Origin: Deltaproteobacteria bacterium | GTDB lineage: Bacteria; Desulfobacterota; Desulfobacteria; Desulfobacterales; QNYZ01 | Direction: 5' to 3' | Length of the DNA: 64,000 nt | NCBI GenBank assembly: GCA_003973265.1 | Contig: QNYZ01000094.1 | Location: 1,804 to 65,803 of the forward strand | Part shown: piece after piece, positions 1 through 64,000 of the stretch | How the letters are laid out: each line of letters begins with the position of its first letter | Numbering within the stretch: position 1 is the stretch's first letter | Program-made: the position numbers and the translations under genes | The notes under the pieces: generated by a model | Told to the model about the DNA's origin: nothing | Databases searched by the model: none | Seen by the model: only the letters and a program-made list of their open reading frames with translations

Positions 1-421
1 TGGCTACATTCATATACGCGTATTTCAGGGCCGTCATGCCGGAGATGCAGATACCGTGGGTCGACACCGCCTCGCAGGCCGGAATGCCCAGTTCGCCCAG
101 CACCATCAGGGCATGACCCGGAAAGAGCAGGTCGGGAGAAGTTGTGGCGCAGCACAATGTCTCGATGGCGGAGAGTTCAAACCCGGGACAGGGGGTCAGC
201 CGGCGGATGGCCTCAGCGGCCAGTCCGGCATTGGAATGGGTCAACCGCCCGGTAGCCGGGTCAATGGCGTAGTGGCGCTGTTTGATTCCGTTGTTTTTCA
301 GGACGATCCGCTTGGTGCGCGACGGCAGATCGTTGACTTTTCCCAGGATATCTTCGACTTGATCATTTTCAATCGGTTCGTGGGGCAGATAGGCAGCCAC
401 GTCGGTGATATATGCGTTCAT
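1..421 (-). CDS. darB: KAS III (FabH)-like condensing enzyme, DarB-like; N-terminal part only, the gene runs off the window start
   Basis: Not in the ORF track because no stop lies inside the window. My minus-strand translation from the ATG at 421-419 reads MNAYITDVAAYLPHEPIENDQVEDILGKVNDLPSRTKRIVLKNNGIKQRHYAIDPATGRLTHSNAGLAAEAIRRL...STHGICISGMTALKYAYMNVA. This has FabH/KAS-III-like N-terminal layout with a candidate nucleophile Cys in GICISG. The start overlaps the stop of the upstream darA-like gene (ATGA at 418-421). Confidence 0.7.
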   Translation of the reverse strand, partial: MNAYITDVAAYLPHEPIENDQVEDILGKVNDLPSRTKRIVLKNNGIKQRHYAIDPATGRLTHSNAGLAAEAIRRLTPCPGFELSAIETLCCATTSPDLLFPGHALMVLGELGIPACEAVSTHGICISGMTALKYAYMNVA

Positions 422-1362
422 GGTTCCTTTAAGTGGTTGGTTTGAAAATAGTCGGTCAGCGTGTTGATCTTGTCTTTTTTCAATAATCGAATCAGGGCAG
501 TGACACCCGTGGCCAGAGGCGCCAGGATGAAAATGGCGGTCAGCAGGTATCCGATAAAAAGGCGCAATCTTGGCTTGCGGGCCGGGTCTCCCCGCTCTCC
601 CCGGCGGCGGATAAAGGCCGACCAGACGGCGAAGATCTTTTTAATCCGGCTCTCAAAGAGGATAAAGGCCGGTACTACCGGCGTTGCGCCGAGGCGGTTC
701 AGCGCCTGTTGAAGGGCGGTCCAGCGGTCGTTGAGAAGGGCACCTCTGATCGCCGGGGAAAAACGTCGTGCGGCGACGATGTCACCTTCGGTAATGCCCG
801 GATTGGGAAGAATGCCGAGAAAGCGCTTCTTTTTTCCGGTGAGCATCCAGGCGGCGATGGTGATCACCCCGACGAGGTTGGGGGCGCTGTCGGTGAGGAC
901 GATGTTGCCCACCAGCAGGCCGCCGTTAGCCGCAATGCGGCGCTTGACCTTTTCCTGGGCCTGGAGCCACATGTTGCGGCAGCCGATGAGGGTGATTACC
1001 GGCCGGCCGCGCATGACCCGGGCCGCTTCGGGTGATTGCAGAAAGGAAGTAACCGGAATCGACGGCGCCAGGTACCAGACCTGGTAAGCCAGGACAATCA
1101 GGTCGTAGTCGGCATCCGGGTCAAAGGAAACCGGCGCCAGTCGGCACGGCACTTCTTCCAGAGATTCGGGGAAGACGTCGACAAATTCAAGGGCCGTCCA
1201 GGGGAAGGGAAACGGCTCGATCGGCCGCAGCGTTTCGGTGACAACGGAAATCCGCCCGTTTTCGGTTTCATTGACGAGCGGATCGACCAGGGCCGAAACA
1301 ATATCGGCCAGTTGCCCGGATTGAGAAAAGGATACAACCAGAATTTTTTTGATATTTTTCAC
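418..1362 (-). CDS. darA: DarA-like protein (dialkylresorcinol-condensing-enzyme family, flavodoxin-like N-terminus, C-terminal membrane helix)
   Basis: 314-aa ORF. N-terminus MKNIKKILVVSFSQSGQLADIV is flavodoxin-like and matches my recollection of DarA proteins. It sits directly upstream of, and is translationally coupled to, a KAS III-like gene, as in darAB pairs. Confidence 0.6.
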   Translation of the reverse strand: MKNIKKILVVSFSQSGQLADIVSALVDPLVNETENGRISVVTETLRPIEPFPFPWTALEFVDVFPESLEEVPCRLAPVSFDPDADYDLIVLAYQVWYLAPSIPVTSFLQSPEAARVMRGRPVITLIGCRNMWLQAQEKVKRRIAANGGLLVGNIVLTDSAPNLVGVITIAAWMLTGKKKRFLGILPNPGITEGDIVAARRFSPAIRGALLNDRWTALQQALNRLGATPVVPAFILFESRIKKIFAVWSAFIRRRGERGDPARKPRLRLFIGYLLTAIFILAPLATGVTALIRLLKKDKINTLTDYFQTNHLKEP

Positions 1363-1387
1363 GGCTGCGAGGCGCCTTTCTGATTTG

Positions 1388-4300
1388 TCAGGCGGCGCTG
1401 GAACCGCTTTTCAGCCTGTACCAGTCACCGGCGGCCCCGGGTTTGAACGCCTGATAGAGCGCCGGGTCCATGGTGGCTTCGTACCCGAGCAGCCGGGCCA
1501 CGACCGCCTGGTCCGGGCCGACAAAGGTAAAATCTCCAGTCATTTTTCGGGAGGTGACATCTCGGATTTCGAGCACGGCGACCAGTCCGGATTTCGGAAA
1601 TTGCCGGGTATACTGACGATACGAAGCCGTATAGCTGGGCAGGGATACCATGCCCTGTTGTTCGTAGCACCAGACCGAGGCCATTTGGAAGGCCGTATCC
1701 AGGGCCAGGGGATCGGCCAGCCACGTGCTTCTAAGTGGTTCAGTCATCCATTGGTCGGGCCGGGGCGCAGAGCAGATGTCGGCCACCATGCCATTTTCGG
1801 TCAGACCCTGGATCTTTTTGAGGCCACGCAGGTGCTCGCCGTGAAATAAAATGGTTTCGTAAACATCTTCAATGCTGCGGGGGTAGGGCCGGACAGTCAG
1901 TTCCGCGGGAATGGTAAAGTCCGGCGCCGGGTGCAGGTTTTCAGCGAGAATGGCCCGGCCGCGGCAATGGACCACTTCAATACCTTCTTTAACGCCGTCA
2001 TGCAGTTCGACCGGTATTTCAAAGTGGTTGTCCAGGCGGCTGGCTTTGCCGGCCATCAACCGGATTGTTTTGGCACCGTTGTCCAGGCGAATCCCTTTCA
2101 GTATCCGCATATCGTCGATTCCCTGCAGCAGCAGACCGGGATTTTCATGCAGGGCGCCGTGGGCGAACCACTCGGTCATCAATGCAAAGGGGATGACGGG
2201 ATGACCGTCCAGCATGTGGGATTTAAGAACGGGATAACGATGAACGTCGATTTCCCGCCTGAAGGAAAGACTCAGATTCCGGGCCGCGGTGGTCTCAATT
2301 TGCGATGAAGTGTCCATCCGGACGTTCGCCATGGGCGCCGAGATTTCATTGCCGATGGTGACTTCCACGGGGCTTTCCGGCCCGGCGCCCATCTCCCGAA
2401 CCAGGCAGTCGGCACCGGTCTGGGCAGGAATCAGGCTGATGCCGCGCCGGGCAAATAATCGTTTTAAAGCGGGTGAAACCATGCCGCCTTCCCAGGGGCC
2501 CCAGTTGATGGATGAAACATTACAATGGGGGCGCTGGATCGCTTCGGCCTGGGCGATCTTGTTGACGGCTTCATTGGCCATGGCATAATCGGATTGGCCC
2601 GGGTTGCCAAAGCGGGCGCTGACCGAAGAAAACAGGACGATGTTTTTCAATTCATCGTTCCGGGTGGCGGCAAGGAGGTTGAGCAGGCCGCCGGCCTTGG
2701 TAGCGAAGACCTGGTTAAACTCCTGGACGGTTTTATCAAGAATAAAGCTGTCGCGAAGAAGACCGGCGCCATGAATCAGGGCCGTAATCGGGCCCAGATC
2801 CGTTCGGATCTGCCCGATTACCCGGCTTACCCCTTTGGCATCAGTGACATCCACCGGATAGTACCGCGCGGTGATACCAAGGTCGGCCAGTGCTTTCAGG
2901 TGGTGGTAAATCTCACTGTTGGCCATATGGCGCCGGAAAGCCTGTTCCAGTTCGATAGGGGAGGGCGGGGGTGTCTCTGATCCGGGCGCAAATTCGTTGG
3001 CCAGGATGGCTTTTTTTGCCCCTGCGGCATCCGTGGTATCAGGCAGCCATTCCGGTGGCTCTACCGGCTGCGGAGATCGCCCCAGCAGGGCAAATCTTGC
3101 ACCGGTATCGCGGGCCAGCGCCTCAACTGCTGTGGCGGTGATGCCGCGCGCGCCGCCGCTGACCACGACGACATCCCCGGCGGACAGATCTGAGCGGGCA
3201 TTTGAAATATCGGCTGTTTGAAGGGAAAGAATATAATGTTCGTTTTTCGCAAGGTCCGGATGAAGGCCGATTTCCAGGGGCGGCCGGGGCTCGGTTTCGG
3301 TAAGTGCGGTCAAAATGGCCCCGGCGATGGCACAATGATCGTCCCAGCCGGGCGCAGCATCAATGGCCTGGCAGCGAATATCGGGCCATTCCGCGGCGGC
3401 GGTTTTAACCAGACCGGCCAGGGCGCCCTGGATCGGGTGGGGGACACCGGTGCCCAAAAAACCAAAGGCCCCGTCCATGCGGGTGACGGTGCAGAAAAGC
3501 CGGGGCGATTTCGATCCGGTTTTCTGCATCCGTTTTCCGGCAGACCGGGCCAGTAAGAAAACGTTGCGGATCATTTCCACGTCAATGGGCGTGTTGGCCG
3601 GTAAGACGGGGATCAGGCCGCCAATGGGCCCGTCTACCTGTTCCAGGGCCGCAGCGTCGGTCGCAATCACCCGGGCCGGCATGCCCTGCCCGGAAAAGGC
3701 ATCGGCCAGCGCGGTGGATAAACCGGTTCCGTCTTCAGTGATATAGATGGGGTCTTGATTACCTGAATTCGTCCGGCATTGCCCTGAGAATCTGCGGGTT
3801 TTTACCTCGATAACCCGGCGCCGGACCGTGCTGTCCCCCGTATCTTTTTCCGGGGGCCGGGCGTCTGTTTCCGGCGCCGGAAAGGGGGCGTCCTTAGCGG
3901 TTTCACCTGCCGTCAAGTACCTGACAATCTGGCCCAGGGTTTTCAGATCGCCCATATCCTCGGGGGCCACGGACGGCAGTTCCGGCATTTTTTCTTCCAT
4001 GGCGGAAAGGATCTCCACCCGTTTGATGGAGTCGATTCCCAGGTCGGATTCAATGTCCATGTCCAGGTTGAGCATGTCCGCCGGGTATCCGGTCAGTTCG
4101 CTGATGACGTCCATCAGGGTGGATGTAACGGTTCCTGAATCTGCTTCCGGGGACGTTGCGGCTGTATCTGACGGTTGCGCCAGGGGAGATATGGGTTCTG
4201 GCGTGGCAGGAGGATCCACGCAGAGGTGGCCGACAATCTGGCCCAGGGTTTTCAGATCGCCCATATCCTCGGGGGCCACGGACGGCAGTTCCGGCATTTT

Positions 4301-7300
4301 TTCTTCCATGGCGGAAAGGATCTCCACCCGTTTGATGGAATCGATTCCCAGGTCGGATTCAATGTCCATGTCCAGGTTGAGCATGTCCGCCGGGTATCCG
4401 GTTAATTCACTGATCACGTTGAAAAGCGTTTTTGCCACCGCATTGGTATTGGACGATTCACCGGCAGCGGCGTCGGTTTCCGGCAGCGTGGGGGCTAAAG
4501 CCTGCGATGGTGCGGCCGGCTCAACCGGGGGATCCACGGGCACTGACAATGGTAAGGGATCGACCGTTGGGGGCGGTGCAGGCGTCTGTTTCGGGTCGGC
4601 TGCCGGATGATGGACCGCATGATCCACCCTGTTGCGGGTATTCGATGTTGCTTCAATGATGCCGGATGTATGCGCCATGTCCCGGGTTTGGGACATCAAT
4701 GACTGCAGCACCTGGCTGGCGTCGGCCTGGGTTTTCAGAAAAAGTTCATGGGCACTGGCCGTCCGGGCCTGGAGCTCCCGCATCGATTTTAATCCCTCGC
4801 GGATAATCATGGCCGTGTCTGTGAGGCTGTTATCGGCCGGGTTACGGTCGGGCCGGGAGGCATTAACATTGACTGCAGGTGTCGGTGTGATTGGTTTGTC
4901 GCTCATTTCCTGTTCCGTAGGGTCTTGGGGTAAAGGGGTTCCGGCCGGAGCAGACATGGCATCTGACCGTGTCTCTGCCGGTGCCGTCGTCGCTGCTGCG
5001 CCCTGGGATAAATCGCTTCGGGGATTTTTATAATTGGCGCCGCTAATGGGAAACCGCATCAGGGGCGTGCGCTGTTTTCCCGACGGCGGTGGGGATTCCC
5101 ACCGGTCCAGGTCGACCGGGTATCCCAATGCGGCCAGGTGGCAGAGACATCTGGCCAGATCGATCAAACCGAATTTTTTTCCGCTGGATGCATCGACGGC
5201 CAGGGCGGTGAAATCCTGTTTTCTTAAAATCTGCCGGATGAGTCCGGTGAGAACCGTTTTGGGCCCCACCTCGACGAAGGTCCGGATGCCGGTGTCATAT
5301 AAATTCTCTATGTTTGAGACGAAATCGACCGGGTTGATGATCTGGCGGCCCAGAATATCCCGGGCCGTGTCGGCGTCTTCGGGATACGCCGTACCGGTGG
5401 TGTTGGAAAAAACCGGCACCTCCGTCGGTGTCAGGTCGATATCGGACAGCAGCCGGCGAAAGGGTTTCTGGGCCGATGCCACCAGCGGGCTGTGAAACGC
5501 GGCAGCCACCGGCAGAGGGATGGCCCTGAATTTGAGTTCCCTGCATTTTTTTTGAGCGGCTTTGATGGCCGCCGTGCTCCCGGACAGCACGCCCTGGCGG
5601 GGACTGTTGCGGTTGGCCAGAATGACATCGGAATCAAGGGCGGCCACCATGGTATCCAGATCGGCCAGGGCCGCTTTTACGGCCATCATGGTACCGGGAT
5701 CACCGTCGGTGGTGGCACCGGCTTCGGCCATCAGGCGACCCCGGGCAATGGATACCCGGCAAAAGGTCTCGGTATCCATCCAGCCGCCTGCCAGCAGGGC
5801 AACCAGTTCGCCGTAGCTGTGGCCGCACGTGGCCGACGGCACGATGCCGAAGCCGGAAAGGATGCGGTATAAGGCCAGGCTCATCGCGCCGATGGCCGGC
5901 TGGGCGACATCCGTGGGCCGCAGGTGATCTTCTTGGGCTTTCCGGCTTTTTTTATCGTTTACCGGGCAGGGGAAAATGAAATCACTCAAGCGTCCGTTTT
6001 CAAAAACGCGGTTAAACGATTCAAACGCATCCAGCGCTTCGGGAAAAATACACGACAGGTCGCGTCCCATTCCCACGTATTGGCTCCCCTGTCCCGGAAA
6101 AACAAAGGCCAGCTTTCCAGGAGGGTTGCCAATGCCGAGAAAGACGTCGCCGGCGGTTTGAAAGAACGGGTCGGAATCCGTTTCGGCCAATGTCGTGCGA
6201 ATGTCGGACAGGTTGGCTTTTAATCTGGATGGGTCCGGTTCAGACCGATCGACCATGAACAGGAGGCGGTATCGGGCCGACGATTCGAAATCTGTGCGGC
6301 TGTCGGCGGCATCGATGGCCAGTTGCCCGCTATCAGGACCCGGCTCAATTTTTTTGATCCAGTCCGCAATAATTCCGGACAGCGCGTCTGCCGTATCGGC
6401 CGACAGGGTAACGATTTCGACGCTGCCATCCCAGGCCGTTTCCTGTTTCTCGGACTGAAATTCTTCGAGAACCAGATGGAAATTGCTGCCGCCGAATCCA
6501 AAGGCGGACACGCCTCCCCGGCGGGGATGGCCGGGCCGGGAAAGCCAGGGCCGCGTGGTCGTGTTCAGGTAAAACGGGCTCTCTTCAATATGCAGATCGG
6601 GATCGGGGTTGTCGGCCTTAAGGGTCGGTGGAAGGGTTTTATGGTGCAGGGCCAGGGCGGTCTTGATCAGGCCCGCTGTTCCGGCAGCAGCCTTGGTATG
6701 ACCGATCATCGATTTGACGGCACCGAGAGCGCATCGGTTTTGCCGATGATTTTTCCCGTCCCCGGCCCGGGGAAACACCTCGGACAATGTGTCAAATTCC
6801 GTTTGATCGCCCACCCGTGTTCCCGTGCCATGGGCCTCTACCAGGTCCACACTGGCCGGGTCCACACCCGCCAGGTCGTAGGCCATGCGCATCGCCTTGA
6901 CCTGCCCGTCTTTGCGGGGGGCATAGATACTCTGGGAACGGCCGTCACTGGAGGTGCCCACGCCCCGGATAACGGCATAAATCCGATTCTTGTCCCGCCG
7001 GGCGTCTTCCAGCCGTTTCAGGACAACGATCCCGACCCCTTCGCCCAGCACGGTGCCGTCCGCCTCGGCGGAAAACGGCCGGATGTCTCCGGTGGGTGAG
7101 AGAATACGGGTTTTGGCAAAACACATATGCATGAAGATATCGTTGAGCGTATCCACGCCGCCGGTCAGCACCATGTCGGCCCGCCCGGTGGTCAGTTCCA
7201 GCACGGAAAGGTGAATGGCACTCATGGAACTGGCGCAGGCCGCGTCCACCACGCAATTGGTGCCGCCCAGGTCGAGGCGGTTGGAAATCCGGCCGGCCAC

Positions 7301-7876
7301 AACATTACCCAGCAGGCCGGGGAAGGAATTCTCCTGCCAGGATACATACGAAGCGGAGATTCGCTGAACGACCTCATCGACCTTGTCGTCTTCAATGCCC
7401 GACGCCTTCAATGCCCGTCGCCACTTGGGATGATCGAGGCGGGCCCCCAGTGGGATAACCAGCTCCTGGGTGCCGGTAACGCCGAGAATAACACTGGTCC
7501 GCTCCCGGTTAAACGGCTGCCCGTTTTCTCCGTATCCGGCATCTTCAAGTGCCGTTTTGGCGGCAACCAGTCCAAGCAATTGAGACGTGTCCGTTGCCTC
7601 CAGCGTGTTGGGCGGAATTCCGTATTCGGTGGGGTCAAAATCAACGGGAGAGAGGAATCCACCCCTCGTACAATAGATTTTGTCTTCGGCCGCGGGATCG
7701 GCGTCAAAGTAGTCCTTGATCGACCAGTGGGAGTCAGGCACATCGGTGATGGCATCCATCCCGTGGTAGAGCAGGCGCCAGTAGGATTTTAAACCGGGGG
7801 CTTTTGGAAAAAAGCAGCCGATGCCGATAATCGCGACAGGCGTATTAGGAAGCTGATCGGTGGTGCGTGTCTGCAT
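1388..7876 (-). CDS. PfaA-like iterative type I FAS/PKS megasynthase, KS-AT-ACP-ACP-KR-DH
   Basis: 2162-aa ORF. KS motifs VDAACASS, EAHGTGTRVGD, GHTKAAAG. AT motif GHSYGE. Two tandem ACPs, each with LGIDSIKRVEILS. KR Rossmann motif VVVSGGARGITA. C-terminal PKS-type dehydratase with HMLDGHPVIP (HxxxGxxxxP). Confidence 0.93.
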   Translation of the reverse strand: MQTRTTDQLPNTPVAIIGIGCFFPKAPGLKSYWRLLYHGMDAITDVPDSHWSIKDYFDADPAAEDKIYCTRGGFLSPVDFDPTEYGIPPNTLEATDTSQLLGLVAAKTALEDAGYGENGQPFNRERTSVILGVTGTQELVIPLGARLDHPKWRRALKASGIEDDKVDEVVQRISASYVSWQENSFPGLLGNVVAGRISNRLDLGGTNCVVDAACASSMSAIHLSVLELTTGRADMVLTGGVDTLNDIFMHMCFAKTRILSPTGDIRPFSAEADGTVLGEGVGIVVLKRLEDARRDKNRIYAVIRGVGTSSDGRSQSIYAPRKDGQVKAMRMAYDLAGVDPASVDLVEAHGTGTRVGDQTEFDTLSEVFPRAGDGKNHRQNRCALGAVKSMIGHTKAAAGTAGLIKTALALHHKTLPPTLKADNPDPDLHIEESPFYLNTTTRPWLSRPGHPRRGGVSAFGFGGSNFHLVLEEFQSEKQETAWDGSVEIVTLSADTADALSGIIADWIKKIEPGPDSGQLAIDAADSRTDFESSARYRLLFMVDRSEPDPSRLKANLSDIRTTLAETDSDPFFQTAGDVFLGIGNPPGKLAFVFPGQGSQYVGMGRDLSCIFPEALDAFESFNRVFENGRLSDFIFPCPVNDKKSRKAQEDHLRPTDVAQPAIGAMSLALYRILSGFGIVPSATCGHSYGELVALLAGGWMDTETFCRVSIARGRLMAEAGATTDGDPGTMMAVKAALADLDTMVAALDSDVILANRNSPRQGVLSGSTAAIKAAQKKCRELKFRAIPLPVAAAFHSPLVASAQKPFRRLLSDIDLTPTEVPVFSNTTGTAYPEDADTARDILGRQIINPVDFVSNIENLYDTGIRTFVEVGPKTVLTGLIRQILRKQDFTALAVDASSGKKFGLIDLARCLCHLAALGYPVDLDRWESPPPSGKQRTPLMRFPISGANYKNPRSDLSQGAAATTAPAETRSDAMSAPAGTPLPQDPTEQEMSDKPITPTPAVNVNASRPDRNPADNSLTDTAMIIREGLKSMRELQARTASAHELFLKTQADASQVLQSLMSQTRDMAHTSGIIEATSNTRNRVDHAVHHPAADPKQTPAPPPTVDPLPLSVPVDPPVEPAAPSQALAPTLPETDAAAGESSNTNAVAKTLFNVISELTGYPADMLNLDMDIESDLGIDSIKRVEILSAMEEKMPELPSVAPEDMGDLKTLGQIVGHLCVDPPATPEPISPLAQPSDTAATSPEADSGTVTSTLMDVISELTGYPADMLNLDMDIESDLGIDSIKRVEILSAMEEKMPELPSVAPEDMGDLKTLGQIVRYLTAGETAKDAPFPAPETDARPPEKDTGDSTVRRRVIEVKTRRFSGQCRTNSGNQDPIYITEDGTGLSTALADAFSGQGMPARVIATDAAALEQVDGPIGGLIPVLPANTPIDVEMIRNVFLLARSAGKRMQKTGSKSPRLFCTVTRMDGAFGFLGTGVPHPIQGALAGLVKTAAAEWPDIRCQAIDAAPGWDDHCAIAGAILTALTETEPRPPLEIGLHPDLAKNEHYILSLQTADISNARSDLSAGDVVVVSGGARGITATAVEALARDTGARFALLGRSPQPVEPPEWLPDTTDAAGAKKAILANEFAPGSETPPPSPIELEQAFRRHMANSEIYHHLKALADLGITARYYPVDVTDAKGVSRVIGQIRTDLGPITALIHGAGLLRDSFILDKTVQEFNQVFATKAGGLLNLLAATRNDELKNIVLFSSVSARFGNPGQSDYAMANEAVNKIAQAEAIQRPHCNVSSINWGPWEGGMVSPALKRLFARRGISLIPAQTGADCLVREMGAGPESPVEVTIGNEISAPMANVRMDTSSQIETTAARNLSLSFRREIDVHRYPVLKSHMLDGHPVIPFALMTEWFAHGALHENPGLLLQGIDDMRILKGIRLDNGAKTIRLMAGKASRLDNHFEIPVELHDGVKEGIEVVHCRGRAILAENLHPAPDFTIPAELTVRPYPRSIEDVYETILFHGEHLRGLKKIQGLTENGMVADICSAPRPDQWMTEPLRSTWLADPLALDTAFQMASVWCYEQQGMVSLPSYTASYRQYTRQFPKSGLVAVLEIRDVTSRKMTGDFTFVGPDQAVVARLLGYEATMDPALYQAFKPGAAGDWYRLKSGSSAA
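3923..4402. repeat. Tandem direct repeat with a 309-bp period, encoding the two ACP domains of the megasynthase
   Basis: 3923-4093 and 4232-4402 align base for base. I see one mismatch (g at 4031 versus a at 4340). Identity decays over the next roughly 15 nt. Confidence 0.9.
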
Positions 7877-7889
7877 AGGAACGATGCCG

Positions 7890-9641
7890 TTATTCTTTCA
7901 TTAATTGTTGAATTCGGTCCAGGGGCAAGGGCTTGAAATGCCCGGCTTCGGTTGGCAGCGGAATACCCTGGCTGCGAAGTTGCTGACAGCGGTGAATCAC
8001 CGCCGCCCCGAATATAAAATTGTGTGCCACGGTGACAATGTCACGCTGGCCGGTGTCGGCTAAGAACGATCCCCGGGTCCATTCGTTGAATGCGCCCATG
8101 GCCGGCCCGCACCAGATCTGGTAATCGAGCCGGCGGTCGGTTACGCCGGTATTGGCCCAGGTGGATGCCTGGCCCAGGTAGGAACGAAATACCAGGGCCA
8201 TCCGGTGCCGGGGGCTCTTCTGGGCCCGTTGAAGCTGGCCGGGGTCGCGCCGGGCAAAAAATTCACGGGTTAACTGCCATTCGTCGTCGAACGATTTTTT
8301 TAAAAGGTCGGTTTCAATCCAGCGGCGGTCTTCATCGGGGATGTCGCCATAGGTCTCGTAACGGGTATACAGATCGTAAAGTTTGCGTGCCCGCAAGGGG
8401 AACAGGGTGCCCCGCTTCAACACCTGGACCTTGACGCCCAGTTCAAACATGTCGGCGGCCGGCGCCATGACGACATCGGCCTGACGGGTATCGGCCAGCA
8501 TCTTTCGAACCGCTTCGGATGTACCGGATTCGATACAGGCCTGGTTTACAGACCCGGTCAGCACAAATGCCGCTCCCATGGCAAAAGCGGCTGCGGTGGA
8601 AGCCGGGGTGCCGATACCCCCGCCAAGCCCCACACCGGGCGGTCGCGGGTAAGCGTGGTTTCGGCTGATCTCGTCCCGGATCGCCATTATCGTCGGCAGT
8701 AGAGAAAGCGCCGGGCGATTATCCGTATGGCCGCCCGAGTCGGCTTCGGCGGTCAGGTCATCGGCCATGGGGATGCGTCTGGCCAGGTTTGCTTCGTGGT
8801 CGGATATCCGCTTTTGCTGCAGCAGCCTGGTGATGATCTTCTCCGGGGGCGGGCTCAGAAATTTTCGGGCCACCTCTTCCCGGGAGACTTTAGCAATCAC
8901 GTGATTGGGAACCATGATCCGGCCGTCGGCGCCCTGGTGGATACCCTTGATACGATAATATGCCACGGGCAGGGTTACATCCATAAATGCCGACGCGCTG
9001 ATCAACCGAACCTGTCGCTCAAGGTAAAGCTCAACCGTTTTCATCTCAAGGGACGGATCCGCCGGGGAATGGATCAGGTTAAAGCCGAAGGGGAACGGGC
9101 GTCGATCGTGAGATTTTTGCAGGTGGCCAATGGCGTCATCGATTCCGGACAGGGACAGCCCGCCGGCGCCGAAAAAAGCCAGCAATCCGGCCCGCCCGGC
9201 CGCTTCAACCATGGATACAGAGGTGATACCGTTGGCCATGGCACCAACGACATACGCATAACGGATGCCGTGAAAATGACAAAATTCCCGATCACCCAGG
9301 TTCCCGGGTGGAAGCGGAGCTGTATAACCCAGCACCGGGGCTCCCCGTTTTTCTTCGGGAACATTACCCCCAATGATCAGGCTGCCACTCTTGCTGAGTC
9401 CGATGCCGTTATTTTTCCGGATTAAAATAACAGGCTCGTTCAGCCGCAGCAATGCCGCCCTGATGCCTGCCGGATCCGTGTCGAGCGTTGCCCCGTCCCG
9501 AACCTGTCGGATCGGATCCGTATGGTCGTTCAGGCACCACCCGATGGGCGAATATGTGAGGGATGTTGTTTGAGCCATATCGCGGTCTTTTATGAAAACA
9601 GAGCCAAGTGGAAAGGAGTCATTGCTACTGCCACTTGGCAT
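7890..9641 (-). CDS. pfaD: PfaD-family trans-acting enoyl reductase (FMN/nitronate-monooxygenase fold)
   Basis: 583-aa ORF with LTAEADSGGHTDNRP and GGIGTP motifs typical of PfaD/FabK-like enoyl reductases. It lies immediately upstream of the PfaA-like gene with a 13-nt gap. The true start may be the internal Met at 9578. Confidence 0.85.
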   Translation of the reverse strand: MPSGSSNDSFPLGSVFIKDRDMAQTTSLTYSPIGWCLNDHTDPIRQVRDGATLDTDPAGIRAALLRLNEPVILIRKNNGIGLSKSGSLIIGGNVPEEKRGAPVLGYTAPLPPGNLGDREFCHFHGIRYAYVVGAMANGITSVSMVEAAGRAGLLAFFGAGGLSLSGIDDAIGHLQKSHDRRPFPFGFNLIHSPADPSLEMKTVELYLERQVRLISASAFMDVTLPVAYYRIKGIHQGADGRIMVPNHVIAKVSREEVARKFLSPPPEKIITRLLQQKRISDHEANLARRIPMADDLTAEADSGGHTDNRPALSLLPTIMAIRDEISRNHAYPRPPGVGLGGGIGTPASTAAAFAMGAAFVLTGSVNQACIESGTSEAVRKMLADTRQADVVMAPAADMFELGVKVQVLKRGTLFPLRARKLYDLYTRYETYGDIPDEDRRWIETDLLKKSFDDEWQLTREFFARRDPGQLQRAQKSPRHRMALVFRSYLGQASTWANTGVTDRRLDYQIWCGPAMGAFNEWTRGSFLADTGQRDIVTVAHNFIFGAAVIHRCQQLRSQGIPLPTEAGHFKPLPLDRIQQLMKE

Positions 9642-10025
9642 ATTTTGTACGCTAAATTCCTAATACTATATTGGATCAACGGAATATGTCAAGGTTTCAC
9701 CGTAATTCTCGGGCAAATTTAAGGGGTAGTGGTCAAAAAAGTAGAAACAAGATCGGTTTTTCCCCGATGCGGTAGTATAAAAATGACGCAAAAATATTTT
9801 TATATAGTGATGTAATATTATAAAACATAATAAATACAAAAAGATAAATTATGACGCAATATTGATGACGCGACATGAAATAATTACATCTGGAAGTGAT
9901 ATTTGGATAAAAAACGATATTTTATAGAAACTTCGGGCCTCCCTTGACGCCGGCACGCGGAATCACCATATTTATTAAATGACATAAGCGTTGGCTGGCT
10001 GAATCGTTCACCCTTTAAGGAGAAA

Positions 10026-10700
10026 GTGGAGATAATGGAAATTACCAGGAAAATACACGGCTTTATGTGGGAATCTTTCAGGGAGAATAATTGCAATACC
10101 TTCCTGATTGATGGATCTGTCCGGATATTAATCGATCCCGGGCATCTGCACCTTTTCGATCATGTTGAAAAGGGTCTGACATCCATGGGGCTTGAAATGG
10201 ACGATATCGGCATGGCTGTCTGTACCCATGGCCACCCGGATCATCTCGAGGGGATGGCGCTTTTCAAAGATCTCCCGGCCCGGACGGCCATGGGCGAAAC
10301 CGAGTGGCAGTTCTGCCGGGAAATGGCGCCCCGGCTCCACTCTTCACTGGGAATGACCCTCGACGGCCTGGCCCCGGATATTCTGCTGACCGAAGGCGAT
10401 CTGACCATCGGCGATGTGCATTTCAAGGTTTATCACACTCCCGGACACTCGCCCGGATCGATCTGCCTCTACTGGCCGGATGAAAAAGTGCTGATTACCG
10501 GAGATCTTATCTTTAAGGACGGGCTGGGCCGGACCGACCTGCCGGGTGGAAACGGCACCCAGATCAAGGAAAGCATTAAACGCATGGCTTCGCTGGATGT
10601 GGAATGGGTGCTGCCCGGCCATGGCGATATCATCCGCGGCGGTGATGCGGTAAAAGCCAATTTTGATCTGCTGGAACGACAATGGTTTGCTTATGTTTGA
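10026..10700 (+). CDS. MBL-fold metallo-hydrolase
   Basis: 224-aa ORF with the HxHxDH motif (CTHGHPDHLEG) and downstream HTPGHSPGS and PGHG motifs. Confidence 0.85.
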   Translation: MEIMEITRKIHGFMWESFRENNCNTFLIDGSVRILIDPGHLHLFDHVEKGLTSMGLEMDDIGMAVCTHGHPDHLEGMALFKDLPARTAMGETEWQFCREMAPRLHSSLGMTLDGLAPDILLTEGDLTIGDVHFKVYHTPGHSPGSICLYWPDEKVLITGDLIFKDGLGRTDLPGGNGTQIKESIKRMASLDVEWVLPGHGDIIRGGDAVKANFDLLERQWFAYV

Positions 10701-10756
10701 TCTTTTGCGGATGACCTTAATCGCGGGGCATGAGCGCGGATTGATTGAGGGGGCTT

Positions 10757-11296
10757 TTATGAATCCTGAGCGTGAGCGACGCGTTTCTTTCCGGCAGTCA
10801 GCTGAATCCGGAATTGATCGATGAGGGTATTTTGTTCTGACTGCCATTGGGGGTCGATCTCAATATTGAAAATGACCGCTGACCCGGAGATACCGTCGTT
10901 TGATAAATCTGTTTTTAAAGCGTCGATTCGCCGCCGCCGCCCCTGGTTGCGGGCTGTTTCAAATTCGGCCAGAATCGTTTCAAGCATGGATGTATCCAGG
11001 CCGAAATAGTCAGACAGAACCGACAGACAGGCGTTATTGTCGATATTTACCTCGATTCGGCGCAACAGCTCATCGACAATCCGCCCGGAAGTACCATGGC
11101 CGTATTCTGTTTTCAATTCATCCAGTTGGCGGGTCAACTCGGTCTGTTTGATGGCCTGGTCCTGGTATTTCTGTATTAATCCGGCCAGATTATTTTTTAA
11201 TTCCTTCTCGCGCTGGTCCTTTTTTTCTTCTGCATTCAAAGTCATGTTTTTCGTACGCGCCATGACAAGGTCCAGGGTACTTTTTATTTCAGCCAT
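10757..11296 (-). CDS. Hypothetical protein, charged and coiled-coil-rich
   Basis: 179-aa ORF with coding-like composition. It lies downstream of, and co-oriented with, the methyltransferase gene. I recognise no motif. Confidence 0.5.
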   Translation of the reverse strand: MAEIKSTLDLVMARTKNMTLNAEEKKDQREKELKNNLAGLIQKYQDQAIKQTELTRQLDELKTEYGHGTSGRIVDELLRRIEVNIDNNACLSVLSDYFGLDTSMLETILAEFETARNQGRRRRIDALKTDLSNDGISGSAVIFNIEIDPQWQSEQNTLIDQFRIQLTAGKKRVAHAQDS

Positions 11297-11373
11297 GTTT
11301 TCTCATCTTTCGTTGTCTCATGTGTGCGCGGGATTGTCATCGCAGCGGGTGCGGCAAGCCGCCTCGGTTGTCG

Positions 11374-12528
11374 TCAATCTGTCGTAAAAAGGGATTTCTG
11401 GCGCGGACCGGCCGAATCATGCCCGGGAGCGTTCGGTTCCTGATGGTCGATTGCCATGCTGTAGGTGATTTGTAAGATGTTCTCGTCAATTTTCCGGGCC
11501 TTGACGGGGCGGTCCAGGCGCAGGGATTTTTCCTGCGCCGTCATGACCGGAAAGTTGTAATGGGTATTCATGTGCTTGAAATGGTATCCTTTGTCCTGGC
11601 GTTCCTCGACAAAGGCCCGGTGATCTTTCAGCCGCTGGTCGATGCGCGCATTGGCCGCCATGCGGACGGCCGCCGGGTCGGCAAAGACCGTTGGCTTAAA
11701 ATGCCGGTCCATTTCAATGCCGATACTGTTTCGGCAGGCTGCCATGGCCGCCCATGACGTGGTGCCGGTCCCGAGAAACGGGTCAAGGACGGTATCTCCC
11801 TTGGCTGAATACATGTTGATCAGTCGATAGGGGATTTCAAAGGGAAAGGCGGCACTGCGTTTGCGAAGCGCCGGGTCTGTCAGGGCCTGCCGGCTGCCCT
11901 TGATATCAAACCAGACATCGGAAAACCAGGTATTGCGTTCTTCCCAGAAGTAGGCGCTTTCCCTTCGGCCCTGTTTTTCGGCCGGTTGAGTAAATTCACG
12001 CTTGCCGCCTTTTCGGGCGATAAGGATATATTCGTGCTCAAGGGTGACATACGCACCGGCCGGGAGCATCCCCGAGCCCATGAATTTATTGGGGGCATTG
12101 GTCTGCTTGCGCCAGAGGATATCGGGCAGGGGCGTAAATCCCAGTCGGGTTAATGCCGATAAAATGCGGGCATGGTTCGGATACAGTGCAAAATGATCCC
12201 CGATGGTCCGGGTGGCGTCACCGATGTTGATACATGCGAACCGGCCGGGTTTTAAGATGCGCCATACCTCTTTCCATACGTTGTCGAGCAGGAGGTGCAT
12301 GGCTTCAAACGCCGCCATTCCGTTGTTTTTTTTCAATGCCTTATGAATATTGCGGTTCTGTTTTCCGAAAATATCATCCCACATTGCGATCATGGGGTAG
12401 GGGGGCGATGTGACGATCAGGTCGATGCTGTTCGAATCCACCGCAGTCATGCGGGAGGCATCGGCCCAGACGACGCGATGTTTTGTTGCCGCAACGGGGG
12501 CGCAAGGGTTGTTTTTTATGTCAGACAT
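11374..12528 (-). CDS. Site-specific DNA methyltransferase, beta-class (N4-C or N6-A), no cognate nuclease nearby
   Basis: 384-aa ORF. Catalytic motif IV, IVTSPPYPM, is near the N-terminus and the AdoMet motif VLDPFLGTGTT lies in the C-terminal half; this order defines the beta class. It overlaps the cca stop by 13 nt. Confidence 0.85.
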   Translation of the reverse strand: MSDIKNNPCAPVAATKHRVVWADASRMTAVDSNSIDLIVTSPPYPMIAMWDDIFGKQNRNIHKALKKNNGMAAFEAMHLLLDNVWKEVWRILKPGRFACINIGDATRTIGDHFALYPNHARILSALTRLGFTPLPDILWRKQTNAPNKFMGSGMLPAGAYVTLEHEYILIARKGGKREFTQPAEKQGRRESAYFWEERNTWFSDVWFDIKGSRQALTDPALRKRSAAFPFEIPYRLINMYSAKGDTVLDPFLGTGTTSWAAMAACRNSIGIEMDRHFKPTVFADPAAVRMAANARIDQRLKDHRAFVEERQDKGYHFKHMNTHYNFPVMTAQEKSLRLDRPVKARKIDENILQITYSMAIDHQEPNAPGHDSAGPRQKSLFTTD

Positions 12529-13991
12529 CTGTTTTTTTTCTTTGTCGAAATCAGTTTGCCGGCCAGGTCGAGGGCATCCGCATGGTCCTGAATGTCGCCG
12601 TCATCCCAGGCCTGACGGATTTGAGAAAGGATCTCGCCCATATCCGGTCCGGATGATATCCCCAGAGAAATCAGGTCTTTCCCGCGGATCGGGGTTTTGT
12701 CCGGGGACAATCGGGGGAGAATGGTACCATTGAAAGCGGCCAGCGTGGCCCCGGCCCAGTCAAGATAAGCTGTTCGATATGCCGGGCTTGATTGCGGGCC
12801 CCGGGTGGCAAGGACATCTGCCGCGCCATGAATGATCAGGGAGATGGCATCTTCTTTCAGCTTTCGGAAAAGCCGCATCCGGGTAGACGTTTTGACCGAG
12901 GGCATGGCCAGCGACAGGATATGCAGGTGTTCGGCCACCAGGCTGACCAGATATTTACGTTCTGTTTTGGAAAGCCGCAGCCGGCGGGCGATATCGGTAA
13001 CCATGCCGGCACCGGCCTTGTCATGGCCATAAAAGGTGATCCGGCCGGTGGCATCGTTTACTCCGCGGGTTGAGGGCTTGCCCACGTCGTGGAGCAGGGC
13101 GGCGAGTTTCAACAGGGCCTCGCGGTCGTTTTCTGCCAGATGGGCTTCAATTAATTCGGCTGATTGAGCAAACCGGCCGGCCGGGGCGTTTATCATCTCT
13201 TCGCAATAGGCCAGCACGGCCAGGGAATGCGGCCACACATCGAGATGATGATGGGCATTCTGGGGGCAGGTTTTCATGGCCGTAATTTCAGGAAAAACAG
13301 CCGGCAGCAGGGTTAATTTATCCATTAGACGAATAAACGTGCGGCTGTCTTTATCTTGAAAGATCCGCCTGAGCTCCGCCCATATCCGTTCACCGGGAAT
13401 TTTCGAAATCAGAGGCGCGTCCCGGCGAATGAGGGTATCGGTTTCTTTGGACAACATAAATCCAAGTTCGGCACAAAACCGTACGGCCCGCAGCATGCGC
13501 AGCGGGTCATCGGTAAAGGCGTCTGTCCCGGTCACCCGGATGCGTTTTTTTTCGATATCGGAGATTCCACCAAAAGGATCAATGATTTCGTCAGTCGGGC
13601 CATCTTGAAGGACCGGCACGGCCATGGCGTTGATGGTGAAATCCCTTCTGGCCAGGTCCGCCCGGATACTGCCGCCCTGCATTTCCGAAATGTCGATGTG
13701 GTCGTCCGTGTTCGACCGGTTGACGATCCGGTAGCAGGGGACGTCTGGATTTTTCAAAAACCGGACAATCGTCACATTTTCCTCAGCGGCCAGTTTTTCG
13801 GCCACCTGTTGAGCGTTCTGGCAGGCCAGATCGATATCTGTAACCGGGCGGCTCATTTCCCGGTCCCGAACAGCGCCACCGACAAGGTAGAAGGGCGTAG
13901 GGAAGTCTTTCAGGGGAGAAAGCCAGTGCTTTAATCGATCATTGATGGATTCTGACATGATTGATTGTGCCGCCATCAGGAGAAGGTCCAT
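12516..13991 (-). CDS. cca: CCA-adding enzyme / tRNA nucleotidyltransferase with HD domain
   Basis: 491-aa ORF. N-terminal LVGGAVRD motif and DIDLA of the pol-beta nucleotidyltransferase fold. C-terminal HD-type segment LLHDVGK. Confidence 0.85.
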   Translation of the reverse strand: MDLLLMAAQSIMSESINDRLKHWLSPLKDFPTPFYLVGGAVRDREMSRPVTDIDLACQNAQQVAEKLAAEENVTIVRFLKNPDVPCYRIVNRSNTDDHIDISEMQGGSIRADLARRDFTINAMAVPVLQDGPTDEIIDPFGGISDIEKKRIRVTGTDAFTDDPLRMLRAVRFCAELGFMLSKETDTLIRRDAPLISKIPGERIWAELRRIFQDKDSRTFIRLMDKLTLLPAVFPEITAMKTCPQNAHHHLDVWPHSLAVLAYCEEMINAPAGRFAQSAELIEAHLAENDREALLKLAALLHDVGKPSTRGVNDATGRITFYGHDKAGAGMVTDIARRLRLSKTERKYLVSLVAEHLHILSLAMPSVKTSTRMRLFRKLKEDAISLIIHGAADVLATRGPQSSPAYRTAYLDWAGATLAAFNGTILPRLSPDKTPIRGKDLISLGISSGPDMGEILSQIRQAWDDGDIQDHADALDLAGKLISTKKKNRCLT

Positions 13992-14090
13992 TCAAAATGA
14001 TACACGTCTTTAAAAGGTCTATGAATATTGCTTTTTGCCGGGGAAAAACCAAAAAGGCCCCGCATCTGCTGCAGGGCCTGATTAGTCATG

Positions 14091-14167
14091 TGGTCGGGAC
14101 GGCTGGATTTGAACCAGCGACCCCAGCGTCCCGAACGCTGTGCTCTACCAGACTGAGCCACGTCCCG
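14091..14167 (-). tRNA. tRNA-Pro (anticodon CGG)
   Basis: The reverse complement folds as a cloverleaf: CGGGACG TG GCTC AGTCTGGTA GAGC A CAGCG TTCGGGA CGCTG GGGTC GCTGG TTCAAAT CCAGC CGTCCCG A CCA. The CCA end is encoded. Confidence 0.9.
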
Positions 14168-14225
14168 ACAAGAAAACCGAATTTAAGTCATGGTTGAATA
14201 ATTGTCAATATCAATTATGACGAAT

Positions 14226-15521
14226 TCAGCCCTGCCTGAAGGGATGGTTGACAATAATTGTCTGGTTCCGGCCCGGCCCCACGGAGATAATATCCACGGG
14301 TATCCGGGCCAGTTCCTCAATCCGGTTGAGATAGGCCAGCGTGTTGACCGGCAGGTCATCGCGGTTGCGGATATGGGAAATATCTTCCGACCAGCCGGGC
14401 AGGGTTTCGTAAATCGGCTGGCAATCGGCCAGTATACTCAGGTCTGCCGGGAAGTGCGCGATGGTTTCTCCCCGGTATTCGTAACCCGTACAGATATTGA
14501 TGGTATCAAGCCCGCCTAAAATATCCAGCTTGGTAATCGTAAGACCGGTCAGCCCGTTTAAGCGAACGGCGTTCTTCAGGATAACCATATCCAGCCACCC
14601 GCAACGACGTCTCCGGCCGGTAGTGGCACCGAATTCGGCCCCCTTTTTCTGGATGCGATCCCCGATATCGTCAAACAGTTCGGAAGGGAAGGGACCGGCA
14701 CCCACCCGGGTCGTATACGCTTTGGCAATTCCTATAATTCCGGTTAATTGCCCCGGCCCGACTCCGGCACCGCAGCAGGCATTTCCGGACACCACATTGG
14801 AAGAGGTAACAAACGGGTACGTTCCATGGTCAATATCCAGGTGGGTGCCCTGGGCGCCCTCAAAAAGAACCTGCTGCCCGGCGTGAATCCCGTCATCGAT
14901 CAGCACCGACACATTGGCCACGTAAGGGGCCAGGCGTTCGGCAAACCTGCCGTAGGTGGCAATAACGTCTTCGGGATCCAGCGGGTCGGCGCCCAGGTAT
15001 TTTTCGAGGATGAAATTCTTTTCGTCCATAACAGTGATGACTTTTTCCCGGAATCCGGCCGGGTCAATGAGGTCGGCAAAGCGGATTCCGCTTCGCGCGG
15101 CTTTGTCTTCATAGCAGGGGCCGATCCCCCGGCCCGTGGTGCCGATCTTTCCGGCTCCCTTTTTTTTCTCACGGGCCTGATCAAGGGCCTTGTGATACGG
15201 CATGATCAGATGGGCCCGGCTACTGATTTTGATCTTTTCCGGGCGGGTGTCGATCCCTTTTTCCGCCAGATAATCCATTTCGCCGATAAGCACTTCCGGA
15301 TCTACCACCATCCCGTTTCCCAGCAGGCAGGTTTTTCCCTGCAAAATTCCCGAAGGAACCAGATGGCTGATGATCTGCTCTCCCTTGACCACCATGGTAT
15401 GTCCGGCATTGTTGCCGCCTTGAAAACGAACGACAATATTGGCGTCCGCCGCCAGCAAGTCGACTATTTTTCCTTTTCCTTCATCTCCCCACTGGGTACC
15501 GACAATAACGATATTTGCCAC
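14226..15521 (-). CDS. purA: Adenylosuccinate synthase
   Basis: 431-aa ORF beginning [21 protein letters not shown], the canonical PurA P-loop, with GGNNAGHT further on. Confidence 0.97.
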
Positions 15522-15628
15522 ATTAAACTCCTTGGTTTTGATAGATGGTTAAGCGTTTTGCCCCACCCGGGCCCGCACAAAAAATATCACTTTCACCCGT
15601 CAACGGGTTCCTTTTAAATAAAGTGTTG

Positions 15629-16084
15629 TTATCGACGATTTTTGAAAAAATCCTGAATCAAAGTCCGGCATTCATCCCTGCAAACCCCTGCCGTTACGGT
15701 GACAACATGATTAAAGCGGGAATCGGCGCTAAAATTATACAAAGATCCGGCCGCTCCCCATCTGGGATCCGGCGCCCCGTAAACGAGACGGTTGATCCGC
15801 GCATGAATAATCGCTCCCATGCACATCACACAGGGCTCAATGGTAACATATAAGGTGGTGTTCAACAACCGGTAGTTCAGCCGTCTGTGGCCGCCTTCCC
15901 GTAACACCCGGATTTCAGCATGCGCCGTAGGGTCATGGGTGGTGACAACCGCGTTGTGAGCCGTTGAAAGAACCTCCCCGGAGTCGCTGACAAGAATTGC
16001 ACCGACCGGCACTTCACCACCATCCGCGGCTTTTTTGGCTTCATCAATGGCCATGGCCATCAATTTGTCGTCAATTGACCCCAT
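15629..16084 (-). CDS. tadA: tRNA adenosine(34) deaminase
   Basis: 151-aa ORF with the CDA-fold zinc motifs HAE (TAHAEIRVL) and PCVMC. Confidence 0.92.
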   Translation of the reverse strand: MGSIDDKLMAMAIDEAKKAADGGEVPVGAILVSDSGEVLSTAHNAVVTTHDPTAHAEIRVLREGGHRRLNYRLLNTTLYVTIEPCVMCMGAIIHARINRLVYGAPDPRWGAAGSLYNFSADSRFNHVVTVTAGVCRDECRTLIQDFFKNRR

Positions 16085-16254
16085 TGATGAATTATATACC
16101 CCTGACTATTTTGCGGATCAAGAAATAAAATACCTGGCGGGTAAATCGTATTGGAAATATTTGACTGTACGGCCGATTGGATATGAAAAAGAAAAAGGAT
16201 TCTTGACAACCTTTCCGGAAATGTTTAAATACTGCGTCACGATATCTTTCATGT

Positions 16255-16332
16255 GCGCCCGTAGCTCAGCCTGGATAGAGCGCCGGACTACGAATCCGTA
16301 GGTCGCAAGTTCGAATCTTGCCGGGCGCACCA
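16255..16332 (+). tRNA. tRNA-Arg (anticodon ACG)
   Basis: Cloverleaf: GCGCCCG TA GCTC AGCCTGGATA GAGC G CCGGA CTACGAA TCCGT AGGTC GCAAG TTCGAAT CTTGC CGGGCGC A CCA. Confidence 0.92.
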
Positions 16333-16679
16333 ATTCATAAAAACCCTGTCAAGTTTTTTTACTTTTTTCGCTGAATCGTTGCCTTGGACGAAAAAATCCG
16401 GTCTGTATAAACTGTATAAAAAGGTGTATTGTCGGTATGTCGTCGGTTTTGTTGCTGATAACAAGGCCCCTCTCATCGATATTACCAGATCTCGCGGATG
16501 GGCCATGCGGTAATTTTATCATTTTTTGGCCCTGCACCGGTGAAGGGACTATAATTAAACAGGTGTCAGAAAAACAACGCTGAAACGCTTGAAAAGACGT
16601 ATACCTGCGCCGCACGATATCATAGTGTCACCTCAAGATACCTGCATGCAGGCATCCGAACCCGTTTCCTGGGAAATAC

Positions 16680-17271
16680 TCATTTGACCGTCACTGAAAA
16701 AGGTCCATAGCTGCGGGTTGTCCCTGCGGCCTCCTGTTCAATCAGTCGATATTGATAGGTTCCACTCGTAGCCCCGGGATCTGCCAGCTGGTATTCACCA
16801 CCCATGGGCGCATTAATCAGGCCCGGCAGCATATCGTTGTTAATCCGGGTCCATGTCATGTCGCTGTTTCTGCGCTCTACGTAGAAACCTACTGTCCCAC
16901 GTTCTTCCAGCGTATCCCAGTGAAGAACGACCACCCTGCTGTCCTGGTCTGGGTCCAGATACTGCTGCAGGGCCTGGATTATTTCATTGTGGCCAGTTGA
17001 TGAAAGGGATGCTGCTGCAACAGGATCCCATGTTTGCAACATCTTCAAAAGATGCTGATCTCCTTCTTTACCGTTATATGAGCAGAAATCTTCGGCCGCG
17101 CCTCTGGTTACGCAGGCGATCATCCTTTTCCCGGCGCATGACGCTTCGATACATCTTTCCGTACATAAAAACGCGATCCATCCAGCCGTTGAGGATAGCC
17201 GGCATACCAAGCCACCAGATTGGAAAATGAACCACTAACAAATCGCTGTCCAGCAGGCGTTGCGTTTCCAC
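16680..17271 (-). pseudogene. Frameshifted remnant of a flavodoxin-like NAD(P)H quinone oxidoreductase, running into an unrelated beta-sandwich-like tail
   Basis: ORF 17074-17271 encodes only DLLVVHFPIWWLGMPAILNGWMDRVFMYGKMY, a Flavodoxin_2/NQO-type core, with no N-terminal Rossmann part. In another frame, ORF 16680-17210 continues with GKRMIACVTRGAAEDFCSYNGKEGD, which resembles the next segment of that family. It ends in a roughly 90-aa unrelated domain. Confidence 0.5.
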
Positions 17272-17324
17272 TGCTACTTCTGGTCTAAATCCCGGATTCA
17301 GGAATTTGCGGTAACGGTTGTATT

Positions 17325-17945
17325 TTATGCATCTTCCTTGTATTTCACATTATCACAGATCATGTTAACAGCCTGGTCGATGGAATTGTTTCCTGTATCA
17401 ATAACCAGATTATAAAGGTGGACATTGTTCCAGTCTTCTTTAAAATAATGTTTAATGTACTGCATTAACTCGGCTTCTTCTTTTTTGATATACTCTCTGG
17501 CTGATGCTTCATCCATATTTTGTTTTTTCATCACTGCGGCAATCTTTTTTTCTTCTGACTGGATAAATCGAACATGGAGCGTATCGGGTTTATCTTTTAA
17601 TATACACTGGGCGCCCCATCCAAGGATGATGGCATTGCCTTCTTTATATACATCTTCAACAAGTTTTTTAGTTACACTGTAATACTTATCATCGTCAAAG
17701 CAGCCGTATTCATGGTCGACGACTTTCTGAACAATACTGCATGTATATTTATCTACATACCGCATTAACCTGGAGCTGGATGCCTGAGTATACATTTTTG
17801 CATCAGATTTTGATATGTTAAGTTCCTTGGCTATTTGTGCTAAAAGCTTTTTACCAATATATTCATACCCTAATTTTTCCGCGGCTTTTGAGGCGATTTT
17901 TTCGCTGTCTGTTCCCACCCCTTTGCTGATCGTGATAATTGCCAT
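17325..17945 (-). CDS. Cytidylate-kinase-like family protein (AAA/NMP-kinase-like fold)
   Basis: 206-aa ORF. The N-terminus MAIITISKGVGTDSEKIA is a degenerate P-loop typical of the cytidylate kinase-like family. Codon usage is AT-rich relative to neighbouring genes. Confidence 0.6.
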   Translation of the reverse strand: MAIITISKGVGTDSEKIASKAAEKLGYEYIGKKLLAQIAKELNISKSDAKMYTQASSSRLMRYVDKYTCSIVQKVVDHEYGCFDDDKYYSVTKKLVEDVYKEGNAIILGWGAQCILKDKPDTLHVRFIQSEEKKIAAVMKKQNMDEASAREYIKKEEAELMQYIKHYFKEDWNNVHLYNLVIDTGNNSIDQAVNMICDNVKYKEDA

Positions 17946-18265
17946 GTTGAAAGTCCCCCCTGATTAGGATTTAACGGCTTTTTTAAGAAAACGAAAAACA
18001 TAGCCGAGATGAAAGATTATTATTCTGTAAAAGAGAGATTGAGAAAATCATAAGATACTAAAAAATAATGAATCCAACCTGGTTTGTCAAATAATCTAAC
18101 TTTTTAAAGCACTGAAGTTTCGAAATCATAACCAGAAAACATTTAAAAGACCCGCTCAAAATTTGAATTATTTTCTGCGGCGCTACCAACATCCCCCTGT
18201 GAAGGCCCCGGCTTCCCGGGTTGCTGTAATTGACAATTAACCAGATTTCTGATTTTAAATATACC

Positions 18266-19627
18266 ATGAATCCAAATACTGATGAAAAAGATACTTCCAC
18301 TCCTGTTACATCTCCGGGAGTTTTAAAAGCCGTTAAATATACTCAACCGGTTAAAAAATTTATCGCAAAAATTGTTTCCGGAAGTTTTCCCCTGTTTTTT
18401 GCAGCTATTTTGGCCATTGCCTGGGCCAATATCAGCCGCCATACCTACCATGATGTATGGTATACCCATATCTCAATAAGCCTGGGGAAATTTTCTATTT
18501 CAAAACCGCTTGCCCACTGGATTGACGAAGCGCTGATGGCTCTCTTTTTCTTTACTGTGGGCCTTGAAATTAAAAGAGAAGTTATCGTAGGTGAACTGGC
18601 ATCCTTTAAAAAAGCACTTTTGCCGGTAACAGCTGCCGCAGGAGGGATGCTGATACCGGCACTCATTTACGTGGCGATTAATCTGAACTCGGATTCCTTG
18701 TCTGGATGGGGGATCCCCATGGCAACCGACATCGCTTTCTCCCTGGCGGTTTTATCGATCCTGGGAAAGCGGATTCCTTTTGGTATCTATGTTTTTCTTT
18801 CAGCTTTTGCCATTGCGGATGATCTGGGCGCTGTTCTGGTGATTGCCCTTTTTTATACCAAAGCGATCGCATGGAAATATCTTTTGTTAAGCCTGCTTTT
18901 TCTGTTCCTCATGGCAATCTGTAACCTGTTATGGATTCGAGTAACTTTGGTATATGCCGTACTGGGAATCGGTCTCTGGTTTGCCATTCTCGGATCTGGT
19001 ATTCATGCGACTGTGGCCGGTGTATTAACGGCCATGTTTATTCCTGCCAGGGGAAAGTATGATACGCAAACGTTTATAAATAAGGTTCAGCGGTATATCC
19101 ACGAATTTAATTGCCAGGGGGAGTATGAATGCGGATATACGATTTTGCTGAACAAAAACCACCAGAACGCGGTTCACCATATTGACATGGCCTGTGAGGA
19201 AGTAAAAACCCCCTTGCAGAAGCTGGAATGGAATCTCAATCCATGGGTTGCTTATCTTATTCTCCCTTTGTTCGCTTTGGCCAATTCGGGTATTGTTTTT
19301 CGTGATCTCAATTTTGGTGAATCCCTTTCCCATCCAGTTACTTTAGGGGTTCTTCTGGGTTTGATTGTGGGAAAGCCTGTGGGGATCTCTCTGTTTACTT
19401 TTCTATCCGTCAAACTGCTGAAAACAGAACTCTATACAGGGATCACCTGGCAGCACATTCTGGGCGCCAGCATGCTCGGCGGAATCGGGTTTACCATGTC
19501 GATATTTATTACAGGGTTGTCCTTTGAAAACGCTGCCTATACTGAGCTTTCAAAGCTGGGAATTATTTTTGCTTCACTTGTTTCCGGCGGTGTCGGATTT
19601 TTTATCCTTCGCAGCGCAAGTAAATGA
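18266..19627 (+). CDS. nhaA: Na+/H+ antiporter NhaA
   Basis: The ORF track gives 18230-19627 with a TTG start; I prefer the ATG at 18266. NhaA hallmarks are FFFTVGLEIKRE, IPMATDIAF and AIADDLGAV (the paired Asp motif), with a multi-pass membrane profile. Confidence 0.9.
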   Translation: MNPNTDEKDTSTPVTSPGVLKAVKYTQPVKKFIAKIVSGSFPLFFAAILAIAWANISRHTYHDVWYTHISISLGKFSISKPLAHWIDEALMALFFFTVGLEIKREVIVGELASFKKALLPVTAAAGGMLIPALIYVAINLNSDSLSGWGIPMATDIAFSLAVLSILGKRIPFGIYVFLSAFAIADDLGAVLVIALFYTKAIAWKYLLLSLLFLFLMAICNLLWIRVTLVYAVLGIGLWFAILGSGIHATVAGVLTAMFIPARGKYDTQTFINKVQRYIHEFNCQGEYECGYTILLNKNHQNAVHHIDMACEEVKTPLQKLEWNLNPWVAYLILPLFALANSGIVFRDLNFGESLSHPVTLGVLLGLIVGKPVGISLFTFLSVKLLKTELYTGITWQHILGASMLGGIGFTMSIFITGLSFENAAYTELSKLGIIFASLVSGGVGFFILRSASK

Positions 19628-19643
19628 TCCGGACACGTTTGAG

Positions 19644-20519
19644 TCATTTAAAAAAATCGGTAAAGTGATACCACTGGTTCGGATGGCACCGTGCCATGTC
19701 TGCCAGAAGATCTGCGTAGGTCTGGGCGGCCCGGATGATGGCACTATTGCGGCGGGTGCGGTCTTTGGCTTCCACGTTGATGGGCGGGGCGCAGTAGAGA
19801 TGGTAGTGTTCCGGGCCGGTGCGGAGGGAGAAAAAGACGTAAATCGGTTTATGTGACATGAGCGCGAGGATATAGGGGGCCGCTGGCAGTTGAATATCGT
19901 GGCCGAGAAAATCAACGCTCACGGTGCGTTGACCGGGATGCCAGACCCGGTCACCGGTTAAAGAGACGAACTCGCCGGCTTTAAGACGATTGACGCCCTC
20001 GACAATGACAAAGGGTGATGACTGTTTTTCATCTACAGCAATGATGGTGATACCGGTTTCCTGCAGGGCGTCTTTCTGGCGTTTTTCAACCTGTTCCCGG
20101 TGTTTGCGCCCCATGAACAGCAGAATTTTCGCGCCCTCGATTTTTTTCTGCAGAAAATGGGCGGCCATCTCCCAGTTGCCCAGGTGAGACATCAGGATAA
20201 TCCCCCCGGTTTTATTTTCGGCCGCCTTTTGAAGGTAGTTCCATCCCGTGGACGTGTAGGTGATCTGGTCCATATCCAGGTGGCGGTAGCGGTCAAAAAA
20301 TACGGTGGTGAACTGCTGGTACTGGCGAAATGCGGCCCCCAGCGCAGCGACGCGATTTTTTTGGGGAAAGAGCGCCCGGTAGAAGCGGACGCTGCCGGCC
20401 ACCCGTTTGGGGAAAAAGAGAAAATATCCCGTGGCGATAAACCAGCAGAACACCCGAAGCACCCAGGGGCCGCCCCACCGGGTCAGTCGAATGATGGTAT
20501 CGTAAAGCGGGGTGTTCAT
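19644..20519 (-). CDS. Lysophospholipid / lipid A-type acyltransferase (LPLAT, LpxL/HtrB-like; ApeD-like)
   Basis: The ORF track extends to 20720, but the Met at 20519 (MNTPLYDTIIRL...) forms an ATGA overlap with the MMPL stop at 20516-20519. N-terminal TM segment, then an MSHLGNWE motif (HX4D/E-type acyltransferase box). Confidence 0.75.
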   Translation of the reverse strand: MNTPLYDTIIRLTRWGGPWVLRVFCWFIATGYFLFFPKRVAGSVRFYRALFPQKNRVAALGAAFRQYQQFTTVFFDRYRHLDMDQITYTSTGWNYLQKAAENKTGGIILMSHLGNWEMAAHFLQKKIEGAKILLFMGRKHREQVEKRQKDALQETGITIIAVDEKQSSPFVIVEGVNRLKAGEFVSLTGDRVWHPGQRTVSVDFLGHDIQLPAAPYILALMSHKPIYVFFSLRTGPEHYHLYCAPPINVEAKDRTRRNSAIIRAAQTYADLLADMARCHPNQWYHFTDFFK

Positions 20520-23038
20520 CTGGACCTGTCTTTCCGGTGGAAAGTTTTTCTCAACAGCGGCGGTAAAATAGCAAATGTACCCAGCAGCGTATACCCGATC
20601 CCCAGCGAAGTGGCGATGCCAGCGCTTTGCAGCATGCGGTGGTCGGCAAAACACATGGCGCCGAATCCCATCAGGGTGGATGAAGCGGCCAGAAGGATCG
20701 TGAGGCGGACGATCTGGCATTCGGGGCCGGCTTCATCTTTGTAGCGCTGATAGGCGCAAACCATGTATAGGGCATAGTCGATACCCATACCGATGATGAC
20801 GATGGACAGCATCAGGCCGGGGATATCCAGGGCACGACCCATCAGTTTCAATGTTCCCAGGGTACAGATGAAGGAAAAGACCAGGGGCGACAGGGCGATG
20901 GCCATCAGTTTGAGACTGCGGAAAAAGATGAGCAGCAGTAGAACCGCACCGGTGCCGAGGATCAATATCATCCGGACAAAGGTTGATGAAATCAGGCGGC
21001 CGAGGCGGTGGGCGAAAAAAACCGGATCAAAGAGTTTTACTGACTGCAGTTGAACAGTATCCGGTTTTGATCTGTCCGGCTTTGTAAAATCAGCGGTGGA
21101 AAAAGAACGGTGAAACGCTTCGGGGTTGTAGGCAGGGCCTTTTTCAAGGGTCGCCGCCAACATCCATCCCCGCTGGTTCCGGGGAGGCGAGATCCCGGCA
21201 ATCTGGAAAAAATGGTCGGGCAGCGGGGGCGTTTCCGCCCGGGTGGTATCGATCAGGGTAAACAGGTGGGAAAAGAGGGCGTCATTAAACCCGGTTTCCC
21301 CGGCGGCCGTCCGGGCGGCCTGTTTAAAGGCGGCGGTTCTTTCGGGATTCCAGAATTTTCGCCAATTGGCAAACCGGGCGCGGGCCTGTTTTTCTCCCGG
21401 AAAAAGGGCCGAGATGGCCATGGCCGATCGGATCTTTTCTCTTTCAATCATCGGGACCAGTGCTTCGGTCAGTTGATCGGCCCGGTCGCGGAGTGACGAC
21501 AAATCCCCCGCCTCCAGAGTGAGAAAAATACGGCCCGAAAAGTCGCCCCAGGTCTCGGTGATCTTTTTTTCCGCATCCCGGGTGGCCCGGGAAACCGAAT
21601 TGAGGTCACGAAGGTTGATGTCAAAGCGGGGCGTGGCGAATCCGACCAGGGCCGCGCACAGGATCAGGGCGACAATCCATCCGGTTTTCCCCCGGTTCAG
21701 CACCAGGTAATCCCCCAGGGCCCTGAGCGGCAGGCCGCGCGGGCGGGTGACCGGCGGAATGCGTTTAAATACCGCTGGAAAAACTGTGTGGACAAAGACA
21801 AACGAAAATCCCATACCCATGGCGGCGAACAGGCCGATTTCGGAAAGCAGGGGAAATCCGGAAAACACCAGAGAAAGGAAGGCACCGACCGTTGTCATGG
21901 ACGCCAGCAGCCCCACGGCCCAGACTTCCCGGGCCGCCTGCCGCCCAGTGGACGGAATCGGCCGGTCAAGAAAGAGGAGATAGGCGATCCCGTGATCCAC
22001 GGTGATGGAGATAATGGCACCGCCAAACCCGACGCTGAGTAGAGAGATGGTTCGGAAAAAAAGAGAGTAGGTGAACAGCGCCGCCATGGTGCCGAACACC
22101 GCCGGCAACAGGGCCAGCAGACCCAGATATGGCCGGGGAAAGGCAAAGAGAAGTAAGATGATGATTCCCGCCGTAGCCATGATGATGGCGCGTCTCGTAT
22201 CCGCTTTGGCCAGGCGTTCGTTGTCCAGGGCTGCCCGCCACGCGCCGACGGATGTCAGTACAACGCAGTGCGTGCCGTTTAAGCAGGTCTTATTTACCTC
22301 CCGGGAGATGCGGTGGACCAGCGCGTCGGCGTTTCGGGCAAACCGTGTATCCGTCCCCGAACCTTTGGGGACGGCCGTAATCAGCAGATGGTCCCCCGTG
22401 GCTGTCATCAAAAATCCGTCGCGAAAGCGGGCTTTTTTCCCGGGCATCAGACCGGAAAGTTTGGCCAGAACGATATTTCGGAATTCCAGTGGATCCCTGG
22501 CCATCCAGTTGGCCTGGCCCAGCCCCTCCATCTGCTGCAGTTCGTGCAGGTTGGCAGCCAGCCGGCTCCTGATGCTGCCGGGTGTGATCAGCGGTGCCAG
22601 GTGCCGGCTCAGATCGTCTTCGGTCAGCAGCATGGGAAGGTAGTCGGTGATATGTGTCATCAGCAGGGGAAATTCCTGGCGCATGTCGGCCAGCCCCACC
22701 TGTTGAAACAGGCCGGAATCTTCCAGCGCCTGTTCAACCTGATGGCCATATGTGACCAGACGGTTCGGATCGGCAGCGGGCAGGGATAGATCGATGACGA
22801 ACATATCCTGGGCCGGATGTGCGTCGATGACATCCCTGGCCGCTGAGATGACCGGATCGCTGGTCGGGATTGCGCTGATGATATCGGTGTTGAATGTGAG
22901 CCGATAAACGGCCGTGACGGAAAAAAGAACGGAGGCGATGACCGCCGTCAGAATCACCCCCCAGCCGATCCGGTATTTTGTGTCCACGTAATCCGCAGAC
23001 TTTAAATCCGGAGAAAGATTCTGCCGGGCGGGGGTCAT
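20516..23038 (-). CDS. MMPL/RND-type lipid exporter (ApeM-like)
   Basis: The ORF track extends to 23215, but the Met at 23038 (MTPARQNL...) forms an ATGA overlap with the GT2 stop. About 840 aa with two bundles of TM helices separated by large soluble loops, as in MMPL predicted exporters of aryl polyene clusters. Confidence 0.8.
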   Translation of the reverse strand: MTPARQNLSPDLKSADYVDTKYRIGWGVILTAVIASVLFSVTAVYRLTFNTDIISAIPTSDPVISAARDVIDAHPAQDMFVIDLSLPAADPNRLVTYGHQVEQALEDSGLFQQVGLADMRQEFPLLMTHITDYLPMLLTEDDLSRHLAPLITPGSIRSRLAANLHELQQMEGLGQANWMARDPLEFRNIVLAKLSGLMPGKKARFRDGFLMTATGDHLLITAVPKGSGTDTRFARNADALVHRISREVNKTCLNGTHCVVLTSVGAWRAALDNERLAKADTRRAIIMATAGIIILLLFAFPRPYLGLLALLPAVFGTMAALFTYSLFFRTISLLSVGFGGAIISITVDHGIAYLLFLDRPIPSTGRQAAREVWAVGLLASMTTVGAFLSLVFSGFPLLSEIGLFAAMGMGFSFVFVHTVFPAVFKRIPPVTRPRGLPLRALGDYLVLNRGKTGWIVALILCAALVGFATPRFDINLRDLNSVSRATRDAEKKITETWGDFSGRIFLTLEAGDLSSLRDRADQLTEALVPMIEREKIRSAMAISALFPGEKQARARFANWRKFWNPERTAAFKQAARTAAGETGFNDALFSHLFTLIDTTRAETPPLPDHFFQIAGISPPRNQRGWMLAATLEKGPAYNPEAFHRSFSTADFTKPDRSKPDTVQLQSVKLFDPVFFAHRLGRLISSTFVRMILILGTGAVLLLLIFFRSLKLMAIALSPLVFSFICTLGTLKLMGRALDIPGLMLSIVIIGMGIDYALYMVCAYQRYKDEAGPECQIVRLTILLAASSTLMGFGAMCFADHRMLQSAGIATSLGIGYTLLGTFAILPPLLRKTFHRKDRSR

Positions 23039-23784
23039 GGGGCGCTCCGCCGGCGTCGAAAGTTGGGCTGGAAAAGGATCCGCTGAAAAATAAGCCGGGA
23101 AAAGACGACCGTGTTGCGCATAAAATCGACAAAGGGCCGGAAATGAGACACGCGGGCGACTCCGGGCTGATAATGGACCGACACCGGCGCTTCCAGCACG
23201 GGGATCCCGCGCCATCGGGCTTTAACCAGGCTTTCCACTTCGTATTGAAAGCGTCGGGCACGGATATCCAGGTCAAGGGCTTCGGGCAGCGGGTACAGCC
23301 GGAAGCCGCTCTGGGTATCTGATACGCCCGGGCCGCCGGCGAGGCGGACCCAGAAATTGGAAAATTTGCGGCCGTATCGACCGGTCCAGGGGATTTTTCT
23401 GCTGTTCATTCCCAATCGTTTCCCAACGACAATCGGGCGGCTGCCGGGGGGGATGGCACGAACCAGGGAATGGTAATCAGACGGGTGGTGCTGGCCGTCG
23501 GCATCCACGGTAACGGCCCATGCGGATTTCTTTACGGCCACCCGGAACCCGGTTGTCAGCGCCGCGCCCTTACCCCAGTTCTTCACGTGGCGGATAAAGG
23601 TAATATCGATCAGCCTTCTGTCTTTTCTTGGATCAACACGGGCCATTTCGTCGGTGGAACCGTCATCGACCACGATCACGGGAAAGCCCGTTTTTCTGGC
23701 CTTGTCAATGACATCCCAGACCGTGGTATAATGGTTGTAGACCGGGATAACGAAACTGAACCGGTTCGGCAGGGGCAGCGTCAT
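23035..23784 (-). CDS. Family 2 glycosyltransferase (ApeJ-like)
   Basis: 249-aa ORF. FSFVIPVYNH...VIVVDDGSTDE is the GT-A/GT2 signature, with a DADGQH (DxD-type) motif. ATGA overlaps at both ends. Confidence 0.85.
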   Translation of the reverse strand: MTLPLPNRFSFVIPVYNHYTTVWDVIDKARKTGFPVIVVDDGSTDEMARVDPRKDRRLIDITFIRHVKNWGKGAALTTGFRVAVKKSAWAVTVDADGQHHPSDYHSLVRAIPPGSRPIVVGKRLGMNSRKIPWTGRYGRKFSNFWVRLAGGPGVSDTQSGFRLYPLPEALDLDIRARRFQYEVESLVKARWRGIPVLEAPVSVHYQPGVARVSHFRPFVDFMRNTVVFSRLIFQRILFQPNFRRRRSAP

Positions 23785-25541
23785 CGGTCCGCCTGTTCGC
23801 TTAATTCCGGCGCAGTAATAAACGCCAACGCCCAGGTTCCCGGCCCCATGTGGGTACCCGATGTCAGGGATAGCGGCTGAAGCATTATTTCCGCATCGGC
23901 AAACTGCCGGGCTATTTCGGGCAAAACAGTTGATTCGATCCAGTTCCGATTATCGGAATACTCCAGCATGATCGTTAAGGGCGCGCGCGCTGTTGATTCA
24001 GGTGATGCGGTTTTCAGTTGATCGAGGGCAAAGGCCAGCTGGGCCGGGCGGTTTTTCACCACGGCGACTTTCTCGGCGCCCGTGGCCACGGGCCGGATCA
24101 CCGGTTTGAAATGAAGGGCATCGCCGAAAAAGGCACTGGCTTTCGACAATCGTCCCCCGGCCGCCAGGTATTTCAATCGGTCGAGAAACACGTATTCATC
24201 ACATCGGTCAATGGCACGGATGGCAAACTGGATGACCGCACCCGGATCTTTGGTACGGGCGGCAAACCGGGCCACGGTCAGGGAAATCAGCCCCAGACGG
24301 CCGGAAGCGGTCCCCGTATCGATGACAATGAGGCGGCCGTCGGGATCATGCCGGGTCTTCCAGTCCATCACCGCCTGGTAATTGCCCGTGTAGACCGACC
24401 CGACGCAGAGGTAGAGCACACGCCCATAGCGCGCCATGACATTTTGATAGCAGGCGTGCCGCTCGTAATCGGATGCCTGGGATGTGGATGCCGGTTTTCC
24501 GTCGCCAAGGGCCGCATACAGTTTTTGAGGTGGGATCCGTGTTTCCGGCAGGGATTGACCGTTAAAGTTGATATAGCTGTCGAGCAGGGTTATTCCCAGG
24601 CGGCGGGCATCGGAGCGCGTCACCGATCCGGCGGCGTCTGTCATGATGTGGATCGCCGGGGTGGCAGGGCCGGTTTTAAAATCAGCCATCTGGCGGGTTA
24701 TGTTGTCGTCATTCCAGGCGATGACTTCTCCGATGGACGCGGCGGTCTGGCGCCATTTTTCCGGGTCGCGGGTATGCAGGTGGATTTTGGCGTACCCGTC
24801 TTTTGTGACAACCACGGTGCTGTCACCGGCCGATCGGAGTGTTTCCTCCCACTTTAAACCCGAATGCCCCAGCCGGACAACGGTATCCACGCACCAGGTA
24901 TCCTCCGGGGCATCCGAGAAAGAACCGTTCACCTTCAAGAGGCCTTTGAACCGTACAAAAGGAGAGGGTATCGGAACGGCAGGATCGGTCAGGGGGCTGA
25001 AAAATCCTTCAAAAAAAAGATAGATCCCCAGCGCTCCGGCATCCACCACACCGGCCTGTTTCAGCTTTTCCAGGTGATCGGGTGTGTGGCGAACCGTGCG
25101 GGCCAGCGCATCGAGAATCCGCTTTACATCGAGCGGGGATGGCGTTGTCGTCAGCGGTGCCAATGTGGCCGACAAGGTGTCGAATACAGACAGCATGGTA
25201 CCGGGCATGGGGGCATGAACTGCCTGCCGGGCATCGACGGCGGCCTTTTTAACCGTACCGGGCAGCAACATCCAGGTGTCGGCCGCGAGCAGCCCGGATA
25301 GAAACCGGACGGCAATATTGCCCGAATTGCCCCGTGCCGCAAACATCAGCTGGCGCGCCGCTTCCGTGGGGTTTCGTGGGAGCTGTCGCAGCGGCGACAG
25401 ACTTAAAACAAGGTTCCGGCCGGTATCCCCGTCGGCAACGGGATATACGTTGATGTCGTCGAGCAGATCGGCCCACCCGGTCAGGCGTTCCAGCCCGGAG
25501 ATAAAATGATGATGGAAATAGTGATGCCAGTCCGGACTCAT
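23781..25541 (-). CDS. Dak2 domain / DegV domain fusion protein (fatty-acid-kinase-like, FakA N-domain plus FakB-like lipid binder)
   Basis: 586-aa ORF. N-terminal VADGDTGRNL is the Dak2 phosphate-binding motif. The C-terminal half has DegV-like layout, starting IHIMTDAAGSVTRSDARRLGITLLDSYINFNGQS. Confidence 0.75.
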   Translation of the reverse strand: MSPDWHHYFHHHFISGLERLTGWADLLDDINVYPVADGDTGRNLVLSLSPLRQLPRNPTEAARQLMFAARGNSGNIAVRFLSGLLAADTWMLLPGTVKKAAVDARQAVHAPMPGTMLSVFDTLSATLAPLTTTPSPLDVKRILDALARTVRHTPDHLEKLKQAGVVDAGALGIYLFFEGFFSPLTDPAVPIPSPFVRFKGLLKVNGSFSDAPEDTWCVDTVVRLGHSGLKWEETLRSAGDSTVVVTKDGYAKIHLHTRDPEKWRQTAASIGEVIAWNDDNITRQMADFKTGPATPAIHIMTDAAGSVTRSDARRLGITLLDSYINFNGQSLPETRIPPQKLYAALGDGKPASTSQASDYERHACYQNVMARYGRVLYLCVGSVYTGNYQAVMDWKTRHDPDGRLIVIDTGTASGRLGLISLTVARFAARTKDPGAVIQFAIRAIDRCDEYVFLDRLKYLAAGGRLSKASAFFGDALHFKPVIRPVATGAEKVAVVKNRPAQLAFALDQLKTASPESTARAPLTIMLEYSDNRNWIESTVLPEIARQFADAEIMLQPLSLTSGTHMGPGTWALAFITAPELSEQADR

Positions 25542-26008
25542 ACGGTACCGTCCAGGGCATGACGAATGTATTCAGGAATTTCCAGCAGCAGCTCTTTTTC
25601 CGGCATTTGTACGGCCACCTGTTCCCCCCTGGCCGTGGCGCACAAAATGTTATCCGCAATCCGTCTGATTTCAAAATCAATAACGATTTTAATGTGGGCT
25701 TCAATCAGCGATGCCGTGCAGGTAAACTCGTCGCCATATGAGAGTGAGGCGATGTGCTTGCAGTTTGTTCGCGTGATGGGAAGCAAAAGACCGGTTTTTT
25801 TGTACAGACCATACAATTCGATACCAGACTGATGAAAGAGTTCAAAGCGTGCCAGATCAAAGTATTTATAATAGTTCCCATGCCAGACCACCTGCATGGG
25901 GTCCAGATCGTGAAAGGGTACCTGCAGGGTAATCCGACAGGTTTGAATCGGTTGTTTTTTTGCCATGATGCATGATCCCATATTCATTTCCTGTCCGGAT
26001 GGATTCAT
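25538..26008 (-). CDS. 4HBT/YbgC-type hotdog acyl thioesterase
   Basis: 156-aa ORF. ITLQVPFHDLDPMQVVWHGNYYKYFDLAR matches the 4HBT-class catalytic Asp context. It is the first gene of the ATGA-linked operon. Confidence 0.75.
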   Translation of the reverse strand: MNPSGQEMNMGSCIMAKKQPIQTCRITLQVPFHDLDPMQVVWHGNYYKYFDLARFELFHQSGIELYGLYKKTGLLLPITRTNCKHIASLSYGDEFTCTASLIEAHIKIVIDFEIRRIADNILCATARGEQVAVQMPEKELLLEIPEYIRHALDGTV

Positions 26009-26354
26009 AGCCTGATTTAGTGTTTAATTGCAACCGGTGCGTACCCGGGCCGGAGAGAAAGCGCCGTCACTGCACTTGATATGGCCCCGACCTTATTCCT
26101 CCCGGTTTCCCTGGCACGGTCTTACATTTACAGCCAGAGATTCCTTGACGCAATGGCCGTTTTTTATTACACTTGAGTAGATCACGGCCAGACAGCATGC
26201 TGTCTAAACCCCCTTTCTTTTGTACCCGGAAACGGTTACGCAGACCGCCATGCCGGCCAGCCGGTCGGAGCATGCCGGAATGGGCGTTGAATAATCACAT
26301 GGTAACCGGAAATCAGAGGCAGAACAATACATATATGACTACTCAGGAGTGACC

Positions 26355-27059
26355 ATGGTGGATGAAACAGGAACAGCAACCGGTTATTTTTTCAATGCCC
26401 TTTATCAGGCGTACGTCCATCGCAAAACAGGCGTGCTGACAGCAACCAATCAAAAAGAAACCGTGGCCATTTTTATTAAAGAAGGGGTGCTCATCCATGC
26501 CACTGGTTTTCAGGAAAAAATCCTTTTGGGGTATCTGCTGCAAAACAAGGGGCTCATTTCGGAAAAGCAGCTGGCAGAATGCCTGGAACAGTCGATCGCA
26601 GAGAATCAGTCGCTGGGAAAAACCCTGGTGTTAAATGGGTATATCACCATTGATATCCTGACCGCCATGATTCGTAAACAGGCGGTACTCACTGTGGCCG
26701 CTCTGCTGATCTGGCCGGATATCAGATTCGAATTCAGGGAAATGCCTTCCAGCGAGGATGCTATTATACCGGTCCGTATCGACATCCTCGGCACCATCTA
26801 TGAAGCAGTTCGTCGGGTTGAAAAAATATCAATTATTAAAAGATACCTTTGGGACCCGGCCTTCGTATTTGGAAAAGTACCTGTGTCCAATCCGGATGCG
26901 ATCAGGCTGACAGCAGAAGAAGCTGCTGTTTTGGAGCAGGTCAATGGAAACCGGACAATCGCCCGGATTGTTGAAAAGGGTATAATAGGTGAAAATGATG
27001 CTTACCGCTGCCTGATGATCCTGTTTTCCATCGGGAGAATTGAGCTGCTCAATGCCTGA
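26355..27059 (+). CDS. DUF4388 (PatA-N-like) domain protein
   Basis: The ORF track starts at a GTG at 26349. The ATG at 26355 lies 5 nt after AGGAG. The pattern FNALYQAYVHRKTGVLT...IFIKEGVLIHA...LLGYLLQNKGLISEKQL is typical of DUF4388, and a second similar repeat follows. Confidence 0.6.
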   Translation: MVDETGTATGYFFNALYQAYVHRKTGVLTATNQKETVAIFIKEGVLIHATGFQEKILLGYLLQNKGLISEKQLAECLEQSIAENQSLGKTLVLNGYITIDILTAMIRKQAVLTVAALLIWPDIRFEFREMPSSEDAIIPVRIDILGTIYEAVRRVEKISIIKRYLWDPAFVFGKVPVSNPDAIRLTAEEAAVLEQVNGNRTIARIVEKGIIGENDAYRCLMILFSIGRIELLNA

Positions 27060-27131
27060 TGGCGCATCCCTGACCGCTCGTCACAAATACATATGCTTTC
27101 CGCCATTAATTACCGATTACCGGGTAATCGC

Positions 27132-29108
27132 TTAAAACGGTACATTATCTTCGTTGCGCTGCCAGGGGCTGATTTGATCATAATCATCAAATTCGGCCGG
27201 TTCGGAGTCCACATCGCCCGTATCGATCAGTTTTTCGGGCAGGGTTTGAAGGAAATAGACCGGCTCTCCCGACCCGTAGGTGCGCCCGGCGGAGTAGGGC
27301 ATCTGTATTGGCCCGTGGGGGCTGTACGTCCGGGTGATGATTAATTCGTCTTTGGCGCGGGTCATGGCCACATAGAGGGTTCGTCGCTCTTCCTCTTCCT
27401 GGTCCCGCACCCCCATGCTGCGAATATGCGGGTACATGCCCGGTTCCACACGGATGAGATAGCAGACCGGGGCTTCGGTCCCCTTGGCGCTGTGGGCGGT
27501 GGTCAGGGTCACAAGATCGGTTTCTTCCAGACGCCGGGATTCGGTGGTTGAAATCGGGTCGAGGGTGTACGTCTCGATAAACGCGAGCAGGCTGCGATGG
27601 CGCGCGGCCAGGCGGGCCAGCAGGTCGAAATCTTTTTTGCGAACCTTCCAGTTGTCGTACCGGTTTTCCAGGATCGGCTCCAGAAACTGCCCGGTCTGTC
27701 GGATCGTTTCGGCCGGGTTATCCCAGAACTCCTGCACCAGGTTGATCCCGTTGATAATATTCGATCTTCCCTTCAGCCTTATTTTCAAGGCATCAATGGC
27801 ATCATCCATATGGGCGTGGGCCCGCATGTCCCGGATCATTTTGGCGGCCGTCACATCCCCGATTCGGGGCCACATGGTCAGGTATCGCATCCAGGCCAGC
27901 TCGTCATGCTGGCTGGCCGATGCGCGGATCAGGCAGAGGAGATCCTTGACATGGGCCGCCTGGAGCAGGCTGACGCCACCGACAAACCGGTAGGGGATCT
28001 TTTTTTCCACCATGAACGATTCCACGGCCCGGGCGCCGTAACCGGTGCGGGTGATAATCATGTGGTCTTTCCAGGAAGCGCCGGCCTCGTGCCGCTCGAT
28101 CAGGTCGTCGGCGATCCAGCGGGCCTCGTCAAAATCACTGTCGAAATTGAGCAGGCGGGGCGTACTGACCGTCCGGCGATGGGCGTGCAATTGCTTGTTG
28201 TAGCGGATGGGCGAGTCTGCAAGCAGCCAGTTGGACAGGTCCAGTATGCCCTGGGTAGAACGGAAATTTTCTTCCAGACGCAGAACCACCGCATCGGGAA
28301 CCCGGCTGGTAAACGAATGGACGTTTCGAAAATCCGCGCCCCGGAACGCATAAATACTCTGGGCGTCATCGCCCACGCAGAACAGCTGGGCCGGATCGCG
28401 CAGCCCGTCCAGGATCAACCATTGCAGCGGGTTGGTGTCCTGCATCTCATCAACTAAGACATGGTCGTAAAATCGCCGCACCCGTTCACGAACCGATGGA
28501 TCTTCATGGAGCCGCTTGGCAAAAACGAAGAGAATATCATCGTAATCCAGGTACCCGTTTTCCCGTTTACGTTGATCAAATTTGATAGCCGCGGCACAAA
28601 TCCGCTCGACCATTTCCGGTTCGTAATCAGTATAGCGATTCAGGTATTCCGCCATGGGCTGGGTGGTGTTGCGGGCAAAAGAGCAGAGCCGGACCAGCTC
28701 CGATGCCCGGGGAAATTTTTCGCCCTTTTGGCGGAATTCAACCCGGATAAGTTTCATCAGCTGGTTCTGATCGTCGCGGTCGATGACCGTAGTCCCCTCC
28801 AGGCCGAAAAGCGTGGGCATCCGCCGCATGGTATACAGACAGAAGTGATGAAAGGTTCCCGCCATCAGTGCCACGCGGTCCCGGCCAACGATGCTTTTCA
28901 ACCGTTCCGTCATCTCCCGGGCGGCCCGCCGGGTAAAGGTCAGCATCAGTATCCGTTCCGGGTCGACCCCCTGCCGGATTAAATGGGCGGCCCGGGCAAT
29001 AATCGTCCGGGTTTTACCGGTACCGGCTCCAGCCAGTACGAGGACATGTCCCTGATCGTATGTGGCGGCCCGTTCCTGTTCCGTGTTCAGTTCAAGTAAT
29101 TCGGTCAT
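27132..29108 (-). CDS. UvrD/Rep/PcrA-family ATP-dependent DNA helicase
   Basis: 658-aa ORF. Walker A VLAGAGTGKTRT, motif II VDEMQD, and further SF1 helicase motifs (TAHSAKGTE, VAMTRAK). Confidence 0.92.
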   Translation of the reverse strand: MTELLELNTEQERAATYDQGHVLVLAGAGTGKTRTIIARAAHLIRQGVDPERILMLTFTRRAAREMTERLKSIVGRDRVALMAGTFHHFCLYTMRRMPTLFGLEGTTVIDRDDQNQLMKLIRVEFRQKGEKFPRASELVRLCSFARNTTQPMAEYLNRYTDYEPEMVERICAAAIKFDQRKRENGYLDYDDILFVFAKRLHEDPSVRERVRRFYDHVLVDEMQDTNPLQWLILDGLRDPAQLFCVGDDAQSIYAFRGADFRNVHSFTSRVPDAVVLRLEENFRSTQGILDLSNWLLADSPIRYNKQLHAHRRTVSTPRLLNFDSDFDEARWIADDLIERHEAGASWKDHMIITRTGYGARAVESFMVEKKIPYRFVGGVSLLQAAHVKDLLCLIRASASQHDELAWMRYLTMWPRIGDVTAAKMIRDMRAHAHMDDAIDALKIRLKGRSNIINGINLVQEFWDNPAETIRQTGQFLEPILENRYDNWKVRKKDFDLLARLAARHRSLLAFIETYTLDPISTTESRRLEETDLVTLTTAHSAKGTEAPVCYLIRVEPGMYPHIRSMGVRDQEEEERRTLYVAMTRAKDELIITRTYSPHGPIQMPYSAGRTYGSGEPVYFLQTLPEKLIDTGDVDSEPAEFDDYDQISPWQRNEDNVPF

Positions 29109-29304
29109 ATTTATTATTTTGTCCCTGGCCTGCCCGGAATATCAAATTTTTTGAAAGGGGCTTGCCGATGATAGGTTGTTAAACGGCTGGTGCTTTCTGG
29201 CGCAGTTTTATTCGTTCTCTATATTCATGTCAATGATGGCGTCGTGCCGGGCGAAACAAGGCGTGTATGAAAAAGCGGATTGACTAAAGTCTGCTGACGG
29301 ATGT

Positions 29305-29916
29305 CTATTGTTGATCCCGATACCCTGCTATCAGCTCGCGTACGTTTTTTTTATGCGCATAATAGATGATCCCGGCGGTTAAAAGGGTGCCCGCCACCGC
29401 CATGCCATCTGTCCCGCACCGGGCCAGGGTCCCGATGGCCAGCACCATGACCATCATGAAAGATCCGATAAACGGCTGCCGCGTGGCACCGTAGGCCGTC
29501 AACCACAAAATCATGCCGATGCCGCAAGACAGAGGAGAGAGCGCCAAGACAAACCCCAGGTAGTTGGCCACGCCTTTCCCCCCCCGGAACCGGTGAAAGC
29601 AGGGGAGGCGGTTGCCGATAATCAGGCCCAGTCCGATCCAGGGTACCTGGTAAAGCGGCAGAATGCTCAGCGCGACGAAGGCCAGGCTGACGGCTTTTCC
29701 CATTTCCAGGATCAGTACCCCTACCGCCCACCCCAAACCGGCCTGACGGTAGACGTTGGTTGCGCCGGGGTTGCCGCTGAACCGGGCACGGGGATCCTCT
29801 CTGCCCAGGATCCGAAACAGGCCGATGGATACATTGATGGATCCGGCGATGTAGGCCGCGGTGAATAACAGTATAAAACGCATGGGCTTCGGCTCCGGTT
29901 TCAGGCGATAATCCAA
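29305..29916 (-). CDS. plsY: Glycerol-3-phosphate acyltransferase PlsY (acyl-phosphate dependent)
   Basis: 203-aa ORF; the likely start is the Met at 29883. Motifs AYIAGSIN and FSGNPGATNVYR are PlsY signatures, with a multi-pass membrane profile. It is the last gene of the long minus-strand lipid operon. Confidence 0.88.
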   Translation of the reverse strand: MDYRLKPEPKPMRFILLFTAAYIAGSINVSIGLFRILGREDPRARFSGNPGATNVYRQAGLGWAVGVLILEMGKAVSLAFVALSILPLYQVPWIGLGLIIGNRLPCFHRFRGGKGVANYLGFVLALSPLSCGIGMILWLTAYGATRQPFIGSFMMVMVLAIGTLARCGTDGMAVAGTLLTAGIIYYAHKKNVRELIAGYRDQQ

Positions 29917-30773
29917 TCAGGCGGACCGGTGGAGACTCCGCTGATCGGACGCATTTCGACCCCGCTGATTGCTTCAACGATTTCTCCGGAAAGAGATTCA
30001 ATCCGGATATCAAAAGACAACCGGCCGCCGGACGTCTCAAGCGGTTGGACACGGGCAGCGTATTGTTCGTCCGGGGCCGTCGGCTTGAAGATGGTTCGCT
30101 TACGAATCGCAACGGGATAGGCCACGATCCGGGCATACCGCTGGCCCCAGGCACAGGCCACGTGGAAGGCCGCATCAAGCGGGAAGGGCGATCCCAGGAT
30201 GCCGGGAGCCGGGCGCGTGGTTGCCGGGGTGCCGGCCATGCCGGTGGCATGGGTGGGGAACAGGCAGATATGGCCGGTCAGGCTCTGGAATCCCGGCCCG
30301 AAAGGGACCAGTTCACGGTAAAGCCGATCGGCGCTGACTGAAAAGCCCTCCTGGGCCGCATATAATCGCATATCCCCCGGCGGAACCGGCTGCGCCCTGG
30401 AAAGGGCGTTCGGACGCGTGCCGGGTGCGGCGAATACCGCCGATATATGTTCTTTCATCCGGGTGATGGTACCCGATCTGGAGGTAAACCGGGTAGACAG
30501 CGTCCCCCTGGTATCGCCTGTATCGGCCACAGCCTGGATGGTTATCCTGAGATCGACATCGGTGTCGTCCGCCCCGACGGGCAATAATCGCGAAAAGGCA
30601 ATATCCCGCATACGGGTAACATCCGTCTGCGGGCGATGTTTGAGCACCGTGTCAGACAGAATCCGGAGTGCTTCCACCGCAGGCAGCACCGCCTGGTATC
30701 CCAGGCGGTGGTCCCGGATATACGCAGGGATGGTATAGTTAACTGAATCGGTTATCGGGGAAAATTTTTCCAT
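29901..30773 (-). CDS. Stand-alone PKS-type double-hotdog dehydratase (PS-DH-like)
   Basis: 290-aa ORF. N-terminal HRLGYQAVLP (His...Pro of the HxxxGxxxxP box, with the Gly shifted by one position) and C-terminal LDAAFH (DxxxH/Q box). The size fits a double hotdog. Confidence 0.6.
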   Translation of the reverse strand: MEKFSPITDSVNYTIPAYIRDHRLGYQAVLPAVEALRILSDTVLKHRPQTDVTRMRDIAFSRLLPVGADDTDVDLRITIQAVADTGDTRGTLSTRFTSRSGTITRMKEHISAVFAAPGTRPNALSRAQPVPPGDMRLYAAQEGFSVSADRLYRELVPFGPGFQSLTGHICLFPTHATGMAGTPATTRPAPGILGSPFPLDAAFHVACAWGQRYARIVAYPVAIRKRTIFKPTAPDEQYAARVQPLETSGGRLSFDIRIESLSGEIVEAISGVEMRPISGVSTGPPDWIIA

Positions 30774-31231
30774 AATCGGATGGTTTTTTTATCGATGCCC
30801 ACCGGGGTTCCGGTGGTGTTGGTGGCGCAATGCCGGGTGAACCCGTTGCAGATAACCTCCCCGGTTTCCCGATGGGTGATCACATATTCAAATCGCAGGC
30901 GCACCCGTTCCATTTCTGCCGGGCGGGTATGCACAAAAATGGGATCATCATAGTAAAGCGGCGTAAAATAGTTGACGCCCATGGCGATGATCGGATAGAT
31001 AAACCCGCTTTTTTCCACTTCGCGGTACGGGTAACCGGTATCGCGCATGAGAGACGCCCGCCCCAGCTCAAAGTATCGCAGGTAGTTGGCGTGATAGACC
31101 ACCTGGGAACGGTCGGTATCGGCGTAGAGGATGCGATGGGTGCAGCGGTGCCAGAAACGACCGTCGGTCAGGTCCTTGATATAATGCGTATCGGTTTGAT
31201 CTGTTTCCGGTTGAAACGGTTTGGGTTTCAC
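30752..31231 (-). CDS. 4HBT/YbgC-type hotdog thioesterase (ApeK-like)
   Basis: 159-aa ORF. ILYADTDRSQVVYHANYLRYFELGR is the classic YbgC/4HBT active-site context. Confidence 0.8.
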   Translation of the reverse strand: MKPKPFQPETDQTDTHYIKDLTDGRFWHRCTHRILYADTDRSQVVYHANYLRYFELGRASLMRDTGYPYREVEKSGFIYPIIAMGVNYFTPLYYDDPIFVHTRPAEMERVRLRFEYVITHRETGEVICNGFTRHCATNTTGTPVGIDKKTIRLWKNFPR

Positions 31232-31232
31232 G

Positions 31233-32498
31233 TCACATTCCTTTCAAGACCAGGCAGCAGTTGGTACCGCCGAATCCGAATGCATTGGAAAGAACAAATT
31301 CGTGGGCATACCGCCGGGCCGTATGGGGCACCACGTCCACGTCGTCCAGTTCCGGATCGGGAAGATGGTTAATTGTGGGCAGAATCAGGCCGTTTCGCAT
31401 CCCCTCCACGGACAGGGCCGCTTCGATGGCGGCCGACGCCCCCAGAGAATGGCCGAGCTGGGACTTGTTGGAAGACACCGGCAATTTTTCCAGCCGCCGT
31501 CCGAAGATGTCCCGCAGACATTCAACTTCCGTTAAATCACCTTTCCGGGTAGAGGTGCCATGGGCATTAACATAACCGATATCATCCGGCGTTATCCCGG
31601 CATCATCGATGGCTTGCGCAATGGCCCGGATGATCGTTTTTTTATTGGGCAGGGTGAAATGGTAGGCATCGGATGTCCATCCCACGCCGGCTACCTCGGC
31701 CAGCGGCGTCAATCCCCAGGTCTTTACCATCTCTTCGGCCGCCAAAGTCAGGACGCCGCACCCTTCGGACAATACGATCCCCCTGCGATCAATGGAAAAC
31801 GGCCGGCAGGCCTGCCGGGGATCATCCCAGGCCCGGTCTTTGGGGCCGATACTGATGGTGGCCAGCATATTGGCAAATCCCTGGACAATTTCCGGTACCA
31901 GGCAGGTATCCACGCCGCCGGTCAGGGCAAAGTCGCAATCGCCATCCCGGATCATGCGGGCGCCCATGGCAATGGCATGGTTACCCGAGGCGCAGGCCCC
32001 CTGGGGCGAGATGACCGGGCCGGTAAATCCCAGGGCCATCCCGGCTTTTCCGGCCGGCACATTGGCGCAGAGATTGGGCAGCAGGTAGGGGCTGACCTTG
32101 AAAGGTCCCTTGTTGACATAATTGTCCATGGCCACCCGGAAGGCATCGGTGCCGTTCAGGGCCGATCCGATCAGGCAGGCCGTGCGGGGGCCGGTCTCCG
32201 GGGTGATCTCAAGCCCGGAATCTGCCAGGGCCTGCTGGCAGATCGCCATGGTCAGGATGACGAAATCCGCGTTCCAGTTGTAGGCCTCCTTGCGGTCGAC
32301 AAAATCGTAGTCCAGGGGATCCCAGTCCGGAATTTCGCCGACCACGTTGCTGCGGGTCTGGACCTCGCAGCGACTGATTTTTCTAAAACCTGATTCGCCC
32401 CTGACTGCCCGGTCCCAGGTTTTCCGGAAGGTATTTCCCAAAGCCGTGGCCGCGCCGTAACCGACCACGAATACGCGCCTGTTTAATGGTGGTTTCAT
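31233..32498 (-). CDS. Beta-ketoacyl-ACP synthase (FabF/FabB-type KS)
   Basis: 421-aa ORF with the Cys-His-His triad contexts GACASGNHA, NAHGTSTRKGD and LGHSLGASAAIE. Confidence 0.9.
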   Translation of the reverse strand: MKPPLNRRVFVVGYGAATALGNTFRKTWDRAVRGESGFRKISRCEVQTRSNVVGEIPDWDPLDYDFVDRKEAYNWNADFVILTMAICQQALADSGLEITPETGPRTACLIGSALNGTDAFRVAMDNYVNKGPFKVSPYLLPNLCANVPAGKAGMALGFTGPVISPQGACASGNHAIAMGARMIRDGDCDFALTGGVDTCLVPEIVQGFANMLATISIGPKDRAWDDPRQACRPFSIDRRGIVLSEGCGVLTLAAEEMVKTWGLTPLAEVAGVGWTSDAYHFTLPNKKTIIRAIAQAIDDAGITPDDIGYVNAHGTSTRKGDLTEVECLRDIFGRRLEKLPVSSNKSQLGHSLGASAAIEAALSVEGMRNGLILPTINHLPDPELDDVDVVPHTARRYAHEFVLSNAFGFGGTNCCLVLKGM

Positions 32499-32577
32499 GT
32501 ACGTTCAGTCTGTTATGTCTACCTGTAAGCCTGTCAATCCGTATCGGTTGTTTAGCCGGATGGCGGGCAGGTTGCGT

Positions 32578-33831
32578 CTATGCGTTTATTTTCTGAAAGA
32601 CGGCGCAGGAATTACAGCCGCCGAAGCCAAAAGCATTTTTTAACACAAATTCCTGCTCAAGTCGACGGGGACCTTCGGAAACGCAATCGATGGGAAGCGC
32701 GGGGTCTTCGGTGTAGTTGATGGTGGGAATCAGCGTCCGGTTGATCATTCCCATGATGGTAAACACCGATTCAATGGCACTTGATGCGCCCATGGCATGG
32801 CCGATCAGCGATTTATTGGCCGTCACCGGCGGGATCCGGCCAGGGAAATTTTCGGCCAGGGCATCGTATTCCACCCGGTCGCCGACGCGGGTGGAGGCGG
32901 CATGCGCGTTAACGGCGTCGATCTGCCGGGCCTCGATCCGGGCATCGGCGAGGCTTTCCTTGATGCAGCGGCTCACCGTGGCCAGATTGGGCGCCACAAA
33001 ATGATGGGCATCCGAGGTCATGGCATATCCGGCCAGGGCGATTTTCGGATCCAGGCCGTGGGCCCGGGAAAATTCGTGGGAGCAGAGAACGATGGCGGCC
33101 GCACCTTCGGAAATCACGAACCCCCTCCGGTCAACGGAAAAGGGCCGGCTGGCCCGATGGGGTGGCTCGGCTTTCAGGCCGGGTTTGGGATTAAAGGCGC
33201 CGTTCATGGTGAAAAACCCGGCCACGATCGGCTCGACCAGGGCGAAATCAACGGCGCCGCAGATCACGACATCGGCCATCCCCTGCCTGATCAGCATGGC
33301 GCCCGTAATGATCGAGGTCAATCCCGTGGCACAGGCCGTAATGGTCGAGAGAATCGGCCCGGTGGCGCCGGTCAGTATCGAGACCTTGCCGCCCACCATG
33401 TTGATGCATGAATTGGGATTGGTAAACGGATGGGGCAGTTTATGCTCGGCGATCATCCTTCGGTCGGCTGCAAGCACCGCGTCCTGACCGCCCACAGCCG
33501 AGCTGAACGTAATGGCCACCCGGGGTGCCAGGGTTGAATCAATTTCGATGCCACTGTGATTCAAGGCCCGATGCACCGTCAACAGGGCATGTGGGAAAAC
33601 CGGCGATGTCCAGTGGGCCATGGCCCGGGGGGAAAGAAAGGGGTAGGGAGCCGGGTCGAAATCCGGTACCTGTCCGGCGATACGGACGGGAAAATCATCG
33701 GCCAGCGGAAAACGGGTCAGGGGGCCGATCCCGCTTTTCCCTTCAAGCGCCCGCTCCCATTGCGCCGACAATTCGGTTCCCAAAGGGGATACGGTATCGA
33801 ACCCGGCGATAACGGCGGTTTTTGAATTCAT
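32578..33831 (-). CDS. Beta-ketoacyl-ACP synthase (second KS, divergent)
   Basis: 417-aa ORF. TACATGLTS (Cys present), NAHAASTRVGD (HAAST instead of HGTST) and IGHAMGASSAIE. Confidence 0.85.
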   Translation of the reverse strand: MNSKTAVIAGFDTVSPLGTELSAQWERALEGKSGIGPLTRFPLADDFPVRIAGQVPDFDPAPYPFLSPRAMAHWTSPVFPHALLTVHRALNHSGIEIDSTLAPRVAITFSSAVGGQDAVLAADRRMIAEHKLPHPFTNPNSCINMVGGKVSILTGATGPILSTITACATGLTSIITGAMLIRQGMADVVICGAVDFALVEPIVAGFFTMNGAFNPKPGLKAEPPHRASRPFSVDRRGFVISEGAAAIVLCSHEFSRAHGLDPKIALAGYAMTSDAHHFVAPNLATVSRCIKESLADARIEARQIDAVNAHAASTRVGDRVEYDALAENFPGRIPPVTANKSLIGHAMGASSAIESVFTIMGMINRTLIPTINYTEDPALPIDCVSEGPRRLEQEFVLKNAFGFGGCNSCAVFQKINA

Positions 33832-33876
33832 CGGATGTCATTTCACGGCGTCAGGACAGCCGCGGGTCCCTCTGTT

Positions 33877-34875
33877 TTACCAGGGAATGAAGCGATACAG
33901 CTTGGCGAACATCTCGTAGACTTCAATCCAGTTCTGAAAATCCTCAGCCGACCGCATGTGGGCACGTTTGTTGACCATGACCCAGCTCATGTGGGCGGCG
34001 CCGTCTTTGCAGGTGCGGCAGTCCCGGGTTTCCGACGTGCAGCAGCGGTGAGTAGTGGTTAGATCCGAGGCCCAGCGGACAAAGTGAATCAGGCGTTTGG
34101 GCTGCGGATCACGGTTATCGAACGATTCGGTCACCGACGGGCATTCGTTCCAGCCAAATGGGCGGCCGAGCATTTTACCCGTGGTAATGATTTTATGGTA
34201 GTACTTGGAAGAAATGACCGTATCCGGGTAGCGGTCGAGCATATCATCCATTTCCGCCCGGATGTCGATCAGTTCTTCAGGCTGCCAGGAAAAGCCGTCC
34301 ACATCTTCATCATTGGATAAAAGCTGCATGTGAACCTTGACGCCGATATCGCGGATTTTACGAACGATTCCTTCGGTTTTGCCGATCTGCCGGGGGGTAA
34401 TGGTATAGAGGTAATAGGTATACGCATCACCGGCATAATTTTTACTGGAAATGGCAAAGGTATCCCTGCCGCGAAGCTGAATCTCATCTTCTTCGGTTCC
34501 CCACAGGGAAATACCGACCATCAGGTCGGGAAAGCGGTCCCGTGGTACCTTGATCAGGCCGTTGGTGGCGCAAAAGGTGGGGATACGCTGATAAAACGCA
34601 TCGACCCGGTCCAGGCTGAGGCTCGGTTCGCCGCCGATGAGGATGGCCAGGTTGACGCCGCGGGCTTTTTCCTTATCGATAAAGGCTTCCCATCTGGTCA
34701 GGTCTCTTTCCTCGTCGGCGACTTTGTCCTCATCGGAAGAAAAAAAGAAGCACCCCTTGCAGCGCAGGTTGCAACGGTTATTCACATCGTAAATGGAACT
34801 GCGGATATTGAGTTTCGAAATCCGTTTATATCGGTTGTACCAGTCTTCGTTTAATAGGGAACTAATTGTTTTCAT
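33877..34875 (-). CDS. Radical SAM enzyme with a C-terminal Cys-rich (auxiliary-cluster-like) motif
   Basis: 332-aa ORF. CNLRCKGC is the CxxxCxxC motif. C-terminal CCTSETRDCRTC. Paralogous to the next gene. Confidence 0.8.
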   Translation of the reverse strand: MKTISSLLNEDWYNRYKRISKLNIRSSIYDVNNRCNLRCKGCFFFSSDEDKVADEERDLTRWEAFIDKEKARGVNLAILIGGEPSLSLDRVDAFYQRIPTFCATNGLIKVPRDRFPDLMVGISLWGTEEDEIQLRGRDTFAISSKNYAGDAYTYYLYTITPRQIGKTEGIVRKIRDIGVKVHMQLLSNDEDVDGFSWQPEELIDIRAEMDDMLDRYPDTVISSKYYHKIITTGKMLGRPFGWNECPSVTESFDNRDPQPKRLIHFVRWASDLTTTHRCCTSETRDCRTCKDGAAHMSWVMVNKRAHMRSAEDFQNWIEVYEMFAKLYRFIPW

Positions 34876-34923
34876 TTAAAATACTCCAAATAATCAACCT
34901 GTTACGGGTAAGATCCGGGCCTG

Positions 34924-36051
34924 TCAGGCCGGGTTGCGGCCCGGCGGCGGCACAAGATGATGGCAAAGGTTGGTGCCCTTGGAATAATCCGCTACCCAGA
35001 CGGCCAGGTAGGTATCGACATAATCGAGCCAGGCTTTAAAGGTGGCCGAACTGGCGGCATGGCGAAAGAGCCGCGCGGTGACCACGGCGCTTCCGGCAGC
35101 ATAATGCCGGCAATCATCACAATCCGTATCCGGTACGCAGCAGGCGGCCTGGCGGTCCCAGGTCAGATCGGACCGATACTGGCGGAAAGACCGGCCCAGC
35201 CCGATGGTTTTGGAGGGATTCCGGCGGGGATACGAGCAGCCGTACAGGCTATGCAGACCCAGTGTGTGGGTATGGGCAACGGTATTGTACGGCGAGTAAA
35301 TGATATGCCGGGGATAGTCGTTTATCAGGGCCGACATGGTGCTTCGCATATGGGCCAGTGAATCCGGAGTATGCCGCAGATGTCCCTGATAGCCGACTGG
35401 CGCGGAAAAAACGTTAAAGGTCACCTTGAAGTTGTTTTTTACCAGTGTCCGGATTACCTCGCGGCTTTCATCGATATTTTCACGGGTGAATGTGTAGACG
35501 ATTATCGCGCGGGGGTCATCCCGGTAATTCTCCATCTGTTTTTTCAAAAGATCCGCGGCATGTCGAACCCGGCGGCTGGTCTGATCGTTTCCCCATACGG
35601 AAATATGAATTTTGTAACCGACGGATGTGGGAATCGGCTGAACGCCGTTGGTGGCGATGGCGCCCAGCGGAATGACATCTGAACAGACCTGGCAGAGTTC
35701 GGGAACCAGGGAGGGTTCCGCCCCGGCCAGGACCGCGTAGGTAATCCCTCTCTCTTTTTCAGCGGTCATATGCCGGCGCCAGGCATCCGGGTCGGAATTA
35801 TTTTCGGCGTATTGTTTCTCGCCTTCATAAAAATAGCAGCCGTCGCAGCGGATATTGCAACGGCTGGTCATGTCGTAGGTCGATTCTCTCAGGAAAAAAT
35901 ATCGGCGCACCTTTTCCCACCGCTCCCGCACGGCAGGGTCCGATAAAATATCGGAAAATCGGGTGGTTCCGGTTGAAGCGGATGAATCCGGCTTTGACAC
36001 CGGTTTCGACTCGGGGCTCTTTTCCGCCTGGTTGAGGACAAGGGTTTTCAC
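34924..36051 (-). CDS. Radical SAM enzyme with a C-terminal Cys-rich motif (paralog of 33877-34875)
   Basis: 375-aa ORF. CNIRCDGC is the CxxxCxxC motif. C-terminal CCVPDTDCDDC. Confidence 0.8.
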   Translation of the reverse strand: MKTLVLNQAEKSPESKPVSKPDSSASTGTTRFSDILSDPAVRERWEKVRRYFFLRESTYDMTSRCNIRCDGCYFYEGEKQYAENNSDPDAWRRHMTAEKERGITYAVLAGAEPSLVPELCQVCSDVIPLGAIATNGVQPIPTSVGYKIHISVWGNDQTSRRVRHAADLLKKQMENYRDDPRAIIVYTFTRENIDESREVIRTLVKNNFKVTFNVFSAPVGYQGHLRHTPDSLAHMRSTMSALINDYPRHIIYSPYNTVAHTHTLGLHSLYGCSYPRRNPSKTIGLGRSFRQYRSDLTWDRQAACCVPDTDCDDCRHYAAGSAVVTARLFRHAASSATFKAWLDYVDTYLAVWVADYSKGTNLCHHLVPPPGRNPA

Positions 36052-36060
36052 GGGAAACCT

Positions 36061-36324
36061 CTATTTAATTCGCTGCCCGACGTAATCAGCGATCAATCGA
36101 ATCGTCGTCAGTTTCGGGTAGTCATCTTCGTCGATGTGAATGGCATATTCGTCCTGCAATACCAGCGCCACCGTGGCCAGATCCATGCTGTCGATACCGA
36201 TCTCATCAATGAGATCCACGTCCGCGTCAAATGTTTCCGGGGTTACGTCTTCCAGTTTCAGTTCGTTGATCATCACCTCCGCTACGCGTCGGATGATGGC
36301 ATCGCCGTCGATCTTGTTTGTCAT
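36061..36324 (-). CDS. Acyl carrier protein
   Basis: 87-aa ORF with IGIDSMDLATV (DSxD phosphopantetheine Ser context). Confidence 0.88.
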   Translation of the reverse strand: MTNKIDGDAIIRRVAEVMINELKLEDVTPETFDADVDLIDEIGIDSMDLATVALVLQDEYAIHIDEDDYPKLTTIRLIADYVGQRIK

Positions 36325-36357
36325 GCTATGGTCTCCAAGGGTTTCATATTATTGTGT

Positions 36358-36780
36358 TTATATATCTTCGGGCGGCTGCCGCTCCACTGTGAGCCGTCCT
36401 GAACAGGCGAGCTCTCCGCCGGATTCAACCCGAAAGGTGCAGGTTAACGGTGTCCGGTTGCCCGGGCAGATAACGACTTCAAGGGGATCGCCGGGCCGGA
36501 TGATCCGCTTGAAGCGGACCCGGCTGACCTGTTTTAATTGAAACCGTTCGTCTTCCGCCTGGCAGATTGCATCTAACACCATGCTTAATTGCGCAATTCC
36601 GGGCAGGATCGGGTTATCAGGAAAATGTCCGGAAAACCAGAAAGAATCGGATTCTACCGAAACCCTCGCATTAATTTCACCCAGGTTATTCTGCCGCAAA
36701 TCCAGAAACCGATACCATTTTCCCCGGTTAAATAAAAGGGGCGGATGCGAATTTTTGGTCATTTTCTCAGATACTCCCAT
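36358..36780 (-). CDS. FabZ/FabA-like hotdog 3-hydroxyacyl-ACP dehydratase (ApeI-like)
   Basis: 140-aa ORF with FSGHFPDNPILPGIAQLS, the FabZ-type catalytic His context. An alternative start at 36762 gives an ATGA overlap with the upstream radical SAM gene stop. Confidence 0.8.
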   Translation of the reverse strand: MGVSEKMTKNSHPPLLFNRGKWYRFLDLRQNNLGEINARVSVESDSFWFSGHFPDNPILPGIAQLSMVLDAICQAEDERFQLKQVSRVRFKRIIRPGDPLEVVICPGNRTPLTCTFRVESGGELACSGRLTVERQPPEDI

Positions 36781-38117
36781 AGTGGCCCGCTGAATCCCTG
36801 CTGGTACAGTTTTGGCAGAGCGGTTGCCGACAGATCTTCGCCATTGGTGAAGATCCAGTTCCGGTGATGTTCAGCATGTGAATGAATGTGGCGAATGATC
36901 CGATCCGGGGAAATCCCCGGCGGGCGATAGAAAACGGGATCAAGCAGGCTCTGCCCCGGAGAAATCTGTCCCTGTCGGCATGCCAGGTCGTACAGGGGCG
37001 TGTGGGGATAAATCCGCATGCCGCAGAAGATGAAGATGACCGTCTGTTTAAATGCGTCGAGCGCTGTTAACGTCTCTTCAAGACTGTCGATGGTTTCGCC
37101 CGGGCCACCAAGCAGAATATAATGAGCGACGTATAACCCGGCGGCCACGGCCCGTTGGTGGGCAATCTGCACATCTTCTGCCTTAAATGGTTTTCCATAC
37201 GCTTTCAATACCCGGTTGCAGAGCGATTCGGTTCCGAATTCAACATGGGTCAGTCCGGCCTCGGCCAGCAGCCTGAAATATCCCCTGGGGGGGACGATGG
37301 GCGCAAAGAACCCGCCCCAGGGGACATGGATTCCCGAACGGATAAACGCCCGTGCCACTTCGGCGCTGTGTGTCATGTCTGCGTTGAAAGCCGAGTCGGT
37401 GATAAAAAGGTATCTGGCCCCGGCCTCGACGAGGCGGGCGGCCGTGCCGGCGACTTCGGCCGGGGGGATCAACCGCATCCGGCGCCCTTCAATATAGGGA
37501 TAGGTGCAATAGACGCATCGAAAGGGACAGCCCCGCTTGGTCTGCAGGTTCAACATGCCGCCGTGTTCCAGGTAGTACCGGTGATGACCATCGGCTGCAG
37601 TGACCGTCCGCTGGATATTGCCGCTCAAGGGCGGGGGCATCCGGCCTGGTGTGCCGGGGAGAATGACTCCCGGAATCTGACCAGGGATCCGGGCCGGGGC
37701 CGTGCCGGCTTCGATGGCGTCTAACAGCTGCAGCAGCCGTTCCCCTTCACCGATAATGCCGAAATCAGCCTTGAGTTCGGTGAGAATTTCATCGGGAAAG
37801 AGGGTAAATCCACTTCCTCCCAAAACAAGCGGCACATCGGTCAATTGCCGGATATGATGACACAGGTTGCGGTGGTCATTGATGAATGTTTGTGGATTTT
37901 CAATATCCGTATTGTCCACATTGCGCAGAGATACCCCGATCAAGTCCGGTTTGAAAGCACGGATAAGGGTGGATAAATCGTCGTTCGTTGTCAGGTTGAT
38001 GTCGGCAATGCGCACCTCATGCCGATGGGCAATGGCCCCGGCTACATAATCAAGACCCACCGGGTAGACCGGAAAGGGGATGGTCATCGGGTTGGCGGAG
38101 ATGAGCAGGACTTTCAT
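36759..38117 (-). CDS. B12-binding-domain radical SAM enzyme (class B)
   Basis: 452-aa ORF. The N-terminal MKVLLISANP...PVGLDYVAGAI is a Rossmann-like cobalamin-binding domain layout, followed by KRGCPFRCVYCTYP (CxxxCxxC). The start directly abuts the KS-CLF stop (TAG at 38120-38118, ATG at 38117). Confidence 0.8.
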   Translation of the reverse strand: MKVLLISANPMTIPFPVYPVGLDYVAGAIAHRHEVRIADINLTTNDDLSTLIRAFKPDLIGVSLRNVDNTDIENPQTFINDHRNLCHHIRQLTDVPLVLGGSGFTLFPDEILTELKADFGIIGEGERLLQLLDAIEAGTAPARIPGQIPGVILPGTPGRMPPPLSGNIQRTVTAADGHHRYYLEHGGMLNLQTKRGCPFRCVYCTYPYIEGRRMRLIPPAEVAGTAARLVEAGARYLFITDSAFNADMTHSAEVARAFIRSGIHVPWGGFFAPIVPPRGYFRLLAEAGLTHVEFGTESLCNRVLKAYGKPFKAEDVQIAHQRAVAAGLYVAHYILLGGPGETIDSLEETLTALDAFKQTVIFIFCGMRIYPHTPLYDLACRQGQISPGQSLLDPVFYRPPGISPDRIIRHIHSHAEHHRNWIFTNGEDLSATALPKLYQQGFSGPLWEYLRK

Positions 38118-40310
38118 CTATGGGCTCACCAAGATAGCAGAAACAGAGGCTCCCAGTCCGAGAATCAGGATGCCCCGCCCGCCCAGATCAACGGAGCCGG
38201 TCCCGGTCAGGGCGGATGGAACGACCTGATCTTGAACCAGGGTGACGGCCAGGGAGGTGGCCACGGCCGATGCCGTGGCAAATTCCCCGGTAAATGAGCG
38301 GTACGGGATACCGGGTACCTGGCGGTTTATCGCGCTGAAAAATTGCTTAAGTTGCATATTACCTAATGAGTCATAACATTTAGGAATACCATATAATATA
38401 GCGCTGTACTTATCGGAAAGTGAATGCCGGCCATCCAGGGCGGCTGCCAGTCTGGATATGATTTCCGGGTTTTCCCCGTTTTCTTCGGTCCGCGCGTAAA
38501 AAAGAGAGTGAAGGGAGGGCTGCCCGGGCAGTTTTCCATCCTGCAGACAAAATGCCCCGCCCCCGTCCGCCGGCACCCTTGCCAACCGGCAGGATCGATC
38601 AAAAAGCGGTGAATAGTCCGGGTGAAATTCATCGGCACCGATCACGATACACGGCGGGTCACCATCCCGGGCCAGCAGCGACGCGGTGAAGAGTGCCTGC
38701 TCAAATGAATAATCTCCACCGGTCAGGGTCAGATTCGGACCCGTGGCCTTAAAAAAGATCGCGGCCTGTCCGGCCGGGGCATTGTGGACCGAACCGCTGA
38801 AGTCGATGGGGCTGGCAAAGCGCTGGTCAGATTCAAACAACTGGGTCAGAAACCGATGGGTCTCCGTCAATGCGCCCCATCCGGTTCCCAGAAAAACCGA
38901 TTGAGGGCTAGCGGGGGCGGCCTTACGCCGGATCGTTTCGCAAAGCGACAACACCATGCGGGGCATCCGTTTTAACCGGCGAAGCGTTGCGGGCGGCAGA
39001 CCGGCGGAAAGGGCGGCTGAAGAGAGTTGCCCGGCCATGGATTGACCCCGGCGAAAGCATTCTGCGGTCGCATCCGTATTTCCTGCACCGGTCCGGCAGG
39101 CATGGGCCAGGATAGAGAGCGCGCGGGGAAAATGAGCGGTCTTAACAGGGTTTCCACTGCCGATTTGCCCCAGGACGGCGGCGGCGTTGTTTCCGCCAAA
39201 CCCCAGGGAATTGACCAGGGCGCGTCGTACCGGCTGGTGAACCGGCGTTTCAACCGGGCAGAGTGGAAGACGGGTATCCGGCTCAACCAGGCCGGTATTG
39301 GCCGGTACCAGGCCGTGGCGGATGGATAAAGCCGATACGACGGCGCCCACGGCCCCGGCCGCAGCCAGGCTGTGGCCGGTACTTCCCTTAATGGAAGACA
39401 CCGCCGGTATCCGGTGGGAAAACAATCGGTCGATGGCCACAGATTCGGCGGCGTCGTTATCTACCGTGCCGGTGCCGTGAAGGTGGATATAATCGATCGG
39501 GTCCCTGATCCGGCTCATGGATATGCCCGCATCGGTCAGGGCGGCGGACATGGCTGCCAGCGCTCCGTCTCCCCGGGGGTGGGGCGCCGTGGGGTGATAT
39601 GCATCGCAGGAGAGTCCGGCCCCGAGAAGCTCGGCCACGGCATTTTCTGGAACGGTTTGGGATGATTCCAAGAGAAGCATGGCGGCCGCTTCAGCCACCG
39701 CCATGCCATGCCGGTGGCGGTCGAAAGGCCTGGGCCCTGTCGGGTCGATGAGCTGCAGGGCGTTAAAACCATAATACGTCAACCGGCACAGTGCGTCCAC
39801 GCCGCCGGCCAAAACGCGGGTGGCCCTGCCGGAGCGGAGGAGTTCCAGCGCAATTTTAAAGGTTGCCGTCCCAGATGAACAGGCCGTCGAGACGGTCAGT
39901 ACCGGCCCCCGGCAGCCCAGGATGATCGCCAGATGATCGCCCACCGAGCCGGTGGCATGAAAACGATAGGCATCCGGGTCGTCGATTCCGGCCATGAGCC
40001 CTTTCTCCGTATCCGGCATGCCGCCCGTGGTGCTGCCGATAACAATGGCGTCCGGCGGCCGGTTGTGGCCACTGAGCGCTTCTCTGGCGGCGATTAATGC
40101 GAGCTGATGGGTGCGTGGGAGACGGGCATCGCGGCTGATCGGTTCGCCGATCTGTCCCACCGGCAGCGGGGTGCCGTGGAGAACGGGGAAAAGGGAAAGC
40201 GGGCTGATTTTTTTGTCATCGCGGGTGATGGCCGAAAGCGTGGCGGCGCATCCGATACCGAGCGGACTGATGATCCCCATCCCGGTAATATACACTTGCG
40301 GATACTTCAA
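38118..40310 (-). CDS. Fused ketosynthase / chain-length-factor-like protein (KS-CLF)
   Basis: 730-aa ORF with a TTG start overlapping the ACP stop (TTGA at 40307-40310). The N-terminal half is a KS with TACSSGTAT, HLHGTGT and STGHSLAAAG. The C-terminal roughly 300 aa is thiolase-fold-like but has TGGDYSFEQAL where the nucleophile Cys should be. Confidence 0.8.
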   Translation of the reverse strand: MKYPQVYITGMGIISPLGIGCAATLSAITRDDKKISPLSLFPVLHGTPLPVGQIGEPISRDARLPRTHQLALIAAREALSGHNRPPDAIVIGSTTGGMPDTEKGLMAGIDDPDAYRFHATGSVGDHLAIILGCRGPVLTVSTACSSGTATFKIALELLRSGRATRVLAGGVDALCRLTYYGFNALQLIDPTGPRPFDRHRHGMAVAEAAAMLLLESSQTVPENAVAELLGAGLSCDAYHPTAPHPRGDGALAAMSAALTDAGISMSRIRDPIDYIHLHGTGTVDNDAAESVAIDRLFSHRIPAVSSIKGSTGHSLAAAGAVGAVVSALSIRHGLVPANTGLVEPDTRLPLCPVETPVHQPVRRALVNSLGFGGNNAAAVLGQIGSGNPVKTAHFPRALSILAHACRTGAGNTDATAECFRRGQSMAGQLSSAALSAGLPPATLRRLKRMPRMVLSLCETIRRKAAPASPQSVFLGTGWGALTETHRFLTQLFESDQRFASPIDFSGSVHNAPAGQAAIFFKATGPNLTLTGGDYSFEQALFTASLLARDGDPPCIVIGADEFHPDYSPLFDRSCRLARVPADGGGAFCLQDGKLPGQPSLHSLFYARTEENGENPEIISRLAAALDGRHSLSDKYSAILYGIPKCYDSLGNMQLKQFFSAINRQVPGIPYRSFTGEFATASAVATSLAVTLVQDQVVPSALTGTGSVDLGGRGILILGLGASVSAILVSP

Positions 40311-40573
40311 CGCGTCTTTTCCACCCGGTTTTCATTGATAAAACCGGCCAGCGCGCCAAGGGAGGCAAACACTTTTGTGCCCAGTTCCTGATTGTCGATG
40401 AGGACGCCATAATCTTTTTCCACCATCATCACCAGTTCGAGGACATCGATGGAATCAATTCCGAGTTTTCCACCGATCAGCGGCTCGTCAGCGGCGATAT
40501 CATCCGGTGTTACATCCACTAGGTCAAGGGCGTCGATGATTTTGATCTGGAGTTCTTTGATCAGGTTTTCCAT
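40307..40573 (-). CDS. Acyl carrier protein
   Basis: 88-aa ORF with LGIDSIDVLEL. It is the first gene of the minus-strand operon. Confidence 0.88.
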   Translation of the reverse strand: MENLIKELQIKIIDALDLVDVTPDDIAADEPLIGGKLGIDSIDVLELVMMVEKDYGVLIDNQELGTKVFASLGALAGFINENRVEKTR

Positions 40574-40727
40574 ATAAATTCCCTTATTGTCGTTGCCGGC
40601 ATTGCGTTCCGCCTGGCGGAAGTGTCCTTTACAACGCCCGGCAAATCAGGTTATAGATGAATGGATAAACTATGCCAATTTTGCGATTTGGCGTCAACTA
40701 TCAATCTCTTTTTAGCGAAACCTCAAT

Positions 40728-41159
40728 ATGCTGCAAGACGATATCCGCATTGAAGATTTAATCCCTCACCGGGATCGGATGAAACTGGTGGATGAGATCC
40801 TGGCCGTGGATGACACCACCGCCGTTACCCTGTCGGTGGTGTCTGAAAAATGGCCGACAGCCGGAGGAGGCGGTGCGTGCGCGGTGACACTGGTGGAGCT
40901 GGTGGCCCAGACGGCCGGTATCTGTATCGGCTGGCGGGAATTACGAAAACATGGCAATACCAAAGGCGGCAGGGGGTGGCTGGTGGGGATTAAAAAGGCC
41001 GTTTTTATGAAAGACCCGATTCCGCTGGGTGCCAGGGTGGTTACGTCTGCAGAGAAAAAATTCAGTTTCGAGGGGCTGTCCGAGATTACGGGTACCGTTC
41101 GTATCGGGGAGGACCCGATTGCGGACGTCACGCTTCAAGTGGTACAGGAAGAGGATTAA
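40728..41159 (+). CDS. Hotdog-fold dehydratase (ApeP-like)
   Basis: 143-aa ORF. LIPHRDRMKLVDEIL matches the N-terminal signature of aryl polyene cluster dehydratases. Confidence 0.7.
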   Translation: MLQDDIRIEDLIPHRDRMKLVDEILAVDDTTAVTLSVVSEKWPTAGGGGACAVTLVELVAQTAGICIGWRELRKHGNTKGGRGWLVGIKKAVFMKDPIPLGARVVTSAEKKFSFEGLSEITGTVRIGEDPIADVTLQVVQEED

Positions 41160-41207
41160 AAGATAAATTAAACAAATAGTTATATAAAAAACATCAAGGA
41201 GTAGGTT

Positions 41208-41945
41208 ATGGAGCAATCCCATGATATTGAGGTCGCCATCGTCACCGGTGCCAGCGGGGGAATCGGCCGGGCCATTGCGATTGCACTGGCCAAAGCGGGC
41301 TATTATGTGGTCGTCAATTATCGATCCAGTCAAGGTGGTGCCGAAAAAACCCTGGCGCAGATTACGCAGGATGGCGGGCGGGGTGAATTGCAGGGATTTG
41401 ACGTCACCGATGCCGACCAGACCAAGGCGGCCCTGGACGATCTGTTCTCGCGGTACAAGGGGATCGATGTGCTGGTGAACAATGCCGGAATCACCCACGA
41501 CGGGCTGTTTATGATGATGTCCAAAAAAGCCTGGCAGCAGGTTCTGGATACAACCCTGGCCGGGTTCTACAATGTGACCAAGCCGGTGCTGAAAAAGATG
41601 GTTCGCCGCAAAAAAGGGTCCGTGGTCTCGATCTCTTCCATTGCCGGGTTGATCGGAAACCGGGGCCAGGCCAATTATTCGGCGGCCAAGGCCGGTTTGA
41701 TCGGTGCCAGCCGCTCGCTGGCTGCCGAAGTGGCCCGGCTGGGCATCCGGGTCAACGTGGTGGCCCCCGGCCTGATCGATACGGAAATGATCAAGGATGT
41801 GCCCCTGAGCGCGCTGAAAAATATGATTCCCATGGCCCGCATCGGAAAACCGGAAGAGGTGGCCAGCGTGGTCCGTTTTCTCTGCTCGGACGATGCCTCG
41901 TATGTGACCGGCCAGGTGGTTTCCGTTAATGGCGGCATGGCCTGA
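41208..41945 (+). CDS. fabG: 3-oxoacyl-ACP reductase (SDR; ApeQ-like)
   Basis: 245-aa ORF. TGASGGIGRAIA, NNAG, YSAAK (YxxxK), and the C-terminal YVTGQVVSVNGG typical of FabG. Confidence 0.9.
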   Translation: MEQSHDIEVAIVTGASGGIGRAIAIALAKAGYYVVVNYRSSQGGAEKTLAQITQDGGRGELQGFDVTDADQTKAALDDLFSRYKGIDVLVNNAGITHDGLFMMMSKKAWQQVLDTTLAGFYNVTKPVLKKMVRRKKGSVVSISSIAGLIGNRGQANYSAAKAGLIGASRSLAAEVARLGIRVNVVAPGLIDTEMIKDVPLSALKNMIPMARIGKPEEVASVVRFLCSDDASYVTGQVVSVNGGMA

Positions 41946-42606
41946 GCCGGTGAGACCGGGGATCATTATCTGGATCAAACGGATACTTCGCAGCCATCGC
42001 TGTCACCGGGTATTTCCGGGGACGATCCTTGCGCTGCTGGTGCTGATCTGTGCCGGGTGGACAAAGAGCTGGACATCGATCCAGGCCGCGGCTGAAAAAA
42101 TTGAATCGATCCAGGCGGATTTTGTCCAGGAAAAGCACCTTCCGTTTCTGGTGAAACCGCTGGAATCCACGGGGCGGTTCTATTTCAAGCGTCCGGGATC
42201 GGTTCGCTGGGAATACGTCTCACCGTTGAAAAGTATCCTGGTGTCCCATCAGGGAAATACCCGGCGGCTGGTGGAAGAAAACGGGGCATGGATTGAAGAT
42301 GTCGGGGTGAAAATGGCGGGGATGCAGGTGGTCATGACCCAGATCAGCCAATGGATGTCCGGCCGGTTTACCGACAGTACGGATTTTGATGCCAGGATCG
42401 CAGACGATGGCAAAGTGGTGCTGACCCCTGGAAATAAAGCCCTCTCCCGGATGATCCGGCGCATTGAGCTGACGCTTTCCGACCGTCCGGGGGTGGTGGA
42501 TTCGGTGAAGGTGATTGAAGGCGACGATGCCTATACCGTATGGGCCTTTAAAAATATCCAGACCAATAAACCCTTCAAACCCACCCTGTTTACCGTGGTG
42601 CCATGA
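41929..42606 (+). CDS. LolA-like outer-membrane lipoprotein-carrier family protein (ApeL-like)
   Basis: 225-aa ORF with an N-terminal TM/signal segment, then QADFVQEKHLPFLVKPLESTGRFYFKRPGSVRWEY, a LolA-family pattern. ATGA overlap with the next gene at 42603-42606. Confidence 0.65.
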   Translation: MAAWPEPVRPGIIIWIKRILRSHRCHRVFPGTILALLVLICAGWTKSWTSIQAAAEKIESIQADFVQEKHLPFLVKPLESTGRFYFKRPGSVRWEYVSPLKSILVSHQGNTRRLVEENGAWIEDVGVKMAGMQVVMTQISQWMSGRFTDSTDFDARIADDGKVVLTPGNKALSRMIRRIELTLSDRPGVVDSVKVIEGDDAYTVWAFKNIQTNKPFKPTLFTVVP

Positions 42607-43283
42607 GCCGGTTTTCCTGGTTGATCATCTGCCTGTTCTGCCTGGGCGGCTGTACCGGCATACCGCGGATGGTCCCGCTGTATCCGCTTGAAACGATATT
42701 AGAAAAACCGGATTGCCGGCAGCCGTTCGCAAAAAATCAGTGGCAGTTTGTCCACACGATACGCATGGAAACGGGCAGGAAGGCTTCGTTTTTCAGCGGC
42801 GTCATCACGGTTGATCCGGCTGCGGAATCGGTACGCTGCACGCTTCTTACCCTGGAAGGCCTGGTCCTGTTTGATGCCCGCCTGACCAGGGGGAAACCGG
42901 AGGTGATAAAGGCGGTCCCGCCCTTTGACCGACCGGCGCTGGCCACCGGTATATTGACTGATGTCGGGCTGATATTTTTATCCCCCGCCGGGCCGCCTGA
43001 AACCGGCCGGACCGGGAGCGGAGATATTGTCTGCCGGTTCGGCGCACCGCAACAGGGCATCGTGGAAGTCGTTCCCGCCCGTGACCGGTCGGACCGATCC
43101 TGGCAGATCCGGAAGTATGACGAAAACGGCCGGGTGGTCCGCGAAGTGGTGACAGGAACGTCGGGTCGCTGGGAAGGGGCAGAGACCCTTTTTATTCCCG
43201 ATACATTTACCTTGACGGCCACGGGAAGCCGTGGCTATCGTCTGCATTTCCGGTGTCTGTCATCCACACGAATCGGCTTATAA
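42603..43283 (+). CDS. Lipoprotein, DUF3261-like (ApeN-like)
   Basis: 226-aa ORF. Signal peptide with lipobox LGGC (MSRFSWLIICLFCLGGCTG). The position after the LolA-like gene matches the aryl polyene cluster order. The family assignment rests on context. Confidence 0.5.
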   Translation: MSRFSWLIICLFCLGGCTGIPRMVPLYPLETILEKPDCRQPFAKNQWQFVHTIRMETGRKASFFSGVITVDPAAESVRCTLLTLEGLVLFDARLTRGKPEVIKAVPPFDRPALATGILTDVGLIFLSPAGPPETGRTGSGDIVCRFGAPQQGIVEVVPARDRSDRSWQIRKYDENGRVVREVVTGTSGRWEGAETLFIPDTFTLTATGSRGYRLHFRCLSSTRIGL

Positions 43284-43351
43284 GTTAAGCATCGCACCGG
43301 CCTGACAGAGATCGTAAACATAAAGCGGTAAGGAAGGAATCAAGTAACTCA

Positions 43352-44614
43352 ATGAAATTTTATCTGATATATCCCAAGTGGCCCAAACTGACCGGTCAAA
43401 CCGAGTTTCACCTGCCGCCCCACGGCCCGGTGGTATTTGCGGCGGCCCTGCCCGATGATGTGGATATCGAATTTGTCGATGAAAACCTTCAGGAAATTGA
43501 TTTTGACGTCACTGCCGATCTGGTGGGGATTTCCGTCATGTTGACCAGCCAGATCCAGCGCGGCTGGGAAATTGCCGATACGTTTCGGGCCAGAGGGACA
43601 ACCGTGATTTTTGGCGGGATTGCCGCCATGCTTCATGCCGAAGAGACCATGGCCCATGCCGATGCGGTTTTTGTCGGCGAGGCAGAAGGCCGCATGGAAG
43701 CACTGCTTGATGATTTCAATAATAACCGGCTGAAAAAATTATATAATTATCTTGATGATCAGCCGCCCGTGGAACTCATCGGACCGGCCCGCCGGGATAT
43801 TTTAAACCGGGACCTGTATAATTACCGGGGCATTCAGATGGTCGACCTGATGCATGCATCAAGGGGATGCCGGTTTAATTGCTACCCGTGTGCGGTGGCC
43901 TACCTGGGCGGGCGTAAATTTCGGCCGCGCCCCATCGACATCGTGATTGAAGAAATGGCCGGTATTGACAATAACCGGTTATTTATCGTGGACAATTCCC
44001 TGGCGCAGAGTACGAAATGGGAAAAAGAGCTGTTTCGGGCCATGATCCCGTTGAAAAAAAACTGGTGCAGCCATCCCATTGAAGATGATCCCGAAGTCCT
44101 TGACCTGGCGGCCCGGGCCGGGGCCTGGTATGTCTACCAGGCGGTGTTTGACACCTCGGATTTAATCCGGGACCGGATTAAACGCTATCACGATCATGGT
44201 ATTGCCGTGGAAGGTACGATCCTGCTGGGGCTTGACGAACATACCGAAGAGAGCATCAATCGCCTGATTGATTTCCTCCTGGAGGTCGATCTGGATCTGG
44301 CCGAATTTACGATTTTAACGCCCTTTCCCCATACGCGGGCCTTTCGGGATCTTGAAAAGCAGGGCCGGATTTTAACCCATGACTGGAAAAAGTATACGGC
44401 GGATCAGGTGGTGTATCAACCGAGACATATCTCGCCGGACCGGCTCCAGGAGCTGTTTCATCATGCCTGGGATTCTTTTTATAAAGATGAATCTCAGCAC
44501 ATGAAAATGTTCAAGCTCTTTAAGCGGGTCATGGAACGGGAGATGGCCAGCAATACCTATCGGCCGAGACAGCGAAACAAGGCGGACCGGGTTTTTGGCC
44601 GGAAAAAAGCCTGA
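43352..44614 (+). CDS. B12-binding-domain radical SAM enzyme (class B, second copy)
   Basis: 420-aa ORF. N-terminal cobalamin-binding-like domain (MKFYLIYPKW...GISVMLTSQ), then ASRGCRFNCYPC (CxxxCxxC). Confidence 0.78.
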   Translation: MKFYLIYPKWPKLTGQTEFHLPPHGPVVFAAALPDDVDIEFVDENLQEIDFDVTADLVGISVMLTSQIQRGWEIADTFRARGTTVIFGGIAAMLHAEETMAHADAVFVGEAEGRMEALLDDFNNNRLKKLYNYLDDQPPVELIGPARRDILNRDLYNYRGIQMVDLMHASRGCRFNCYPCAVAYLGGRKFRPRPIDIVIEEMAGIDNNRLFIVDNSLAQSTKWEKELFRAMIPLKKNWCSHPIEDDPEVLDLAARAGAWYVYQAVFDTSDLIRDRIKRYHDHGIAVEGTILLGLDEHTEESINRLIDFLLEVDLDLAEFTILTPFPHTRAFRDLEKQGRILTHDWKKYTADQVVYQPRHISPDRLQELFHHAWDSFYKDESQHMKMFKLFKRVMEREMASNTYRPRQRNKADRVFGRKKA

Positions 44615-44652
44615 TGGCGCTGCCGGTCCGGTAAATCGGCTGGCAGTGCGTG

Positions 44653-45378
44653 TTATCTTTCCGGCGGCAGGAATGCAAACACGCGGGTCGGGCTGCCGGA
44701 GCCTTCGGCAACGGGCAGGCCGCCGATGACCAGTGTTGAGCCGGTGGGCGGGAGTTGATCCAGGTTCGCCAGGCACTCCAGTACCATCCCATCCGCATGG
44801 TAGATGGCCATGCTCGCCTTGAATTGTTTGTCGTTGCCCGGATCGACCCCGTGGGTATCGGTACCCATCCCCCGGATCTTACGGGCGTGGATGAGGAAGG
44901 ATACCGCATCCGGGCCAAATCCGGGCCAGTGGCATCGGTTGTGCCCGTCTAGTCCGAGAAAGACCCGGGGCGTTTTCCATTTTTCCTGCCAGCCCGTCAG
45001 GAGGACCGCCATGCTGCCGGGCGGGATCCGGCCGTTTTCTTTTTCCCAGGCGTGGATATCTTCCATGGACAGCCGGTAATCCGCATTTTCGGTCGATATT
45101 TTGCGGAGATCGATGACTGTGGCCGGAATCACCAGTTCTTCGGCACTGAACATCCCGGCACTGCGGGCACCTTTGATAAACGTATTGGGCGTTCCCCAAT
45201 GGGTGCCGCCGTGCTCCCCGATTGAGATACGGCGGGAGAGGTAGCGGTCTTTTTCGTAGGTGGCCCACGTCGTCACTTCAAAGGAAGGGTCCCCCGGCCA
45301 GGCCGGCATGTTCCGGTCAAGGGGATGGGTAAGATCGATCACGCGCCATTGCTTCAAAGAGATCTTGTTGTCTGCCAT
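44653..45378 (-). CDS. Cyclase-family protein (kynurenine formamidase-like)
   Basis: 241-aa ORF. DLTHPL...MPAWPGDP...GEHGGTHWGTP fits the putative-cyclase/arylformamidase metal-site pattern. Confidence 0.75.
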   Translation of the reverse strand: MADNKISLKQWRVIDLTHPLDRNMPAWPGDPSFEVTTWATYEKDRYLSRRISIGEHGGTHWGTPNTFIKGARSAGMFSAEELVIPATVIDLRKISTENADYRLSMEDIHAWEKENGRIPPGSMAVLLTGWQEKWKTPRVFLGLDGHNRCHWPGFGPDAVSFLIHARKIRGMGTDTHGVDPGNDKQFKASMAIYHADGMVLECLANLDQLPPTGSTLVIGGLPVAEGSGSPTRVFAFLPPER

Positions 45379-45544
45379 TGCTTTTGTCCGTGCCTCACCG
45401 GATATCCCGCGTCCCTGCTGCCTCGGGTTCTCTGGCCCTAAAACGGTGGCGTCTGGGTGATATCCGGCAGAGAAACCCTTGTCACCAGCGGAATAAACTC
45501 GTTTTTACGTGTGCGGGCTGTGCGCATGGTGAGGTTTTTAGATG

Positions 45545-45952
45545 TCAGTGATCATTGCCGGCATAAATCCACATGGGCTCTGTCTTGCCGGCTCTTTTAA
45601 ATCCCATGGCCTTGTAAAAATCAACGGCATCAATGTCTGCCGTCAGCATCTGCTGGTGAAAGCCCGCGTATTTGCTCTGCATGGCCGCCATCATTTTTCG
45701 TCCAACACCCTGACCCTGATACCGGGGATCGACCAGCATGTGCGGGTAATAAACAACCAGGTGGCCATCGGAGATTGCATTGGCAATACCGACCAGGGTG
45801 CCCGATATTCGTGCCGTCACCAGGCTGTGCGAGTTTTGCAGGGCGGCCAGAAGCTGTTTTGGCTTCTTTGCCGATGACCACTGATTGGCCTGGTATATGG
45901 CAATGACTTCCTTTTCTTTGATGTGATCGTTCAGACTGATTTGAATCTGCAT
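45545..45952 (-). CDS. GNAT-family N-acetyltransferase
   Basis: 135-aa ORF with the acetyl-CoA pyrophosphate-binding motif YQGQGVGRKMM. Confidence 0.8.
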   Translation of the reverse strand: MQIQISLNDHIKEKEVIAIYQANQWSSAKKPKQLLAALQNSHSLVTARISGTLVGIANAISDGHLVVYYPHMLVDPRYQGQGVGRKMMAAMQSKYAGFHQQMLTADIDAVDFYKAMGFKRAGKTEPMWIYAGNDH

Positions 45953-46246
45953 GGGGAGGTCCGTGAATGTATAATGTTAATGATTACAGTGGATTTAAAT
46001 AGCATAAATTGGCCATGATTCACAGATGTTTCCTGGTAGCGTTGCGGGATAAAAAAGATAGCAGCGGGGCTGGGCGAAATCGCAGGTTTTATCAGTGGTG
46101 AAGATTGACAGGTGGAGATTGACAAATTCGATTTTTCCGGTCATATCGGGAAAGAAAAATGTGGTTTTTGACATGCGCACGGATGATCATACCCGGATGC
46201 CATCTGAATGTGTTTGGCGGCATTCTTTATTTTTACGGAGGTAGCC

Positions 46247-47584
46247 ATGGACAGCCCGGTTCGACGCCACCATTTAAAGACCCTTACCAAAACCGACAGA
46301 GATGCGCTGCTCAACCGCACCGAGAGCAACCTGGGGCGGTATCTGACATCGGTCGGACCGATCATAGATGCGGTAAAAGAATCCGGAGACGAGGCATTGG
46401 TCAGATTTGCCCGCGATTTTGACCAGGTGGAGCTGACAACCGGTTCGATCCGGGCCCGTCCGGAAGACTTTGACGCCGCGTTTTCTTCGATCAATACCGC
46501 CAACCCGGAACTGGTCGATTCCATCCGCTTTGCCGCGGACAGCATCCGCATGTTTCATCAGGCACAGATGCCCGACCCCATGCGGATGAACGAGGTGCGG
46601 CCCGGGGTGTTTTGCGGCGAGAAAATAGCCCCGATTCCGTCGGTGGCCTGTTATGTTCCCCGGGGCAAGGGGTCGTTTCCCAGCGTGGTATTGATGACGA
46701 CGATCCCCGCCGTGGTGGCCGGTGTCAAAAATGTGTGTATCCTCACCCCGCCCGGACCGGATGGGTCCGTCGATGATGCCACGCTGGTGGCGGCCCGTAT
46801 TGCCGGGGTAGAAACCATTTATAAGTGCGGTGGCGCCCAGGCGGTGGCTGCCGCTGCCTTTGGCACTGAAACCATTCCCAGGGCTGATAAAATCGTCGGG
46901 CCCGGCAGCCCCTGGGTGGTGGCAGCCAAACAGGTGCTGGCCGATAAGATCGACCCCGGCCCGCCGGCCGGGCCCAGCGAGTCGATCGTGTTTGCCGATG
47001 AAACGGCCGATGGAAAGCTGGCGGCCCTGGATCTGATCATTGAATCCGAGCACGGCCCGGATTCTTCGGCGTTTCTGGTGACGCCCAGTGCCGAAGTCGC
47101 CGATGAAGCGCAAAAAGCGATCCCCTCGTATTGGGAATTGCTGGGAGAAACGCGCCGATCCTTTTCACAAACTGTCCTGGGAGGCTCCATCGGCGGGATT
47201 GTCCTGGCCGAAAATAATACCGACTGTATCCGTTTTATCAATGATTACGCTCCCGAGCATCTGATGATTCACAGCCTGGAGCCGTTTAGATACCTGGGAG
47301 ACATTCACCATGCCGGTGAAGTCCTGCTTGGCCGGCATACAGCGATTTCACTGGGTAATTACGTCCTCGGTCCCAATGCCGTTTTGCCGACTTCCGGTGC
47401 AGCGCGTATTCATTCGCCCCTGGGCGTACACGATTTTCTCAAGGCAACCGGGATCGGCTACGTCACGTCCGGCGCCTACGACGAGCTGGCCGCTCATGCC
47501 CACAACCTGGCCGTGTACGAAGGGTTTGACGGGCACGCCCTGGCTGTATCTGAGCTGAGAAAGAAGCTTTTATCCGGCGGATAA
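46247..47584 (+). CDS. Histidinol-dehydrogenase-family protein (HisD paralog with non-canonical active-site residues)
   Basis: The ATG at 46247 is preceded by GGAGG; the ORF track starts at 46208. HisD-family blocks are present: GGAQAVAAAAFGTE, DKIVGPGSPWV, AGPSE, SEHGPDS, APEHL, VLPTSG. Canonical SQAEH reads ESEH, and GDY...NHVLPT reads GNY...NAVLPT. Confidence 0.8.
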   Translation: MDSPVRRHHLKTLTKTDRDALLNRTESNLGRYLTSVGPIIDAVKESGDEALVRFARDFDQVELTTGSIRARPEDFDAAFSSINTANPELVDSIRFAADSIRMFHQAQMPDPMRMNEVRPGVFCGEKIAPIPSVACYVPRGKGSFPSVVLMTTIPAVVAGVKNVCILTPPGPDGSVDDATLVAARIAGVETIYKCGGAQAVAAAAFGTETIPRADKIVGPGSPWVVAAKQVLADKIDPGPPAGPSESIVFADETADGKLAALDLIIESEHGPDSSAFLVTPSAEVADEAQKAIPSYWELLGETRRSFSQTVLGGSIGGIVLAENNTDCIRFINDYAPEHLMIHSLEPFRYLGDIHHAGEVLLGRHTAISLGNYVLGPNAVLPTSGAARIHSPLGVHDFLKATGIGYVTSGAYDELAAHAHNLAVYEGFDGHALAVSELRKKLLSGG

Positions 47585-47725
47585 CAACGGTGCGATCGCT
47601 TGACAGGGATACCGGTTAATTTTTAAGTTAGGCGCCCGTGGAAAGTCGGTCAGGGGTCGATTTTTTTTTGCAAGATGAATAAACGAAATGATAACCATTA
47701 AGAGAAAGAGGGCAAACAGAACGCC

Positions 47726-48835
47726 GTGACATCGCCATTACCCGTCGTTGAGCTTCGTGATGTTTCCAAATCATTTGGCAATGTCCGCGCGGTAAAAAAC
47801 GTCAGTTTCACCCTGCCCAGGGGATCGGTATTAACGATTCTCGGCCCCAGTGGCTGCGGGAAAACCACCCTGTTGAGGATGATTGCGGGGTTTGACGCGC
47901 CCACCAGCGGCGAGATCTTTATCCAGGGGCAGCCGGTCTCATCGGTTCCCCCTTATCAACGGTCCATCGGGATGGTCTTTCAGAAACTGGCCCTGTTTCC
48001 CCATATGACGGCCGCGGAAAACATCGCCTATCCCTTGAAAATGCGCCGGTATGACCCGGCCACCATCCCTGGCCGGGTGGAACGGTATCTGCAGATTGTC
48101 CAGCTTTCCGGGATGGGTACACGGCGCATTCATGAGCTTTCCGGCGGTCAGCAGCAGCGGGTGGCCATTGCCCGGGCGCTTTCTTTCAGCCCGGACCTGT
48201 TGCTTCTCGACGAACCGTTGTCGGCGCTGGATAAAAAACTGCGCGAGGAAATGCAGCTGGAATTTCGGCGGATTCAGCAGGAGCTGGCCGTCACCACCAT
48301 TAACGTGACGCATGACCAGCGGGAAGCCCTGGTGATGTCCGATGAAATCATCGTGATGTCGGACGGCGCGGTTCAGCAGGCGGCTGATCCGGTCCGGCTT
48401 TACCGGGAACCGTCCAGCCGGTTTGTGGCCAGCTTTATCGGGCTGACCTCTTTGCTGACCGGCCGGGCAACAAAGATCCAGGCGATGGATGTGGCCATCC
48501 AGGTGGGAAACATGGTTTTGAAAGGCCGGACGGCAGATGAAACCATCCAAAACGGTGCCTGGGTCGAATGTGCCCTTCGTGCCGAACAGGTTCGTATTTT
48601 TCCAGCGGGTAAAGGTTTCGCCGAGTTCGACAATGCCCTGGAAGGGGTGGTTGATCAACAGATATTTGAAGGGGATCGGATGGTCTACCAGGTTCGATGT
48701 CCGGCCCTGGGCGATGCGCCGATCTTTGTCTTTGATCACGATCCGGCCCATCACCAGTTTCACCAGAAAGACGATTCGGTACGTATCGGTTGGAATGCAC
48801 AGGACCTGCTTGTCTATGCGTGTTCTGATGCGTAG
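47726..48835 (+). CDS. ABC transporter ATP-binding protein (PotA/CysA-like, with C-terminal TOBE-like domain)
   Basis: 369-aa ORF with a GTG start. Walker A GPSGCGKTT, signature LSGGQQQR, Walker B LLLLDEP. Confidence 0.92.
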   Translation: MTSPLPVVELRDVSKSFGNVRAVKNVSFTLPRGSVLTILGPSGCGKTTLLRMIAGFDAPTSGEIFIQGQPVSSVPPYQRSIGMVFQKLALFPHMTAAENIAYPLKMRRYDPATIPGRVERYLQIVQLSGMGTRRIHELSGGQQQRVAIARALSFSPDLLLLDEPLSALDKKLREEMQLEFRRIQQELAVTTINVTHDQREALVMSDEIIVMSDGAVQQAADPVRLYREPSSRFVASFIGLTSLLTGRATKIQAMDVAIQVGNMVLKGRTADETIQNGAWVECALRAEQVRIFPAGKGFAEFDNALEGVVDQQIFEGDRMVYQVRCPALGDAPIFVFDHDPAHHQFHQKDDSVRIGWNAQDLLVYACSDA

Positions 48836-48874
48836 GACTGTTTAATGGATTCAATCAGAAAAAGGAGAAGTGGA

Positions 48875-49975
48875 ATGAGAAAGTTTGACAATGTCCCGAA
48901 AATTAACCGGCGCCAGTTTTTAACCGGTACGGCGGCAGTTGTCGGCAGTGCGCTGGTCTGCCCCGGCCTTGTTTTTGCCGATCAGAAAAAACCAAAGGAA
49001 ATAATCGTCCGTGCCTGGGGCGGTGCCTGGGGGGATGCGCTCAAGGCCGGAGTGGCCGACGGGTTCACCGCCGCCACCGGTATCAACGTGCGCATGGATT
49101 TTACCGAAGACAATGAGATCAAACCCAAAATCTGGGCAGCGGTTGATCAGGGACGGATCCCGCCGATTCATGTTAACTGGGACACCACCACCAATGCCAC
49201 CATATCAGCCCTGCGCGGTGTTACCGTTGACCTGAGCGACCTGTCCAACCTGAAAGGCCTGCTGCCGCTGGCCAAACCGATCGGACTGGACGGGTACCCG
49301 CTGGTCAATACCTATGCCTACGTCTATGTCTGCGCGTATCGTCCGGAAGCCTTCCCGGATGGCCCGCCCAAATCGTGGAACGTGCTGATCGATCCCAGGT
49401 TCAAGGGTCGCGTGGCGCTTTATGATGACGGTATCGGATTCAACCCAATCGCGGTGCTCGTGGGCGGTGGAAAACTTGAAGACATTCCCGACCACATGGA
49501 ACCCGGCTACGAGTTTTACCGGAAGCTGAAAAAGAACGAGCCGTTGCTGGGAGAAGATGCCGATTTTACAACCTGGTTCCAGAACGGCGAAATTGACGTG
49601 GCCTGTACAATCAGCGTCAATGCGCGGGCGGCCAAAGAAAAAGGGATCAGCGTCGCCTGGACGGTGCCGGAGGAAGGCTGCAAGGTGGATACCGATGGGT
49701 TGTGGGTGCCCAAGGGGCTGCCGCCCAATGAAGAATACTGGGCCAAACAGTTCGTCAATTTCGCGCTAACCAGGGACGCCCAGAAAAAGTGGTGCAGTAT
49801 GCTCGGGCTGCCGCCGGTCTATCCGGGGATTGAGCCGCCGGCCGACCTGGTAGGCGATATCTCCTACCCGACCAAACCCGAGGATTTCAAAAAACTGATA
49901 CGTATCCCGTCAAAGGTACTTGTCGAAAATCAGCCTAAGTGGTTCGCCAAGTTCAGCGAGATTTTTCAGGGATAG
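48875..49975 (+). CDS. ABC transporter periplasmic substrate-binding protein (family 1, PotD/PotF-like)
   Basis: The ATG at 48875 is preceded by AGGAG; the ORF track starts at 48845. Tat-like signal NRRQFLTGTAAVVGSAL. Size and position fit a solute-binding protein. Confidence 0.8.
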   Translation: MRKFDNVPKINRRQFLTGTAAVVGSALVCPGLVFADQKKPKEIIVRAWGGAWGDALKAGVADGFTAATGINVRMDFTEDNEIKPKIWAAVDQGRIPPIHVNWDTTTNATISALRGVTVDLSDLSNLKGLLPLAKPIGLDGYPLVNTYAYVYVCAYRPEAFPDGPPKSWNVLIDPRFKGRVALYDDGIGFNPIAVLVGGGKLEDIPDHMEPGYEFYRKLKKNEPLLGEDADFTTWFQNGEIDVACTISVNARAAKEKGISVAWTVPEEGCKVDTDGLWVPKGLPPNEEYWAKQFVNFALTRDAQKKWCSMLGLPPVYPGIEPPADLVGDISYPTKPEDFKKLIRIPSKVLVENQPKWFAKFSEIFQG

Positions 49976-49986
49976 CACCTGGGAGC

Positions 49987-50020
49987 GCCCGGCATCGTTT
50001 TTTGGTGCCGGGCCTTTTTT
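49987..50020 (+). terminator. Intrinsic terminator / attenuator hairpin after the binding-protein gene
   Basis: Perfect 8-bp GC-rich stem, GCCCGGCA (49987-49994) with TGCCGGGC (50006-50013), followed by CTTTTTT. Confidence 0.7.
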
Positions 50021-50031
50021 AATGAGACTTT

Positions 50032-50982
50032 ATGTCATCTTCTGATACGCCCTCATTTCAATATCCCCTTTCCTGGCGCATCCTCGACCGTGCCGAGTCG
50101 GTTGCTGGGCTGTGGCCAGGGCGGTGGTCATCCCTGACGGGCTACCTGTTTCTGGTCCCGGCGCTGCTGCTGGTATTTGTGCTGGTCATCGGCCTGGTTT
50201 ATATCTTTGATTACAGCCTGCACGAACTCGACCTTTCCACCTACCGGTTGAAAGATGCCTTCAGCCTCGTCAACTACCAGGCCGCGTTAAAAAGCGTCAC
50301 CTACAGGATAGTGGTGCTGCGGAGCCTGGGCGCATCAGCCATTGTCACTTTGATTACCATGGTACTTGCTTTTCCTTATGCCTATGTGATGGTGAGAACC
50401 CGATCGTCTTTTACCCGCAAGTTTCTGCTGATCAGTCTGTTCCTGCCATTTTTTATCGGCCAGGTTGTTCGCGCATACGGCTGGTTGATCATCCTCGGCA
50501 AAGAAGGGCTTCTCAATACTTTCATCACTTCCCTTGGTCTGCCGCCGGTTAAATTGATATACAACTACCCGGCCGTTATCCTGGGGCTGGTTCAATACAT
50601 GCTGCCCTTTGCTGTGCTGCTGCTTGCCCCGGCCGTGACTTCCATCTCCGAAGATATCGAACTGGCGTCCGAAGGCCTGGGTGCCAACTGGGTTCAGACG
50701 TTTCGACATGTGGTATTGCCCCTGGCCAGGCCGGGCTTGATCGGAGCCGGGGTGGTGGTCTTTACCCTCACGCTGACCGATTTCGCCATGCCGGAAATCC
50801 TCGGTGGCGGTACGACCGACTTTATCGCCAATTCGATCTACGACGGCTTTTTTCAGATTTCCAATCCGGGCCTGGGCGCGGCGCTTTCGATGATTCTTGT
50901 GACCCTGGGAAGTGTGATCGTCACCGTTGTTTTTTTCCTGGCCGGAACCGGTACCCTGGTTTCCACGGAGGGCACGCCATGA
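50032..50982 (+). CDS. ABC transporter permease
   Basis: 316-aa multi-TM ORF of the PotB/PotC-like permease type, in operon context. Confidence 0.85.
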   Translation: MSSSDTPSFQYPLSWRILDRAESVAGLWPGRWSSLTGYLFLVPALLLVFVLVIGLVYIFDYSLHELDLSTYRLKDAFSLVNYQAALKSVTYRIVVLRSLGASAIVTLITMVLAFPYAYVMVRTRSSFTRKFLLISLFLPFFIGQVVRAYGWLIILGKEGLLNTFITSLGLPPVKLIYNYPAVILGLVQYMLPFAVLLLAPAVTSISEDIELASEGLGANWVQTFRHVVLPLARPGLIGAGVVVFTLTLTDFAMPEILGGGTTDFIANSIYDGFFQISNPGLGAALSMILVTLGSVIVTVVFFLAGTGTLVSTEGTP

Positions 50983-51779
50983 CCGGGGCCCGTGGAAAAA
51001 CCATCGTTTTATGGTCCATCGTCTGGTTTAATCTCATCGCGTTGAGTCTGCCGACGATTATTATCCTGGGCGCATCTTTTACTTCCGGCGATATAGTCCG
51101 GTTTCCTCCGGACGGCCTCTCTCTGAAGTGGTATGCCAGACTCTGGCTCCTGGATGATTTCAAAGATGCGTTTTTAAGAACCCTTTACGTTTCCGTCATC
51201 TGCACCATCGTCAGCATCCCCGCCGGGACCCTGGCGGCCCTGGCCCTGACGCGGTACCGGATTCGGTTCAGGACGGCCATCCAGGTTTACCTGCTGCTGC
51301 CGTTCACTATCCCGCTGGTTGTTTCCGGGCTGGGGATGATGATTGTTTTCGGTGAAGTGCGCATCCTGGGGCAGTTATGGCCGGTGGGCATCGGGCTGTG
51401 CTGCATCAACCTTCCCTTTATGATGTGGGCGGTCAGTGCCACGGTAAACGCCCTGGACAACAACCTGGAAAATGCCGCTGCCAATTGCGGTGCCCCTCCT
51501 TTACAGGCCTTTTTAACGGTTACCCTGCCGGCCGTGATGCCGGGCGTTATTACCGGTGCCCTTTTGATGTTTATCCTGGCGTTCAATGAATTTCTTGTCA
51601 GCCTTTTTTTAACGGACGCACGAATTGTCACCCTGCCGGTATCCATTTACAACTCCATCCGCAGTGTGATTACGCCCGATCTGGCGGCGGTCTCCGTGGT
51701 ATATATTGTCATCGCCCTGTTTGCCGTCTGGCTGCTGGACAGGCTGGTGGGGCTGGAATTGTTCTTAAAATCAAAATAG
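50979..51779 (+). CDS. ABC transporter permease
   Basis: 266-aa multi-TM ORF. ATGA overlap with the previous permease gene. Contains the EAA-like loop NNLENAAANCGAPPLQAF. Confidence 0.85.
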   Translation: MTGARGKTIVLWSIVWFNLIALSLPTIIILGASFTSGDIVRFPPDGLSLKWYARLWLLDDFKDAFLRTLYVSVICTIVSIPAGTLAALALTRYRIRFRTAIQVYLLLPFTIPLVVSGLGMMIVFGEVRILGQLWPVGIGLCCINLPFMMWAVSATVNALDNNLENAAANCGAPPLQAFLTVTLPAVMPGVITGALLMFILAFNEFLVSLFLTDARIVTLPVSIYNSIRSVITPDLAAVSVVYIVIALFAVWLLDRLVGLELFLKSK

Positions 51780-51787
51780 CAGGTGAT

Positions 51788-53038
51788 ATGAATAAAATAG
51801 AACTGGTTTTCGGCGATGTCCAGAACAAACAGATCCAGACGTCCAATGATTTCGTCAGTCATATGGTTGAACATATCGCCTGGCGCATGGGGTGTTCTAT
51901 CCATCTTTGCTGGGAAGGTGATGACTGGACGGCACTGGGCCGGATGCTGGGCAGACAGATTCGGTCATTCCCAGCCCTTTCCGATACGGCAGCGGCCCTG
52001 GGCATGATGGATGACGGCAGCTCGGAAGTGCGGTTATCGCCGGATATTTTGGGTGCGGTTGAGATATTTACCGGCACTCAGATTGACAAAGAATGGTTTT
52101 TATCACAGCGATGCGAGCAGCTGGCATCCGGTCATGAACTGGTGCGCTTATTGAAAGGGCTGGCCCGGGGTCTGGGCATGAAGATTGACCTCAAAGTGTG
52201 CAGCTTCGAAGACCCGCATCATACATGGGAAAGTGTTTTTCGCGGCGTTGGTATTGCGTTGAACCGGCTCTTTTCACCGCCGGCTGGTTCGGCTGATTTT
52301 TCTTCTCCGGTAGAGACGGATATTCAATGCGGCGATATTGCGATTGCATCCTGGTCGGGTAACCAGGCTGAAATAATCCGGCATACAGCGGAAACCCGGC
52401 TGGATGTGATGGTTGATTTCACCGGGAACCGGCCGGTTGAATTTCAATATGAAGGGGTTCCCATTGCGCAATATGACGATACTTCCGCATTTGACGGGTT
52501 CCGTGAATTGCTGGAAATATTTTCCGGCACCGCCGGGTTTTCTTTGAAGGTCGGTTTCAGATCAAAAGTGCTCAGTTCAGGTCATGTTCTCCTGGAAGAT
52601 ACAGGGCTGGTCATTGGAAGGGCGCTGCGGGAAATTTTAATGAAACGCATGATGTCCCATGGGATCAATGGCGCCGGAAGCAGTCTTTTGCATCCGATCG
52701 ATTTCAGTCAACAGAAAATCACCGTCGGCGTCAGCGTGGAGGGCCGTAAATTCTGGCGATTTGTGCCGATGAATACCACCATTGACGCCGTTCGAAAAAG
52801 TCTGATAATCGGGCAAACCGTCCTGAACGGTCTGTTTTCCGAAGACCTGGATGATTTCCTGGACGGGTTATCCTGGGGGCTGGGGTGCAGTATTGTCATC
52901 CACATCAAGGAGCTGCCGTCGGCCGAAACAGCCTGGCGCATGGTTTTTGAAAACCTTGGATGGGCAGTGGCCGAGGCCTTTGAAGTCAACCCATATCGCA
53001 AGGGTGTTCCGCCGGGTGTCCGGGCGAATCTAACCTAG
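51788..53038 (+). CDS. Double imidazoleglycerol-phosphate-dehydratase-like (IGPD-fold) protein of unknown function
   Basis: 416-aa ORF, about twice IGPD length. Segments resemble IGPD blocks: FVSHMVEHIAWRMG (compare FLDHMLDQIARHG), EDPHHTWESVFRGVGIAL (compare ENAHHQIEAVFKAFARAL), IRHTAETRLDVMVDFTG (compare RETKETQIKVELNLDG), and SSGHVLLEDTGLVIGRAL (compare DDHHTVEDVGIALGQAL). Confidence 0.55.
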   Translation: MNKIELVFGDVQNKQIQTSNDFVSHMVEHIAWRMGCSIHLCWEGDDWTALGRMLGRQIRSFPALSDTAAALGMMDDGSSEVRLSPDILGAVEIFTGTQIDKEWFLSQRCEQLASGHELVRLLKGLARGLGMKIDLKVCSFEDPHHTWESVFRGVGIALNRLFSPPAGSADFSSPVETDIQCGDIAIASWSGNQAEIIRHTAETRLDVMVDFTGNRPVEFQYEGVPIAQYDDTSAFDGFRELLEIFSGTAGFSLKVGFRSKVLSSGHVLLEDTGLVIGRALREILMKRMMSHGINGAGSSLLHPIDFSQQKITVGVSVEGRKFWRFVPMNTTIDAVRKSLIIGQTVLNGLFSEDLDDFLDGLSWGLGCSIVIHIKELPSAETAWRMVFENLGWAVAEAFEVNPYRKGVPPGVRANLT

Positions 53039-53072
53039 GGGATCAACTTTTCCAACTGAACTGGAGGCCACC

Positions 53073-53852
53073 ATGGAACCGAAAATCGTTTGCCCTGATT
53101 TCAACCTGAAAGGGAAAAAGGCACTGGTGACCGGCGCGTCGCGGGGGATCGGCCGGGCCCTTGCGCTGGGGCTGGTCCATGCGGGTGCGAGGGTCGCGTT
53201 AACGGCGAGAAGAGAAGATGCGCTGATGCAGACGGCCAGGGAGGTGGAAGCAATCGGCGGCACTGCCGTTGTTCAACGCATGGACGTTACCGATACGGAC
53301 GCTATCCGGCAGGGAATCGGGGCTTGTGCCCGGAAGATGGATGGCATCGATATCCTCATTAACAACGCCGGATGCGAAAACGTCCGGGATTCGCTGGAAG
53401 TGACACCCGACCTCTGGGATACCATCGTCGATACCAATCTGAAAGGGGCGTTTTTCTGTGCCCAGGCCGCCGCAAAGGTCATGGAAAAACCGGACGGCGG
53501 CACCATCGTCAATCTCTGCTCGCTGACGTCCAGTGTCGGTGTGCCGACAGCCGTGGCCTACACCAGCAGCAAGAGTGGTCTTTTAGGTATGACCCGGGCC
53601 CTGGCCGCCGAATGGGCCGCCAGGAAAATTCGGGTCAACGCCATTGCGCCTGGCTATTTTCACACGGAAATGACCGATGTGTTTTTTCAGGACGAGGCCT
53701 GGGCGCAGGAAATGAAATCAAAAATTCCCATGAATCGCTTTGGTAACGTACAGGATCTGGTCGGTACAACGGTTTTTCTATGCAGCGCGGCATCCGATTA
53801 CATCACAGGCCAGATGATCACCATCGATGGGGGGTATCTTTCAACGCTGTAG
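53073..53852 (+). CDS. SDR-family oxidoreductase (gluconate-5-dehydrogenase / FabG-like)
   Basis: 259-aa ORF with TGASRGIGRALA, NNAG and YTSSK (YxxxK). Confidence 0.88.
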   Translation: MEPKIVCPDFNLKGKKALVTGASRGIGRALALGLVHAGARVALTARREDALMQTAREVEAIGGTAVVQRMDVTDTDAIRQGIGACARKMDGIDILINNAGCENVRDSLEVTPDLWDTIVDTNLKGAFFCAQAAAKVMEKPDGGTIVNLCSLTSSVGVPTAVAYTSSKSGLLGMTRALAAEWAARKIRVNAIAPGYFHTEMTDVFFQDEAWAQEMKSKIPMNRFGNVQDLVGTTVFLCSAASDYITGQMITIDGGYLSTL

Positions 53853-54098
53853 GTCAGCAAAACCCTTTCTCACGGTTAAGGATATCTGAACGCTGGCGGA
53901 ATAAAGGCGGTTTTTTTGGTAGCAGCGTCAAAATCAACATAACCATTGATTCAGTTGAAATCCGGATGTTTTTACCGGACGTCTGATGCGGGGCCGATGA
54001 TCTATCTGTTTTAACATGGGTATCTTTTCTTAAACTTTACCTGATAAAAATCCTTGAAAAAACAAATCCGAATGGGTATAAGCATAAATTCGCACTAG

Positions 54099-54175
54099 GG
54101 TGGGTGTAGCTCAGTTGGTAGAGCTCCTGGTTGTGGCCCAGGTGGCCGTGGGTTCAAGTCCCATCACTCACCCCA
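54099..54175 (+). tRNA. tRNA-His (anticodon GTG) with encoded G-1
   Basis: G GTGGGTG TA GCTC AGTTGGTA GAGC T CCTGG TTGTGGC CCAGG TGGCC GTGGG TTCAAGT CCCAT CACTCAC C CCA. The extra 5-prime G opposite C73 is the His identity element. Confidence 0.9.
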
Positions 54176-54188
54176 TTTTTTATTCATT

Positions 54189-54265
<77 letters not shown>

Positions 54266-54311
54266 GTTCACTTCGTGTTTTTCCAGTCGGCATGTTCATT
54301 TTTAAACGCCC

Positions 54312-55148
54312 ATGACAAAAACCCTCAGCCTGGGATATTCCACCTGCCCCAACGACACGTTTATTTTTCACGCCATGACCCATGGCCGGGTGGGCGATGA
54401 CGCCTTTGAGTTCCGGCCGGTGCTGGAAGATGTGGAAACACTGAACCAGAAAGCCCGGTTCCGGACCCTGGATGTGACCAAACTCTCCTTTGCCGCCATC
54501 GGGCACCTCACGGAAAGTTATGGTCTGCTTCGAAGCGGTGCGGCGTTGGGGCGCGGTTGCGGGCCGTTGATCGTGGCGCGGTCGGGAAAGGATTTGTTGC
54601 ATCTTGATCGATCGGCCGTGGCGGTTCCCGGTGAGTGGACAACGGCGAGTCTGCTGCTGGGTTTGTATCTCTCCCGCCCACCGGCGGTAACCGCCATGCC
54701 CTTTGACCGGATCATGCCGGCCGTGGCAGGTGGTGAGGTGGACTATGGCGTAATTATCCACGAAGGTCGGTTTACATTCGGGTCTTATGGCCTTACGGAT
54801 CTGCTGGATCTGGGGCAATGGTGGGAAGACGAAACCGGATTGCCGATTCCGTTGGGCGGCATTGCCATTCGCCGGGATCTGGGGCCATCGGTTGCTGCTG
54901 TCGTGGAGAAAATAATTCAAAAGAGCGTTCGATATGCGTTCGACCATCCCGAGGCGTCCCGGAATTATGTCAACGCCCATGCCCGGGAGATGGAAGACAG
55001 GGTTGTCGATCAGCATATCGGGCTGTATGTCAATGAGGATTCAGAACGTATCGGGTTTCAGGGGCAGGCGGCGATTGAGATGCTGTTTAAAAAGGCCCGG
55101 CAGGCGGGAATGATGCCGGAAAGCAGGGCAGACCTGTTTGCCTGCTGA
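54312..55148 (+). CDS. mqnD: 1,4-dihydroxy-6-naphthoate synthase (futalosine pathway)
   Basis: 278-aa ORF. LGYSTCPNDTFIFHAMTHG...DVETLN...DVTKLS is the MqnD N-terminal signature. Confidence 0.85.
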   Translation: MTKTLSLGYSTCPNDTFIFHAMTHGRVGDDAFEFRPVLEDVETLNQKARFRTLDVTKLSFAAIGHLTESYGLLRSGAALGRGCGPLIVARSGKDLLHLDRSAVAVPGEWTTASLLLGLYLSRPPAVTAMPFDRIMPAVAGGEVDYGVIIHEGRFTFGSYGLTDLLDLGQWWEDETGLPIPLGGIAIRRDLGPSVAAVVEKIIQKSVRYAFDHPEASRNYVNAHAREMEDRVVDQHIGLYVNEDSERIGFQGQAAIEMLFKKARQAGMMPESRADLFAC

Positions 55149-55181
55149 AACGGACAGCGCCAGGCGCTGGCAGATAAAAAA

Positions 55182-56078
55182 TTACCCGAAAAACAACAGC
55201 GGCGCCTCATGTTCAATCAGTTTGTATGTATACAGACCGTTAAAAAATGTTTTAAGGGCCTGCCGTTTTTTTTCATCCAGATCGTATTCCATGGCCTGAA
55301 AATAGGCGTTGACCTGATCCCCGGGCAGGTTGAGCTTTCCGGTACCGGTGGTTATAATCCGGTCAAGATTCGCCTGGCCTTCTTTTTGTGACTGCCGGAA
55401 GAGGTCGATGACCCGGGCCACCCGGCTTTCATGGGCATCGGCAAATGTTTTTCGAACGACCCACACTGCAAAGACAATGGGCAGCCCGGAGAGCGCAAAC
55501 CAAACCTCGCCCAGGTCAATTAAATACCGATATTTTTGATTCCACCCGCCTGTCAGGGCACTGTCTCCAATAACCAGCACGGCATCCGGATCATCGTCAA
55601 AGGGCGATATTCCGCCAATACTGCCGGTTCTCATTTGCGGTTGAATCCCCTTGATGGCAAAGATCAGTTTCAACAGCAATACCGCCGTACCCGATTCATC
55701 GGTCAAGATAACCTTTCGACCGTCCAGCTCCTCGATGGGGTAACGGCTGGCAAGCAATACACTCATCACCGGGCCATGGCAGGAAATGGAAAGATCGGGC
55801 AGAATCAGCCATGGATCGGGATCGCGCGGGCCGGTATGATGAACATAGGCTCCGCTGGATACCGGGCTGATGTCCAGCTCTGCTTCGGCCACCATGCGGT
55901 TGAGGGTCGACGGGGCGGCCGGGATGATCTTGAACCAGGATGGCGCCAGACCGTTTTCCAGGCCGAAATAAATGGGATCGACGTTGATATAGCGAATCCG
56001 GCCGACCCGGATGGAATCCGTTGACGGGGCAGCCTTCTGGCCGGGGGAGATTTCCGGCGGTCTATTTCTATTCGACAT
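55182..56078 (-). CDS. mqnA: Chorismate dehydratase (futalosine pathway)
   Basis: 298-aa ORF. VGRIRYINVDPIYFGL...PSTLNRMVAEAELDISPVSS fits the MqnA periplasmic-binding-like fold. Confidence 0.8.
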   Translation of the reverse strand: MSNRNRPPEISPGQKAAPSTDSIRVGRIRYINVDPIYFGLENGLAPSWFKIIPAAPSTLNRMVAEAELDISPVSSGAYVHHTGPRDPDPWLILPDLSISCHGPVMSVLLASRYPIEELDGRKVILTDESGTAVLLLKLIFAIKGIQPQMRTGSIGGISPFDDDPDAVLVIGDSALTGGWNQKYRYLIDLGEVWFALSGLPIVFAVWVVRKTFADAHESRVARVIDLFRQSQKEGQANLDRIITTGTGKLNLPGDQVNAYFQAMEYDLDEKKRQALKTFFNGLYTYKLIEHEAPLLFFG

Positions 56079-56080
56079 GG

Positions 56081-57301
56081 TTAGTTGACCCTTTCAATGG
56101 GATGGTCCGCGGGAGCATGTACGATCTGTTCGATGAGCATTTTCGGCGAGGCGGCGGACAGCGGCAGGTAGAGGCAGCCTGTCCGATAGCCCGGAGCGAT
56201 CCGGCCGCAGGTGTTCTCCATGCCCAGCGCGCGTGCGGCGTTGGTCGTGGCCATGGCGAAAATTGACCGGAGCGACAGGTCCGGAAAGGAGCGGGCGGTA
56301 AAAGCCATTTCGTCAAACATGCTGAGTGAATCACAACTGGCCAGGCTGTCTGTCCCCATGCAAATATTCAGGCCGGCCGCATCCATCCGGTTCAGGTCGG
56401 GGAGCTGCCGGTGGAGTCGTAAATTTGATCGGGGGCAGACAGCCACTGAAGTACCCCGGCGGGCCAGGATTTGAAAATCGTCGGCATCGGCCTGGAGCAC
56501 ATGAACAGCCACTGTTCTTTCATCAAGGATATTGAGCCTGTCCAGATAGTGGACAGGGCTTCTGGCGGACAGGGGCCAGGTGGAGAAATCGATTTTGCGT
56601 GTCTTCAGCAGATCTGCCCAGGGGCCTGTTCCCGTACGGATAAAATCGCTCTCGTCGCCGGATTCGGCCAGGTGAATGGAGAAAGGGCGACTGAGGCGGT
56701 TGGCCGCCTGTTTCAGCGCGATCAGCAGGTCCGGGCCTGTGGTGTGAGGTGCGTGGCCGGCCAGAGATTCCCGGTTTGCGGGCAATTCCGGAAGCGATTC
56801 TTCGTCTGATCGGTTGCCGATATATTCCCGGAACCAGACCCCGTGCAGCCGGGAATCTAAAAATGGCTGGCGGGATATCCCCAGCGTGGAGATTTCCCCC
56901 ACGGCGCCACAACCTGAACGGATCAGTTCGCCGATTCCGTCTGAAATACCGCCGTCGAGTGCCGTTCGGCTCAGGTTTTCCCGCAATTGAATCAGGCGGC
57001 GCACCCAGTCGGCAAAGCCACGGCCGGCGGACAGTTTCCCTTTCAGTGCACCGAGTTCCAGATGGGTGTGGACATTGATCAGGGCCGGGAGTATGACACC
57101 GGGGCCATGATCCACCACGGGATCCCGGCCGGTTTGATGACCGGTTTTGACTGCCGTTATCCGGCCGGCACTGATATGGATCATCGCATTTTGGAGAACG
57201 GTTTTCGGATCCTGAATGATCCAGCCGGCCCGGTGCCAGCGACCCGAAGATGTGTCCGGGGCTTGAATCACGACGCGGAATCCACGGGCCGGTAAAAACA
57301 A
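56081..57301 (-). CDS. Amidohydrolase-superfamily deaminase (candidate aminodeoxyfutalosine deaminase)
   Basis: 406-aa ORF. PALINVHTHLE is the HxH metal motif of COG0402-type amidohydrolases. It sits between mqnC and mqnA. Confidence 0.65.
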   Translation of the reverse strand: MFLPARGFRVVIQAPDTSSGRWHRAGWIIQDPKTVLQNAMIHISAGRITAVKTGHQTGRDPVVDHGPGVILPALINVHTHLELGALKGKLSAGRGFADWVRRLIQLRENLSRTALDGGISDGIGELIRSGCGAVGEISTLGISRQPFLDSRLHGVWFREYIGNRSDEESLPELPANRESLAGHAPHTTGPDLLIALKQAANRLSRPFSIHLAESGDESDFIRTGTGPWADLLKTRKIDFSTWPLSARSPVHYLDRLNILDERTVAVHVLQADADDFQILARRGTSVAVCPRSNLRLHRQLPDLNRMDAAGLNICMGTDSLASCDSLSMFDEMAFTARSFPDLSLRSIFAMATTNAARALGMENTCGRIAPGYRTGCLYLPLSAASPKMLIEQIVHAPADHPIERVN

Positions 57302-58335
57302 TCGCGCTGTTGCGCCATGTATCCGGCATCTTCGATCAAGCGGATCATCTCATCTTTGGGCAGACGGAAATGAATGCCGGCCGCCGCCACGACATTTTCC
57401 TCAATCATGGTGCTGCCCAGATCGTTGGCGCCGAAGGAGAGGGCCACCTGGGCAATTTTTGCGCCCTGGGTCACCCAGGACGCCTGGATATTGGGAATAT
57501 TATCCAGGACGATCCGGCTGACGGCCAGCATACGTAGATATTCGCATGATGTGGCCGGCGAAACGTCGATCTGTGTGTTGTGGGGCTGGAAAGTCCAGGG
57601 GATAAAGGCGGTAAATCCACCGGTCTCATCCTGGAGATCGCGGATTTTCATCAGGTGGTCGATCCGGTCTTCAACGGTTTCCACATGACCGAACATCATC
57701 GTGGCCGTGGTTCGTAATCCTGATTTATGGGCCGTCCGCATGACATCCAGCCATTGAGCCGTCGTGCATTTACGCGGTGATATTTGCCGGCGTATCCGGT
57801 CGACGAGAATTTCGGCACCACCACCGGGGATAGATCCCAATCCCGCTGATTTGAGCCGCTCGATGACCACGGGCAGGGGCAGGTTTTCTTTTGCGGCGAG
57901 GTAGTGAATCTCCGGTGGAGAGAACCCGTGGATATGGATATCAAATGCCTTGATGGATCGGAGCAGGGATTCATAATCAGCGAGCACCATGTCCGGATGC
58001 ATTCCGCCCTGAAGGAGGATCTGGGTGCCGCCCAGATCGAGGGTCTCTTCGATCTTCTGGGCCAGGTCCGCATCGTTCAGCCGGTAGGCCTCCGGGTGAT
58101 CCGGGGGACGGTAAAATGCGCAGAACCGGCAGCCGGTCACGCAGATATTGGAAAAATTGATATTCCGGTCGACGATATATGTGACCCCCGGTTCGGGGTG
58201 CAGACGCCGACGGATGCGATTGGCGAGCCCACCCAGCGTTAACAGGGGCGCGTCGGCCAGAAGGATCCGCGCCTCCCTGCGTCCGATCCGTCGGGCGGTA
58301 TCGATCTTTTCGATAATTGGGCTTAACCGGTTCAT
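57268..58335 (-). CDS. mqnC: Radical SAM cyclic dehypoxanthinyl futalosine synthase
   Basis: 355-aa ORF. YIVDRNINFSNICVTGCRFCAFYR (CxxxCxxC) is CofH/MqnC/MqnE-family layout. MqnC rather than MqnE is judged from the VDRNIN context as I remember it. Confidence 0.7.
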   Translation of the reverse strand: MNRLSPIIEKIDTARRIGRREARILLADAPLLTLGGLANRIRRRLHPEPGVTYIVDRNINFSNICVTGCRFCAFYRPPDHPEAYRLNDADLAQKIEETLDLGGTQILLQGGMHPDMVLADYESLLRSIKAFDIHIHGFSPPEIHYLAAKENLPLPVVIERLKSAGLGSIPGGGAEILVDRIRRQISPRKCTTAQWLDVMRTAHKSGLRTTATMMFGHVETVEDRIDHLMKIRDLQDETGGFTAFIPWTFQPHNTQIDVSPATSCEYLRMLAVSRIVLDNIPNIQASWVTQGAKIAQVALSFGANDLGSTMIEENVVAAAGIHFRLPKDEMIRLIEDAGYMAQQRDCFYRPVDSAS

Positions 58336-59438
58336 GGAAGAGGCGCACTTTCCTTTACCGGATGATAAAAAGAATCACGTTGCACCGGTGTAAAACCGGC
58401 GGTCGTGATCATCCGTGTCATGTCGGACCGGGTCAGGCCCCGGGCCGATCTGGCACCGGCCATGTGGGTGATTTTTTCTTCAATGATCGTTCCGTCCAGA
58501 TCATCGGCTCCGAATGCCAGGGCTACCTGGGCCAGCTTCTCTCCGATCATTACCCAGTAGGCTTTGATATGATCGATGTTGTCCAGAAGCAGTCGGGCTA
58601 CGGCGATGTTTTTAAGATCATCATAGGCCGTGGTGGCCGGAAGGTGGGGTAGCCGGGTATGCGCCGAGTGAAAGGCCAGGGGGATAAAGGCGGAAAACCC
58701 GCCTGTTTCATCCTGCAATTCCCTCAGGGTGAGGAGATGATGTACCCGTTCGGCCAGGGTTTCGATATGGCCGTAAAGCATGGTGGCATTGGTAATAATC
58801 CCGCTTTTGTGGGCGATTTTCATCACGTCGAGCCAGCGCTCGTGATCAATCTTGCGGTGAAACAGTTTTTGATGGACGCGGCGGCTCATCACCTCGGCCC
58901 CGCCGCCGGGCATCATTTCCAGACCGGCGGTTTTCAGCTCGGCTATGGTTTCTTCGTGTGTGCGGCCGGCAATGGCGGCCAGATTATCGATTTCAACAGC
59001 CGTGAACGCCTTGACCGTGACGCCGGGCCGGATAGCCTTGATCGTCTTGATCATATCCAGGTAATAATCAAACGGCAGGGCCGGGTTGATCCCGCCCACG
59101 ACGTGCAGCTCCCGGACCGGCTCGTCAATGCGGGCGGTCAGTTGTTTTTCAATATCGGCAATAGAGAAGGTGTACGCCCCGTCCTCACCGGCATCCCGGG
59201 CAAAGGCGCAGAACTGGCATCGGTTGGCACAGACATTGGTGTAATTCAGGTGCTGATTGTAGACCCAGTAGGCCCTGTCGCCATGACGTCGGCGCCGGTC
59301 TGTATCCGCCAGGTGTCCCAGGCCGATTAAATCGGTCGTTTCGTACAGGGCCATCCCGTCGTCAAAATTCAGTCGCTTTTCGCGCTCAATTTTGCGAAAG
59401 ATCGCTTCCAGCCGTTTATCCGTAAAATAGGACGTCAT
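58332..59438 (-). CDS. mqnE: Radical SAM aminofutalosine synthase
   Basis: The ORF track extends to 59564; I prefer the Met at 59438 (MTSYFTDKRLEAIFRKI...). NQHLNYTNVCANRCQFCAFAR. ATGA overlap with the mqnC start at 58332-58335. Confidence 0.7.
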   Translation of the reverse strand: MTSYFTDKRLEAIFRKIEREKRLNFDDGMALYETTDLIGLGHLADTDRRRRHGDRAYWVYNQHLNYTNVCANRCQFCAFARDAGEDGAYTFSIADIEKQLTARIDEPVRELHVVGGINPALPFDYYLDMIKTIKAIRPGVTVKAFTAVEIDNLAAIAGRTHEETIAELKTAGLEMMPGGGAEVMSRRVHQKLFHRKIDHERWLDVMKIAHKSGIITNATMLYGHIETLAERVHHLLTLRELQDETGGFSAFIPLAFHSAHTRLPHLPATTAYDDLKNIAVARLLLDNIDHIKAYWVMIGEKLAQVALAFGADDLDGTIIEEKITHMAGARSARGLTRSDMTRMITTAGFTPVQRDSFYHPVKESAPLP

Positions 59439-59859
59439 TTTCGATCCCGATCTTTTAATAAATGTCGCGCCTGCCGGTATAAAAGGCAGAAACAACAATT
59501 TTATACCAAAATGGATGTCGGGACCTTTATAGGATATTCGACCTTCGGGTGCAAGAAATAACACGCAACATCATGCCAGAGTGCCGCCATCGGACATTTA
59601 TTATCGTTTCTATGCAATATGGCGATAGTGATGCGGCAACAGTCGCCAGATCACAACAAAAACGCTTGCCTTAACGCAATAACTTTGATATTTTAAATGA
59701 CATCAATCTTTTGGTTTAAACTCAACCTAATGAATGCAATTCATCAGATCGAAGTGCGTGTCGGCTTTATCGGATAGAAATCCTTTAAAACAGGGCTGGA
59801 AAGCCGGGAAATATGCTTTCGGCCATAGGCAATTATTCACTTAGAAGGAGGATGTTTCC

Positions 59860-60843
59860 ATGAAAAAGACATTTGTTTTAAGCGTGGCCGTACTTTTTGG
59901 TTTTGTGATGCTCCTGGGGGCCGCACCGGCTCAGGTGCAGGCCAAAACCACTTTCGTGACAATCGGGACCGGCGGCATTACCGGTGTTTACTATCCGACC
60001 GGCGGTGCCATTGCCAAAATGGTCAACAAGAAACGCAAAGAATACGGTATCCGTGCCACGGTGGAGTCTACCGGGGGGTCCGTATTCAATATCAACGCCG
60101 TAATGGCAGGTGACCTGGAATTCGGCATTGCCCAGTCTGACCGGCAATACCAGGCCACGAAGGGCCTGGCGGACTGGAAGGACAAGGGACCCCAGAAAGA
60201 CCTGCGGGCCGTGTTCTCCATCCACGCCGAAACCGTAGACCTGATTGCCGCTGTTGATGCCAATATCAACAGCATCCAGGACCTGAAAGGCAAACGTGTT
60301 AATATTGGAAATGTGGGGTCGGGATACCGCCAGAATGCCATCGACGCCCTGACGGCCAACGGATTGGACTATAAGAAGGATTTCCATACAGAAAGCCTGA
60401 AGGCCGCGGAAGCTCCCGGCATGATCCAGGACGGCCGTATCGATGCCGCTTTCTACACCGTGGGGCACCCCAGCGGATATTACAAGGAAGCCACGGCGGG
60501 CAAACGCAAGGTTAAATTTATTCCCATTACAAATGTTGACAGCCTGCTTAAAAAATATCCGTATTACGCCAAAGCGGTAACGCTGGTAACAAAATTTTAT
60601 CCTGGCGCGGCCAACACGGAAGACGTCCCCACCTTTGGTGTAAAGGCCACTCTGGTAACCTCTGCGAAGGTGCCCGACAAGGTGGTTTACGCCATTGTAA
60701 AAGAGGTTTTTGAAAATTTCGATACTTTCAAGAAGCTGCATCCGGCTTACACGGGTCTAACCAAACAAAGCATGCTCGAGGGGCTTTCGGCTCCTTTTCA
60801 TCCCGGAGCATTGAAATACTACAAGGAAGTCGGTCTGAAGTAG
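59860..60843 (+). CDS. TAXI-family TRAP transporter solute-binding protein
   Basis: 327-aa ORF with a signal peptide, then TFVTIGTGGITGVYYPTGGAIAK, the TAXI hallmark. Confidence 0.88.
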   Translation: MKKTFVLSVAVLFGFVMLLGAAPAQVQAKTTFVTIGTGGITGVYYPTGGAIAKMVNKKRKEYGIRATVESTGGSVFNINAVMAGDLEFGIAQSDRQYQATKGLADWKDKGPQKDLRAVFSIHAETVDLIAAVDANINSIQDLKGKRVNIGNVGSGYRQNAIDALTANGLDYKKDFHTESLKAAEAPGMIQDGRIDAAFYTVGHPSGYYKEATAGKRKVKFIPITNVDSLLKKYPYYAKAVTLVTKFYPGAANTEDVPTFGVKATLVTSAKVPDKVVYAIVKEVFENFDTFKKLHPAYTGLTKQSMLEGLSAPFHPGALKYYKEVGLK

Positions 60844-60912
60844 CCGTCAGACATCGGTGAAACCAGCCGGGTGGTGAACGATGCTGCCATCCGGTTGGAA
60901 TATTTACTGTCA

Positions 60913-60950
60913 CCCTGAAACCGGTTGCAGTTTCAGGGCTTTTGATTTTG
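60913..60950 (+). terminator. Intrinsic terminator / attenuator hairpin between the TAXI binding-protein and permease genes
   Basis: 9-bp stem, CCCTGAAAC (60913-60921) with GTTTCAGGG (60930-60938), an 8-nt loop, then CTTTTGATTTTG. Confidence 0.65.
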
Positions 60951-61069
60951 TCGAGCGCTGACGTAGAATACCCCCTTTTCGCAGAGACAAAAATCTACGT
61001 TTACCCGGAACCGGGTACGCACGCTTTCCCCTGGCAGGCAGCGCCACTTTCCCCACACAAGGCAAACCC

Positions 61070-63145
61070 ATGAACGATATCAAAACTTCCCAAAAAGATG
61101 AGGGTCTCTTGCTGGCCAAACGCCTGGCGGAAGAGGAAGAGGGTATGGGCAGAAGGCCTATAGGGCCGTCCAAGTGGGTGATTCCAACCATCGGTGTCAT
61201 CTGGAGTTGTTTTCAACTTTCCATCGCCAGCTGGTTGATTCTGGACTCAACTTTTATTCGGGCCATTCACCTGAGCTTTGCCATGCTGATCGTCTTCTTG
61301 AACTACCCCTTTCTCAAGAAGCCTCGCCTTGGCCTTAATTATTTCGCCCAGACCGATCGCATTCCGCTGCTGGATTACGTATTCGCCATTGTGGCCGCCC
61401 TGGCCGCCCTGTACATCGCTATCGACTTCAATGGGCTCACGTCGCGTTACGGCGCGCCCATTTTTCGGGATCTGGTCATCGGGGTCCTTCTGGTGGTGGT
61501 GTTGCTGGAGGCATCCCGGCGCGTTATCGGCCCGGCCCTTTCGATCATTGCGACTTTCTTTATTCTCTATGCGTTTCTGGGGCCATACATGCCGGAAGTC
61601 ATCGAGTTTAAAGGGGTCTCACTCAATCGTTTCGTGGGGCAGATGACCATGAGCACCGAGGGCATATACGGCATTCCGCTGGACGTGTCGGCCACAGTGG
61701 TTTTTCTCTTCGTGCTGTTCGGCGCCATGCTCGACAAGGCTGGCGCCGGTAAGTATTTCATCCAGCTGGCGCTTTCCCTGCTGGGCCGCTTCAAGGGGGG
61801 GCCGGCCAAGGCCGCCGTGCTGGGAAGCGGCATGACCGGACTGGTCAATGGATCAAGCATTGCTAACATCGTTACCACCGGTACCTTCACCATTCCATTA
61901 ATGAAAAAGGTGGGCTATCCGGCCACCAAGGCCGCCGCCGTGGAGGTGGCCGCCAGCACCGACGGCCAGATCGCGCCACCAATCATGGGAGCGGCGGCAT
62001 TCATTATCGCCGAATATGTCAATGTGCCGTACGTGGAGGTTATCAAGGCCGCCGCCGTACCCGCCTTTGCCTCCTATGCGGCCCTGCTGTACATCACGCA
62101 CATCGAGGCTTCCAAGCTAGGCCTCAAAGGAATGCCCAAAAGCCAGCTGCCGCTATTTTTCAAAACACTGATACAAGGTGCCCATTACCTGTTGCCCATC
62201 GCCATGCTGCTTTACGAGCTGATCGTTGTGAGGCACACGCCGCAGAAAGCCGCCTTCAACGCCTGCTGGGTGATGGCGCTTATCATGCTGGCACAGCGTC
62301 CCATACAAGCGTATATGAACAAGAAGCCCCTGCAACCGGCCCTGTGGCAGGGCGTGCAGGACATTTTCGCTGCCCTGGCCGGCGGAGCACGAAACATGGT
62401 GGCCGTGGCACTGGCTACGGCGGCGGCCGGTATCATCGTGGGTGTGGTGGCCATGGGTCTGGGCCAGCTGGTCACCGAGATCATCGATGTGCTCTCTGGC
62501 GGAAATATCTACCTTATGCTGGTGATCACCGCCTTTGCCAGCCTGGTCATCGGCATGGGCCTTCCCACCACGGCTACCTATATCGTCATGGCTTCACTGA
62601 CGGCGCCGGCCATCGTGGAGATTGGCCAGATGAACAATTTTATCGTTCCTCTGATGTCGGCACACCTGTTCTGCTTTTATTTCGGCATCCTGGCCGACGA
62701 TACGCCGCCGGTGGGTCTGGCCGCTTATGCCGCGGCGGCCATCGCCAAGTCGCCGCCCATCGCCACCGGTATACAAGGCTTCATGTATGATATCCGTACG
62801 GCCATTTTACCCTTTATGTTTATTTTCAACAGTGACCTGATTCTGCACAACATCAACAGCTGGCCTCAGGGGCTACTGATCTTTGCCATGGCGTGTATGG
62901 GGAACTTCGCTTTCGCCTCGGCCACTCAAGGATGGTTTATCGCCAAAAATCGTCTGTACGAGGTGCCGCTTTTCCTGTTCGTAACCTTGAACCTGATGCG
63001 GCCGGACATGATTGCGTCCTGGATAGGTCTCCCCCACGATCAGCGTTACTATACTTATATCATCGGGCTGGCCGTTCTGGGGAGCATTTACATGATGCAG
63101 CGGCCGCGGGTTGAAAAAACACCGGAACCTGTACCGGCCGTGTGA
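61070..63145 (+). CDS. TRAP transporter fused permease (TAXI-type 4TM/12TM DctQM fusion)
   Basis: 691-aa highly hydrophobic ORF directly downstream of the TAXI binding protein. The length and TM density fit the fused permease. Confidence 0.88.
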   Translation: MNDIKTSQKDEGLLLAKRLAEEEEGMGRRPIGPSKWVIPTIGVIWSCFQLSIASWLILDSTFIRAIHLSFAMLIVFLNYPFLKKPRLGLNYFAQTDRIPLLDYVFAIVAALAALYIAIDFNGLTSRYGAPIFRDLVIGVLLVVVLLEASRRVIGPALSIIATFFILYAFLGPYMPEVIEFKGVSLNRFVGQMTMSTEGIYGIPLDVSATVVFLFVLFGAMLDKAGAGKYFIQLALSLLGRFKGGPAKAAVLGSGMTGLVNGSSIANIVTTGTFTIPLMKKVGYPATKAAAVEVAASTDGQIAPPIMGAAAFIIAEYVNVPYVEVIKAAAVPAFASYAALLYITHIEASKLGLKGMPKSQLPLFFKTLIQGAHYLLPIAMLLYELIVVRHTPQKAAFNACWVMALIMLAQRPIQAYMNKKPLQPALWQGVQDIFAALAGGARNMVAVALATAAAGIIVGVVAMGLGQLVTEIIDVLSGGNIYLMLVITAFASLVIGMGLPTTATYIVMASLTAPAIVEIGQMNNFIVPLMSAHLFCFYFGILADDTPPVGLAAYAAAAIAKSPPIATGIQGFMYDIRTAILPFMFIFNSDLILHNINSWPQGLLIFAMACMGNFAFASATQGWFIAKNRLYEVPLFLFVTLNLMRPDMIASWIGLPHDQRYYTYIIGLAVLGSIYMMQRPRVEKTPEPVPAV

Positions 63146-63173
63146 TTCAGTGAAATCACAGGAGGATGGATAA

Positions 63174-63665
63174 ATGGAAACGATAAAAACCATCATGGTG
63201 GCACTGGGTTTCAGCCATTATTGTGCAGATCTTTTCAGATATGCCTCACGGCTGGCAGCGAATCTGGATGCGGATCTGCTGGCCGCCAGCGTCATAAACG
63301 CACGGGATGTAACGGCCGTGGGCCGGGTAGTTTCCATGGGTTTTGCGGTGGACGGCGAGCATTATGTGGAAAGTATTCGCAGTGAACGTCTCGAATTATT
63401 GGAGCGTTACGTGCAGGAATCCGGTTTTCCGGCCAACCGGGTTCGGAGCATTATTCGGGTGGGCAACCCTCTGGATGAACTGGTAAAGATGACCATCAGC
63501 GAAGACGTCCAGATGCTGGTCATGGGGGTCAGGGGGAGATCGGACCTGGAACATATTTTCGTTGGATCCATTGCCGAGAAGCTGTTTCGCCGCTCACCGG
63601 TCACCATCGTTTCCTATCGTGATGACACAAGCGCTCGCCGTTTACGAAAACGGATTTCTCTGTAA
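63174..63665 (+). CDS. Universal stress protein (UspA family)
   Basis: 163-aa ORF. MVALGFS...LLVMGVRGRSDLEHIFVGSIAEKLFRRSPVTIV is the Usp ATP-binding G-2x-G-9x-G(S/T) context. Confidence 0.85.
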   Translation: METIKTIMVALGFSHYCADLFRYASRLAANLDADLLAASVINARDVTAVGRVVSMGFAVDGEHYVESIRSERLELLERYVQESGFPANRVRSIIRVGNPLDELVKMTISEDVQMLVMGVRGRSDLEHIFVGSIAEKLFRRSPVTIVSYRDDTSARRLRKRISL

Positions 63666-63790
63666 TTTTTGTGTGAAAAGGAGCGGTGCCGGTCATCTTC
63701 CCACTGACGGGCAGGCCGGTCGCTGCCACAGGCGTTATCCTGTACAGGGGTTAATTTGCGGGGTGGCTGCCGAAAGGGGAAGGGAAGATC

Positions 63791-64000
63791 ATGTTACCTG
63801 GAAAAATTCCATTGACCTGCCTGGCGGTAATGATGCTGCTGCTGGCGGCCACGTCTGGCCTTGCACAGGATCGTTTTACCGACAACGGAGATGGCACCGT
63901 CACCGATCACAAGCTCAATCTGATGTGGTCCAAGACGGATAATAACGGTAACATCGACTGGAAGCAGGCCATGCGCTGGGTTAAATACACCTTTCCCGAT
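63791..64000 (+). CDS. Secreted DUF1566 (Lcl C-terminal-like) domain protein, N-terminal part only
   Basis: Not in the ORF track because it is open at the window end. The ATG at 63791 gives MLPGKIPLTCLAVMMLLLAATSGLAQDRFTDNGDGTVTDHKLNLMWSKTDNNG... This is a signal peptide plus the DNGDGTVTD..LMW pattern characteristic of DUF1566. Confidence 0.6.
   Translation, partial: MLPGKIPLTCLAVMMLLLAATSGLAQDRFTDNGDGTVTDHKLNLMWSKTDNNGNIDWKQAMRWVKYTFPD

Follow-up and report, generated by a model that had tools for sequence, protein, structure and literature searches.

A radical SAM-rich, ladderane-like gene cluster of a Desulfobacterales-type bacterium as a candidate system for envelope glycerolipid biosynthesis and export

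The published aryl polyene lipids (APELs) are glycerol-phosphate-sugar lipids, for which two cluster-made chains are assembled on two acyl carrier proteins (ACPs). As the closest precedent of the locus studied here, the original prediction had named the anammox and deltaproteobacterial clusters (Rattray 2009), and this proved correct. In the cited literature, ladderanes are recorded solely from anammox Planctomycetota, and their biosynthesis was still unsolved in a review of August 2026. Ladderane gene clusters annotated by antiSMASH in Desulfobacterota and other phyla have been reported as clusters without assigned function. Expression of the homologous gene sets of Kuenenia in E. coli gave no new fatty acids; neither of the small radical SAM proteins was detected. 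Desulfotalea psychrophila, a carrier of a syntenic cluster, contains unusual polyunsaturated hydrocarbons, and ladderanes were not found in it. In the literature searched, no assigned product was found for close homologues or for any other member of the class.

We have analysed a window of 64,000 nucleotides of contig QNYZ01000094.1, the whole stretch of DNA under study. All 17 genes predicted at 29305-44614 were present as open reading frames with the expected Pfam and NCBIfam domains, and the claim of tight gene junctions also held, since by their coordinates neighbouring genes overlap or are separated by no more than 79 nt. The colinear cassette in relatives indicates that these are genuine genes and not chance open reading frames. 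The two divergent operons are listed below, each in its order of transcription.

40307..40573, minus strand: ACP1 (PRK09184, 72.9 bits against a cutoff of 70)
38118..40310, minus strand: ketosynthase-CLF-like fusion (KS-CLF), equivalent of ApeO + ApeC (Pfam ketoacyl-synt, Ketoacyl-synt_C, Ketoacyl-synt_2; PF13723, CLF-type)
36759..38117, minus strand: B12-binding radical SAM 1, B12-rSAM1 (TIGR04072, 386.4 bits against a cutoff of 360)
36358..36780, minus strand: FabZ/ApeI-like single-hotdog dehydratase (Pfam FabA 6.6e-10, ApeI-like 1e-5)
36061..36324, minus strand: ACP2 (Pfam PP-binding; synteny)
34924..36051, minus strand: radical SAM protein of 375 aa, paralog of the following one (29% identity, same Cys motifs)
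33877..34875, minus strand: radical SAM protein of 332 aa (CxxxCxxC; CCx6CxxC motif at the C-terminus)
32578..33831, minus strand: FabF-like ketosynthase A (Cys-His-His triad intact)
31233..32498, minus strand: FabF-like ketosynthase B (Cys-His-His triad intact)
30752..31231, minus strand: YbgC/4HBT thioesterase (TIGR00051, 84 bits against a cutoff of 68.7)
29901..30773, minus strand: PKS-type double-hotdog dehydratase, PS-DH (Pfam PS-DH 2.2e-10)
29305..29916, minus strand: cluster-specific PlsY paralog of the acyl-phosphate:glycerol-3-phosphate acyltransferase family (Pfam G3P_acyltransf 1.3e-33)
40574..40727, no strand: divergent intergenic region between the two operons (from the coordinates)
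40728..41159, plus strand: ApeP/FabZ-like dehydratase (weak in this copy; homologues have PF22817)
41208..41945, plus strand: FabG, 3-oxoacyl-ACP reductase (NF004200, 306 bits against a cutoff of 273)
41929..42606, plus strand: LolA-like, ApeL-like carrier (Pfam LolA 5.8e-19; LolA2_flexi 110 bits against a cutoff of 125)
42603..43283, plus strand: lipoprotein, divergent DUF3261 (ApeN/LolB-like) member (lipobox LGGC; Cys17 invariant in the family)
43352..44614, plus strand: B12-binding radical SAM 2, B12-rSAM2 (Pfam B12-binding, Radical_SAM)

The predicted aryl polyene (APE)-like type II FAS/PKS set with four radical SAM genes was clearly recognized, and CxxxCxxC is found in all four radical SAM proteins. 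Several Pfam matches of this copy fall short of their cutoffs: 17.4 bits (cutoff 27) for the ApeP-like protein, 26.2 (cutoff 28.5) for the ApeI-like one, and 27.6 and 28.3 (cutoff 29.5) for the pair of small radical SAM proteins. These assignments are backed by precomputed Pfam matches of homologues, those of the FabZ/ApeI-like dehydratase showing PF22818. DUF3261 had been counted in the gene set; this lipoprotein gives no Pfam match, nevertheless 4 of 13 family members do match DUF3261. The divergent intergenic region contains a single sigma-70-like match (40697-40669, minus strand), which is a consensus match only.

In the KS-CLF fusion the C/H/H residues are kept in the N-terminal half and the Cys is absent from the C-terminal half; its top PDB matches are 9s5h_B, 6qsp and the ishigamide ketosynthase 6kxd. 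FabG lies near flexirubin FlxB (305 bits, below the cutoff of 340), and PS-DH is fused to ACPS (phosphopantetheinyl transferase) in Desulfosarcina ovata and in locus L081. Identity to relatives is 62-83% for ketosynthase B and 58-79% for the YbgC/4HBT thioesterase. The PlsY paralog, located at the cluster end in 26 of the 53 loci with enough flank, reaches 88.5 bits against TIGR00023, under the equivalog cutoff of 137, and could use an acceptor other than glycerol-3-phosphate.

None of the radical SAM proteins fell in a housekeeping family in the NCBIfam and homologue searches. B12-rSAM1 scores above the equivalog cutoff of the NCBIfam model TIGR04072 (rSAM_ladder_B12; "lipid biosynthesis B12-binding/radical SAM protein"), and its top PDB match and closest solved relative is TsrM, a tryptophan C-methyltransferase (6wte, 2.2e-43). 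For B12-rSAM2, 65-85% identical to its relatives, the NCBIfam search gave zero models above cutoff, which places it outside the curated families. The most conserved protein of the cluster is the 332-aa radical SAM protein (73-91% identity, 64 loci); its family is small and lacks a characterised member, and it forms one full-length cluster at 50% identity among 1.84 billion representatives, and matches only distant SPASM/twitch-type enzymes (SkfB, CteB, SuiB, GDGT-MAS).

The system extends beyond 29305-44614 to an upstream unit at 19644-26008, which the original prediction overlooked.

25538..26008, minus strand: second 4HBT-fold thioesterase, TE2 (Pfam 4HBT_2; translationally coupled to the Fak fusion)
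23781..25541, minus strand: fatty-acid kinase fusion, FakA-DegV (Pfam Dak2, FakA-like_M, DegV)
23035..23784, minus strand: family-2 glycosyltransferase, GT2, ApeJ-like role (Pfam Glycos_transf_2 6.6e-20)
20516..23215, minus strand: MMPL/RND-type transporter, ApeM-like (Pfam MMPL; HpnN/HAE3 matches weak); real start probably near 23030
19644..20720, minus strand: lysophospholipid/lipid-A-type acyltransferase, ApeD-like (Pfam Lip_A_acyltrans 7.7e-17); real start probably near 20510, since the ORF overlaps the MMPL gene

FakA-DegV joins the N-terminal Dak2 and middle domains of FakA to a DegV (FakB-type fatty-acid-binding) domain; the latter scores 130 bits against an NCBIfam cutoff of 99.7, and the YloV N-terminal part is also matched. 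The fusion occurs in 26 related metagenome loci, with TE2 ahead of it in about 20, that is, in all those with upstream sequence available. The order TE2, Fak-DegV, GT2, MMPL, acyltransferase is a conserved unit across loci: GT2, whose top NCBIfam match is PpgS-like and under cutoff, follows the Fak fusion in L088-L093, L104 and L106, the MMPL gene is syntenic in L013, L051, L073, L088-L093, L099, L101 and L107 (in L091 and D. ovata as a fusion with a SAM methyltransferase), and acyltransferase homologues adjoin the cluster in L038, L039, L047, L058, L091, L099 and L101. The genes uvrD and DUF4388 stand between this operon and the core here and in L088, and in the 96%-identical relative L083 the operon is not adjacent to the core. 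With the transporter, the set covers every core APE gene type that Grammbitter et al. used (at least two ketosynthases, two ACPs, CLF, two dehydratases, ketoreductase, RND/MMPL transporter).

Colinearity of the full cassette extends to D. ovata (AP021876.1), the ENA contig L002 and L083, and a further 80 genome loci carry most of it. As the original prediction required, the radical SAM genes keep strict synteny with those for KS and ACP in relatives: both small radical SAM genes stand beside ACP2 and KS genes in 47 of the 53 genome loci whose downstream flank is long enough, ACP2 being invariably directly ahead of the pair, and in Desulfonema limicola 4HBT, DH, ACP, rSAM, rSAM and KS form a stand-alone minimal unit.

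Some earlier arguments about the chain hold only partly. The lack of ammonia-lyase and AMP-ligase was confirmed by tblastn of the window, but the case for a replacement of aryl priming is weakened, because related loci carry AMP-ligases, SAM methyltransferases and, directly after B12-rSAM2 in L050, L091, L092, L094, L108 and L110, an aromatic ammonia-lyase; the starter unit may be supplied in trans. Enoyl reductase and acyltransferase, both claimed missing, are indeed absent from the cluster but not from the window, where a PfaA/PfaD-type system at 1388-9641 contains a PfaA-like AT domain and a PfaD-family enoyl reductase. The conclusion that the product is unsaturated is likewise weakened, since housekeeping FabI could act in trans.

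Starting from the gene content, the TIGR04072 membership of one B12-radical SAM enzyme and the conservation and synteny of all parts, which were directly observed, we favour, with slightly better than even confidence, an APEL-like system for envelope glycerolipid biosynthesis and export with radical SAM tailoring, the latter being an addition to an otherwise similarly built APEL pathway. Two acyl chains would be built on the two dedicated ACPs. In the absence of a dedicated enoyl reductase, the set made up of ACP1, KS-CLF, FabG and the ApeI/ApeP-like dehydratases would yield a chain that is conjugated or unsaturated; ACP2, the FabZ-like dehydratase and the two FabF-like ketosynthases would give a second chain, the putative substrate of the paralogous radical SAM pair (375 and 332 aa) with its extra C-terminal Fe-S motif. 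This pair would most plausibly form a C-C bond (ring or cross-link) or remove two hydrogens, and the two B12-radical SAM enzymes would most plausibly place methyl groups onto carbon; these chemistries are guessed from very distant relatives (TM-score about 0.45), and against the methylation step it counts that B12-radical SAM enzymes also catalyse non-methylating reactions, AprD4 and OxsB being among the matches. Fak produces acyl-phosphate and PlsY consumes it, a link that the original prediction likewise overlooked. The 4HBT thioesterase would release the acid, FakA-DegV would convert it to acyl-phosphate and the PlsY paralog would load it onto glycerol-3-phosphate. The Lip_A-type acyltransferase and GT2 would complete the head group, and the MMPL pump, the LolA-like carrier and the DUF3261-like lipoprotein would move the lipid to the outer membrane. 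Against this reading stand the negative outcome of the Kuenenia expression experiment, the separation of the Fak/MMPL operon from the core, the ApeI/ApeP-like, LolA2 and FlxB scores under their curated cutoffs, the PlsY score under its equivalog cutoff, and loci that carry the core alone.

The same genes might instead serve two independent neighbouring pathways, the core (rSAM/FabF/thioesterase/PlsY) making a membrane fatty acid and the APE-type set (KS-CLF, FabG, LolA, lipoprotein, B12-rSAM2, Fak, MMPL) a separate pigment lipid, which we consider rather unlikely. Smithella-type and Syntrophaceae loci agree with it: there the core is accompanied by FabA, a deacetylase, a small membrane protein and a flavin-reductase-rubredoxin, but APE-like genes are missing from the 10 kb around it, so that the modules could act separately. 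So do L091, L092 and L094, where the Fak/MMPL unit directly adjoins ApeP, FabG, LolA, lipoprotein and B12-rSAM2 and the core is absent within 10 kb (L108 and L110 have the same junction on shorter contigs stopping inside the Fak gene), and the retention of the KS-CLF fusion in only 33 and of B12-rSAM2 in 29 of 54 loci. However, the core operon of the window itself contains the KS-CLF gene, flanked by ACP1, which it overlaps (40310/40307), and by B12-rSAM1, which it abuts (38117/38118), both sets are co-located in varied arrangements across Desulfobacterales, L050 and a Spirochaetes MAG (L081), and in these last two TE2 and Fak-DegV adjoin the radical SAM core itself. It is decidedly unlikely that the cluster modifies ordinary membrane fatty acids, for example by mid-chain C-methylation, with products passing to phospholipids via PlsY: three KS, CLF, two ACPs, the LolA/LolB-like pair, the glycosyltransferase and the MMPL pump would be superfluous, even though B12-radical SAM enzymes are mostly C-methyltransferases (matches TsrM, CysS, TokK, HpnR) and PlsY is joined by PlsC-type acyltransferases in some relatives. 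Mid-chain methyl fatty acids, known in Desulfobacter and anammox bacteria, would fit this route.

Some auxiliary-cluster radical SAM enzymes are dehydrogenases (BtrN, anSME), and phytoene-desaturase-like flavoproteins are added in some relatives; both would suit an anaerobic PUFA or hydrocarbon route, as hypothesized by Rattray, with the small radical SAM proteins as oxygen-independent desaturases on ACP-bound chains. We find this quite unlikely: the hydrocarbons of D. psychrophila are a correlation from one organism without genetics, the PfaA/PfaD-type system could explain such lipids here, the E. coli study argues against it, and the LolA, lipoprotein, GT and MMPL genes are left unexplained. 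Synthesis of ladderanes or other cyclobutane lipids is suggested by the NCBIfam model name, the database labels and the overlap in gene content with Kuenenia kuste3335-3352, yet it is highly improbable given the restricted occurrence of ladderanes and their absence from D. psychrophila. Since the anammox-exclusive cluster holds a phytoene-desaturase-like gene and a FabF with mutated triad, the shared genes would represent the non-ladderane part. Both genes, the latter as a stand-alone KS, are absent from the window, so identity with the anammox-specific cluster was ruled out, and the proposed "ladderane-type logic" amounts to no more than a loose analogy.

Judged from the TIGR04072 match, the D. 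ovata colinearity and relatives in at least 588 species genomes, the proposed envelope glycerolipid cluster falls within the "ladderane-like" class, which is known but uncharacterised (Rattray 2009; antiSMASH-labelled ladderane clusters), and does not define a new one; "undescribed" and "rebuilt" were overstated. This cluster type has been on record since 2009, with database labels, and is strongly conserved in sulfate-reducer-type bacteria.

The cluster of 17 genes at 29305-44614 is real and well conserved, and it belongs to a known orphan class; the claim of novelty made in the original prediction was too strong, since the window provides a further example of this class and not its discovery. 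The gene list and the domain description were nevertheless accurate: every named gene was recovered in the ORF listing of the window, and the domains of the encoded proteins were borne out by Pfam and NCBIfam profiles. The CxxxCxxC radical SAM motif is found in four proteins, two of which have an N-terminal B12-binding domain (B12-rSAM1, 36759-38117, minus strand; B12-rSAM2, 43352-44614, plus strand), the smaller ones being rSAM375 (34924-36051, minus strand) and rSAM332 (33877-34875, minus strand). In the KS-CLF fusion of 730 aa Pfam places a PF13723 "Ketoacyl-synt_2" domain behind a complete KS; the Cys-His-His triad is kept in its N-terminal half and in both stand-alone KS, the C-terminal half has no active-site Cys, and 9s5h is the top PDB match of the KS half. 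The set is completed by two ACPs, two FabF-like KS, a PS-DH, a YbgC/4HBT thioesterase, a PlsY-family protein, FabG, LolA, a lipobox protein and two single-hotdog proteins, one FabZ/ApeI-like and one ApeP/FabZ-like. The Pfam scores of the window copies of the ApeP-like (17 bits) and ApeI-like (26 bits) proteins are below cutoff, rSAM375 and rSAM332 fall slightly below it, and the precomputed annotation of homologues has the same families as these weakly scoring proteins. The PlsY paralog scored 88.5 bits with TIGR00023, below the equivalog cutoff of 137.2, but gave a strong Pfam family match (116.8 bits), therefore it is regarded as a divergent paralog and not as the housekeeping enzyme. Neighbouring genes on the minus strand either overlap by 4-22 nt or are separated by no more than 79 nt, and the junctions on the plus strand do not exceed 68 nt. 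No riboswitch or other RNA element was found near the cluster, and the promoter and terminator scan gave consensus-level matches only.

The cluster is a conserved unit and not a local accident. B12-rSAM1 has 2991 database relatives, the named ones coming from Desulfosarcina, Smithella and other Desulfobacterota, and this protein, as a TIGR04072 member, was used as anchor in a scan in which each GTDB species was represented by a single genome. Relatives were present in at least 588 species, and the best 80 of these were mostly from Desulfobacterales, Smithella/Syntrophaceae and Desulfatiglandales, with Leptospirales and Spirochaetes MAGs also represented. The cultured carriers of the cluster class include Desulfosarcina ovata, D. 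widdelii and Desulfonema limicola. Over all 17 genes the window is colinear with D. ovata AP021876.1 and with a 78-kb ENA contig, except that in D. ovata the PlsY gene is absent and PS-DH is fused to a phosphopantetheinyl transferase. When the proteins of the window were compared with the related loci by tblastn, the core order was ACP1-[KS-CLF]-B12-rSAM1-DH-ACP2-rSAM375-rSAM332-KS-KS-TE-PS-DH-(PlsY). Co-occurrence of radical SAM genes with KS-CLF/ACP genes, which the original prediction had proposed as a check, was seen in D. ovata, in the ENA contig and in the related loci, where both small radical SAM genes are kept in 47 of the 53 with enough flank (PlsY in 26 of these 53). On this synteny, the reading that the radical SAM genes lie beside the KS/ACP genes by chance was rejected.

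Membership in TIGR04072 ("lipid biosynthesis B12-binding/radical SAM protein", rSAM_ladder_B12) is defined by a full-length score above the 360-bit equivalog cutoff, and B12-rSAM1 reached 386.4 bits (E 1.5e-115), its residues 2-450 covering positions 1-441 of the 443 of the model; the source names of its homologues agree with this family. The protein combines PF02310 (4.4e-17) and PF04055 (5.9e-19) with the radical SAM motif CPFRCVYC, and among solved structures the closest to it is TsrM, a tryptophan C2-methyltransferase (2.2e-43), followed by AprD4, CysS, OxsB and TokK. No curated NCBIfam family fits B12-rSAM2, which is 65-85% identical among its relatives and weakly matches AprD4 alone. The original prediction had itself raised the possibility that the radical SAM proteins belong to housekeeping families; this was rejected, TIGR04072 being the sole NCBIfam model above cutoff for the radical SAM proteins of the cluster. 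A separate housekeeping set for menaquinone, unrelated to the cluster, does exist in the window: futalosine-route genes are located at 55182-59564 on the minus strand (a VitK2_biosynth/MqnA-like gene, an amidohydrolase and two CofH/MqnC-type radical SAM genes), with the MqnC/MqnE-like radical SAM genes at 57268-59564.

The small pair, rSAM332 and rSAM375, consists of paralogs (29% identity), each with a C-terminal CCx6CxxC motif. The best-conserved protein of the cluster is rSAM332, with 73-91% identity across orders and an invariable length of 332 residues; among 1.84 billion 50%-identity representatives it had only 458 matches at E <= 1e-3, its orthologues form one full-length 50% cluster, and identity drops to 29-38% in the relatives that come next. 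No functional name for either protein was found in any source examined, and no SPASM or other family scored above the curated cutoffs of Pfam and NCBIfam. All profile and fold matches of rSAM332 are to distant auxiliary-cluster enzymes (SkfB 3.6e-7, GDGT-MAS 2.8e-3, CteB/SuiB TM-score about 0.45). The SPASM/twitch enzymes SkfB, CteB, SuiB and GDGT-MAS/Tes, which are auxiliary-cluster enzymes forming C-S or C-C bonds, have the core fold and a Cys-rich region at the C terminus in common with rSAM332 and rSAM375; however, the likeness is limited to the core (best E 3.6e-7, TM-score about 0.45, 15-17% identity), and CCx6CxxC is no recognised SPASM or twitch signature. In the AF2 model of rSAM332 (pLDDT 71.6) the Fe-S loops are disordered and Foldseek retrieved the generic radical SAM core only, so the predicted structure gives no functional hint beyond "auxiliary-cluster type". 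In a Blastocatellia MAG (L086, 7325-11627) a relative of rSAM332 with 36% identity is flanked by a PaaA/PaaC-like protein on one side and by an AMP-ligase, a SnoaL-like protein and a carrier protein on the other, a context which hints, suggestively at most, that the wider family acts generally on carrier-bound substrates; a Ponticaulis relative has an unrelated gene context.

Among the closest known systems are the lipid clusters of anammox bacteria and their deltaproteobacterial counterparts. Rattray et al. 2009 described the Kuenenia stuttgartiensis cluster kuste3335-3352, with counterparts in Desulfotalea psychrophila and Geobacter; in Kuenenia and Desulfotalea two adjacent radical SAM genes follow FabZ-ACP-FabG, and the "unusual" genes are a GT, a phytoene desaturase, SAM methylases, a phenylacetyl-CoA ligase and a deacetylase-like protein. 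The window shares with this type the arrangement FabZ-ACP-(FabG)-two adjacent radical SAM genes, several FabF paralogs and a second ACP, and the order of FabZ-ACP by two non-B12 radical SAM genes and several FabF was located at 36780-31233 by comparison with the published gene list. Judging by gene order only, rSAM375 and rSAM332 may be orthologous to kuste3342/3343, the candidate counterparts in D. psychrophila being DP1853/DP1855; no anammox entry was found among the named members of the 50% clusters. Unlike Kuenenia, the window has no phytoene-desaturase-like, deacetylase, SAM-methyltransferase or phenylacetyl-CoA-ligase gene, and it has in addition the LolA/lipoprotein/B12-rSAM2 operon and the Fak/MMPL operon, an upstream thioesterase, FakA-DegV fusion, GT2, MMPL and acyltransferase set. 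The pan-cluster and Kuenenia have GT, ligase, deacetylase, SAM methyltransferase and phytoene-desaturase-like genes recurring in common. A Spirochaetes MAG (L081) has the radical SAM core together with a phytoene-desaturase-like flavoprotein and a polysaccharide-deacetylase-SAM-methyltransferase fusion (8526-9992, 11329-12804), which is the gene content described for kuste3335-3352 and suggests lateral spread of the cassette.

Ladderane synthesis itself was rejected, because the window lacks two genes that define it and the host does not belong to the right lineage. Anammox Cluster I (kustE3603-3608), reported to be exclusive to ladderane producers, encodes amxACP, amxFabZ, amxFabF2, amxFabFmut, a phytoene-dehydrogenase-like protein and a B12-radical SAM. 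The window has in common with it a dedicated ACP with a FabZ-like DH, a KS with an inactive KS-like partner, and a B12-radical SAM, but the window has as inactive partner a KS-fused PF13723 domain, and Cluster I a FabF with mutated triad. No Amino_oxidase/FAD protein, as expected of a phytoene-dehydrogenase-like flavoprotein, was detected among the window ORFs scanned, and there is no stand-alone FabF with a mutated Cys-His-His triad, both stand-alone KS keeping C/H/H. The nearest relatives of every cluster gene are from Desulfobacterales, Syntrophales and Spirochaetota, and not from the ladderane-producing Planctomycetota to which Cluster I is reportedly confined. According to a 2026 review ladderane biosynthesis is unsolved; ladderane-annotated antiSMASH BGCs are expressed in Desulfobacterota, Myxococcota and other phyla with no function assigned, and heterologous expression of the Kuenenia genes gave no product. 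The papers searched on ladderane, radical SAM, aryl polyene and TIGR04072 gave no characterised product, only hypotheses and the negative heterologous expression study.

The other part of the cluster resembles aryl polyene (APE) and flexirubin systems; the reference clusters were ape of E. coli CFT073 and Xenorhabdus doucetiae, and flx of Flavobacteria. All gene types of the APE core set of Grammbitter et al., namely KS (apeO/R), two ACPs (apeE/F), CLF (apeC), two DHs (apeI/P), KR (apeQ) and RND/MMPL (apeM), are present in the window, the ApeI/ApeP-like families being carried by the homologues and below the Pfam cutoff here. The features which the window shares with these reference clusters are two ACPs, a KS with PF13723 CLF, an ApeI/ApeP-type DH pair, a FabG-type KR, a 4HBT thioesterase, a Lip_A-type acyltransferase, GT2, an MMPL/RND pump and a LolA-like protein, to which a putatively DUF3261-like lipoprotein may be added. 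Beyond the APE set the window has four radical SAM genes, two extra FabF-like KS, PS-DH, the PlsY paralog and the FakA-DegV fusion, and KS and CLF are fused, unlike in APE clusters. The curated flexirubin models were narrowly missed, FabG (FlxB, 305 bits) and LolA (LolA2) being just below the cutoffs. The LolA-like protein matched Pfam LolA (5.8e-19); the lipoprotein has a lipobox and no Pfam match itself, and DUF3261 was matched by 4 of 13 family members (best E 6.4e-5). The KS half of the fusion also matched the KS of ishigamide (6kxd, 9.5e-45), the polyene product of the highly reducing type II PKS Iga11/Iga12. The known lipid product, APEL, carries a yellow aryl-polyene chromophore in a glycerol-phosphate-GalNAc lipid, plus a C26:5 conjugated fatty acid; the two chains are built on the two ACPs and attached by ApeD and ApeJ, and export is by ApeM, ApeL (LolA-like) and ApeN (DUF3261). 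Counterparts of all these components were recognised in the window, that of ApeN being putative.

The original prediction stated that the aryl-priming functions are missing, which is true for the window but not for the class. The ammonia-lyase, AMP-ligase and methyltransferase domains of the related loci gave no match in the window, and no such gene and no chorismate lyase was seen among its annotated ORFs; in six related loci (L091, L092, L094, L108, L110 and L050), however, a PF00221 aromatic amino-acid ammonia-lyase (1e-150) stands between B12-rSAM2 and the thioesterase, for example:

L050, 3102-4649: ammonia-lyase gene
L091, 7921-9540: ammonia-lyase gene

AMP-ligases occur in five related loci and several loci encode MMPL as a fusion with a SAM methyltransferase, thus aryl priming is part of the pan-cluster.

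The system extends beyond the predicted interval 29305-44614, and the following genes belong to it, the MMPL transporter lying about 6 kb past the left boundary 29305:

25538-26008, minus strand: second 4HBT thioesterase
23781-25541, minus strand: FakA (Dak2 + middle domain)-DegV fusion
23035-23784, minus strand: GT2
20516-23215, minus strand: MMPL transporter
19644-20720, minus strand: Lip_A-type acyltransferase

A metagenome scan with the Fak fusion gave 26 loci, among which thioesterase-Fak-GT2-(MMPL-acyltransferase) is a fixed unit. In L091, L092 and L094 this unit comes directly after ApeP-like-FabG-LolA-lipoprotein-B12-rSAM2; L108 and L110 have the same junction on contigs that break off inside the Fak gene. 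The thioesterase and the Fak fusion are beside the radical SAM core in L050 and L081, and L088 reproduces the order uvrD-DUF4388-TE-Fak-GT2-MMPL of the window. The flank past PlsY in L083, a 96%-identical relative, differs from the window, so the adjacency of Fak operon and core is frequent and not obligatory. Between the two in the window lie a DUF4388 gene and a uvrD-type helicase (26349-29108), an insertion found also in L088 (UvrD 84% identical) and not in L083. Next to the acyltransferase end, the region 16000-20000 has a low GC of 0.44-0.45 vs about 0.56 elsewhere, and contains a tRNA (16255-16329), an NhaA antiporter and two ORFs with no family or only a cytidylate-kinase-like fold.

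In the pathway that we propose the two ACPs would carry two growing chains, the radical SAM pair would modify the chain on ACP2, and the B12 enzymes would add C-methyl groups; the thioesterase may then free the acid, the Fak fusion may re-activate it as acyl-phosphate, and the PlsY paralog may move the acyl group to glycerol-3-phosphate, after which the lipid would be acylated, glycosylated and exported. The Fak-to-PlsY step is suggested by textbook family properties and recurrent co-location. The main rival explanation treats the core and the APE-like genes as two separate pathways which are often co-located. The KS-CLF fusion is kept in 33 and B12-rSAM2 in 29 of 54 loci, and in Desulfonema limicola 4HBT-DH-ACP-rSAM-rSAM-KS stands alone and appears to be the irreducible unit. 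In Smithella-type loci the APE-like genes are swapped for FabA, a flavin-reductase-rubredoxin, a 139-aa membrane protein and a polysaccharide deacetylase. Smithella/Syntrophaceae examples without APE-like genes are L042 (4545-5237), L021 (2360-2950) and L072 (9208-9627); the flavin-reductase-rubredoxin fusion could supply the radical SAM enzymes with electrons, and no Pfam family was found for the conserved membrane protein.

It is a tentative proposal, somewhat doubtful in our own judgement, that the radical SAM pair (33877-36051), from a small family with no characterised member, might carry out an undescribed reaction on an ACP-tethered chain, such as ring closure, cross-linking or O2-independent desaturation, that this with two B12-dependent C-methylations would yield a lipid class unseen in strict anaerobes, and that the same chemistry possibly operates in those genes of the anammox lipid clusters which are shared and not specific to ladderanes. 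It should be emphasized that a lipid phenotype ascribed to the radical SAM cluster could be confounded by another system for polyunsaturated lipids or hydrocarbons which the window contains and which is unrelated to the cluster, a Pfa-type 'secondary lipid' synthase at 1388-9641 on the minus strand, possibly on to 418, which comprises a PfaA-like protein of 2162 aa (KS-AT-ACP repeats-KR-PS-DH) and a PfaD-family enoyl reductase (TIGR02814, 596 bits, cutoff 449). Elsewhere in the window, in a his-gene/ABC-transporter neighbourhood, an ORF of 416 aa (51788-53038) has an imidazoleglycerol-phosphate dehydratase domain in residues 238-374 only.

Radical SAM chemistry on ketoacyl (fatty-acid-type) chains has been proposed only for ladderanes and the Jaw5 product (2026 review), and the cluster class is transcribed in anoxic waters. 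Not one member has been characterised in three of its radical SAM families, which makes the class worth experimental effort; its product, once worked out, would bring new enzymology for these three families. It would also explain the BGCs which genome-mining surveys label "ladderane" in non-anammox bacteria, and would show which part of the anammox lipid clusters is shared and which is truly ladderane-specific; the lipid might furthermore be a new sediment biomarker.

Follow-up and report, generated by a model that had tools for sequence, protein, structure and literature searches.

A conserved tandem pair of twitch-like radical SAM paralogues adjoining a carrier-protein gene in a predicted aryl-polyene-like type II cluster of a deltaproteobacterium

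To our knowledge, hardly any radical SAM chemistry has been described for fatty-acyl (non-isoprenoid) lipids. The lipid radical SAM enzymes GrsA/GrsB, Tes (GDGT-MAS), Jaw5/C10P and LipA carry out radical chemistry on unactivated lipid carbons, as is proposed here for a pair of enzymes from a deltaproteobacterium. GrsA and GrsB, which Zeng et al. are said to have described in 2019 as two paralogues serving two positions of one lipid, offer a precedent for such a pair. Only ladderanes and the product of Jaw5 are named in a 2026 review as acyl lipids for which modification by radical SAM enzymes is proposed, and both Jaw5 and LipA work on carrier-protein-bound chains (PMC13459092). Among the anammox clusters, kuste3603-3608 contains a B12-radical SAM enzyme and kuste3340-3350 contains the tandem radical SAM genes Kuste3342/3343; an adjoining radical SAM pair in Kuenenia is located near ACP and FabG genes (PMC4790861 Table 2). 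An anaerobic polyunsaturated fatty acid/hydrocarbon pathway was proposed for related clusters of Desulfotalea and Kuenenia (Rattray et al., PMC2649909), and genome mining uncovered "ladderane" clusters without known product outside the anammox bacteria, in Desulfobacterota among other phyla (PMC9902471).

The window analysed here, a stretch of 64,000 nucleotides, encodes two tandem radical SAM proteins, rSAM_A and rSAM_B, within a larger gene cluster (Table 1). Judged from its gene content, the cluster appears to be an aryl-polyene-like type II system with two B12-radical SAM genes; the cluster genes scanned yielded no enoyl reductase. Like aryl polyene/flexirubin systems, it combines a KS with a CLF-like protein (fused here), a PRK09184-type ACP, ApeI-/ApeP-like dehydratases, a FlxB-like ketoreductase, a LolA2-like protein, LPLAT, GT2, MMPL and a 4HBT thioesterase, and shows no enoyl reductase among the genes scanned. 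Unlike aryl polyene clusters, it has no aryl-starter CoA ligase that we could see, and it carries four radical SAM genes in addition, along with a further two FabF-like ketosynthases and PlsY. The accessory genes listed first in Table 1 probably belong to the same pathway. MMPL lies directly downstream of PlsY in the orthologous locus L085; in the window, a helicase gene separates the Fak/MMPL genes from the cluster. A scan for promoters and terminators gave nothing decisive apart from the promoter-like site upstream of ACP1. A Pfa-type PUFA synthase is encoded separately in the window.

Table 1. Features of the cluster and of the tandem radical SAM pair, by position in the window.
Feature	Position	Strand	Remarks
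Probable accessory set: LPLAT acyltransferase, MMPL exporter, GT2 glycosyltransferase, FakA-DegV fatty-acid kinase fusion, 4HBT thioesterase	19644..26008	-	
PlsY-like acyl-phosphate:glycerol-3-phosphate acyltransferase	29305..29916	-	in 21 of the 80 closest loci
PKS-type double-hotdog dehydratase (PS-DH)	29901..30773	-	
YbgC/4HBT-type thioesterase	30752..31231	-	
KS_d, FabF-like ketosynthase	31233..32498	-	Cys-His-His triad intact
KS_c, FabF-like ketosynthase	32578..33831	-	Cys-His-His triad intact
rSAM_A, twitch-like radical SAM paralogue	33877..34875	-	332 aa; ORF and translation
rSAM_A C-terminal Cys motif CCTSETRDCRTC	34009-34044		by translation
rSAM_A upstream Cys, C245	34141-34143		
rSAM_A N-terminal motif CNLRCKGC	34750-34773		by translation
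rSAM_B, twitch-like radical SAM paralogue	34924..36051	-	375 aa; AF2 pLDDT 90.6
rSAM_B C-terminal motif CCVPDTDCDDC	35110-35142		by translation
rSAM_B upstream Cys, C272	35236-35238		
rSAM_B N-terminal motif CNIRCDGC	35836-35859		by translation
ACP2, carrier protein	36061..36324	-	87 aa; PF00550; directly upstream of rSAM_B
ApeI/FabZ-like hotdog dehydratase	36358..36780	-	Pfam/NCBIfam; best PDB sequences 3esi, 6qsr
B12-binding radical SAM, TIGR04072 (rSAM_ladder_B12)	36759..38117	-	386.4 bits vs 360; CPFRCVYC
Fused ketosynthase and CLF-like protein (Ketoacyl-synt_2)	38118..40310	-	730 aa
ACP1, PRK09184-type carrier protein	40307..40573	-	first gene of minus-strand operon
Promoter-like site	40697-40669		upstream of ACP1
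Hotdog dehydratase	40728..41159	+	first gene of divergent operon; ApeP-like in orthologous locus L085
FabG/FlxB-like ketoreductase	41208..41945	+	
LolA-like lipid carrier (LolA2_flexi-like)	41929..42606	+	
Conserved protein without family match	42603..43283	+	226 aa; syntenic in 39 of the 80 closest loci
Second B12-binding radical SAM-like protein	43352..44614	+	motif CRFNCYPC

Both open reading frames of the pair lie on the minus strand where the initial annotation had put them, between an ACP gene and two KS genes as it had described, and each encodes a CxxxCxGC motif and a C-terminal Cys cluster. The ACP2 gene is 9 nt upstream of rSAM_B, and the gaps between the genes around the pair measure 9, 48 and 45 nt. 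BLASTP aligned 311 residues of rSAM_A and rSAM_B at 27% identity (E 3e-33), a similarity far beyond chance; on this alignment the two are true paralogues, which bears out the earlier proposal.

The Cys residues of both motifs were 100% conserved in orthologues from other species (80 of rSAM_A and 76 of rSAM_B), and the GGE/GAE SAM motif was kept in every orthologue of either protein. Across 26 diverse family members with 25-83% identity, CxxxCxGC was unchanged, as it was in all orthologues. The C-terminal Cys residues were also invariant in these members, including those at only 25-38% identity, except for the CC pair's second Cys; about 11 of 57 family representatives have G, A, S, V or P in its place. 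This leaves Cys...C-x6-8-C-x2-C as the invariant core, composed of three of the four C-terminal Cys residues and a fifth conserved Cys that lies upstream, about 33 residues from the CC pair. The CC-x5/6-C-x2-C motif of the initial annotation thus holds for both proteins and their orthologues, but its second Cys is not a family-wide feature. That annotation had been ready to abandon its reading if the C-terminal Cys residues varied among orthologues; they are conserved in all 76-80 species. It had also suggested an auxiliary Fe-S cluster, and the Cys spacing, together with a predicted hairpin-Cys-helix layout, fits one such cluster. In the rSAM_A model, a hairpin (residues 267-279) precedes the CC pair and a helix (292-301) follows the CxxC, in a region with pLDDT below 50 at 246-288; this stretch and residues 35-51, also below 50, are the low-confidence parts of the model and are Cys-rich. 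Most likely the C-terminal twitch-like module uses Cys(up)...C-x6-8-C-x2-C to bind a single auxiliary [4Fe-4S] cluster.

The family is covered by no Pfam or NCBIfam model. The two proteins scored 27.6 and 28.3 bits against PF04055, just under the cut-off of 29.5 (E about 1e-6). Single-protein searches of PDB sequences returned marginal matches only; a family profile matched SkfB at E 6.7e-17 and, in the comparison with Tes, PDB 7tol at E 1e-5, in both cases over the radical SAM core only. AF2 models of the pair (pTM 0.81 and 0.88) matched CteB, SuiB, BlsE, SkfB, anSME, MoaA and BioB over a partial TIM-barrel core, with TM-scores of only 0.4-0.58 against solved twitch/SPASM enzymes. The best fold match of the rSAM_B model was the twitch enzyme BlsE (7vob; TM 0.52/0.58, full-length), followed by SuiB, SkfB, CteB, DesII and anSME, while the rSAM_A model matched CteB and SuiB best. 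These profile and fold searches suggest a place for the family among twitch/SPASM-type enzymes (SkfB, BlsE, CteB, SuiB).

Twitch enzymes (BlsE, SkfB, AbmM, SpeY, BtrN, MoaA) have the radical SAM core closest to that of the pair. As in these enzymes, the rSAM_A model predicts for the pair a short C-terminal module in which one Cys comes before a beta-hairpin and more Cys residues come after it, followed by a helix, a layout that would suffice for one auxiliary cluster. The present family is set apart from them by a motif peculiar to it, Cys-x~33-C(C)-x5-7-C-x2-C, and by a Gly in the SAM-cluster motif, at the position before the third Cys that is usually aromatic. Its context of carrier-protein and ketosynthase genes differs as well from the aminoglycoside, nucleoside and peptide pathways of twitch enzymes. 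SPASM RiPP maturases (CteB, SuiB, anSME, PqqE) are among the top fold matches of the pair over the core barrel. With SkfB as the best profile match and CteB and SuiB as the best fold matches of rSAM_A, the pair could be imagined to mature a peptide as these three enzymes do, but the similarity is confined to the radical SAM core. Unlike SPASM maturases, the pair has no seven-Cys motif, peptide-recognition domain or precursor gene, and the short intergenic gaps leave no room for the last. A SPASM domain is missing, the sole N-terminal extra is a non-conserved tail of about 30 residues in rSAM_B, and the conserved context is all FAS/PKS. Context and domain content led us to reject RiPP maturation, which we regard as extremely improbable.

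Searches against the three families that the initial annotation had named for comparison, SPASM, HpnH/DUF3463 and tetraether synthases, placed the pair in none of them. A SPASM domain is defined by the seven-Cys motif CX9-15GX4C...CX2CX5CX3C...C with two auxiliary clusters (Pfam PF13186); no PF13186 match appeared even at E up to 10, and only four or five C-terminal Cys residues are conserved. HpnH/DUF3463 (PF11946) was found neither in Pfam at E up to 10 nor in NCBIfam at E up to 0.01. The Tes/GDGT-MAS model NF045702 gave 23.8 and 22.0 bits against a cut-off of 450, mainly in the N-terminal region of the SAM motif, and Tes proteins are multi-cluster enzymes of about 490-530 aa, in contrast to the 332 and 375 aa of the pair. 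The isolated C-terminal parts retrieved no SPASM, DUF3463 or other Pfam family at E up to 10, and the module had no match among PDB sequences. Neither paralogue matched TIGR04072. The pair differs from Grs in having no B12 domain, from Jaw5 in having no HemN-like fold and from LipA in having none of its motifs; by sequence it falls with none of these lipid radical SAM enzymes.

We scanned genomes with a profile built from a narrow alignment (A2); the counts refer to the 80 closest loci, and Desulfotalea and anammox bacteria fall outside this set. The cluster is present in at least several hundred species, which are anaerobes (sulfate reducers and spirochaetes). Gene order in the closest loci, FabZ-like, ACP2, B, A, KS, KS, TE, PS-DH, is constant across the 80 species. 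rSAM_A is the most conserved cluster protein, with a mean identity of 79.7% over these species, and ACP2, found in 74 of the 80 loci, is second with 72.5%. The B-then-A pair is obligatory: rSAM_B was present in all 78 loci where this could be tested, and in the distant cluster L081 a B-like protein (44%) is again followed by an A-like one (34%), beside ACP and KS genes. Such strict co-conservation in fixed order, combined with unequal mean conservation (80% for rSAM_A versus 67% for rSAM_B), might indicate an obligate heterodimer in which one paralogue is catalytic and the other a structural, regulatory or electron-relay partner. We consider this quite unlikely, since all Cys residues of both motifs and the GGE/GAE motif are retained in all orthologues of both proteins, which argues that both would bind SAM and Fe-S clusters.

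Family members adjoin a carrier-protein gene in five gene contexts, among them minimal ACP-rSAM and KS-ACP-rSAM cassettes, and lone members lie next to ACP genes in L083, L088 and L089. A 391-aa neighbour of P0299 in L083 proved not to be a family member. Some members are fused to TubC-docking and thioesterase domains and others to an AMP-binding (adenylation) domain. This recurrent adjacency and the fusions support, at the level of sequence, the earlier suggestion that the pair may act on ACP-tethered chains. Some distant members occur in glycan/glycosyltransferase, sulfotransferase or MBOAT clusters, and the substrate class may therefore vary within the family. Together with the nearby GT2 gene, the full-length match of rSAM_B to the sugar-nucleotide decarboxylase BlsE and the high rank of DesII and viperin-like enzymes among its fold matches, these occurrences are what could be expected if, like BlsE, DesII and viperin, the pair took a pathway substrate that is not a lipid, for example a sugar nucleotide or a head group, with the ACP as a mere pathway companion. 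The five carrier-protein contexts and the thioesterase or adenylation fusions speak against such a role, as do the near-equal conservation of ACP2 and rSAM_A and a core operon without sugar-nucleotide genes, and we judge it improbable.

We lean towards a reading in which rSAM_A and rSAM_B perform two carrier-protein-dependent radical steps, or act as a heterodimer, on an ACP-bound unsaturated acyl chain. Each paralogue would be catalytically competent, with a SAM-cleaving [4Fe-4S] cluster at CxxxCxGC in addition to the predicted C-terminal auxiliary cluster. The type II system, with KS-CLF, FabG and three dehydratases and with no enoyl reductase identified, would supply an acyl or polyenoyl chain that, carried by the adjacent ACP2, would be the substrate of both enzymes. 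A 5'-deoxyadenosyl radical made by each enzyme would take hydrogen from the chain and an electron would pass to the auxiliary cluster, giving a net two-electron oxidation and leading to ring closure or a cross-link through C-C bond formation, or to desaturation. The paralogues might work at two positions one after the other or as a heterodimer. Both downstream FabF-like ketosynthases would then lengthen the modified unit before its release by the thioesterase; the product would probably be put on glycerol-3-phosphate via the fatty-acid kinase and PlsY, and finally be exported by the LolA-like and MMPL proteins. Two observations count against this reading: only 21 of the 80 closest loci have PlsY, and the Fak/MMPL genes lie beyond a helicase gene.

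The pair may instead be O2-independent acyl-ACP desaturases, in which hydrogen abstraction and electron transfer to the auxiliary cluster create a C=C bond and feed an anaerobic polyunsaturated fatty acid/hydrocarbon pathway. Consistent with this, the fold matches include the twitch/SPASM dehydrogenases anSME, DesII and SpeY, the hosts are strict anaerobes, and D. psychrophila, which has a similar cluster with radical SAM genes, contains polyunsaturated hydrocarbons (PMC2649909). With three dehydratases in the cluster and no enoyl reductase identified, however, double bonds would already arise without radical chemistry, and the PUFA synthase elsewhere in the window could account for polyunsaturated products; a desaturase function is rather unlikely. 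There is likewise only a slight chance that the pair converts an ACP-bound polyene, by radical C-C cyclisation or by rearranging its skeleton in some other way, into cyclised lipids of the membrane or outer membrane that would form a class not yet described in sulfate reducers and spirochaetes.

Like the anammox clusters, the locus is FAS-II-like in make-up and contains additional ACPs and multiple FabF paralogues, together with radical SAM genes and a FabZ-like dehydratase. The tie found by sequence is the neighbouring B12-binding enzyme (36759-38117), which alone passes the TIGR04072 'rSAM_ladder_B12' cut-off; Kuste3342/3343 are likened to the pair by published gene description only. rSAM_A and rSAM_B differ from the B12-radical SAM enzyme of kuste3603-3608 in having no B12 domain, the intact triads of both FabF-like ketosynthases set them apart from amxFabFmut (bioRxiv 10.64898/2026.05.19.726425), and no phytoene-desaturase-like gene is present, unlike in the anammox clusters. 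Comparison of the ACP, FabZ-like and ketosynthase sequences with those of the PDB showed the FabZ-like protein to be ApeI-like and the ketosynthase ordinary FabF-like, neither standing visibly nearer to the anammox enzymes; a close link to anammox cluster I, the B12 enzyme excepted, was therefore rejected. None of the 40 matches from a profile search with distant members was named as anammox, the cluster members of 20 distant representatives were named only as Blastocatellia, Pyrinomonadaceae, Ponticaulis, Sphingomonadaceae, Alphaproteobacteria and Deltaproteobacteria, and literature on the anammox locus tags yielded nothing new. With its TIGR04072 enzyme, the cluster is probably of the same type as the mined "ladderane" clusters, and its hosts are not known ladderane producers.

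What the pair adds to these systems is a family, compact and uncurated, that is marked by a Cys signature of its own, a repeated carrier-protein link and an obligatory partnership. If cyclisation is true and anammox orthologues (Kuste3342/3343) exist, the pair would represent the missing enzyme type for ladderane-like rings on a carrier protein; its product could be a new lipid biomarker for sulfate-reducing sediments. Hosts of the cluster include the cultured Desulfosarcina variabilis and D. widdelii (loci L013 and L015), which offer a practical way into chemistry that has so far stayed out of reach in anammox bacteria.

Translation placed two open reading frames for radical SAM proteins side by side on the minus strand, rSAM_B followed by rSAM_A after a gap of 48 nt (table below). 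Coordinates and motifs agreed with the initial annotation: CNLRCKGC and CCTSETRDCRTC in rSAM_A, and CNIRCDGC and CCVPDTDCDDC in rSAM_B. Pairwise BLASTP aligned the two proteins over 311 residues at 27% identity (E 3e-33), an alignment that upholds the earlier claim of paralogy and by which they are judged real paralogues. Conservation fails over the N-terminal ~30 residues of rSAM_B (window 35960-36051, minus strand), where the orthologue blocks have identities of 0.05 and 0.32 and model confidence was low too; the GTG start may have been set too far upstream, or the N-terminal tail may simply be variable.

Genes of the radical SAM cluster in the window, with mean identity by tblastn across the 80 closest loci listed
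Feature	Position	Strand	Description	Mean identity (%)
B12-rSAM	36759-38117	-	B12-type radical SAM gene	52.5
FabZ-like				42
ACP2 (carrier protein)	36061-36324	-	9 nt upstream of rSAM_B	72.5
rSAM_B	34924-36051	-	ORF, 375 aa	66.8
rSAM_A	33877-34875	-	ORF, 332 aa	79.7
KS_c	32578-33831	-	FabF-like ketosynthase gene, after rSAM_A	
KS_d	31233-32498	-	FabF-like ketosynthase gene, after rSAM_A	70.9
PS-DH				35

Cluster proteins of the window were compared by tblastn with the 80 closest loci listed, in which gene order was nearly fixed. The main operon runs ACP1 (a carrier protein gene), KS-CLF, B12-rSAM, FabZ-like, ACP2, rSAM_B, rSAM_A, KS, KS, thioesterase, PS-DH and sometimes PlsY; the divergent operon runs hotdog, FabG, LolA-like, an unknown protein and a second B12-rSAM. 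rSAM_A was the best-conserved component of this orphan lipid cluster. It was accompanied by rSAM_B in 78 of the 80 loci, and in the remaining two it lay near the locus start. A distant metagenomic cluster (L081/L082), ordered KS, KS, B-like, A-like, ACP, KS, MaoC, FabH, encodes a B-like protein 44% identical to rSAM_B and an A-like protein 34% identical to rSAM_A; thus the duplication is old and the B-then-A pairing has been maintained. By this comparative evidence the pair is obligatory. The paralogues would either modify two positions or pair up as a heterodimer; we also considered that one is catalytic and the other an accessory subunit.

Two further features of these loci were recorded. 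Cluster copies from Spirochaetota/Leptospirales (L016, L028, L060, L067, L080) equal the Desulfosarcina copies in gene-by-gene similarity to the window, which points to transfer of the whole cluster between phyla. A 226-aa protein (42603-43283, plus strand), whose gene keeps a syntenic place in 39 loci, flanked by the LolA-like and second B12-radical SAM genes, had no Pfam or NCBIfam match.

The family is widespread, and some of its hosts are in culture. Each paralogue has about 2,000 database relatives, and when every species was represented by a single genome, relatives turned up in at least 537 of them. The 80 closest loci among those listed (77-83% identity to rSAM_A) belong to Desulfobacterales, Desulfobulbales, Syntrophaceae, Hydrosulfovibrio and Spirochaetota/Leptospirales. 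Across their orthologues, C35, C39, C42, C245, C278, C279, C286 and C289 of rSAM_A and C65, C69, C72, C272, C304, C305, C311 and C314 of rSAM_B are 100% conserved; the SAM-cluster and C-terminal motifs are intact in both proteins. When 1.84 billion cluster representatives were searched (E up to 1e-3), 458 were retrieved, among which the rSAM_A orthologues form one full-length 50% cluster and all members outside it show 25-38% identity. The three SAM-cluster and four C-terminal Cys are invariant in 26 diverse members. Over 57 full-length representatives C278, C286 and C289 (rSAM_A numbering) are invariant, and about 11 carry G, A, S, V or P instead of the second Cys of CC. The CC-x5/6-C-x2-C motif of the initial annotation therefore stands for its first Cys and CxxC and gives way at the second Cys. 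Another Cys, ~33 residues ahead of the CC pair, is kept in both paralogues and visibly in other clades, and the overall pattern defines the family signature Cys-x~33-C(C)-x5-7-C-x2-C-[R/K]. The four invariant Cys match in number what one [4Fe-4S] cluster requires, and the conserved C-terminal Cys lend comparative support to the proposed auxiliary Fe-S cluster. The second Cys of CC, 100% kept in the A and B clades, is dispensable elsewhere; speculatively, it could donate a hydrogen atom or serve as an additional ligand. A Gly precedes the third Cys of CxxxCxGC (window 34750-34773 and 35836-35859) in all 26 diverse members of the broad family alignment, whereas the equivalent residue in SkfB, AbmM and viperin-like enzymes is Phe.

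Both proteins fall below the Pfam Radical_SAM cut-off (27.6 and 28.3 bits, against 29.5), and NCBIfam gave weak N-terminal matches only, far under any cut-off. Membership of the SPASM, HpnH (DUF3463) or tetraether-synthase families, named initially as candidates to check, was ruled out by Pfam and NCBIfam searches with C-terminal parts and full proteins: SPASM and DUF3463 were absent, the isolated C-terminal parts had no Pfam match at E up to 10, and the Tes model NF045702 scored 22-24 bits against 450. Single-sequence searches of the PDB gave marginal matches. The family profile matched SkfB (E 6.7e-17), then AbmM, viperin-likes, GDGT-MAS, SuiB, PqqE, BlsE, MoaA and anSME, all over the core only. 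The predicted model of rSAM_B (pLDDT 90.6, pTM 0.88) best matched the twitch enzyme BlsE (TM 0.52/0.58 over 339 columns), followed by SuiB, SkfB, CteB, viperin-likes, DesII and anSME. That of rSAM_A, whose pLDDT of 76.6 falls to low values in the Cys regions, matched CteB, SuiB, AbmM and MoaA. In it, a β-hairpin (267-279) terminates in the CC pair and CxxC is followed by a helix (292-301); this predicted arrangement, of low confidence in the Cys region, is that of a twitch module. The curated-model, PDB and fold results together place the pair in a distinct, uncurated branch of twitch/SPASM-type radical SAM enzymes; no published characterisation of the family was found in the literature searched.

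Family members recur beside carrier proteins. Single members occur in the orders rSAM-ACP (L083, inside a sulfotransferase/glycosyltransferase cluster), KS-ACP-rSAM (L088) and ACP-rSAM (L089); in L086/L087 the member accompanies an MBOAT gene with no visible ACP. Among distant members, P0253 is fused with a TubC docking domain and a thioesterase, and P0304 with an AMP-binding domain. It is chiefly this repeated association that argues for substrates bound to carrier proteins, and adjacency and fusions together give the initial proposal of ACP-tethered substrates comparative support. Action on a non-lipid substrate and a role as a RiPP maturase were considered as alternatives. Overall, we read it as a twitch-type family that bears a signature of its own and is devoted to carrier-protein pathways.

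The surrounding genes bear on the chain itself. The FabZ-like protein is closest to PDB 3esi and 6qsr, the latter presumably the aryl-polyene dehydratase ApeI, and its Pfam ApeI-like match is weak. The ketoreductase resembles the flexirubin FlxB model and the LolA-like protein the LolA2 model. In a 730-aa protein a ketosynthase is fused with a Ketoacyl-synt_2 (CLF-like) domain, and Cys-His-His is kept in all three ketosynthase domains. The cluster genes yielded no enoyl reductase, and the chain is thus expected to be unsaturated. We propose that each paralogue binds an auxiliary [4Fe-4S] cluster and would abstract hydrogen from an unsaturated acyl intermediate on ACP2. The electron would pass to the auxiliary cluster, and the net oxidation would be C-C ring closure or cross-linking, or desaturation; that the two are anaerobic desaturases was weighed as a separate explanation. 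After ring closure, cross-linking or desaturation, the two FabF-like ketosynthases would extend the modified unit. As a whole, the initial interpretation is partly supported.

A stretch at 19644-26008 (minus strand) encodes an LPLAT acyltransferase, an MMPL exporter, a GT2, a FakA(Dak2)-DegV fusion and a second 4HBT thioesterase, and resembles the accessory and export genes of aryl-polyene systems. Between this stretch and the radical SAM cluster lie a DUF4388 gene and a UvrD helicase; in the orthologous L085 the MMPL gene closely follows PlsY, with one GT25-like gene intervening. Together with PlsY the set suggests an acyl-phosphate route into glycerolipid, in which thioesterase, fatty-acid kinase and PlsY would convert free acid to acyl-phosphate and pass it to glycerol-3-phosphate.

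Genome mining of Desulfobacterota and further non-anammox phyla has turned up "ladderane" clusters of unknown product (PMC9902471), and the window cluster is probably of the same type. Its B12-type radical SAM gene (motif CPFRCVYC) scored 386 bits with TIGR04072 "rSAM_ladder_B12" (cut-off 360). A second B12-binding gene (43352-44614, plus strand; motif CRFNCYPC) brings the radical SAM total of the cluster to four. The Kuenenia FAS clusters also hold four, and are syntenic with those of Desulfotalea, radical SAM genes Kuste3342/3343 and DP1853/DP1855 included (Rattray et al., PMC2649909). Kuste3342/3343 are adjacent, near ACP and FabG, and were not expressible in E. coli (PMC4790861). No protein named as anammox was among the matches listed in homologue searches with rSAM_A, rSAM_B and distant members, and the window ACP, FabZ-like protein and ketosynthases showed no sign of closer relation to anammox enzymes against PDB sequences; the B12 enzyme is the only element that this analysis established as shared with anammox clusters.

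Elsewhere in the window, a PfaA-like synthase (1388-9641, minus strand; KS-AT-ACP-KR-PS-DH, 2162 aa) adjoins a PfaD-like enoyl reductase (583 aa), and these genes form a separate polyketide-type PUFA system. The region 16000-20000, containing a cytidylate-kinase-like gene and an NhaA antiporter, has a GC content of 0.44-0.45 against 0.53-0.61 elsewhere in the window and may be a foreign insertion.

What the first reader, a model, noticed from the sequence alone, without database searches (positions are those of the whole stretch)
51788..53038. Double-length IGPD-fold protein with partly degenerate metal sites, encoded at the end of an ABC importer operon
- **Normal IGPD.** Imidazoleglycerol-phosphate dehydratase is about 200 aa, is itself an internal duplication, and binds two Mn ions through repeated His/Glu motifs.
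- **This ORF.** It is 416 aa and appears to contain two IGPD-like units.
- **Conserved blocks.** FVSHMVEH, EDPHHTWES, RHTAETRLDV, GHVLLEDTG.
- **Lost His pairs.** DDW replaces DDHH in unit 1, and SAETAW replaces ENAHH in unit 2.
- **Context.** It follows two permease genes with an 8-nt gap and precedes an SDR.
- **Status.** I know of no characterised enzyme with this architecture. It might be a dehydratase for an imported polyol-phosphate-like compound, or a non-catalytic scaffold.
Basis: partly seen in the sequence, partly recalled or inferred. Interest (0 to 1): 0.66.

Follow-up and report, generated by a model that had tools for sequence, protein, structure and literature searches.

The report
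Tandem-duplicated histidine-pathway dehydratase (double IGPD)
This gene encodes two fused copies of the histidine-pathway enzyme imidazoleglycerol-phosphate dehydratase that have each lost a different half of the catalytic residues, and it belongs to a widespread, unnamed family that sits in the hisB position of histidine operons in many bacteria and some archaea.

Summary

It is not a sequencing artefact. Relatives occur in 294 species genomes. AlphaFold gives one rigid body (pLDDT 93.8, pTM 0.93) that matches only IGPD structures.

Across 86 family members the canonical catalytic residues are split between the units:
- **Unit 1** keeps H47, H169, H170, E173 and K177 (as Arg).
- **Unit 2** keeps E21, H73, E77, R121 and the C loop.

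So each chain carries one set of catalytic residues.

The family's usual neighbours are hisD and hisC, and in complete his operons it fills the hisB slot. Most members carry an N-terminal HAD phosphatase, probably histidinol-phosphate phosphatase. Both units descend from a divergent single-length IGPD lineage that also occupies hisB slots.

The window's version lies in a hisD-ABC importer-double IGPD-SDR module conserved in a Desulfobacterota subclade. It shows no active-site divergence, so it is most likely a working HisB. The role of the importer is unexplained.

Verdict: a new variant of a known enzyme, of moderate interest.

The parts
51788..53038 (+). Double-IGPD gene (416 aa plus stop), a tandem-duplicated variant HisB
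   Evidence: ORF and translation. Pfam IGPD in two stretches. AlphaFold pLDDT 93.8, pTM 0.93. Foldseek matches only IGPD structures.
51788..52282 (+). Unit 1 (aa 1-165). It keeps H25 (canonical H47), H144/H145/E148 (H169/H170/E173), R152 (K177), R33 (at the H55 position) and D75 (D108). It has lost the E21 strand, H73/H74/E77, R99, R121, H145 and the C loop.
   Evidence: Alignment to canonical and variant IGPDs. Residue counts over 86 family members. hhalign of unit 1 against the single-length variant, E = 5e-32.
52283..52357 (+). Variable linker (aa 166-190), including an extra beta-hairpin at aa 176-189
   Evidence: Lowest pLDDT blocks (79-88) and the DSSP strand assignments. Poorly conserved in alignment A1.
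52358..53035 (+). Unit 2 (aa 191-416). It keeps E202 (E21), H266 (H73), E270 (E77), D271, D305 (D108), R320 (R121), D356 at the H145 position (EDLDDF motif) and a C-loop-like tail NPYRKGVPPGV(K/R)ANL. It has lost H47, H74 (now V267), R99 (now G295) and H169/H170/E173.
   Evidence: hhalign of unit 2 against the single-length variant, E = 3e-41.
46208..47584 (+). hisD (histidinol dehydrogenase), first gene of the same-strand string
   Evidence: Pfam Histidinol_dh 439 bits. TIGR00069 424 bits against a cut-off of 243.8. Its orthologue (68-81% identity) lies in the same module in 8 related loci.
47726..48835 (+). ABC transporter ATPase of the PotA type, with a TOBE_2 domain
48845..49975 (+). Periplasmic solute-binding protein (SBP_bac_8) with a TAT signal, in the PotD / opine / GABA-binder family
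   Evidence: PDB hits to PotD, agropine and mannopine binders and a GABA binder, E between 1e-9 and 1e-5.
49987..50013 (+). GC-rich hairpin followed by a T-run, between the binding-protein gene and the permease genes
   Evidence: Terminator-like site with 11 pairs, 8 of them G-C. Function not tested.
50032..51779 (+). Two ABC permease genes (PotB-like 50032-50982 and PotC-like 50979-51779)
53073..53852 (+). SDR oxidoreductase, last gene of the module
   Evidence: Orthologues at 60-76% identity lie in all 8 related hisD-containing ABC-module loci (L003-L007, L009, L026, L041), either before the ABC genes or after the double IGPD.

Best explanation
**What it is.** The ORF encodes a tandem-duplicated imidazoleglycerol-phosphate dehydratase. 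It is a variant HisB that carries out step 6 of histidine biosynthesis, IGP to imidazole-acetol phosphate.

**Origin.** A divergent single-length IGPD was duplicated and fused. That ancestor had H74 replaced by Val, K177 by Arg, and no R99. The two copies then lost complementary halves of the catalytic apparatus.

**How the residues are split.**
- Unit 1 supplies His25, His144, His145 and Glu148, plus the phosphate-binding Arg33 and Arg152.
- Unit 2 supplies His266, Glu270 and Asp356, the general acid/base Glu202, Arg320 and the mobile C loop.

**Consequence.** One 416-aa chain therefore builds one binuclear-metal active site at a unit 1/unit 2 interface. A canonical homo-oligomer would build two sites from the same mass.

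**Family context.** In most relatives an N-terminal HAD-IA phosphatase is fused on and probably supplies step 8, histidinol-phosphate phosphatase.

**In this window.** The gene is expressed with hisD in a hisD-ABC importer-double IGPD-SDR module. The HAD domain has been lost.

**Status of each step.**
- Shown: the fold, the complementary residue pattern, the family distribution and the his-operon context.
- Inferred: the enzyme activity, the composite-site geometry, the oligomeric state and the role of the HAD domain.
For: **Fold**
- Pfam and NCBIfam hit both halves.
- The AlphaFold model is one rigid body (pTM 0.93). Only IGPD structures match it (29 hits at E < 1e-3, target TM 0.7-0.82).

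**Complementary retention in 86 sequences**
- Unit 1: H47 85/86; H169, H170, E173 and Arg at the K177 position 86/86.
- Unit 2: E21, H73, E77 and R121 86/86; Asp at the H145 position 85/86; K201 82/86.
- Residue roles are taken from Bisson 2015, PMC4509728.

**Genomic context**
- Of 83 loci, hisD is on the same strand in 58 and hisC in 39, and is adjacent in 26 of those 39.
- Complete operons have the protein in the hisB slot with no other IGPD. One example is Patescibacteria L032: yerC-hisG-hisC-hisD-x-B*-IMPase-hisH-hisA-hisF-apt-hisIE. Others are L038, L048, L072, L061 and L073.
- A dedicated canonical-IGPD HMM finds a second intact IGPD within 10 kb in only 1 of 84 loci.
- L018 holds a 43-aa relic of a canonical hisB next to B*-hisD.
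- L020 encodes a HisC-HAD-B* triple fusion of 991 aa.

**Phosphatase pattern**
- An IMPase-like gene accompanies standalone versions in 7 his operons and none of the fused ones.
- A separate HAD gene follows B* in L073.

**Ancestry**
- Both units are closer to the single-length variant (hhalign E = 5e-32 and 3e-41) than to canonical IGPD (4e-14 and 2e-24) or to each other (3e-10).
- That variant itself sits in hisB slots of his operons in metagenomes.

**The window's subclade**
- No position is conserved differently from the rest of the family at 90%.
- hisD lies in the same string.
- P0005, at 68% identity and in the same ABC context, still carries a decayed HAD remnant.
Against: - **No direct proof of activity.** No enzyme assay or genetics exists for any member.
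- **Genomes not checked.** I could not scan whole genomes, so a canonical hisB elsewhere in these genomes is not excluded.
- **Co-occurrence with canonical IGPD.** In L053 a fully canonical IGPD, fused to hisC, sits directly upstream of a standalone double IGPD, so the two can co-occur.
- **Incomplete metal site.** H74, a Mn1 ligand, and R99 are absent from both units.
- **The E21 inconsistency.** In the canonical enzyme E21 comes from the same chain as E173. Here the E21 equivalent is in unit 2 and the E173 equivalent is in unit 1. A simple mapping of unit 1 to chain A and unit 2 to chain A' therefore does not place it, and I had no model coordinates to resolve this.
- **ABC linkage.** In Desulfosarcina ovata (L001) the gene is linked to the ABC transporter but not to hisD.
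- **Below naming thresholds.** All NCBIfam HisB models score far below their cut-offs (50 against 231 bits).
Confidence: 0.7

Rival explanations
1. A neofunctionalised dehydratase. In the Desulfobacterota subclade the double IGPD, together with the SDR and possibly hisD, would process a small amine or imidazole compound brought in by the PotABCD-like importer. This would be a salvage or catabolic module rather than de novo histidine synthesis.
For: - The seven-gene module hisD-SDR-ABC(4)-B* is conserved in 9 loci. Its hisD orthologues share 68-81% identity and its SDR orthologues 60-76%.
- In D. ovata the ABC genes and B* stay together without hisD.
- This subclade has lost the HAD phosphatase, and P0005 shows a decaying remnant.
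- It carries a clade-specific 6-aa insertion in unit 2.
- The binding protein resembles polyamine, opine and GABA binders.
Against: - Every catalytic, metal-binding and phosphate-binding residue is unchanged. No position is differently conserved at 90%, and only four peripheral ones at 80%.
- hisD scores as a bona fide HisD.
- The module has no kinase to make a phosphorylated substrate.
- The closest relatives lie in his operons.
Confidence: 0.15
2. A catalytically dead pseudoenzyme that assembles with, or regulates, a canonical IGPD. This would resemble HisZ, the HisRS paralogue that partners HisG.
For: - Half of the canonical ligands are missing from each unit.
- In L053 it sits beside a canonical IGPD.
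Against: - One complete set of catalytic residues is invariant across 86 sequences, which is not the pattern of a dead enzyme.
- Complete his operons in CPR, Bdellovibrionota and Woesearchaeota contain no other IGPD.
- A canonical hisB relic in L018 suggests replacement rather than partnership.
Confidence: 0.06
3. An assembly or sequencing artefact that merged two adjacent hisB genes.
For: None beyond the doubled length.
Against: - The same continuous ORF occurs in 294 species genomes, including closed chromosomes: Thioploca ingrica, D. ovata, Ca. Electronema halotolerans and Actinoplanes.
- The two units are only distantly alike (hhalign E = 3e-10).
- They are predicted to pack as one rigid body.
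Confidence: 0.01

Closest known systems
Canonical IGPD / HisB (EC 4.2.1.19), for example A. thaliana IGPD2 (4MU0), M. tuberculosis HisB (4GQU) and P. furiosus IGPD (5DNL)
   Same: - Same fold in each unit (Foldseek target TM 0.7-0.82).
- Same HHxxE motif, E21, H47, H73, E77, R121 and a C-terminal loop.
- Same hisB position in his operons for the family.
   Different: - Twice the length, with the catalytic residues split between two fused, diverged copies.
- H74 and R99 are absent.
- The H145 position holds Asp, and the K177 and H55 positions hold Arg.
- Scores are far below every NCBIfam HisB cut-off.
- Expected to have half as many active sites per fold.
Single-length variant IGPD lineage, uncharacterised (P0204-P0230, alignment A3); found in Peregrinibacteria, Woesearchaeota, Clostridia MAGs and soil and sediment metagenomes
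   Same: - Shares the derived features LxHV(I/V)xED, DPHHxWExxFR, the AWR motif, a C-terminal RKGxxxGVKG and the loss of R99.
- Closest profile match to both units.
- Also sits in the hisB slot.
   Different: - About 215 aa, with all retained catalytic residues in one chain.
- Not duplicated.
- Also unnamed by NCBIfam (80-130 bits against cut-offs of 189 or more).
Bifunctional HisB of E. coli and Bacteroidetes (histidinol-phosphatase fused to IGPD, NF003937)
   Same: Most family members are likewise an N-terminal HAD phosphatase fused to an IGPD module.
   Different: - The HAD domain is subfamily IA (PF13419, TIGR01509, beta-PGM-like), not, from general knowledge not tested here, the HisB-N type.
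- The IGPD part is doubled.
- The window's protein has no HAD domain at all.
Gene elongation in hisA/hisF and hisB (Fani and co-workers, PMC7284861)
   Same: The same evolutionary process of tandem duplication and fusion. IGPD itself is already an internal duplication.
   Different: - This would be a second, later round of elongation in hisB, followed by complementary loss of residues.
- It is not described in that review.

Membership tests
IGPD (Pfam PF00475) | Significant match to the family profile, and the IGPD fold | tested here: met
   56.3 bits against a cut-off of 27, in two stretches. The AlphaFold model matches only IGPD structures.
HisB equivalogs (NCBIfam NF002106-NF002116, NF003937) | Score above the curated equivalog cut-off | tested here: not met
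   Best score 50.1 bits against a cut-off of 231. For comparison, the canonical domain in L053 scores 251 bits.
IGPD / HisB enzyme | Eight metal ligands: H47, H74, H169 and E173 for Mn1; H73, E77, H145 and H170 for Mn2 | tested here: inconclusive
   Six of the eight are present once per chain: H25, H144, H145 and E148 in unit 1, and H266 and E270 in unit 2. Asp356 stands at the H145 position. H74 is Val in unit 2 and absent from unit 1. Whether these residues converge in 3D could not be checked, because no coordinates were available.
IGPD / HisB enzyme | PROSITE-type signatures DxHHxxE and GxNxHHxxExxFK (patterns recalled from memory, not checked here) | tested here: not met
   The first signature appears only as SSGHVLLED in unit 2, with a single His. 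The second appears as FEDPHHTWESVFR in unit 1, with K replaced by R. Neither unit has both.
IGPD / HisB enzyme | Catalytic E21, the phosphate-binding residues (Q51, H55, R99, K177, R121, S199, K201) and the C loop | tested here: inconclusive
   E202, R33, R152, R320 and a conserved C-terminal loop with K/R412 are present. R99 is absent from both units, and the S199 position holds Gly.
IGPD / HisB enzyme | Gene in a histidine operon in the hisB position, with no other IGPD | tested here: met
   Met for the family. For the window itself only hisD lies in the same string, and the rest of the genome could not be examined.
IGPD / HisB enzyme | Mn-dependent dehydration of IGP to imidazole-acetol phosphate | not testable with these tools
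   Needs complementation or an enzyme assay.
Bifunctional HolPase-IGPD HisB | N-terminal HAD phosphatase domain | tested here: not met
   The window protein starts at unit 1, 8 nt after the permease gene. Relatives do carry a HAD-IA domain with an intact DMDG motif.

The most novel reading that the evidence does not exclude
The conserved hisD-SDR-PotABCD-like importer-double IGPD module of this Desulfobacterota subclade is a dedicated salvage route. It would import an environmental imidazole or amino-alcohol compound and convert it to histidine, with the tandem IGPD retuned for that route after shedding its phosphatase domain.
Probability: 0.12. Interest if true: 0.7.

Novelty: new variant of a known kind. 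Interest (0 to 1): 0.55.

Why it matters
- **Annotation gaps.** The protein is labelled 'hypothetical protein' or 'HAD family phosphatase' in NCBI records. Pathway tools would therefore probably call hisB, and often the phosphatase step, missing in cable bacteria, Beggiatoa, Thioploca, Thiomargarita, Magnetococcales, several CPR and DPANN lineages and some actinomycetes. Recognising the family would close those gaps.
- **Evolution.** It is a clear natural case of a second round of gene elongation followed by complementary loss of active-site residues, in an enzyme that normally works as a 24-mer with sites shared between chains.
- **Enzymology.** It predicts half-of-sites stoichiometry and a Mn1 site lacking the H74 ligand. 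This bears on IGPD mechanism and on inhibitors aimed at this herbicide and antimicrobial target.
- **Phosphatase type.** The fused HAD-IA domain is a candidate new type of histidinol-phosphate phosphatase.

Tried and rejected
- **Merged-gene artefact.** Rejected, given 294 genomes and the rigid AlphaFold model.
- **Regulatory RNA in the operon.** Rfam at gathering threshold finds only four tRNAs in the window, and no His leader or T-box.
- **tRNA-His as a functional link.** The tRNA-His gene just downstream (54100-54175) is not conserved in 10 related loci.
- **SDR as a general partner of variant IGPDs.** SDR genes next to single-length variants in soil contigs are only 32-36% identical to the window SDR. 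That is generic similarity, not orthology.
- **Functional divergence of the ABC-linked subclade.** No differently conserved positions at 90%.
- **Other his genes or a second IGPD in the window.** None found.
- **Locating D. ovata's hisD.** I searched with the window's HisD, intending to inspect that complete genome's his genes. It was not among the 120 listed hits.
- **Measuring the composite site.** The structure tool returns no coordinates and none are in /data.
- **L080 as a hisD fusion.** My first guess was that the 1194-aa ORF in L080 is a hisD fusion. The HMM did not support this, and the extension is probably an over-long ORF call.
- **Literature.** No paper on a double IGPD was found.

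Full report
**1. The observation**

ORF 51788-53038 (+) encodes 416 aa. A good Shine-Dalgarno sequence precedes it, and it starts 8 nt after the second permease gene.

Both halves are IGPD-like:
- Pfam IGPD scores 56.3 bits (cut-off 27) in two stretches.
- NCBIfam HisB models hit aa 12-160 and aa 193-408 separately, but far below their naming cut-offs.
- PDB IGPDs are the only sequence hits.

An AlphaFold2 model built on 86 relatives is very confident (pLDDT 93.8, pTM 0.93). The two units are therefore predicted to pack as one rigid body. Foldseek against the PDB returns 29 hits at E < 1e-3. All are IGPDs, and each covers one unit (target TM 0.7-0.82).

**2. A real and widespread family**

- The protein database holds 468 clusters of relatives.
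- One-genome-per-species scanning finds relatives in 294 species. These include Desulfobacterales and Desulfobulbales (with cable bacteria), Beggiatoaceae (Thioploca, Thiomargarita, Marithrix), Chromatiaceae and Magnetococcales. They also include several Alphaproteobacteria, Bdellovibrionota, Patescibacteria/CPR, Woesearchaeota and actinomycetes such as Actinoplanes and Pseudonocardiales.
- At 50% clustering the family is compact, with 66 representatives at E < 1e-30.
- Most members are about 640 aa, because an N-terminal HAD-IA phosphatase with intact motifs is fused on. The 416-aa standalone form in the window is the minority.
- NCBI calls these proteins 'hypothetical protein' or 'HAD family phosphatase'. 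JGI calls some of them HisB.

**3. Anatomy: complementary degeneration**

Residue roles come from the A. thaliana IGPD2 structures (Bisson 2015, PMC4509728):
- Mn1 is bound by H47, H74, H169 and E173.
- Mn2 is bound by H73, E77, H145 and H170.
- The catalytic residues are E21 and E173.
- Phosphate is bound by Q51, H55, R99, K177, R121, S199 and K201, with an essential C loop.

I mapped both units onto these positions and counted residues in 86 family members.

| Canonical feature | Unit 1 | Unit 2 |
|---|---|---|
| E21 | strand absent | E202, 86/86 |
| H47 | H25, 85/86 | lost |
| H55 position | Arg33, 86/86 | lost |
| H73 | lost | H266, 86/86 |
| H74 | lost | Val267, 84/86 |
| E77 | lost | E270, 86/86 |
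| R99 | lost | Gly295 |
| R121 | lost | R320, 86/86 |
| H145 position | lost | Asp356, 85/86 |
| H169, H170, E173 | H144, H145, E148, 86/86 | lost |
| K177 position | Arg152, 86/86 | lost |
| C loop (K201 position) | absent | present, Lys at K201 in 82/86 (Arg412 in the window protein) |

Each chain thus holds exactly one copy of nearly every catalytic element, split between the two units. This is the signature of subfunctionalisation after duplication, not of decay.

**4. What the neighbours say**

I clustered ORFs from 83 loci and named the clusters with NCBIfam and Pfam.
- The commonest neighbours are hisD (58 loci, always on the same strand) and hisC (39 loci, adjacent in 26).
- hisG, hisH, hisA, hisF, hisIE and hisS also recur.
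- In complete operons the double IGPD sits where hisB belongs and is the only IGPD. One example is Patescibacteria L032: yerC-hisG-hisC-hisD-x-B*-IMPase-hisH-hisA-hisF-apt-hisIE. L038, L048, L072, L061, L068 and Woesearchaeota L073 are similar.
- Where the protein lacks the HAD domain, an IMPase-family gene is present in 7 operons, and in none of the fused loci. This gene resembles the HisN type of histidinol-phosphate phosphatase. In L073 a separate HAD gene follows directly.
- Thiomargarita L020 encodes a single 991-aa HisC-HAD-double IGPD polypeptide. That joins pathway steps 7, 8 and 6 in one chain.
- A dedicated canonical-IGPD HMM finds, within 10 kb of 84 family loci, only two other hits. 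One is an intact canonical IGPD, fused to hisC, in L053. The other is a 43-aa C-terminal relic of a canonical hisB beside B*-hisD in L018. The relic suggests displacement of the canonical gene. L053 shows that the two forms can coexist.

**5. Origin**

The nearest single-length relatives are not ordinary IGPDs. They are a divergent lineage of about 215 aa with these features:
- LxHV(I/V)xED, so H74 is already Val.
- DPHHxWExxFR, so K177 is already Arg.
- An AWR motif and a C-terminal RKGxxxGVKG.
- No R99.

Profile-profile scores place both units closer to this lineage than to anything else:

| Comparison | hhalign E-value |
|---|---|
| Unit 1 vs single-length variant | 5e-32 |
| Unit 2 vs single-length variant | 3e-41 |
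| Unit 1 vs canonical IGPD | 4e-14 |
| Unit 2 vs canonical IGPD | 2e-24 |
| Unit 1 vs unit 2 | 3e-10 |

In 80 metagenome loci the single-length variant also occupies the hisB slot. hisD is beside it in 48 loci, and full hisG-hisC-hisD-variant-hisH-hisAF-hisIE strings occur. It too falls below all NCBIfam HisB cut-offs and is mostly unnamed.

**6. The window's own context**

The window holds a same-strand string of seven genes:
- hisD (46208-47584)
- PotA-like ATPase
- PotD-like binding protein
- two permeases
- the double IGPD
- an SDR

Two tRNA genes follow.

- The same module recurs in 8 other Desulfobacterales and Desulfobulbales genomes. The SDR gene lies either before the ABC genes or after the double IGPD. 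Orthologue identities are 68-81% for hisD and 60-76% for the SDR.
- In D. ovata the ABC genes and the double IGPD occur without hisD.
- These standalone proteins descend from HAD fusions. P0005 is 68% identical and sits in the same ABC context. It retains a HAD remnant whose nucleophile Asp is replaced (HMDG) and whose cap is deleted.
- Comparing 46 ABC-type sequences with 40 others finds no position conserved differently at 90%. At 80% there are only four peripheral substitutions and one 6-aa insertion. The chemistry and substrate are therefore most likely unchanged.
- The binding protein belongs to the polyamine, opine and GABA group. What it imports, and why it is kept between hisD and this gene, I cannot explain.

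**7. Mechanism, and what is not settled**

The best-supported reading is that this is a working IGPD in which unit 1 and unit 2 together form one binuclear-metal site per chain.

In the canonical enzyme, chain A gives E21, Q51, H55, E173 and K177, and a neighbouring chain A' contributes other metal ligands. The assignment of individual ligands to A or A' beyond these labels rests on my recollection of Glynn 2005. On that reading, unit 1 looks like the A face and unit 2 like the A' face.

Two points do not fit neatly:
- The E21 equivalent lies in unit 2, not unit 1.
- Other double-length relatives (P0164, P0168, P0169) split the residues differently.

I had no coordinates to resolve this. The geometry of the site, the oligomer and the metal stoichiometry are therefore predictions.

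**8. Comparison and novelty**

- It works like IGPD/HisB and belongs to the IGPD superfamily.
- It fails the strict sequence definitions: both signature motifs in one unit, all eight ligands, and the equivalog cut-offs.
- It has an architecture that I did not find described in the literature searches.

I rate it a new variant of a known kind. It matters mainly for annotating histidine biosynthesis in many uncultured and ecologically important lineages. It is also a clean example of duplication followed by complementary loss in a multi-chain active site.

Noticed in passing
window 54100-54175 and 54189-54265 (+): tRNA-His(GTG) and tRNA-Arg(TCG) lie directly downstream of the hisD...SDR string. 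The ORFs at 54180-55016 (-) and 54312-55148 (+) overlap the tRNA-Arg gene (54189-54265), have no family hits and are probably spurious.
   Followed up: yes
window 49987-50013 (+): A strong GC-rich hairpin with a T-run lies between the binding-protein gene and the permease genes. It may attenuate transcription within the operon, as seen in many ABC operons.
   Followed up: no
window 1388-9641 (-), 36759-40310 (-), 43352-44614 (+): PUFA-synthase-like genes: a 2161-aa KS-AT-ACP-KR-DH protein, a PfaD-like enoyl reductase and a KS/CLF-like protein. Two B12-binding radical SAM genes lie nearby.
   Followed up: no
window 55182-59564 (-): A futalosine-route menaquinone cluster: an MqnA-like gene, an amidohydrolase and two CofH/MqnC-type radical SAM genes.
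   Followed up: no
L018 4476-4634: A 43-aa in-frame remnant of the C-terminus of a canonical IGPD (NAHHIAETVFKAF...PSTKGSL). It lies about 340 bp after hisD in a [HAD-double IGPD]-hisD locus and looks like a decayed, displaced hisB.
   Followed up: partly
L053 1479-4454: A hisC gene fused to a fully canonical IGPD (251 bits on NF002111) is immediately followed by a standalone double IGPD. This is the only locus where both forms are intact side by side.
   Followed up: partly
L020 3855-6830: A 991-aa single ORF combines HisC, a HAD domain and the double IGPD (Thiomargarita MAG).
   Followed up: partly
L123, L126, L128, L136: hisD ORFs of 651-670 aa appear to carry a fused single-length variant IGPD.
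   Followed up: partly
L163 3100-3560 (protein P0005): A degenerate HAD remnant lies in front of an ABC-linked double IGPD. It reads HMDG instead of DMDG and the cap domain is deleted. The scaffold has a run of N just upstream.
   Followed up: yes
proteins P0164, P0168, P0169 (394-449 aa) and P0181, P0192 (358-360 aa): Other double-length derivatives of the variant IGPD exist. P0181 and P0192 split the residues like the window protein. In P0164, P0168 and P0169, unit 1 keeps E21, H73, E77, R121 and HHxxE, while unit 2 keeps H47 and the C loop. This suggests independent duplications.
   Followed up: partly
L069 7813-13639 (Actinoplanes): The his region reads hisD'-[HAD-double IGPD]-hisC-hisD. 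The two hisD copies are divergent: the first is 31% identical to the window HisD and the second 48%.
   Followed up: no
L138 5114-13113 and similar soil contigs (L135, L140, L142): The string is hisC, single-length variant IGPD and an SDR. A histidine/phenylalanine ammonia-lyase-like gene (judged from its ASG motif by eye), an ABC ATPase and hisD then follow on the same strand. This is an odd mix of biosynthetic and catabolic-looking genes.
   Followed up: no
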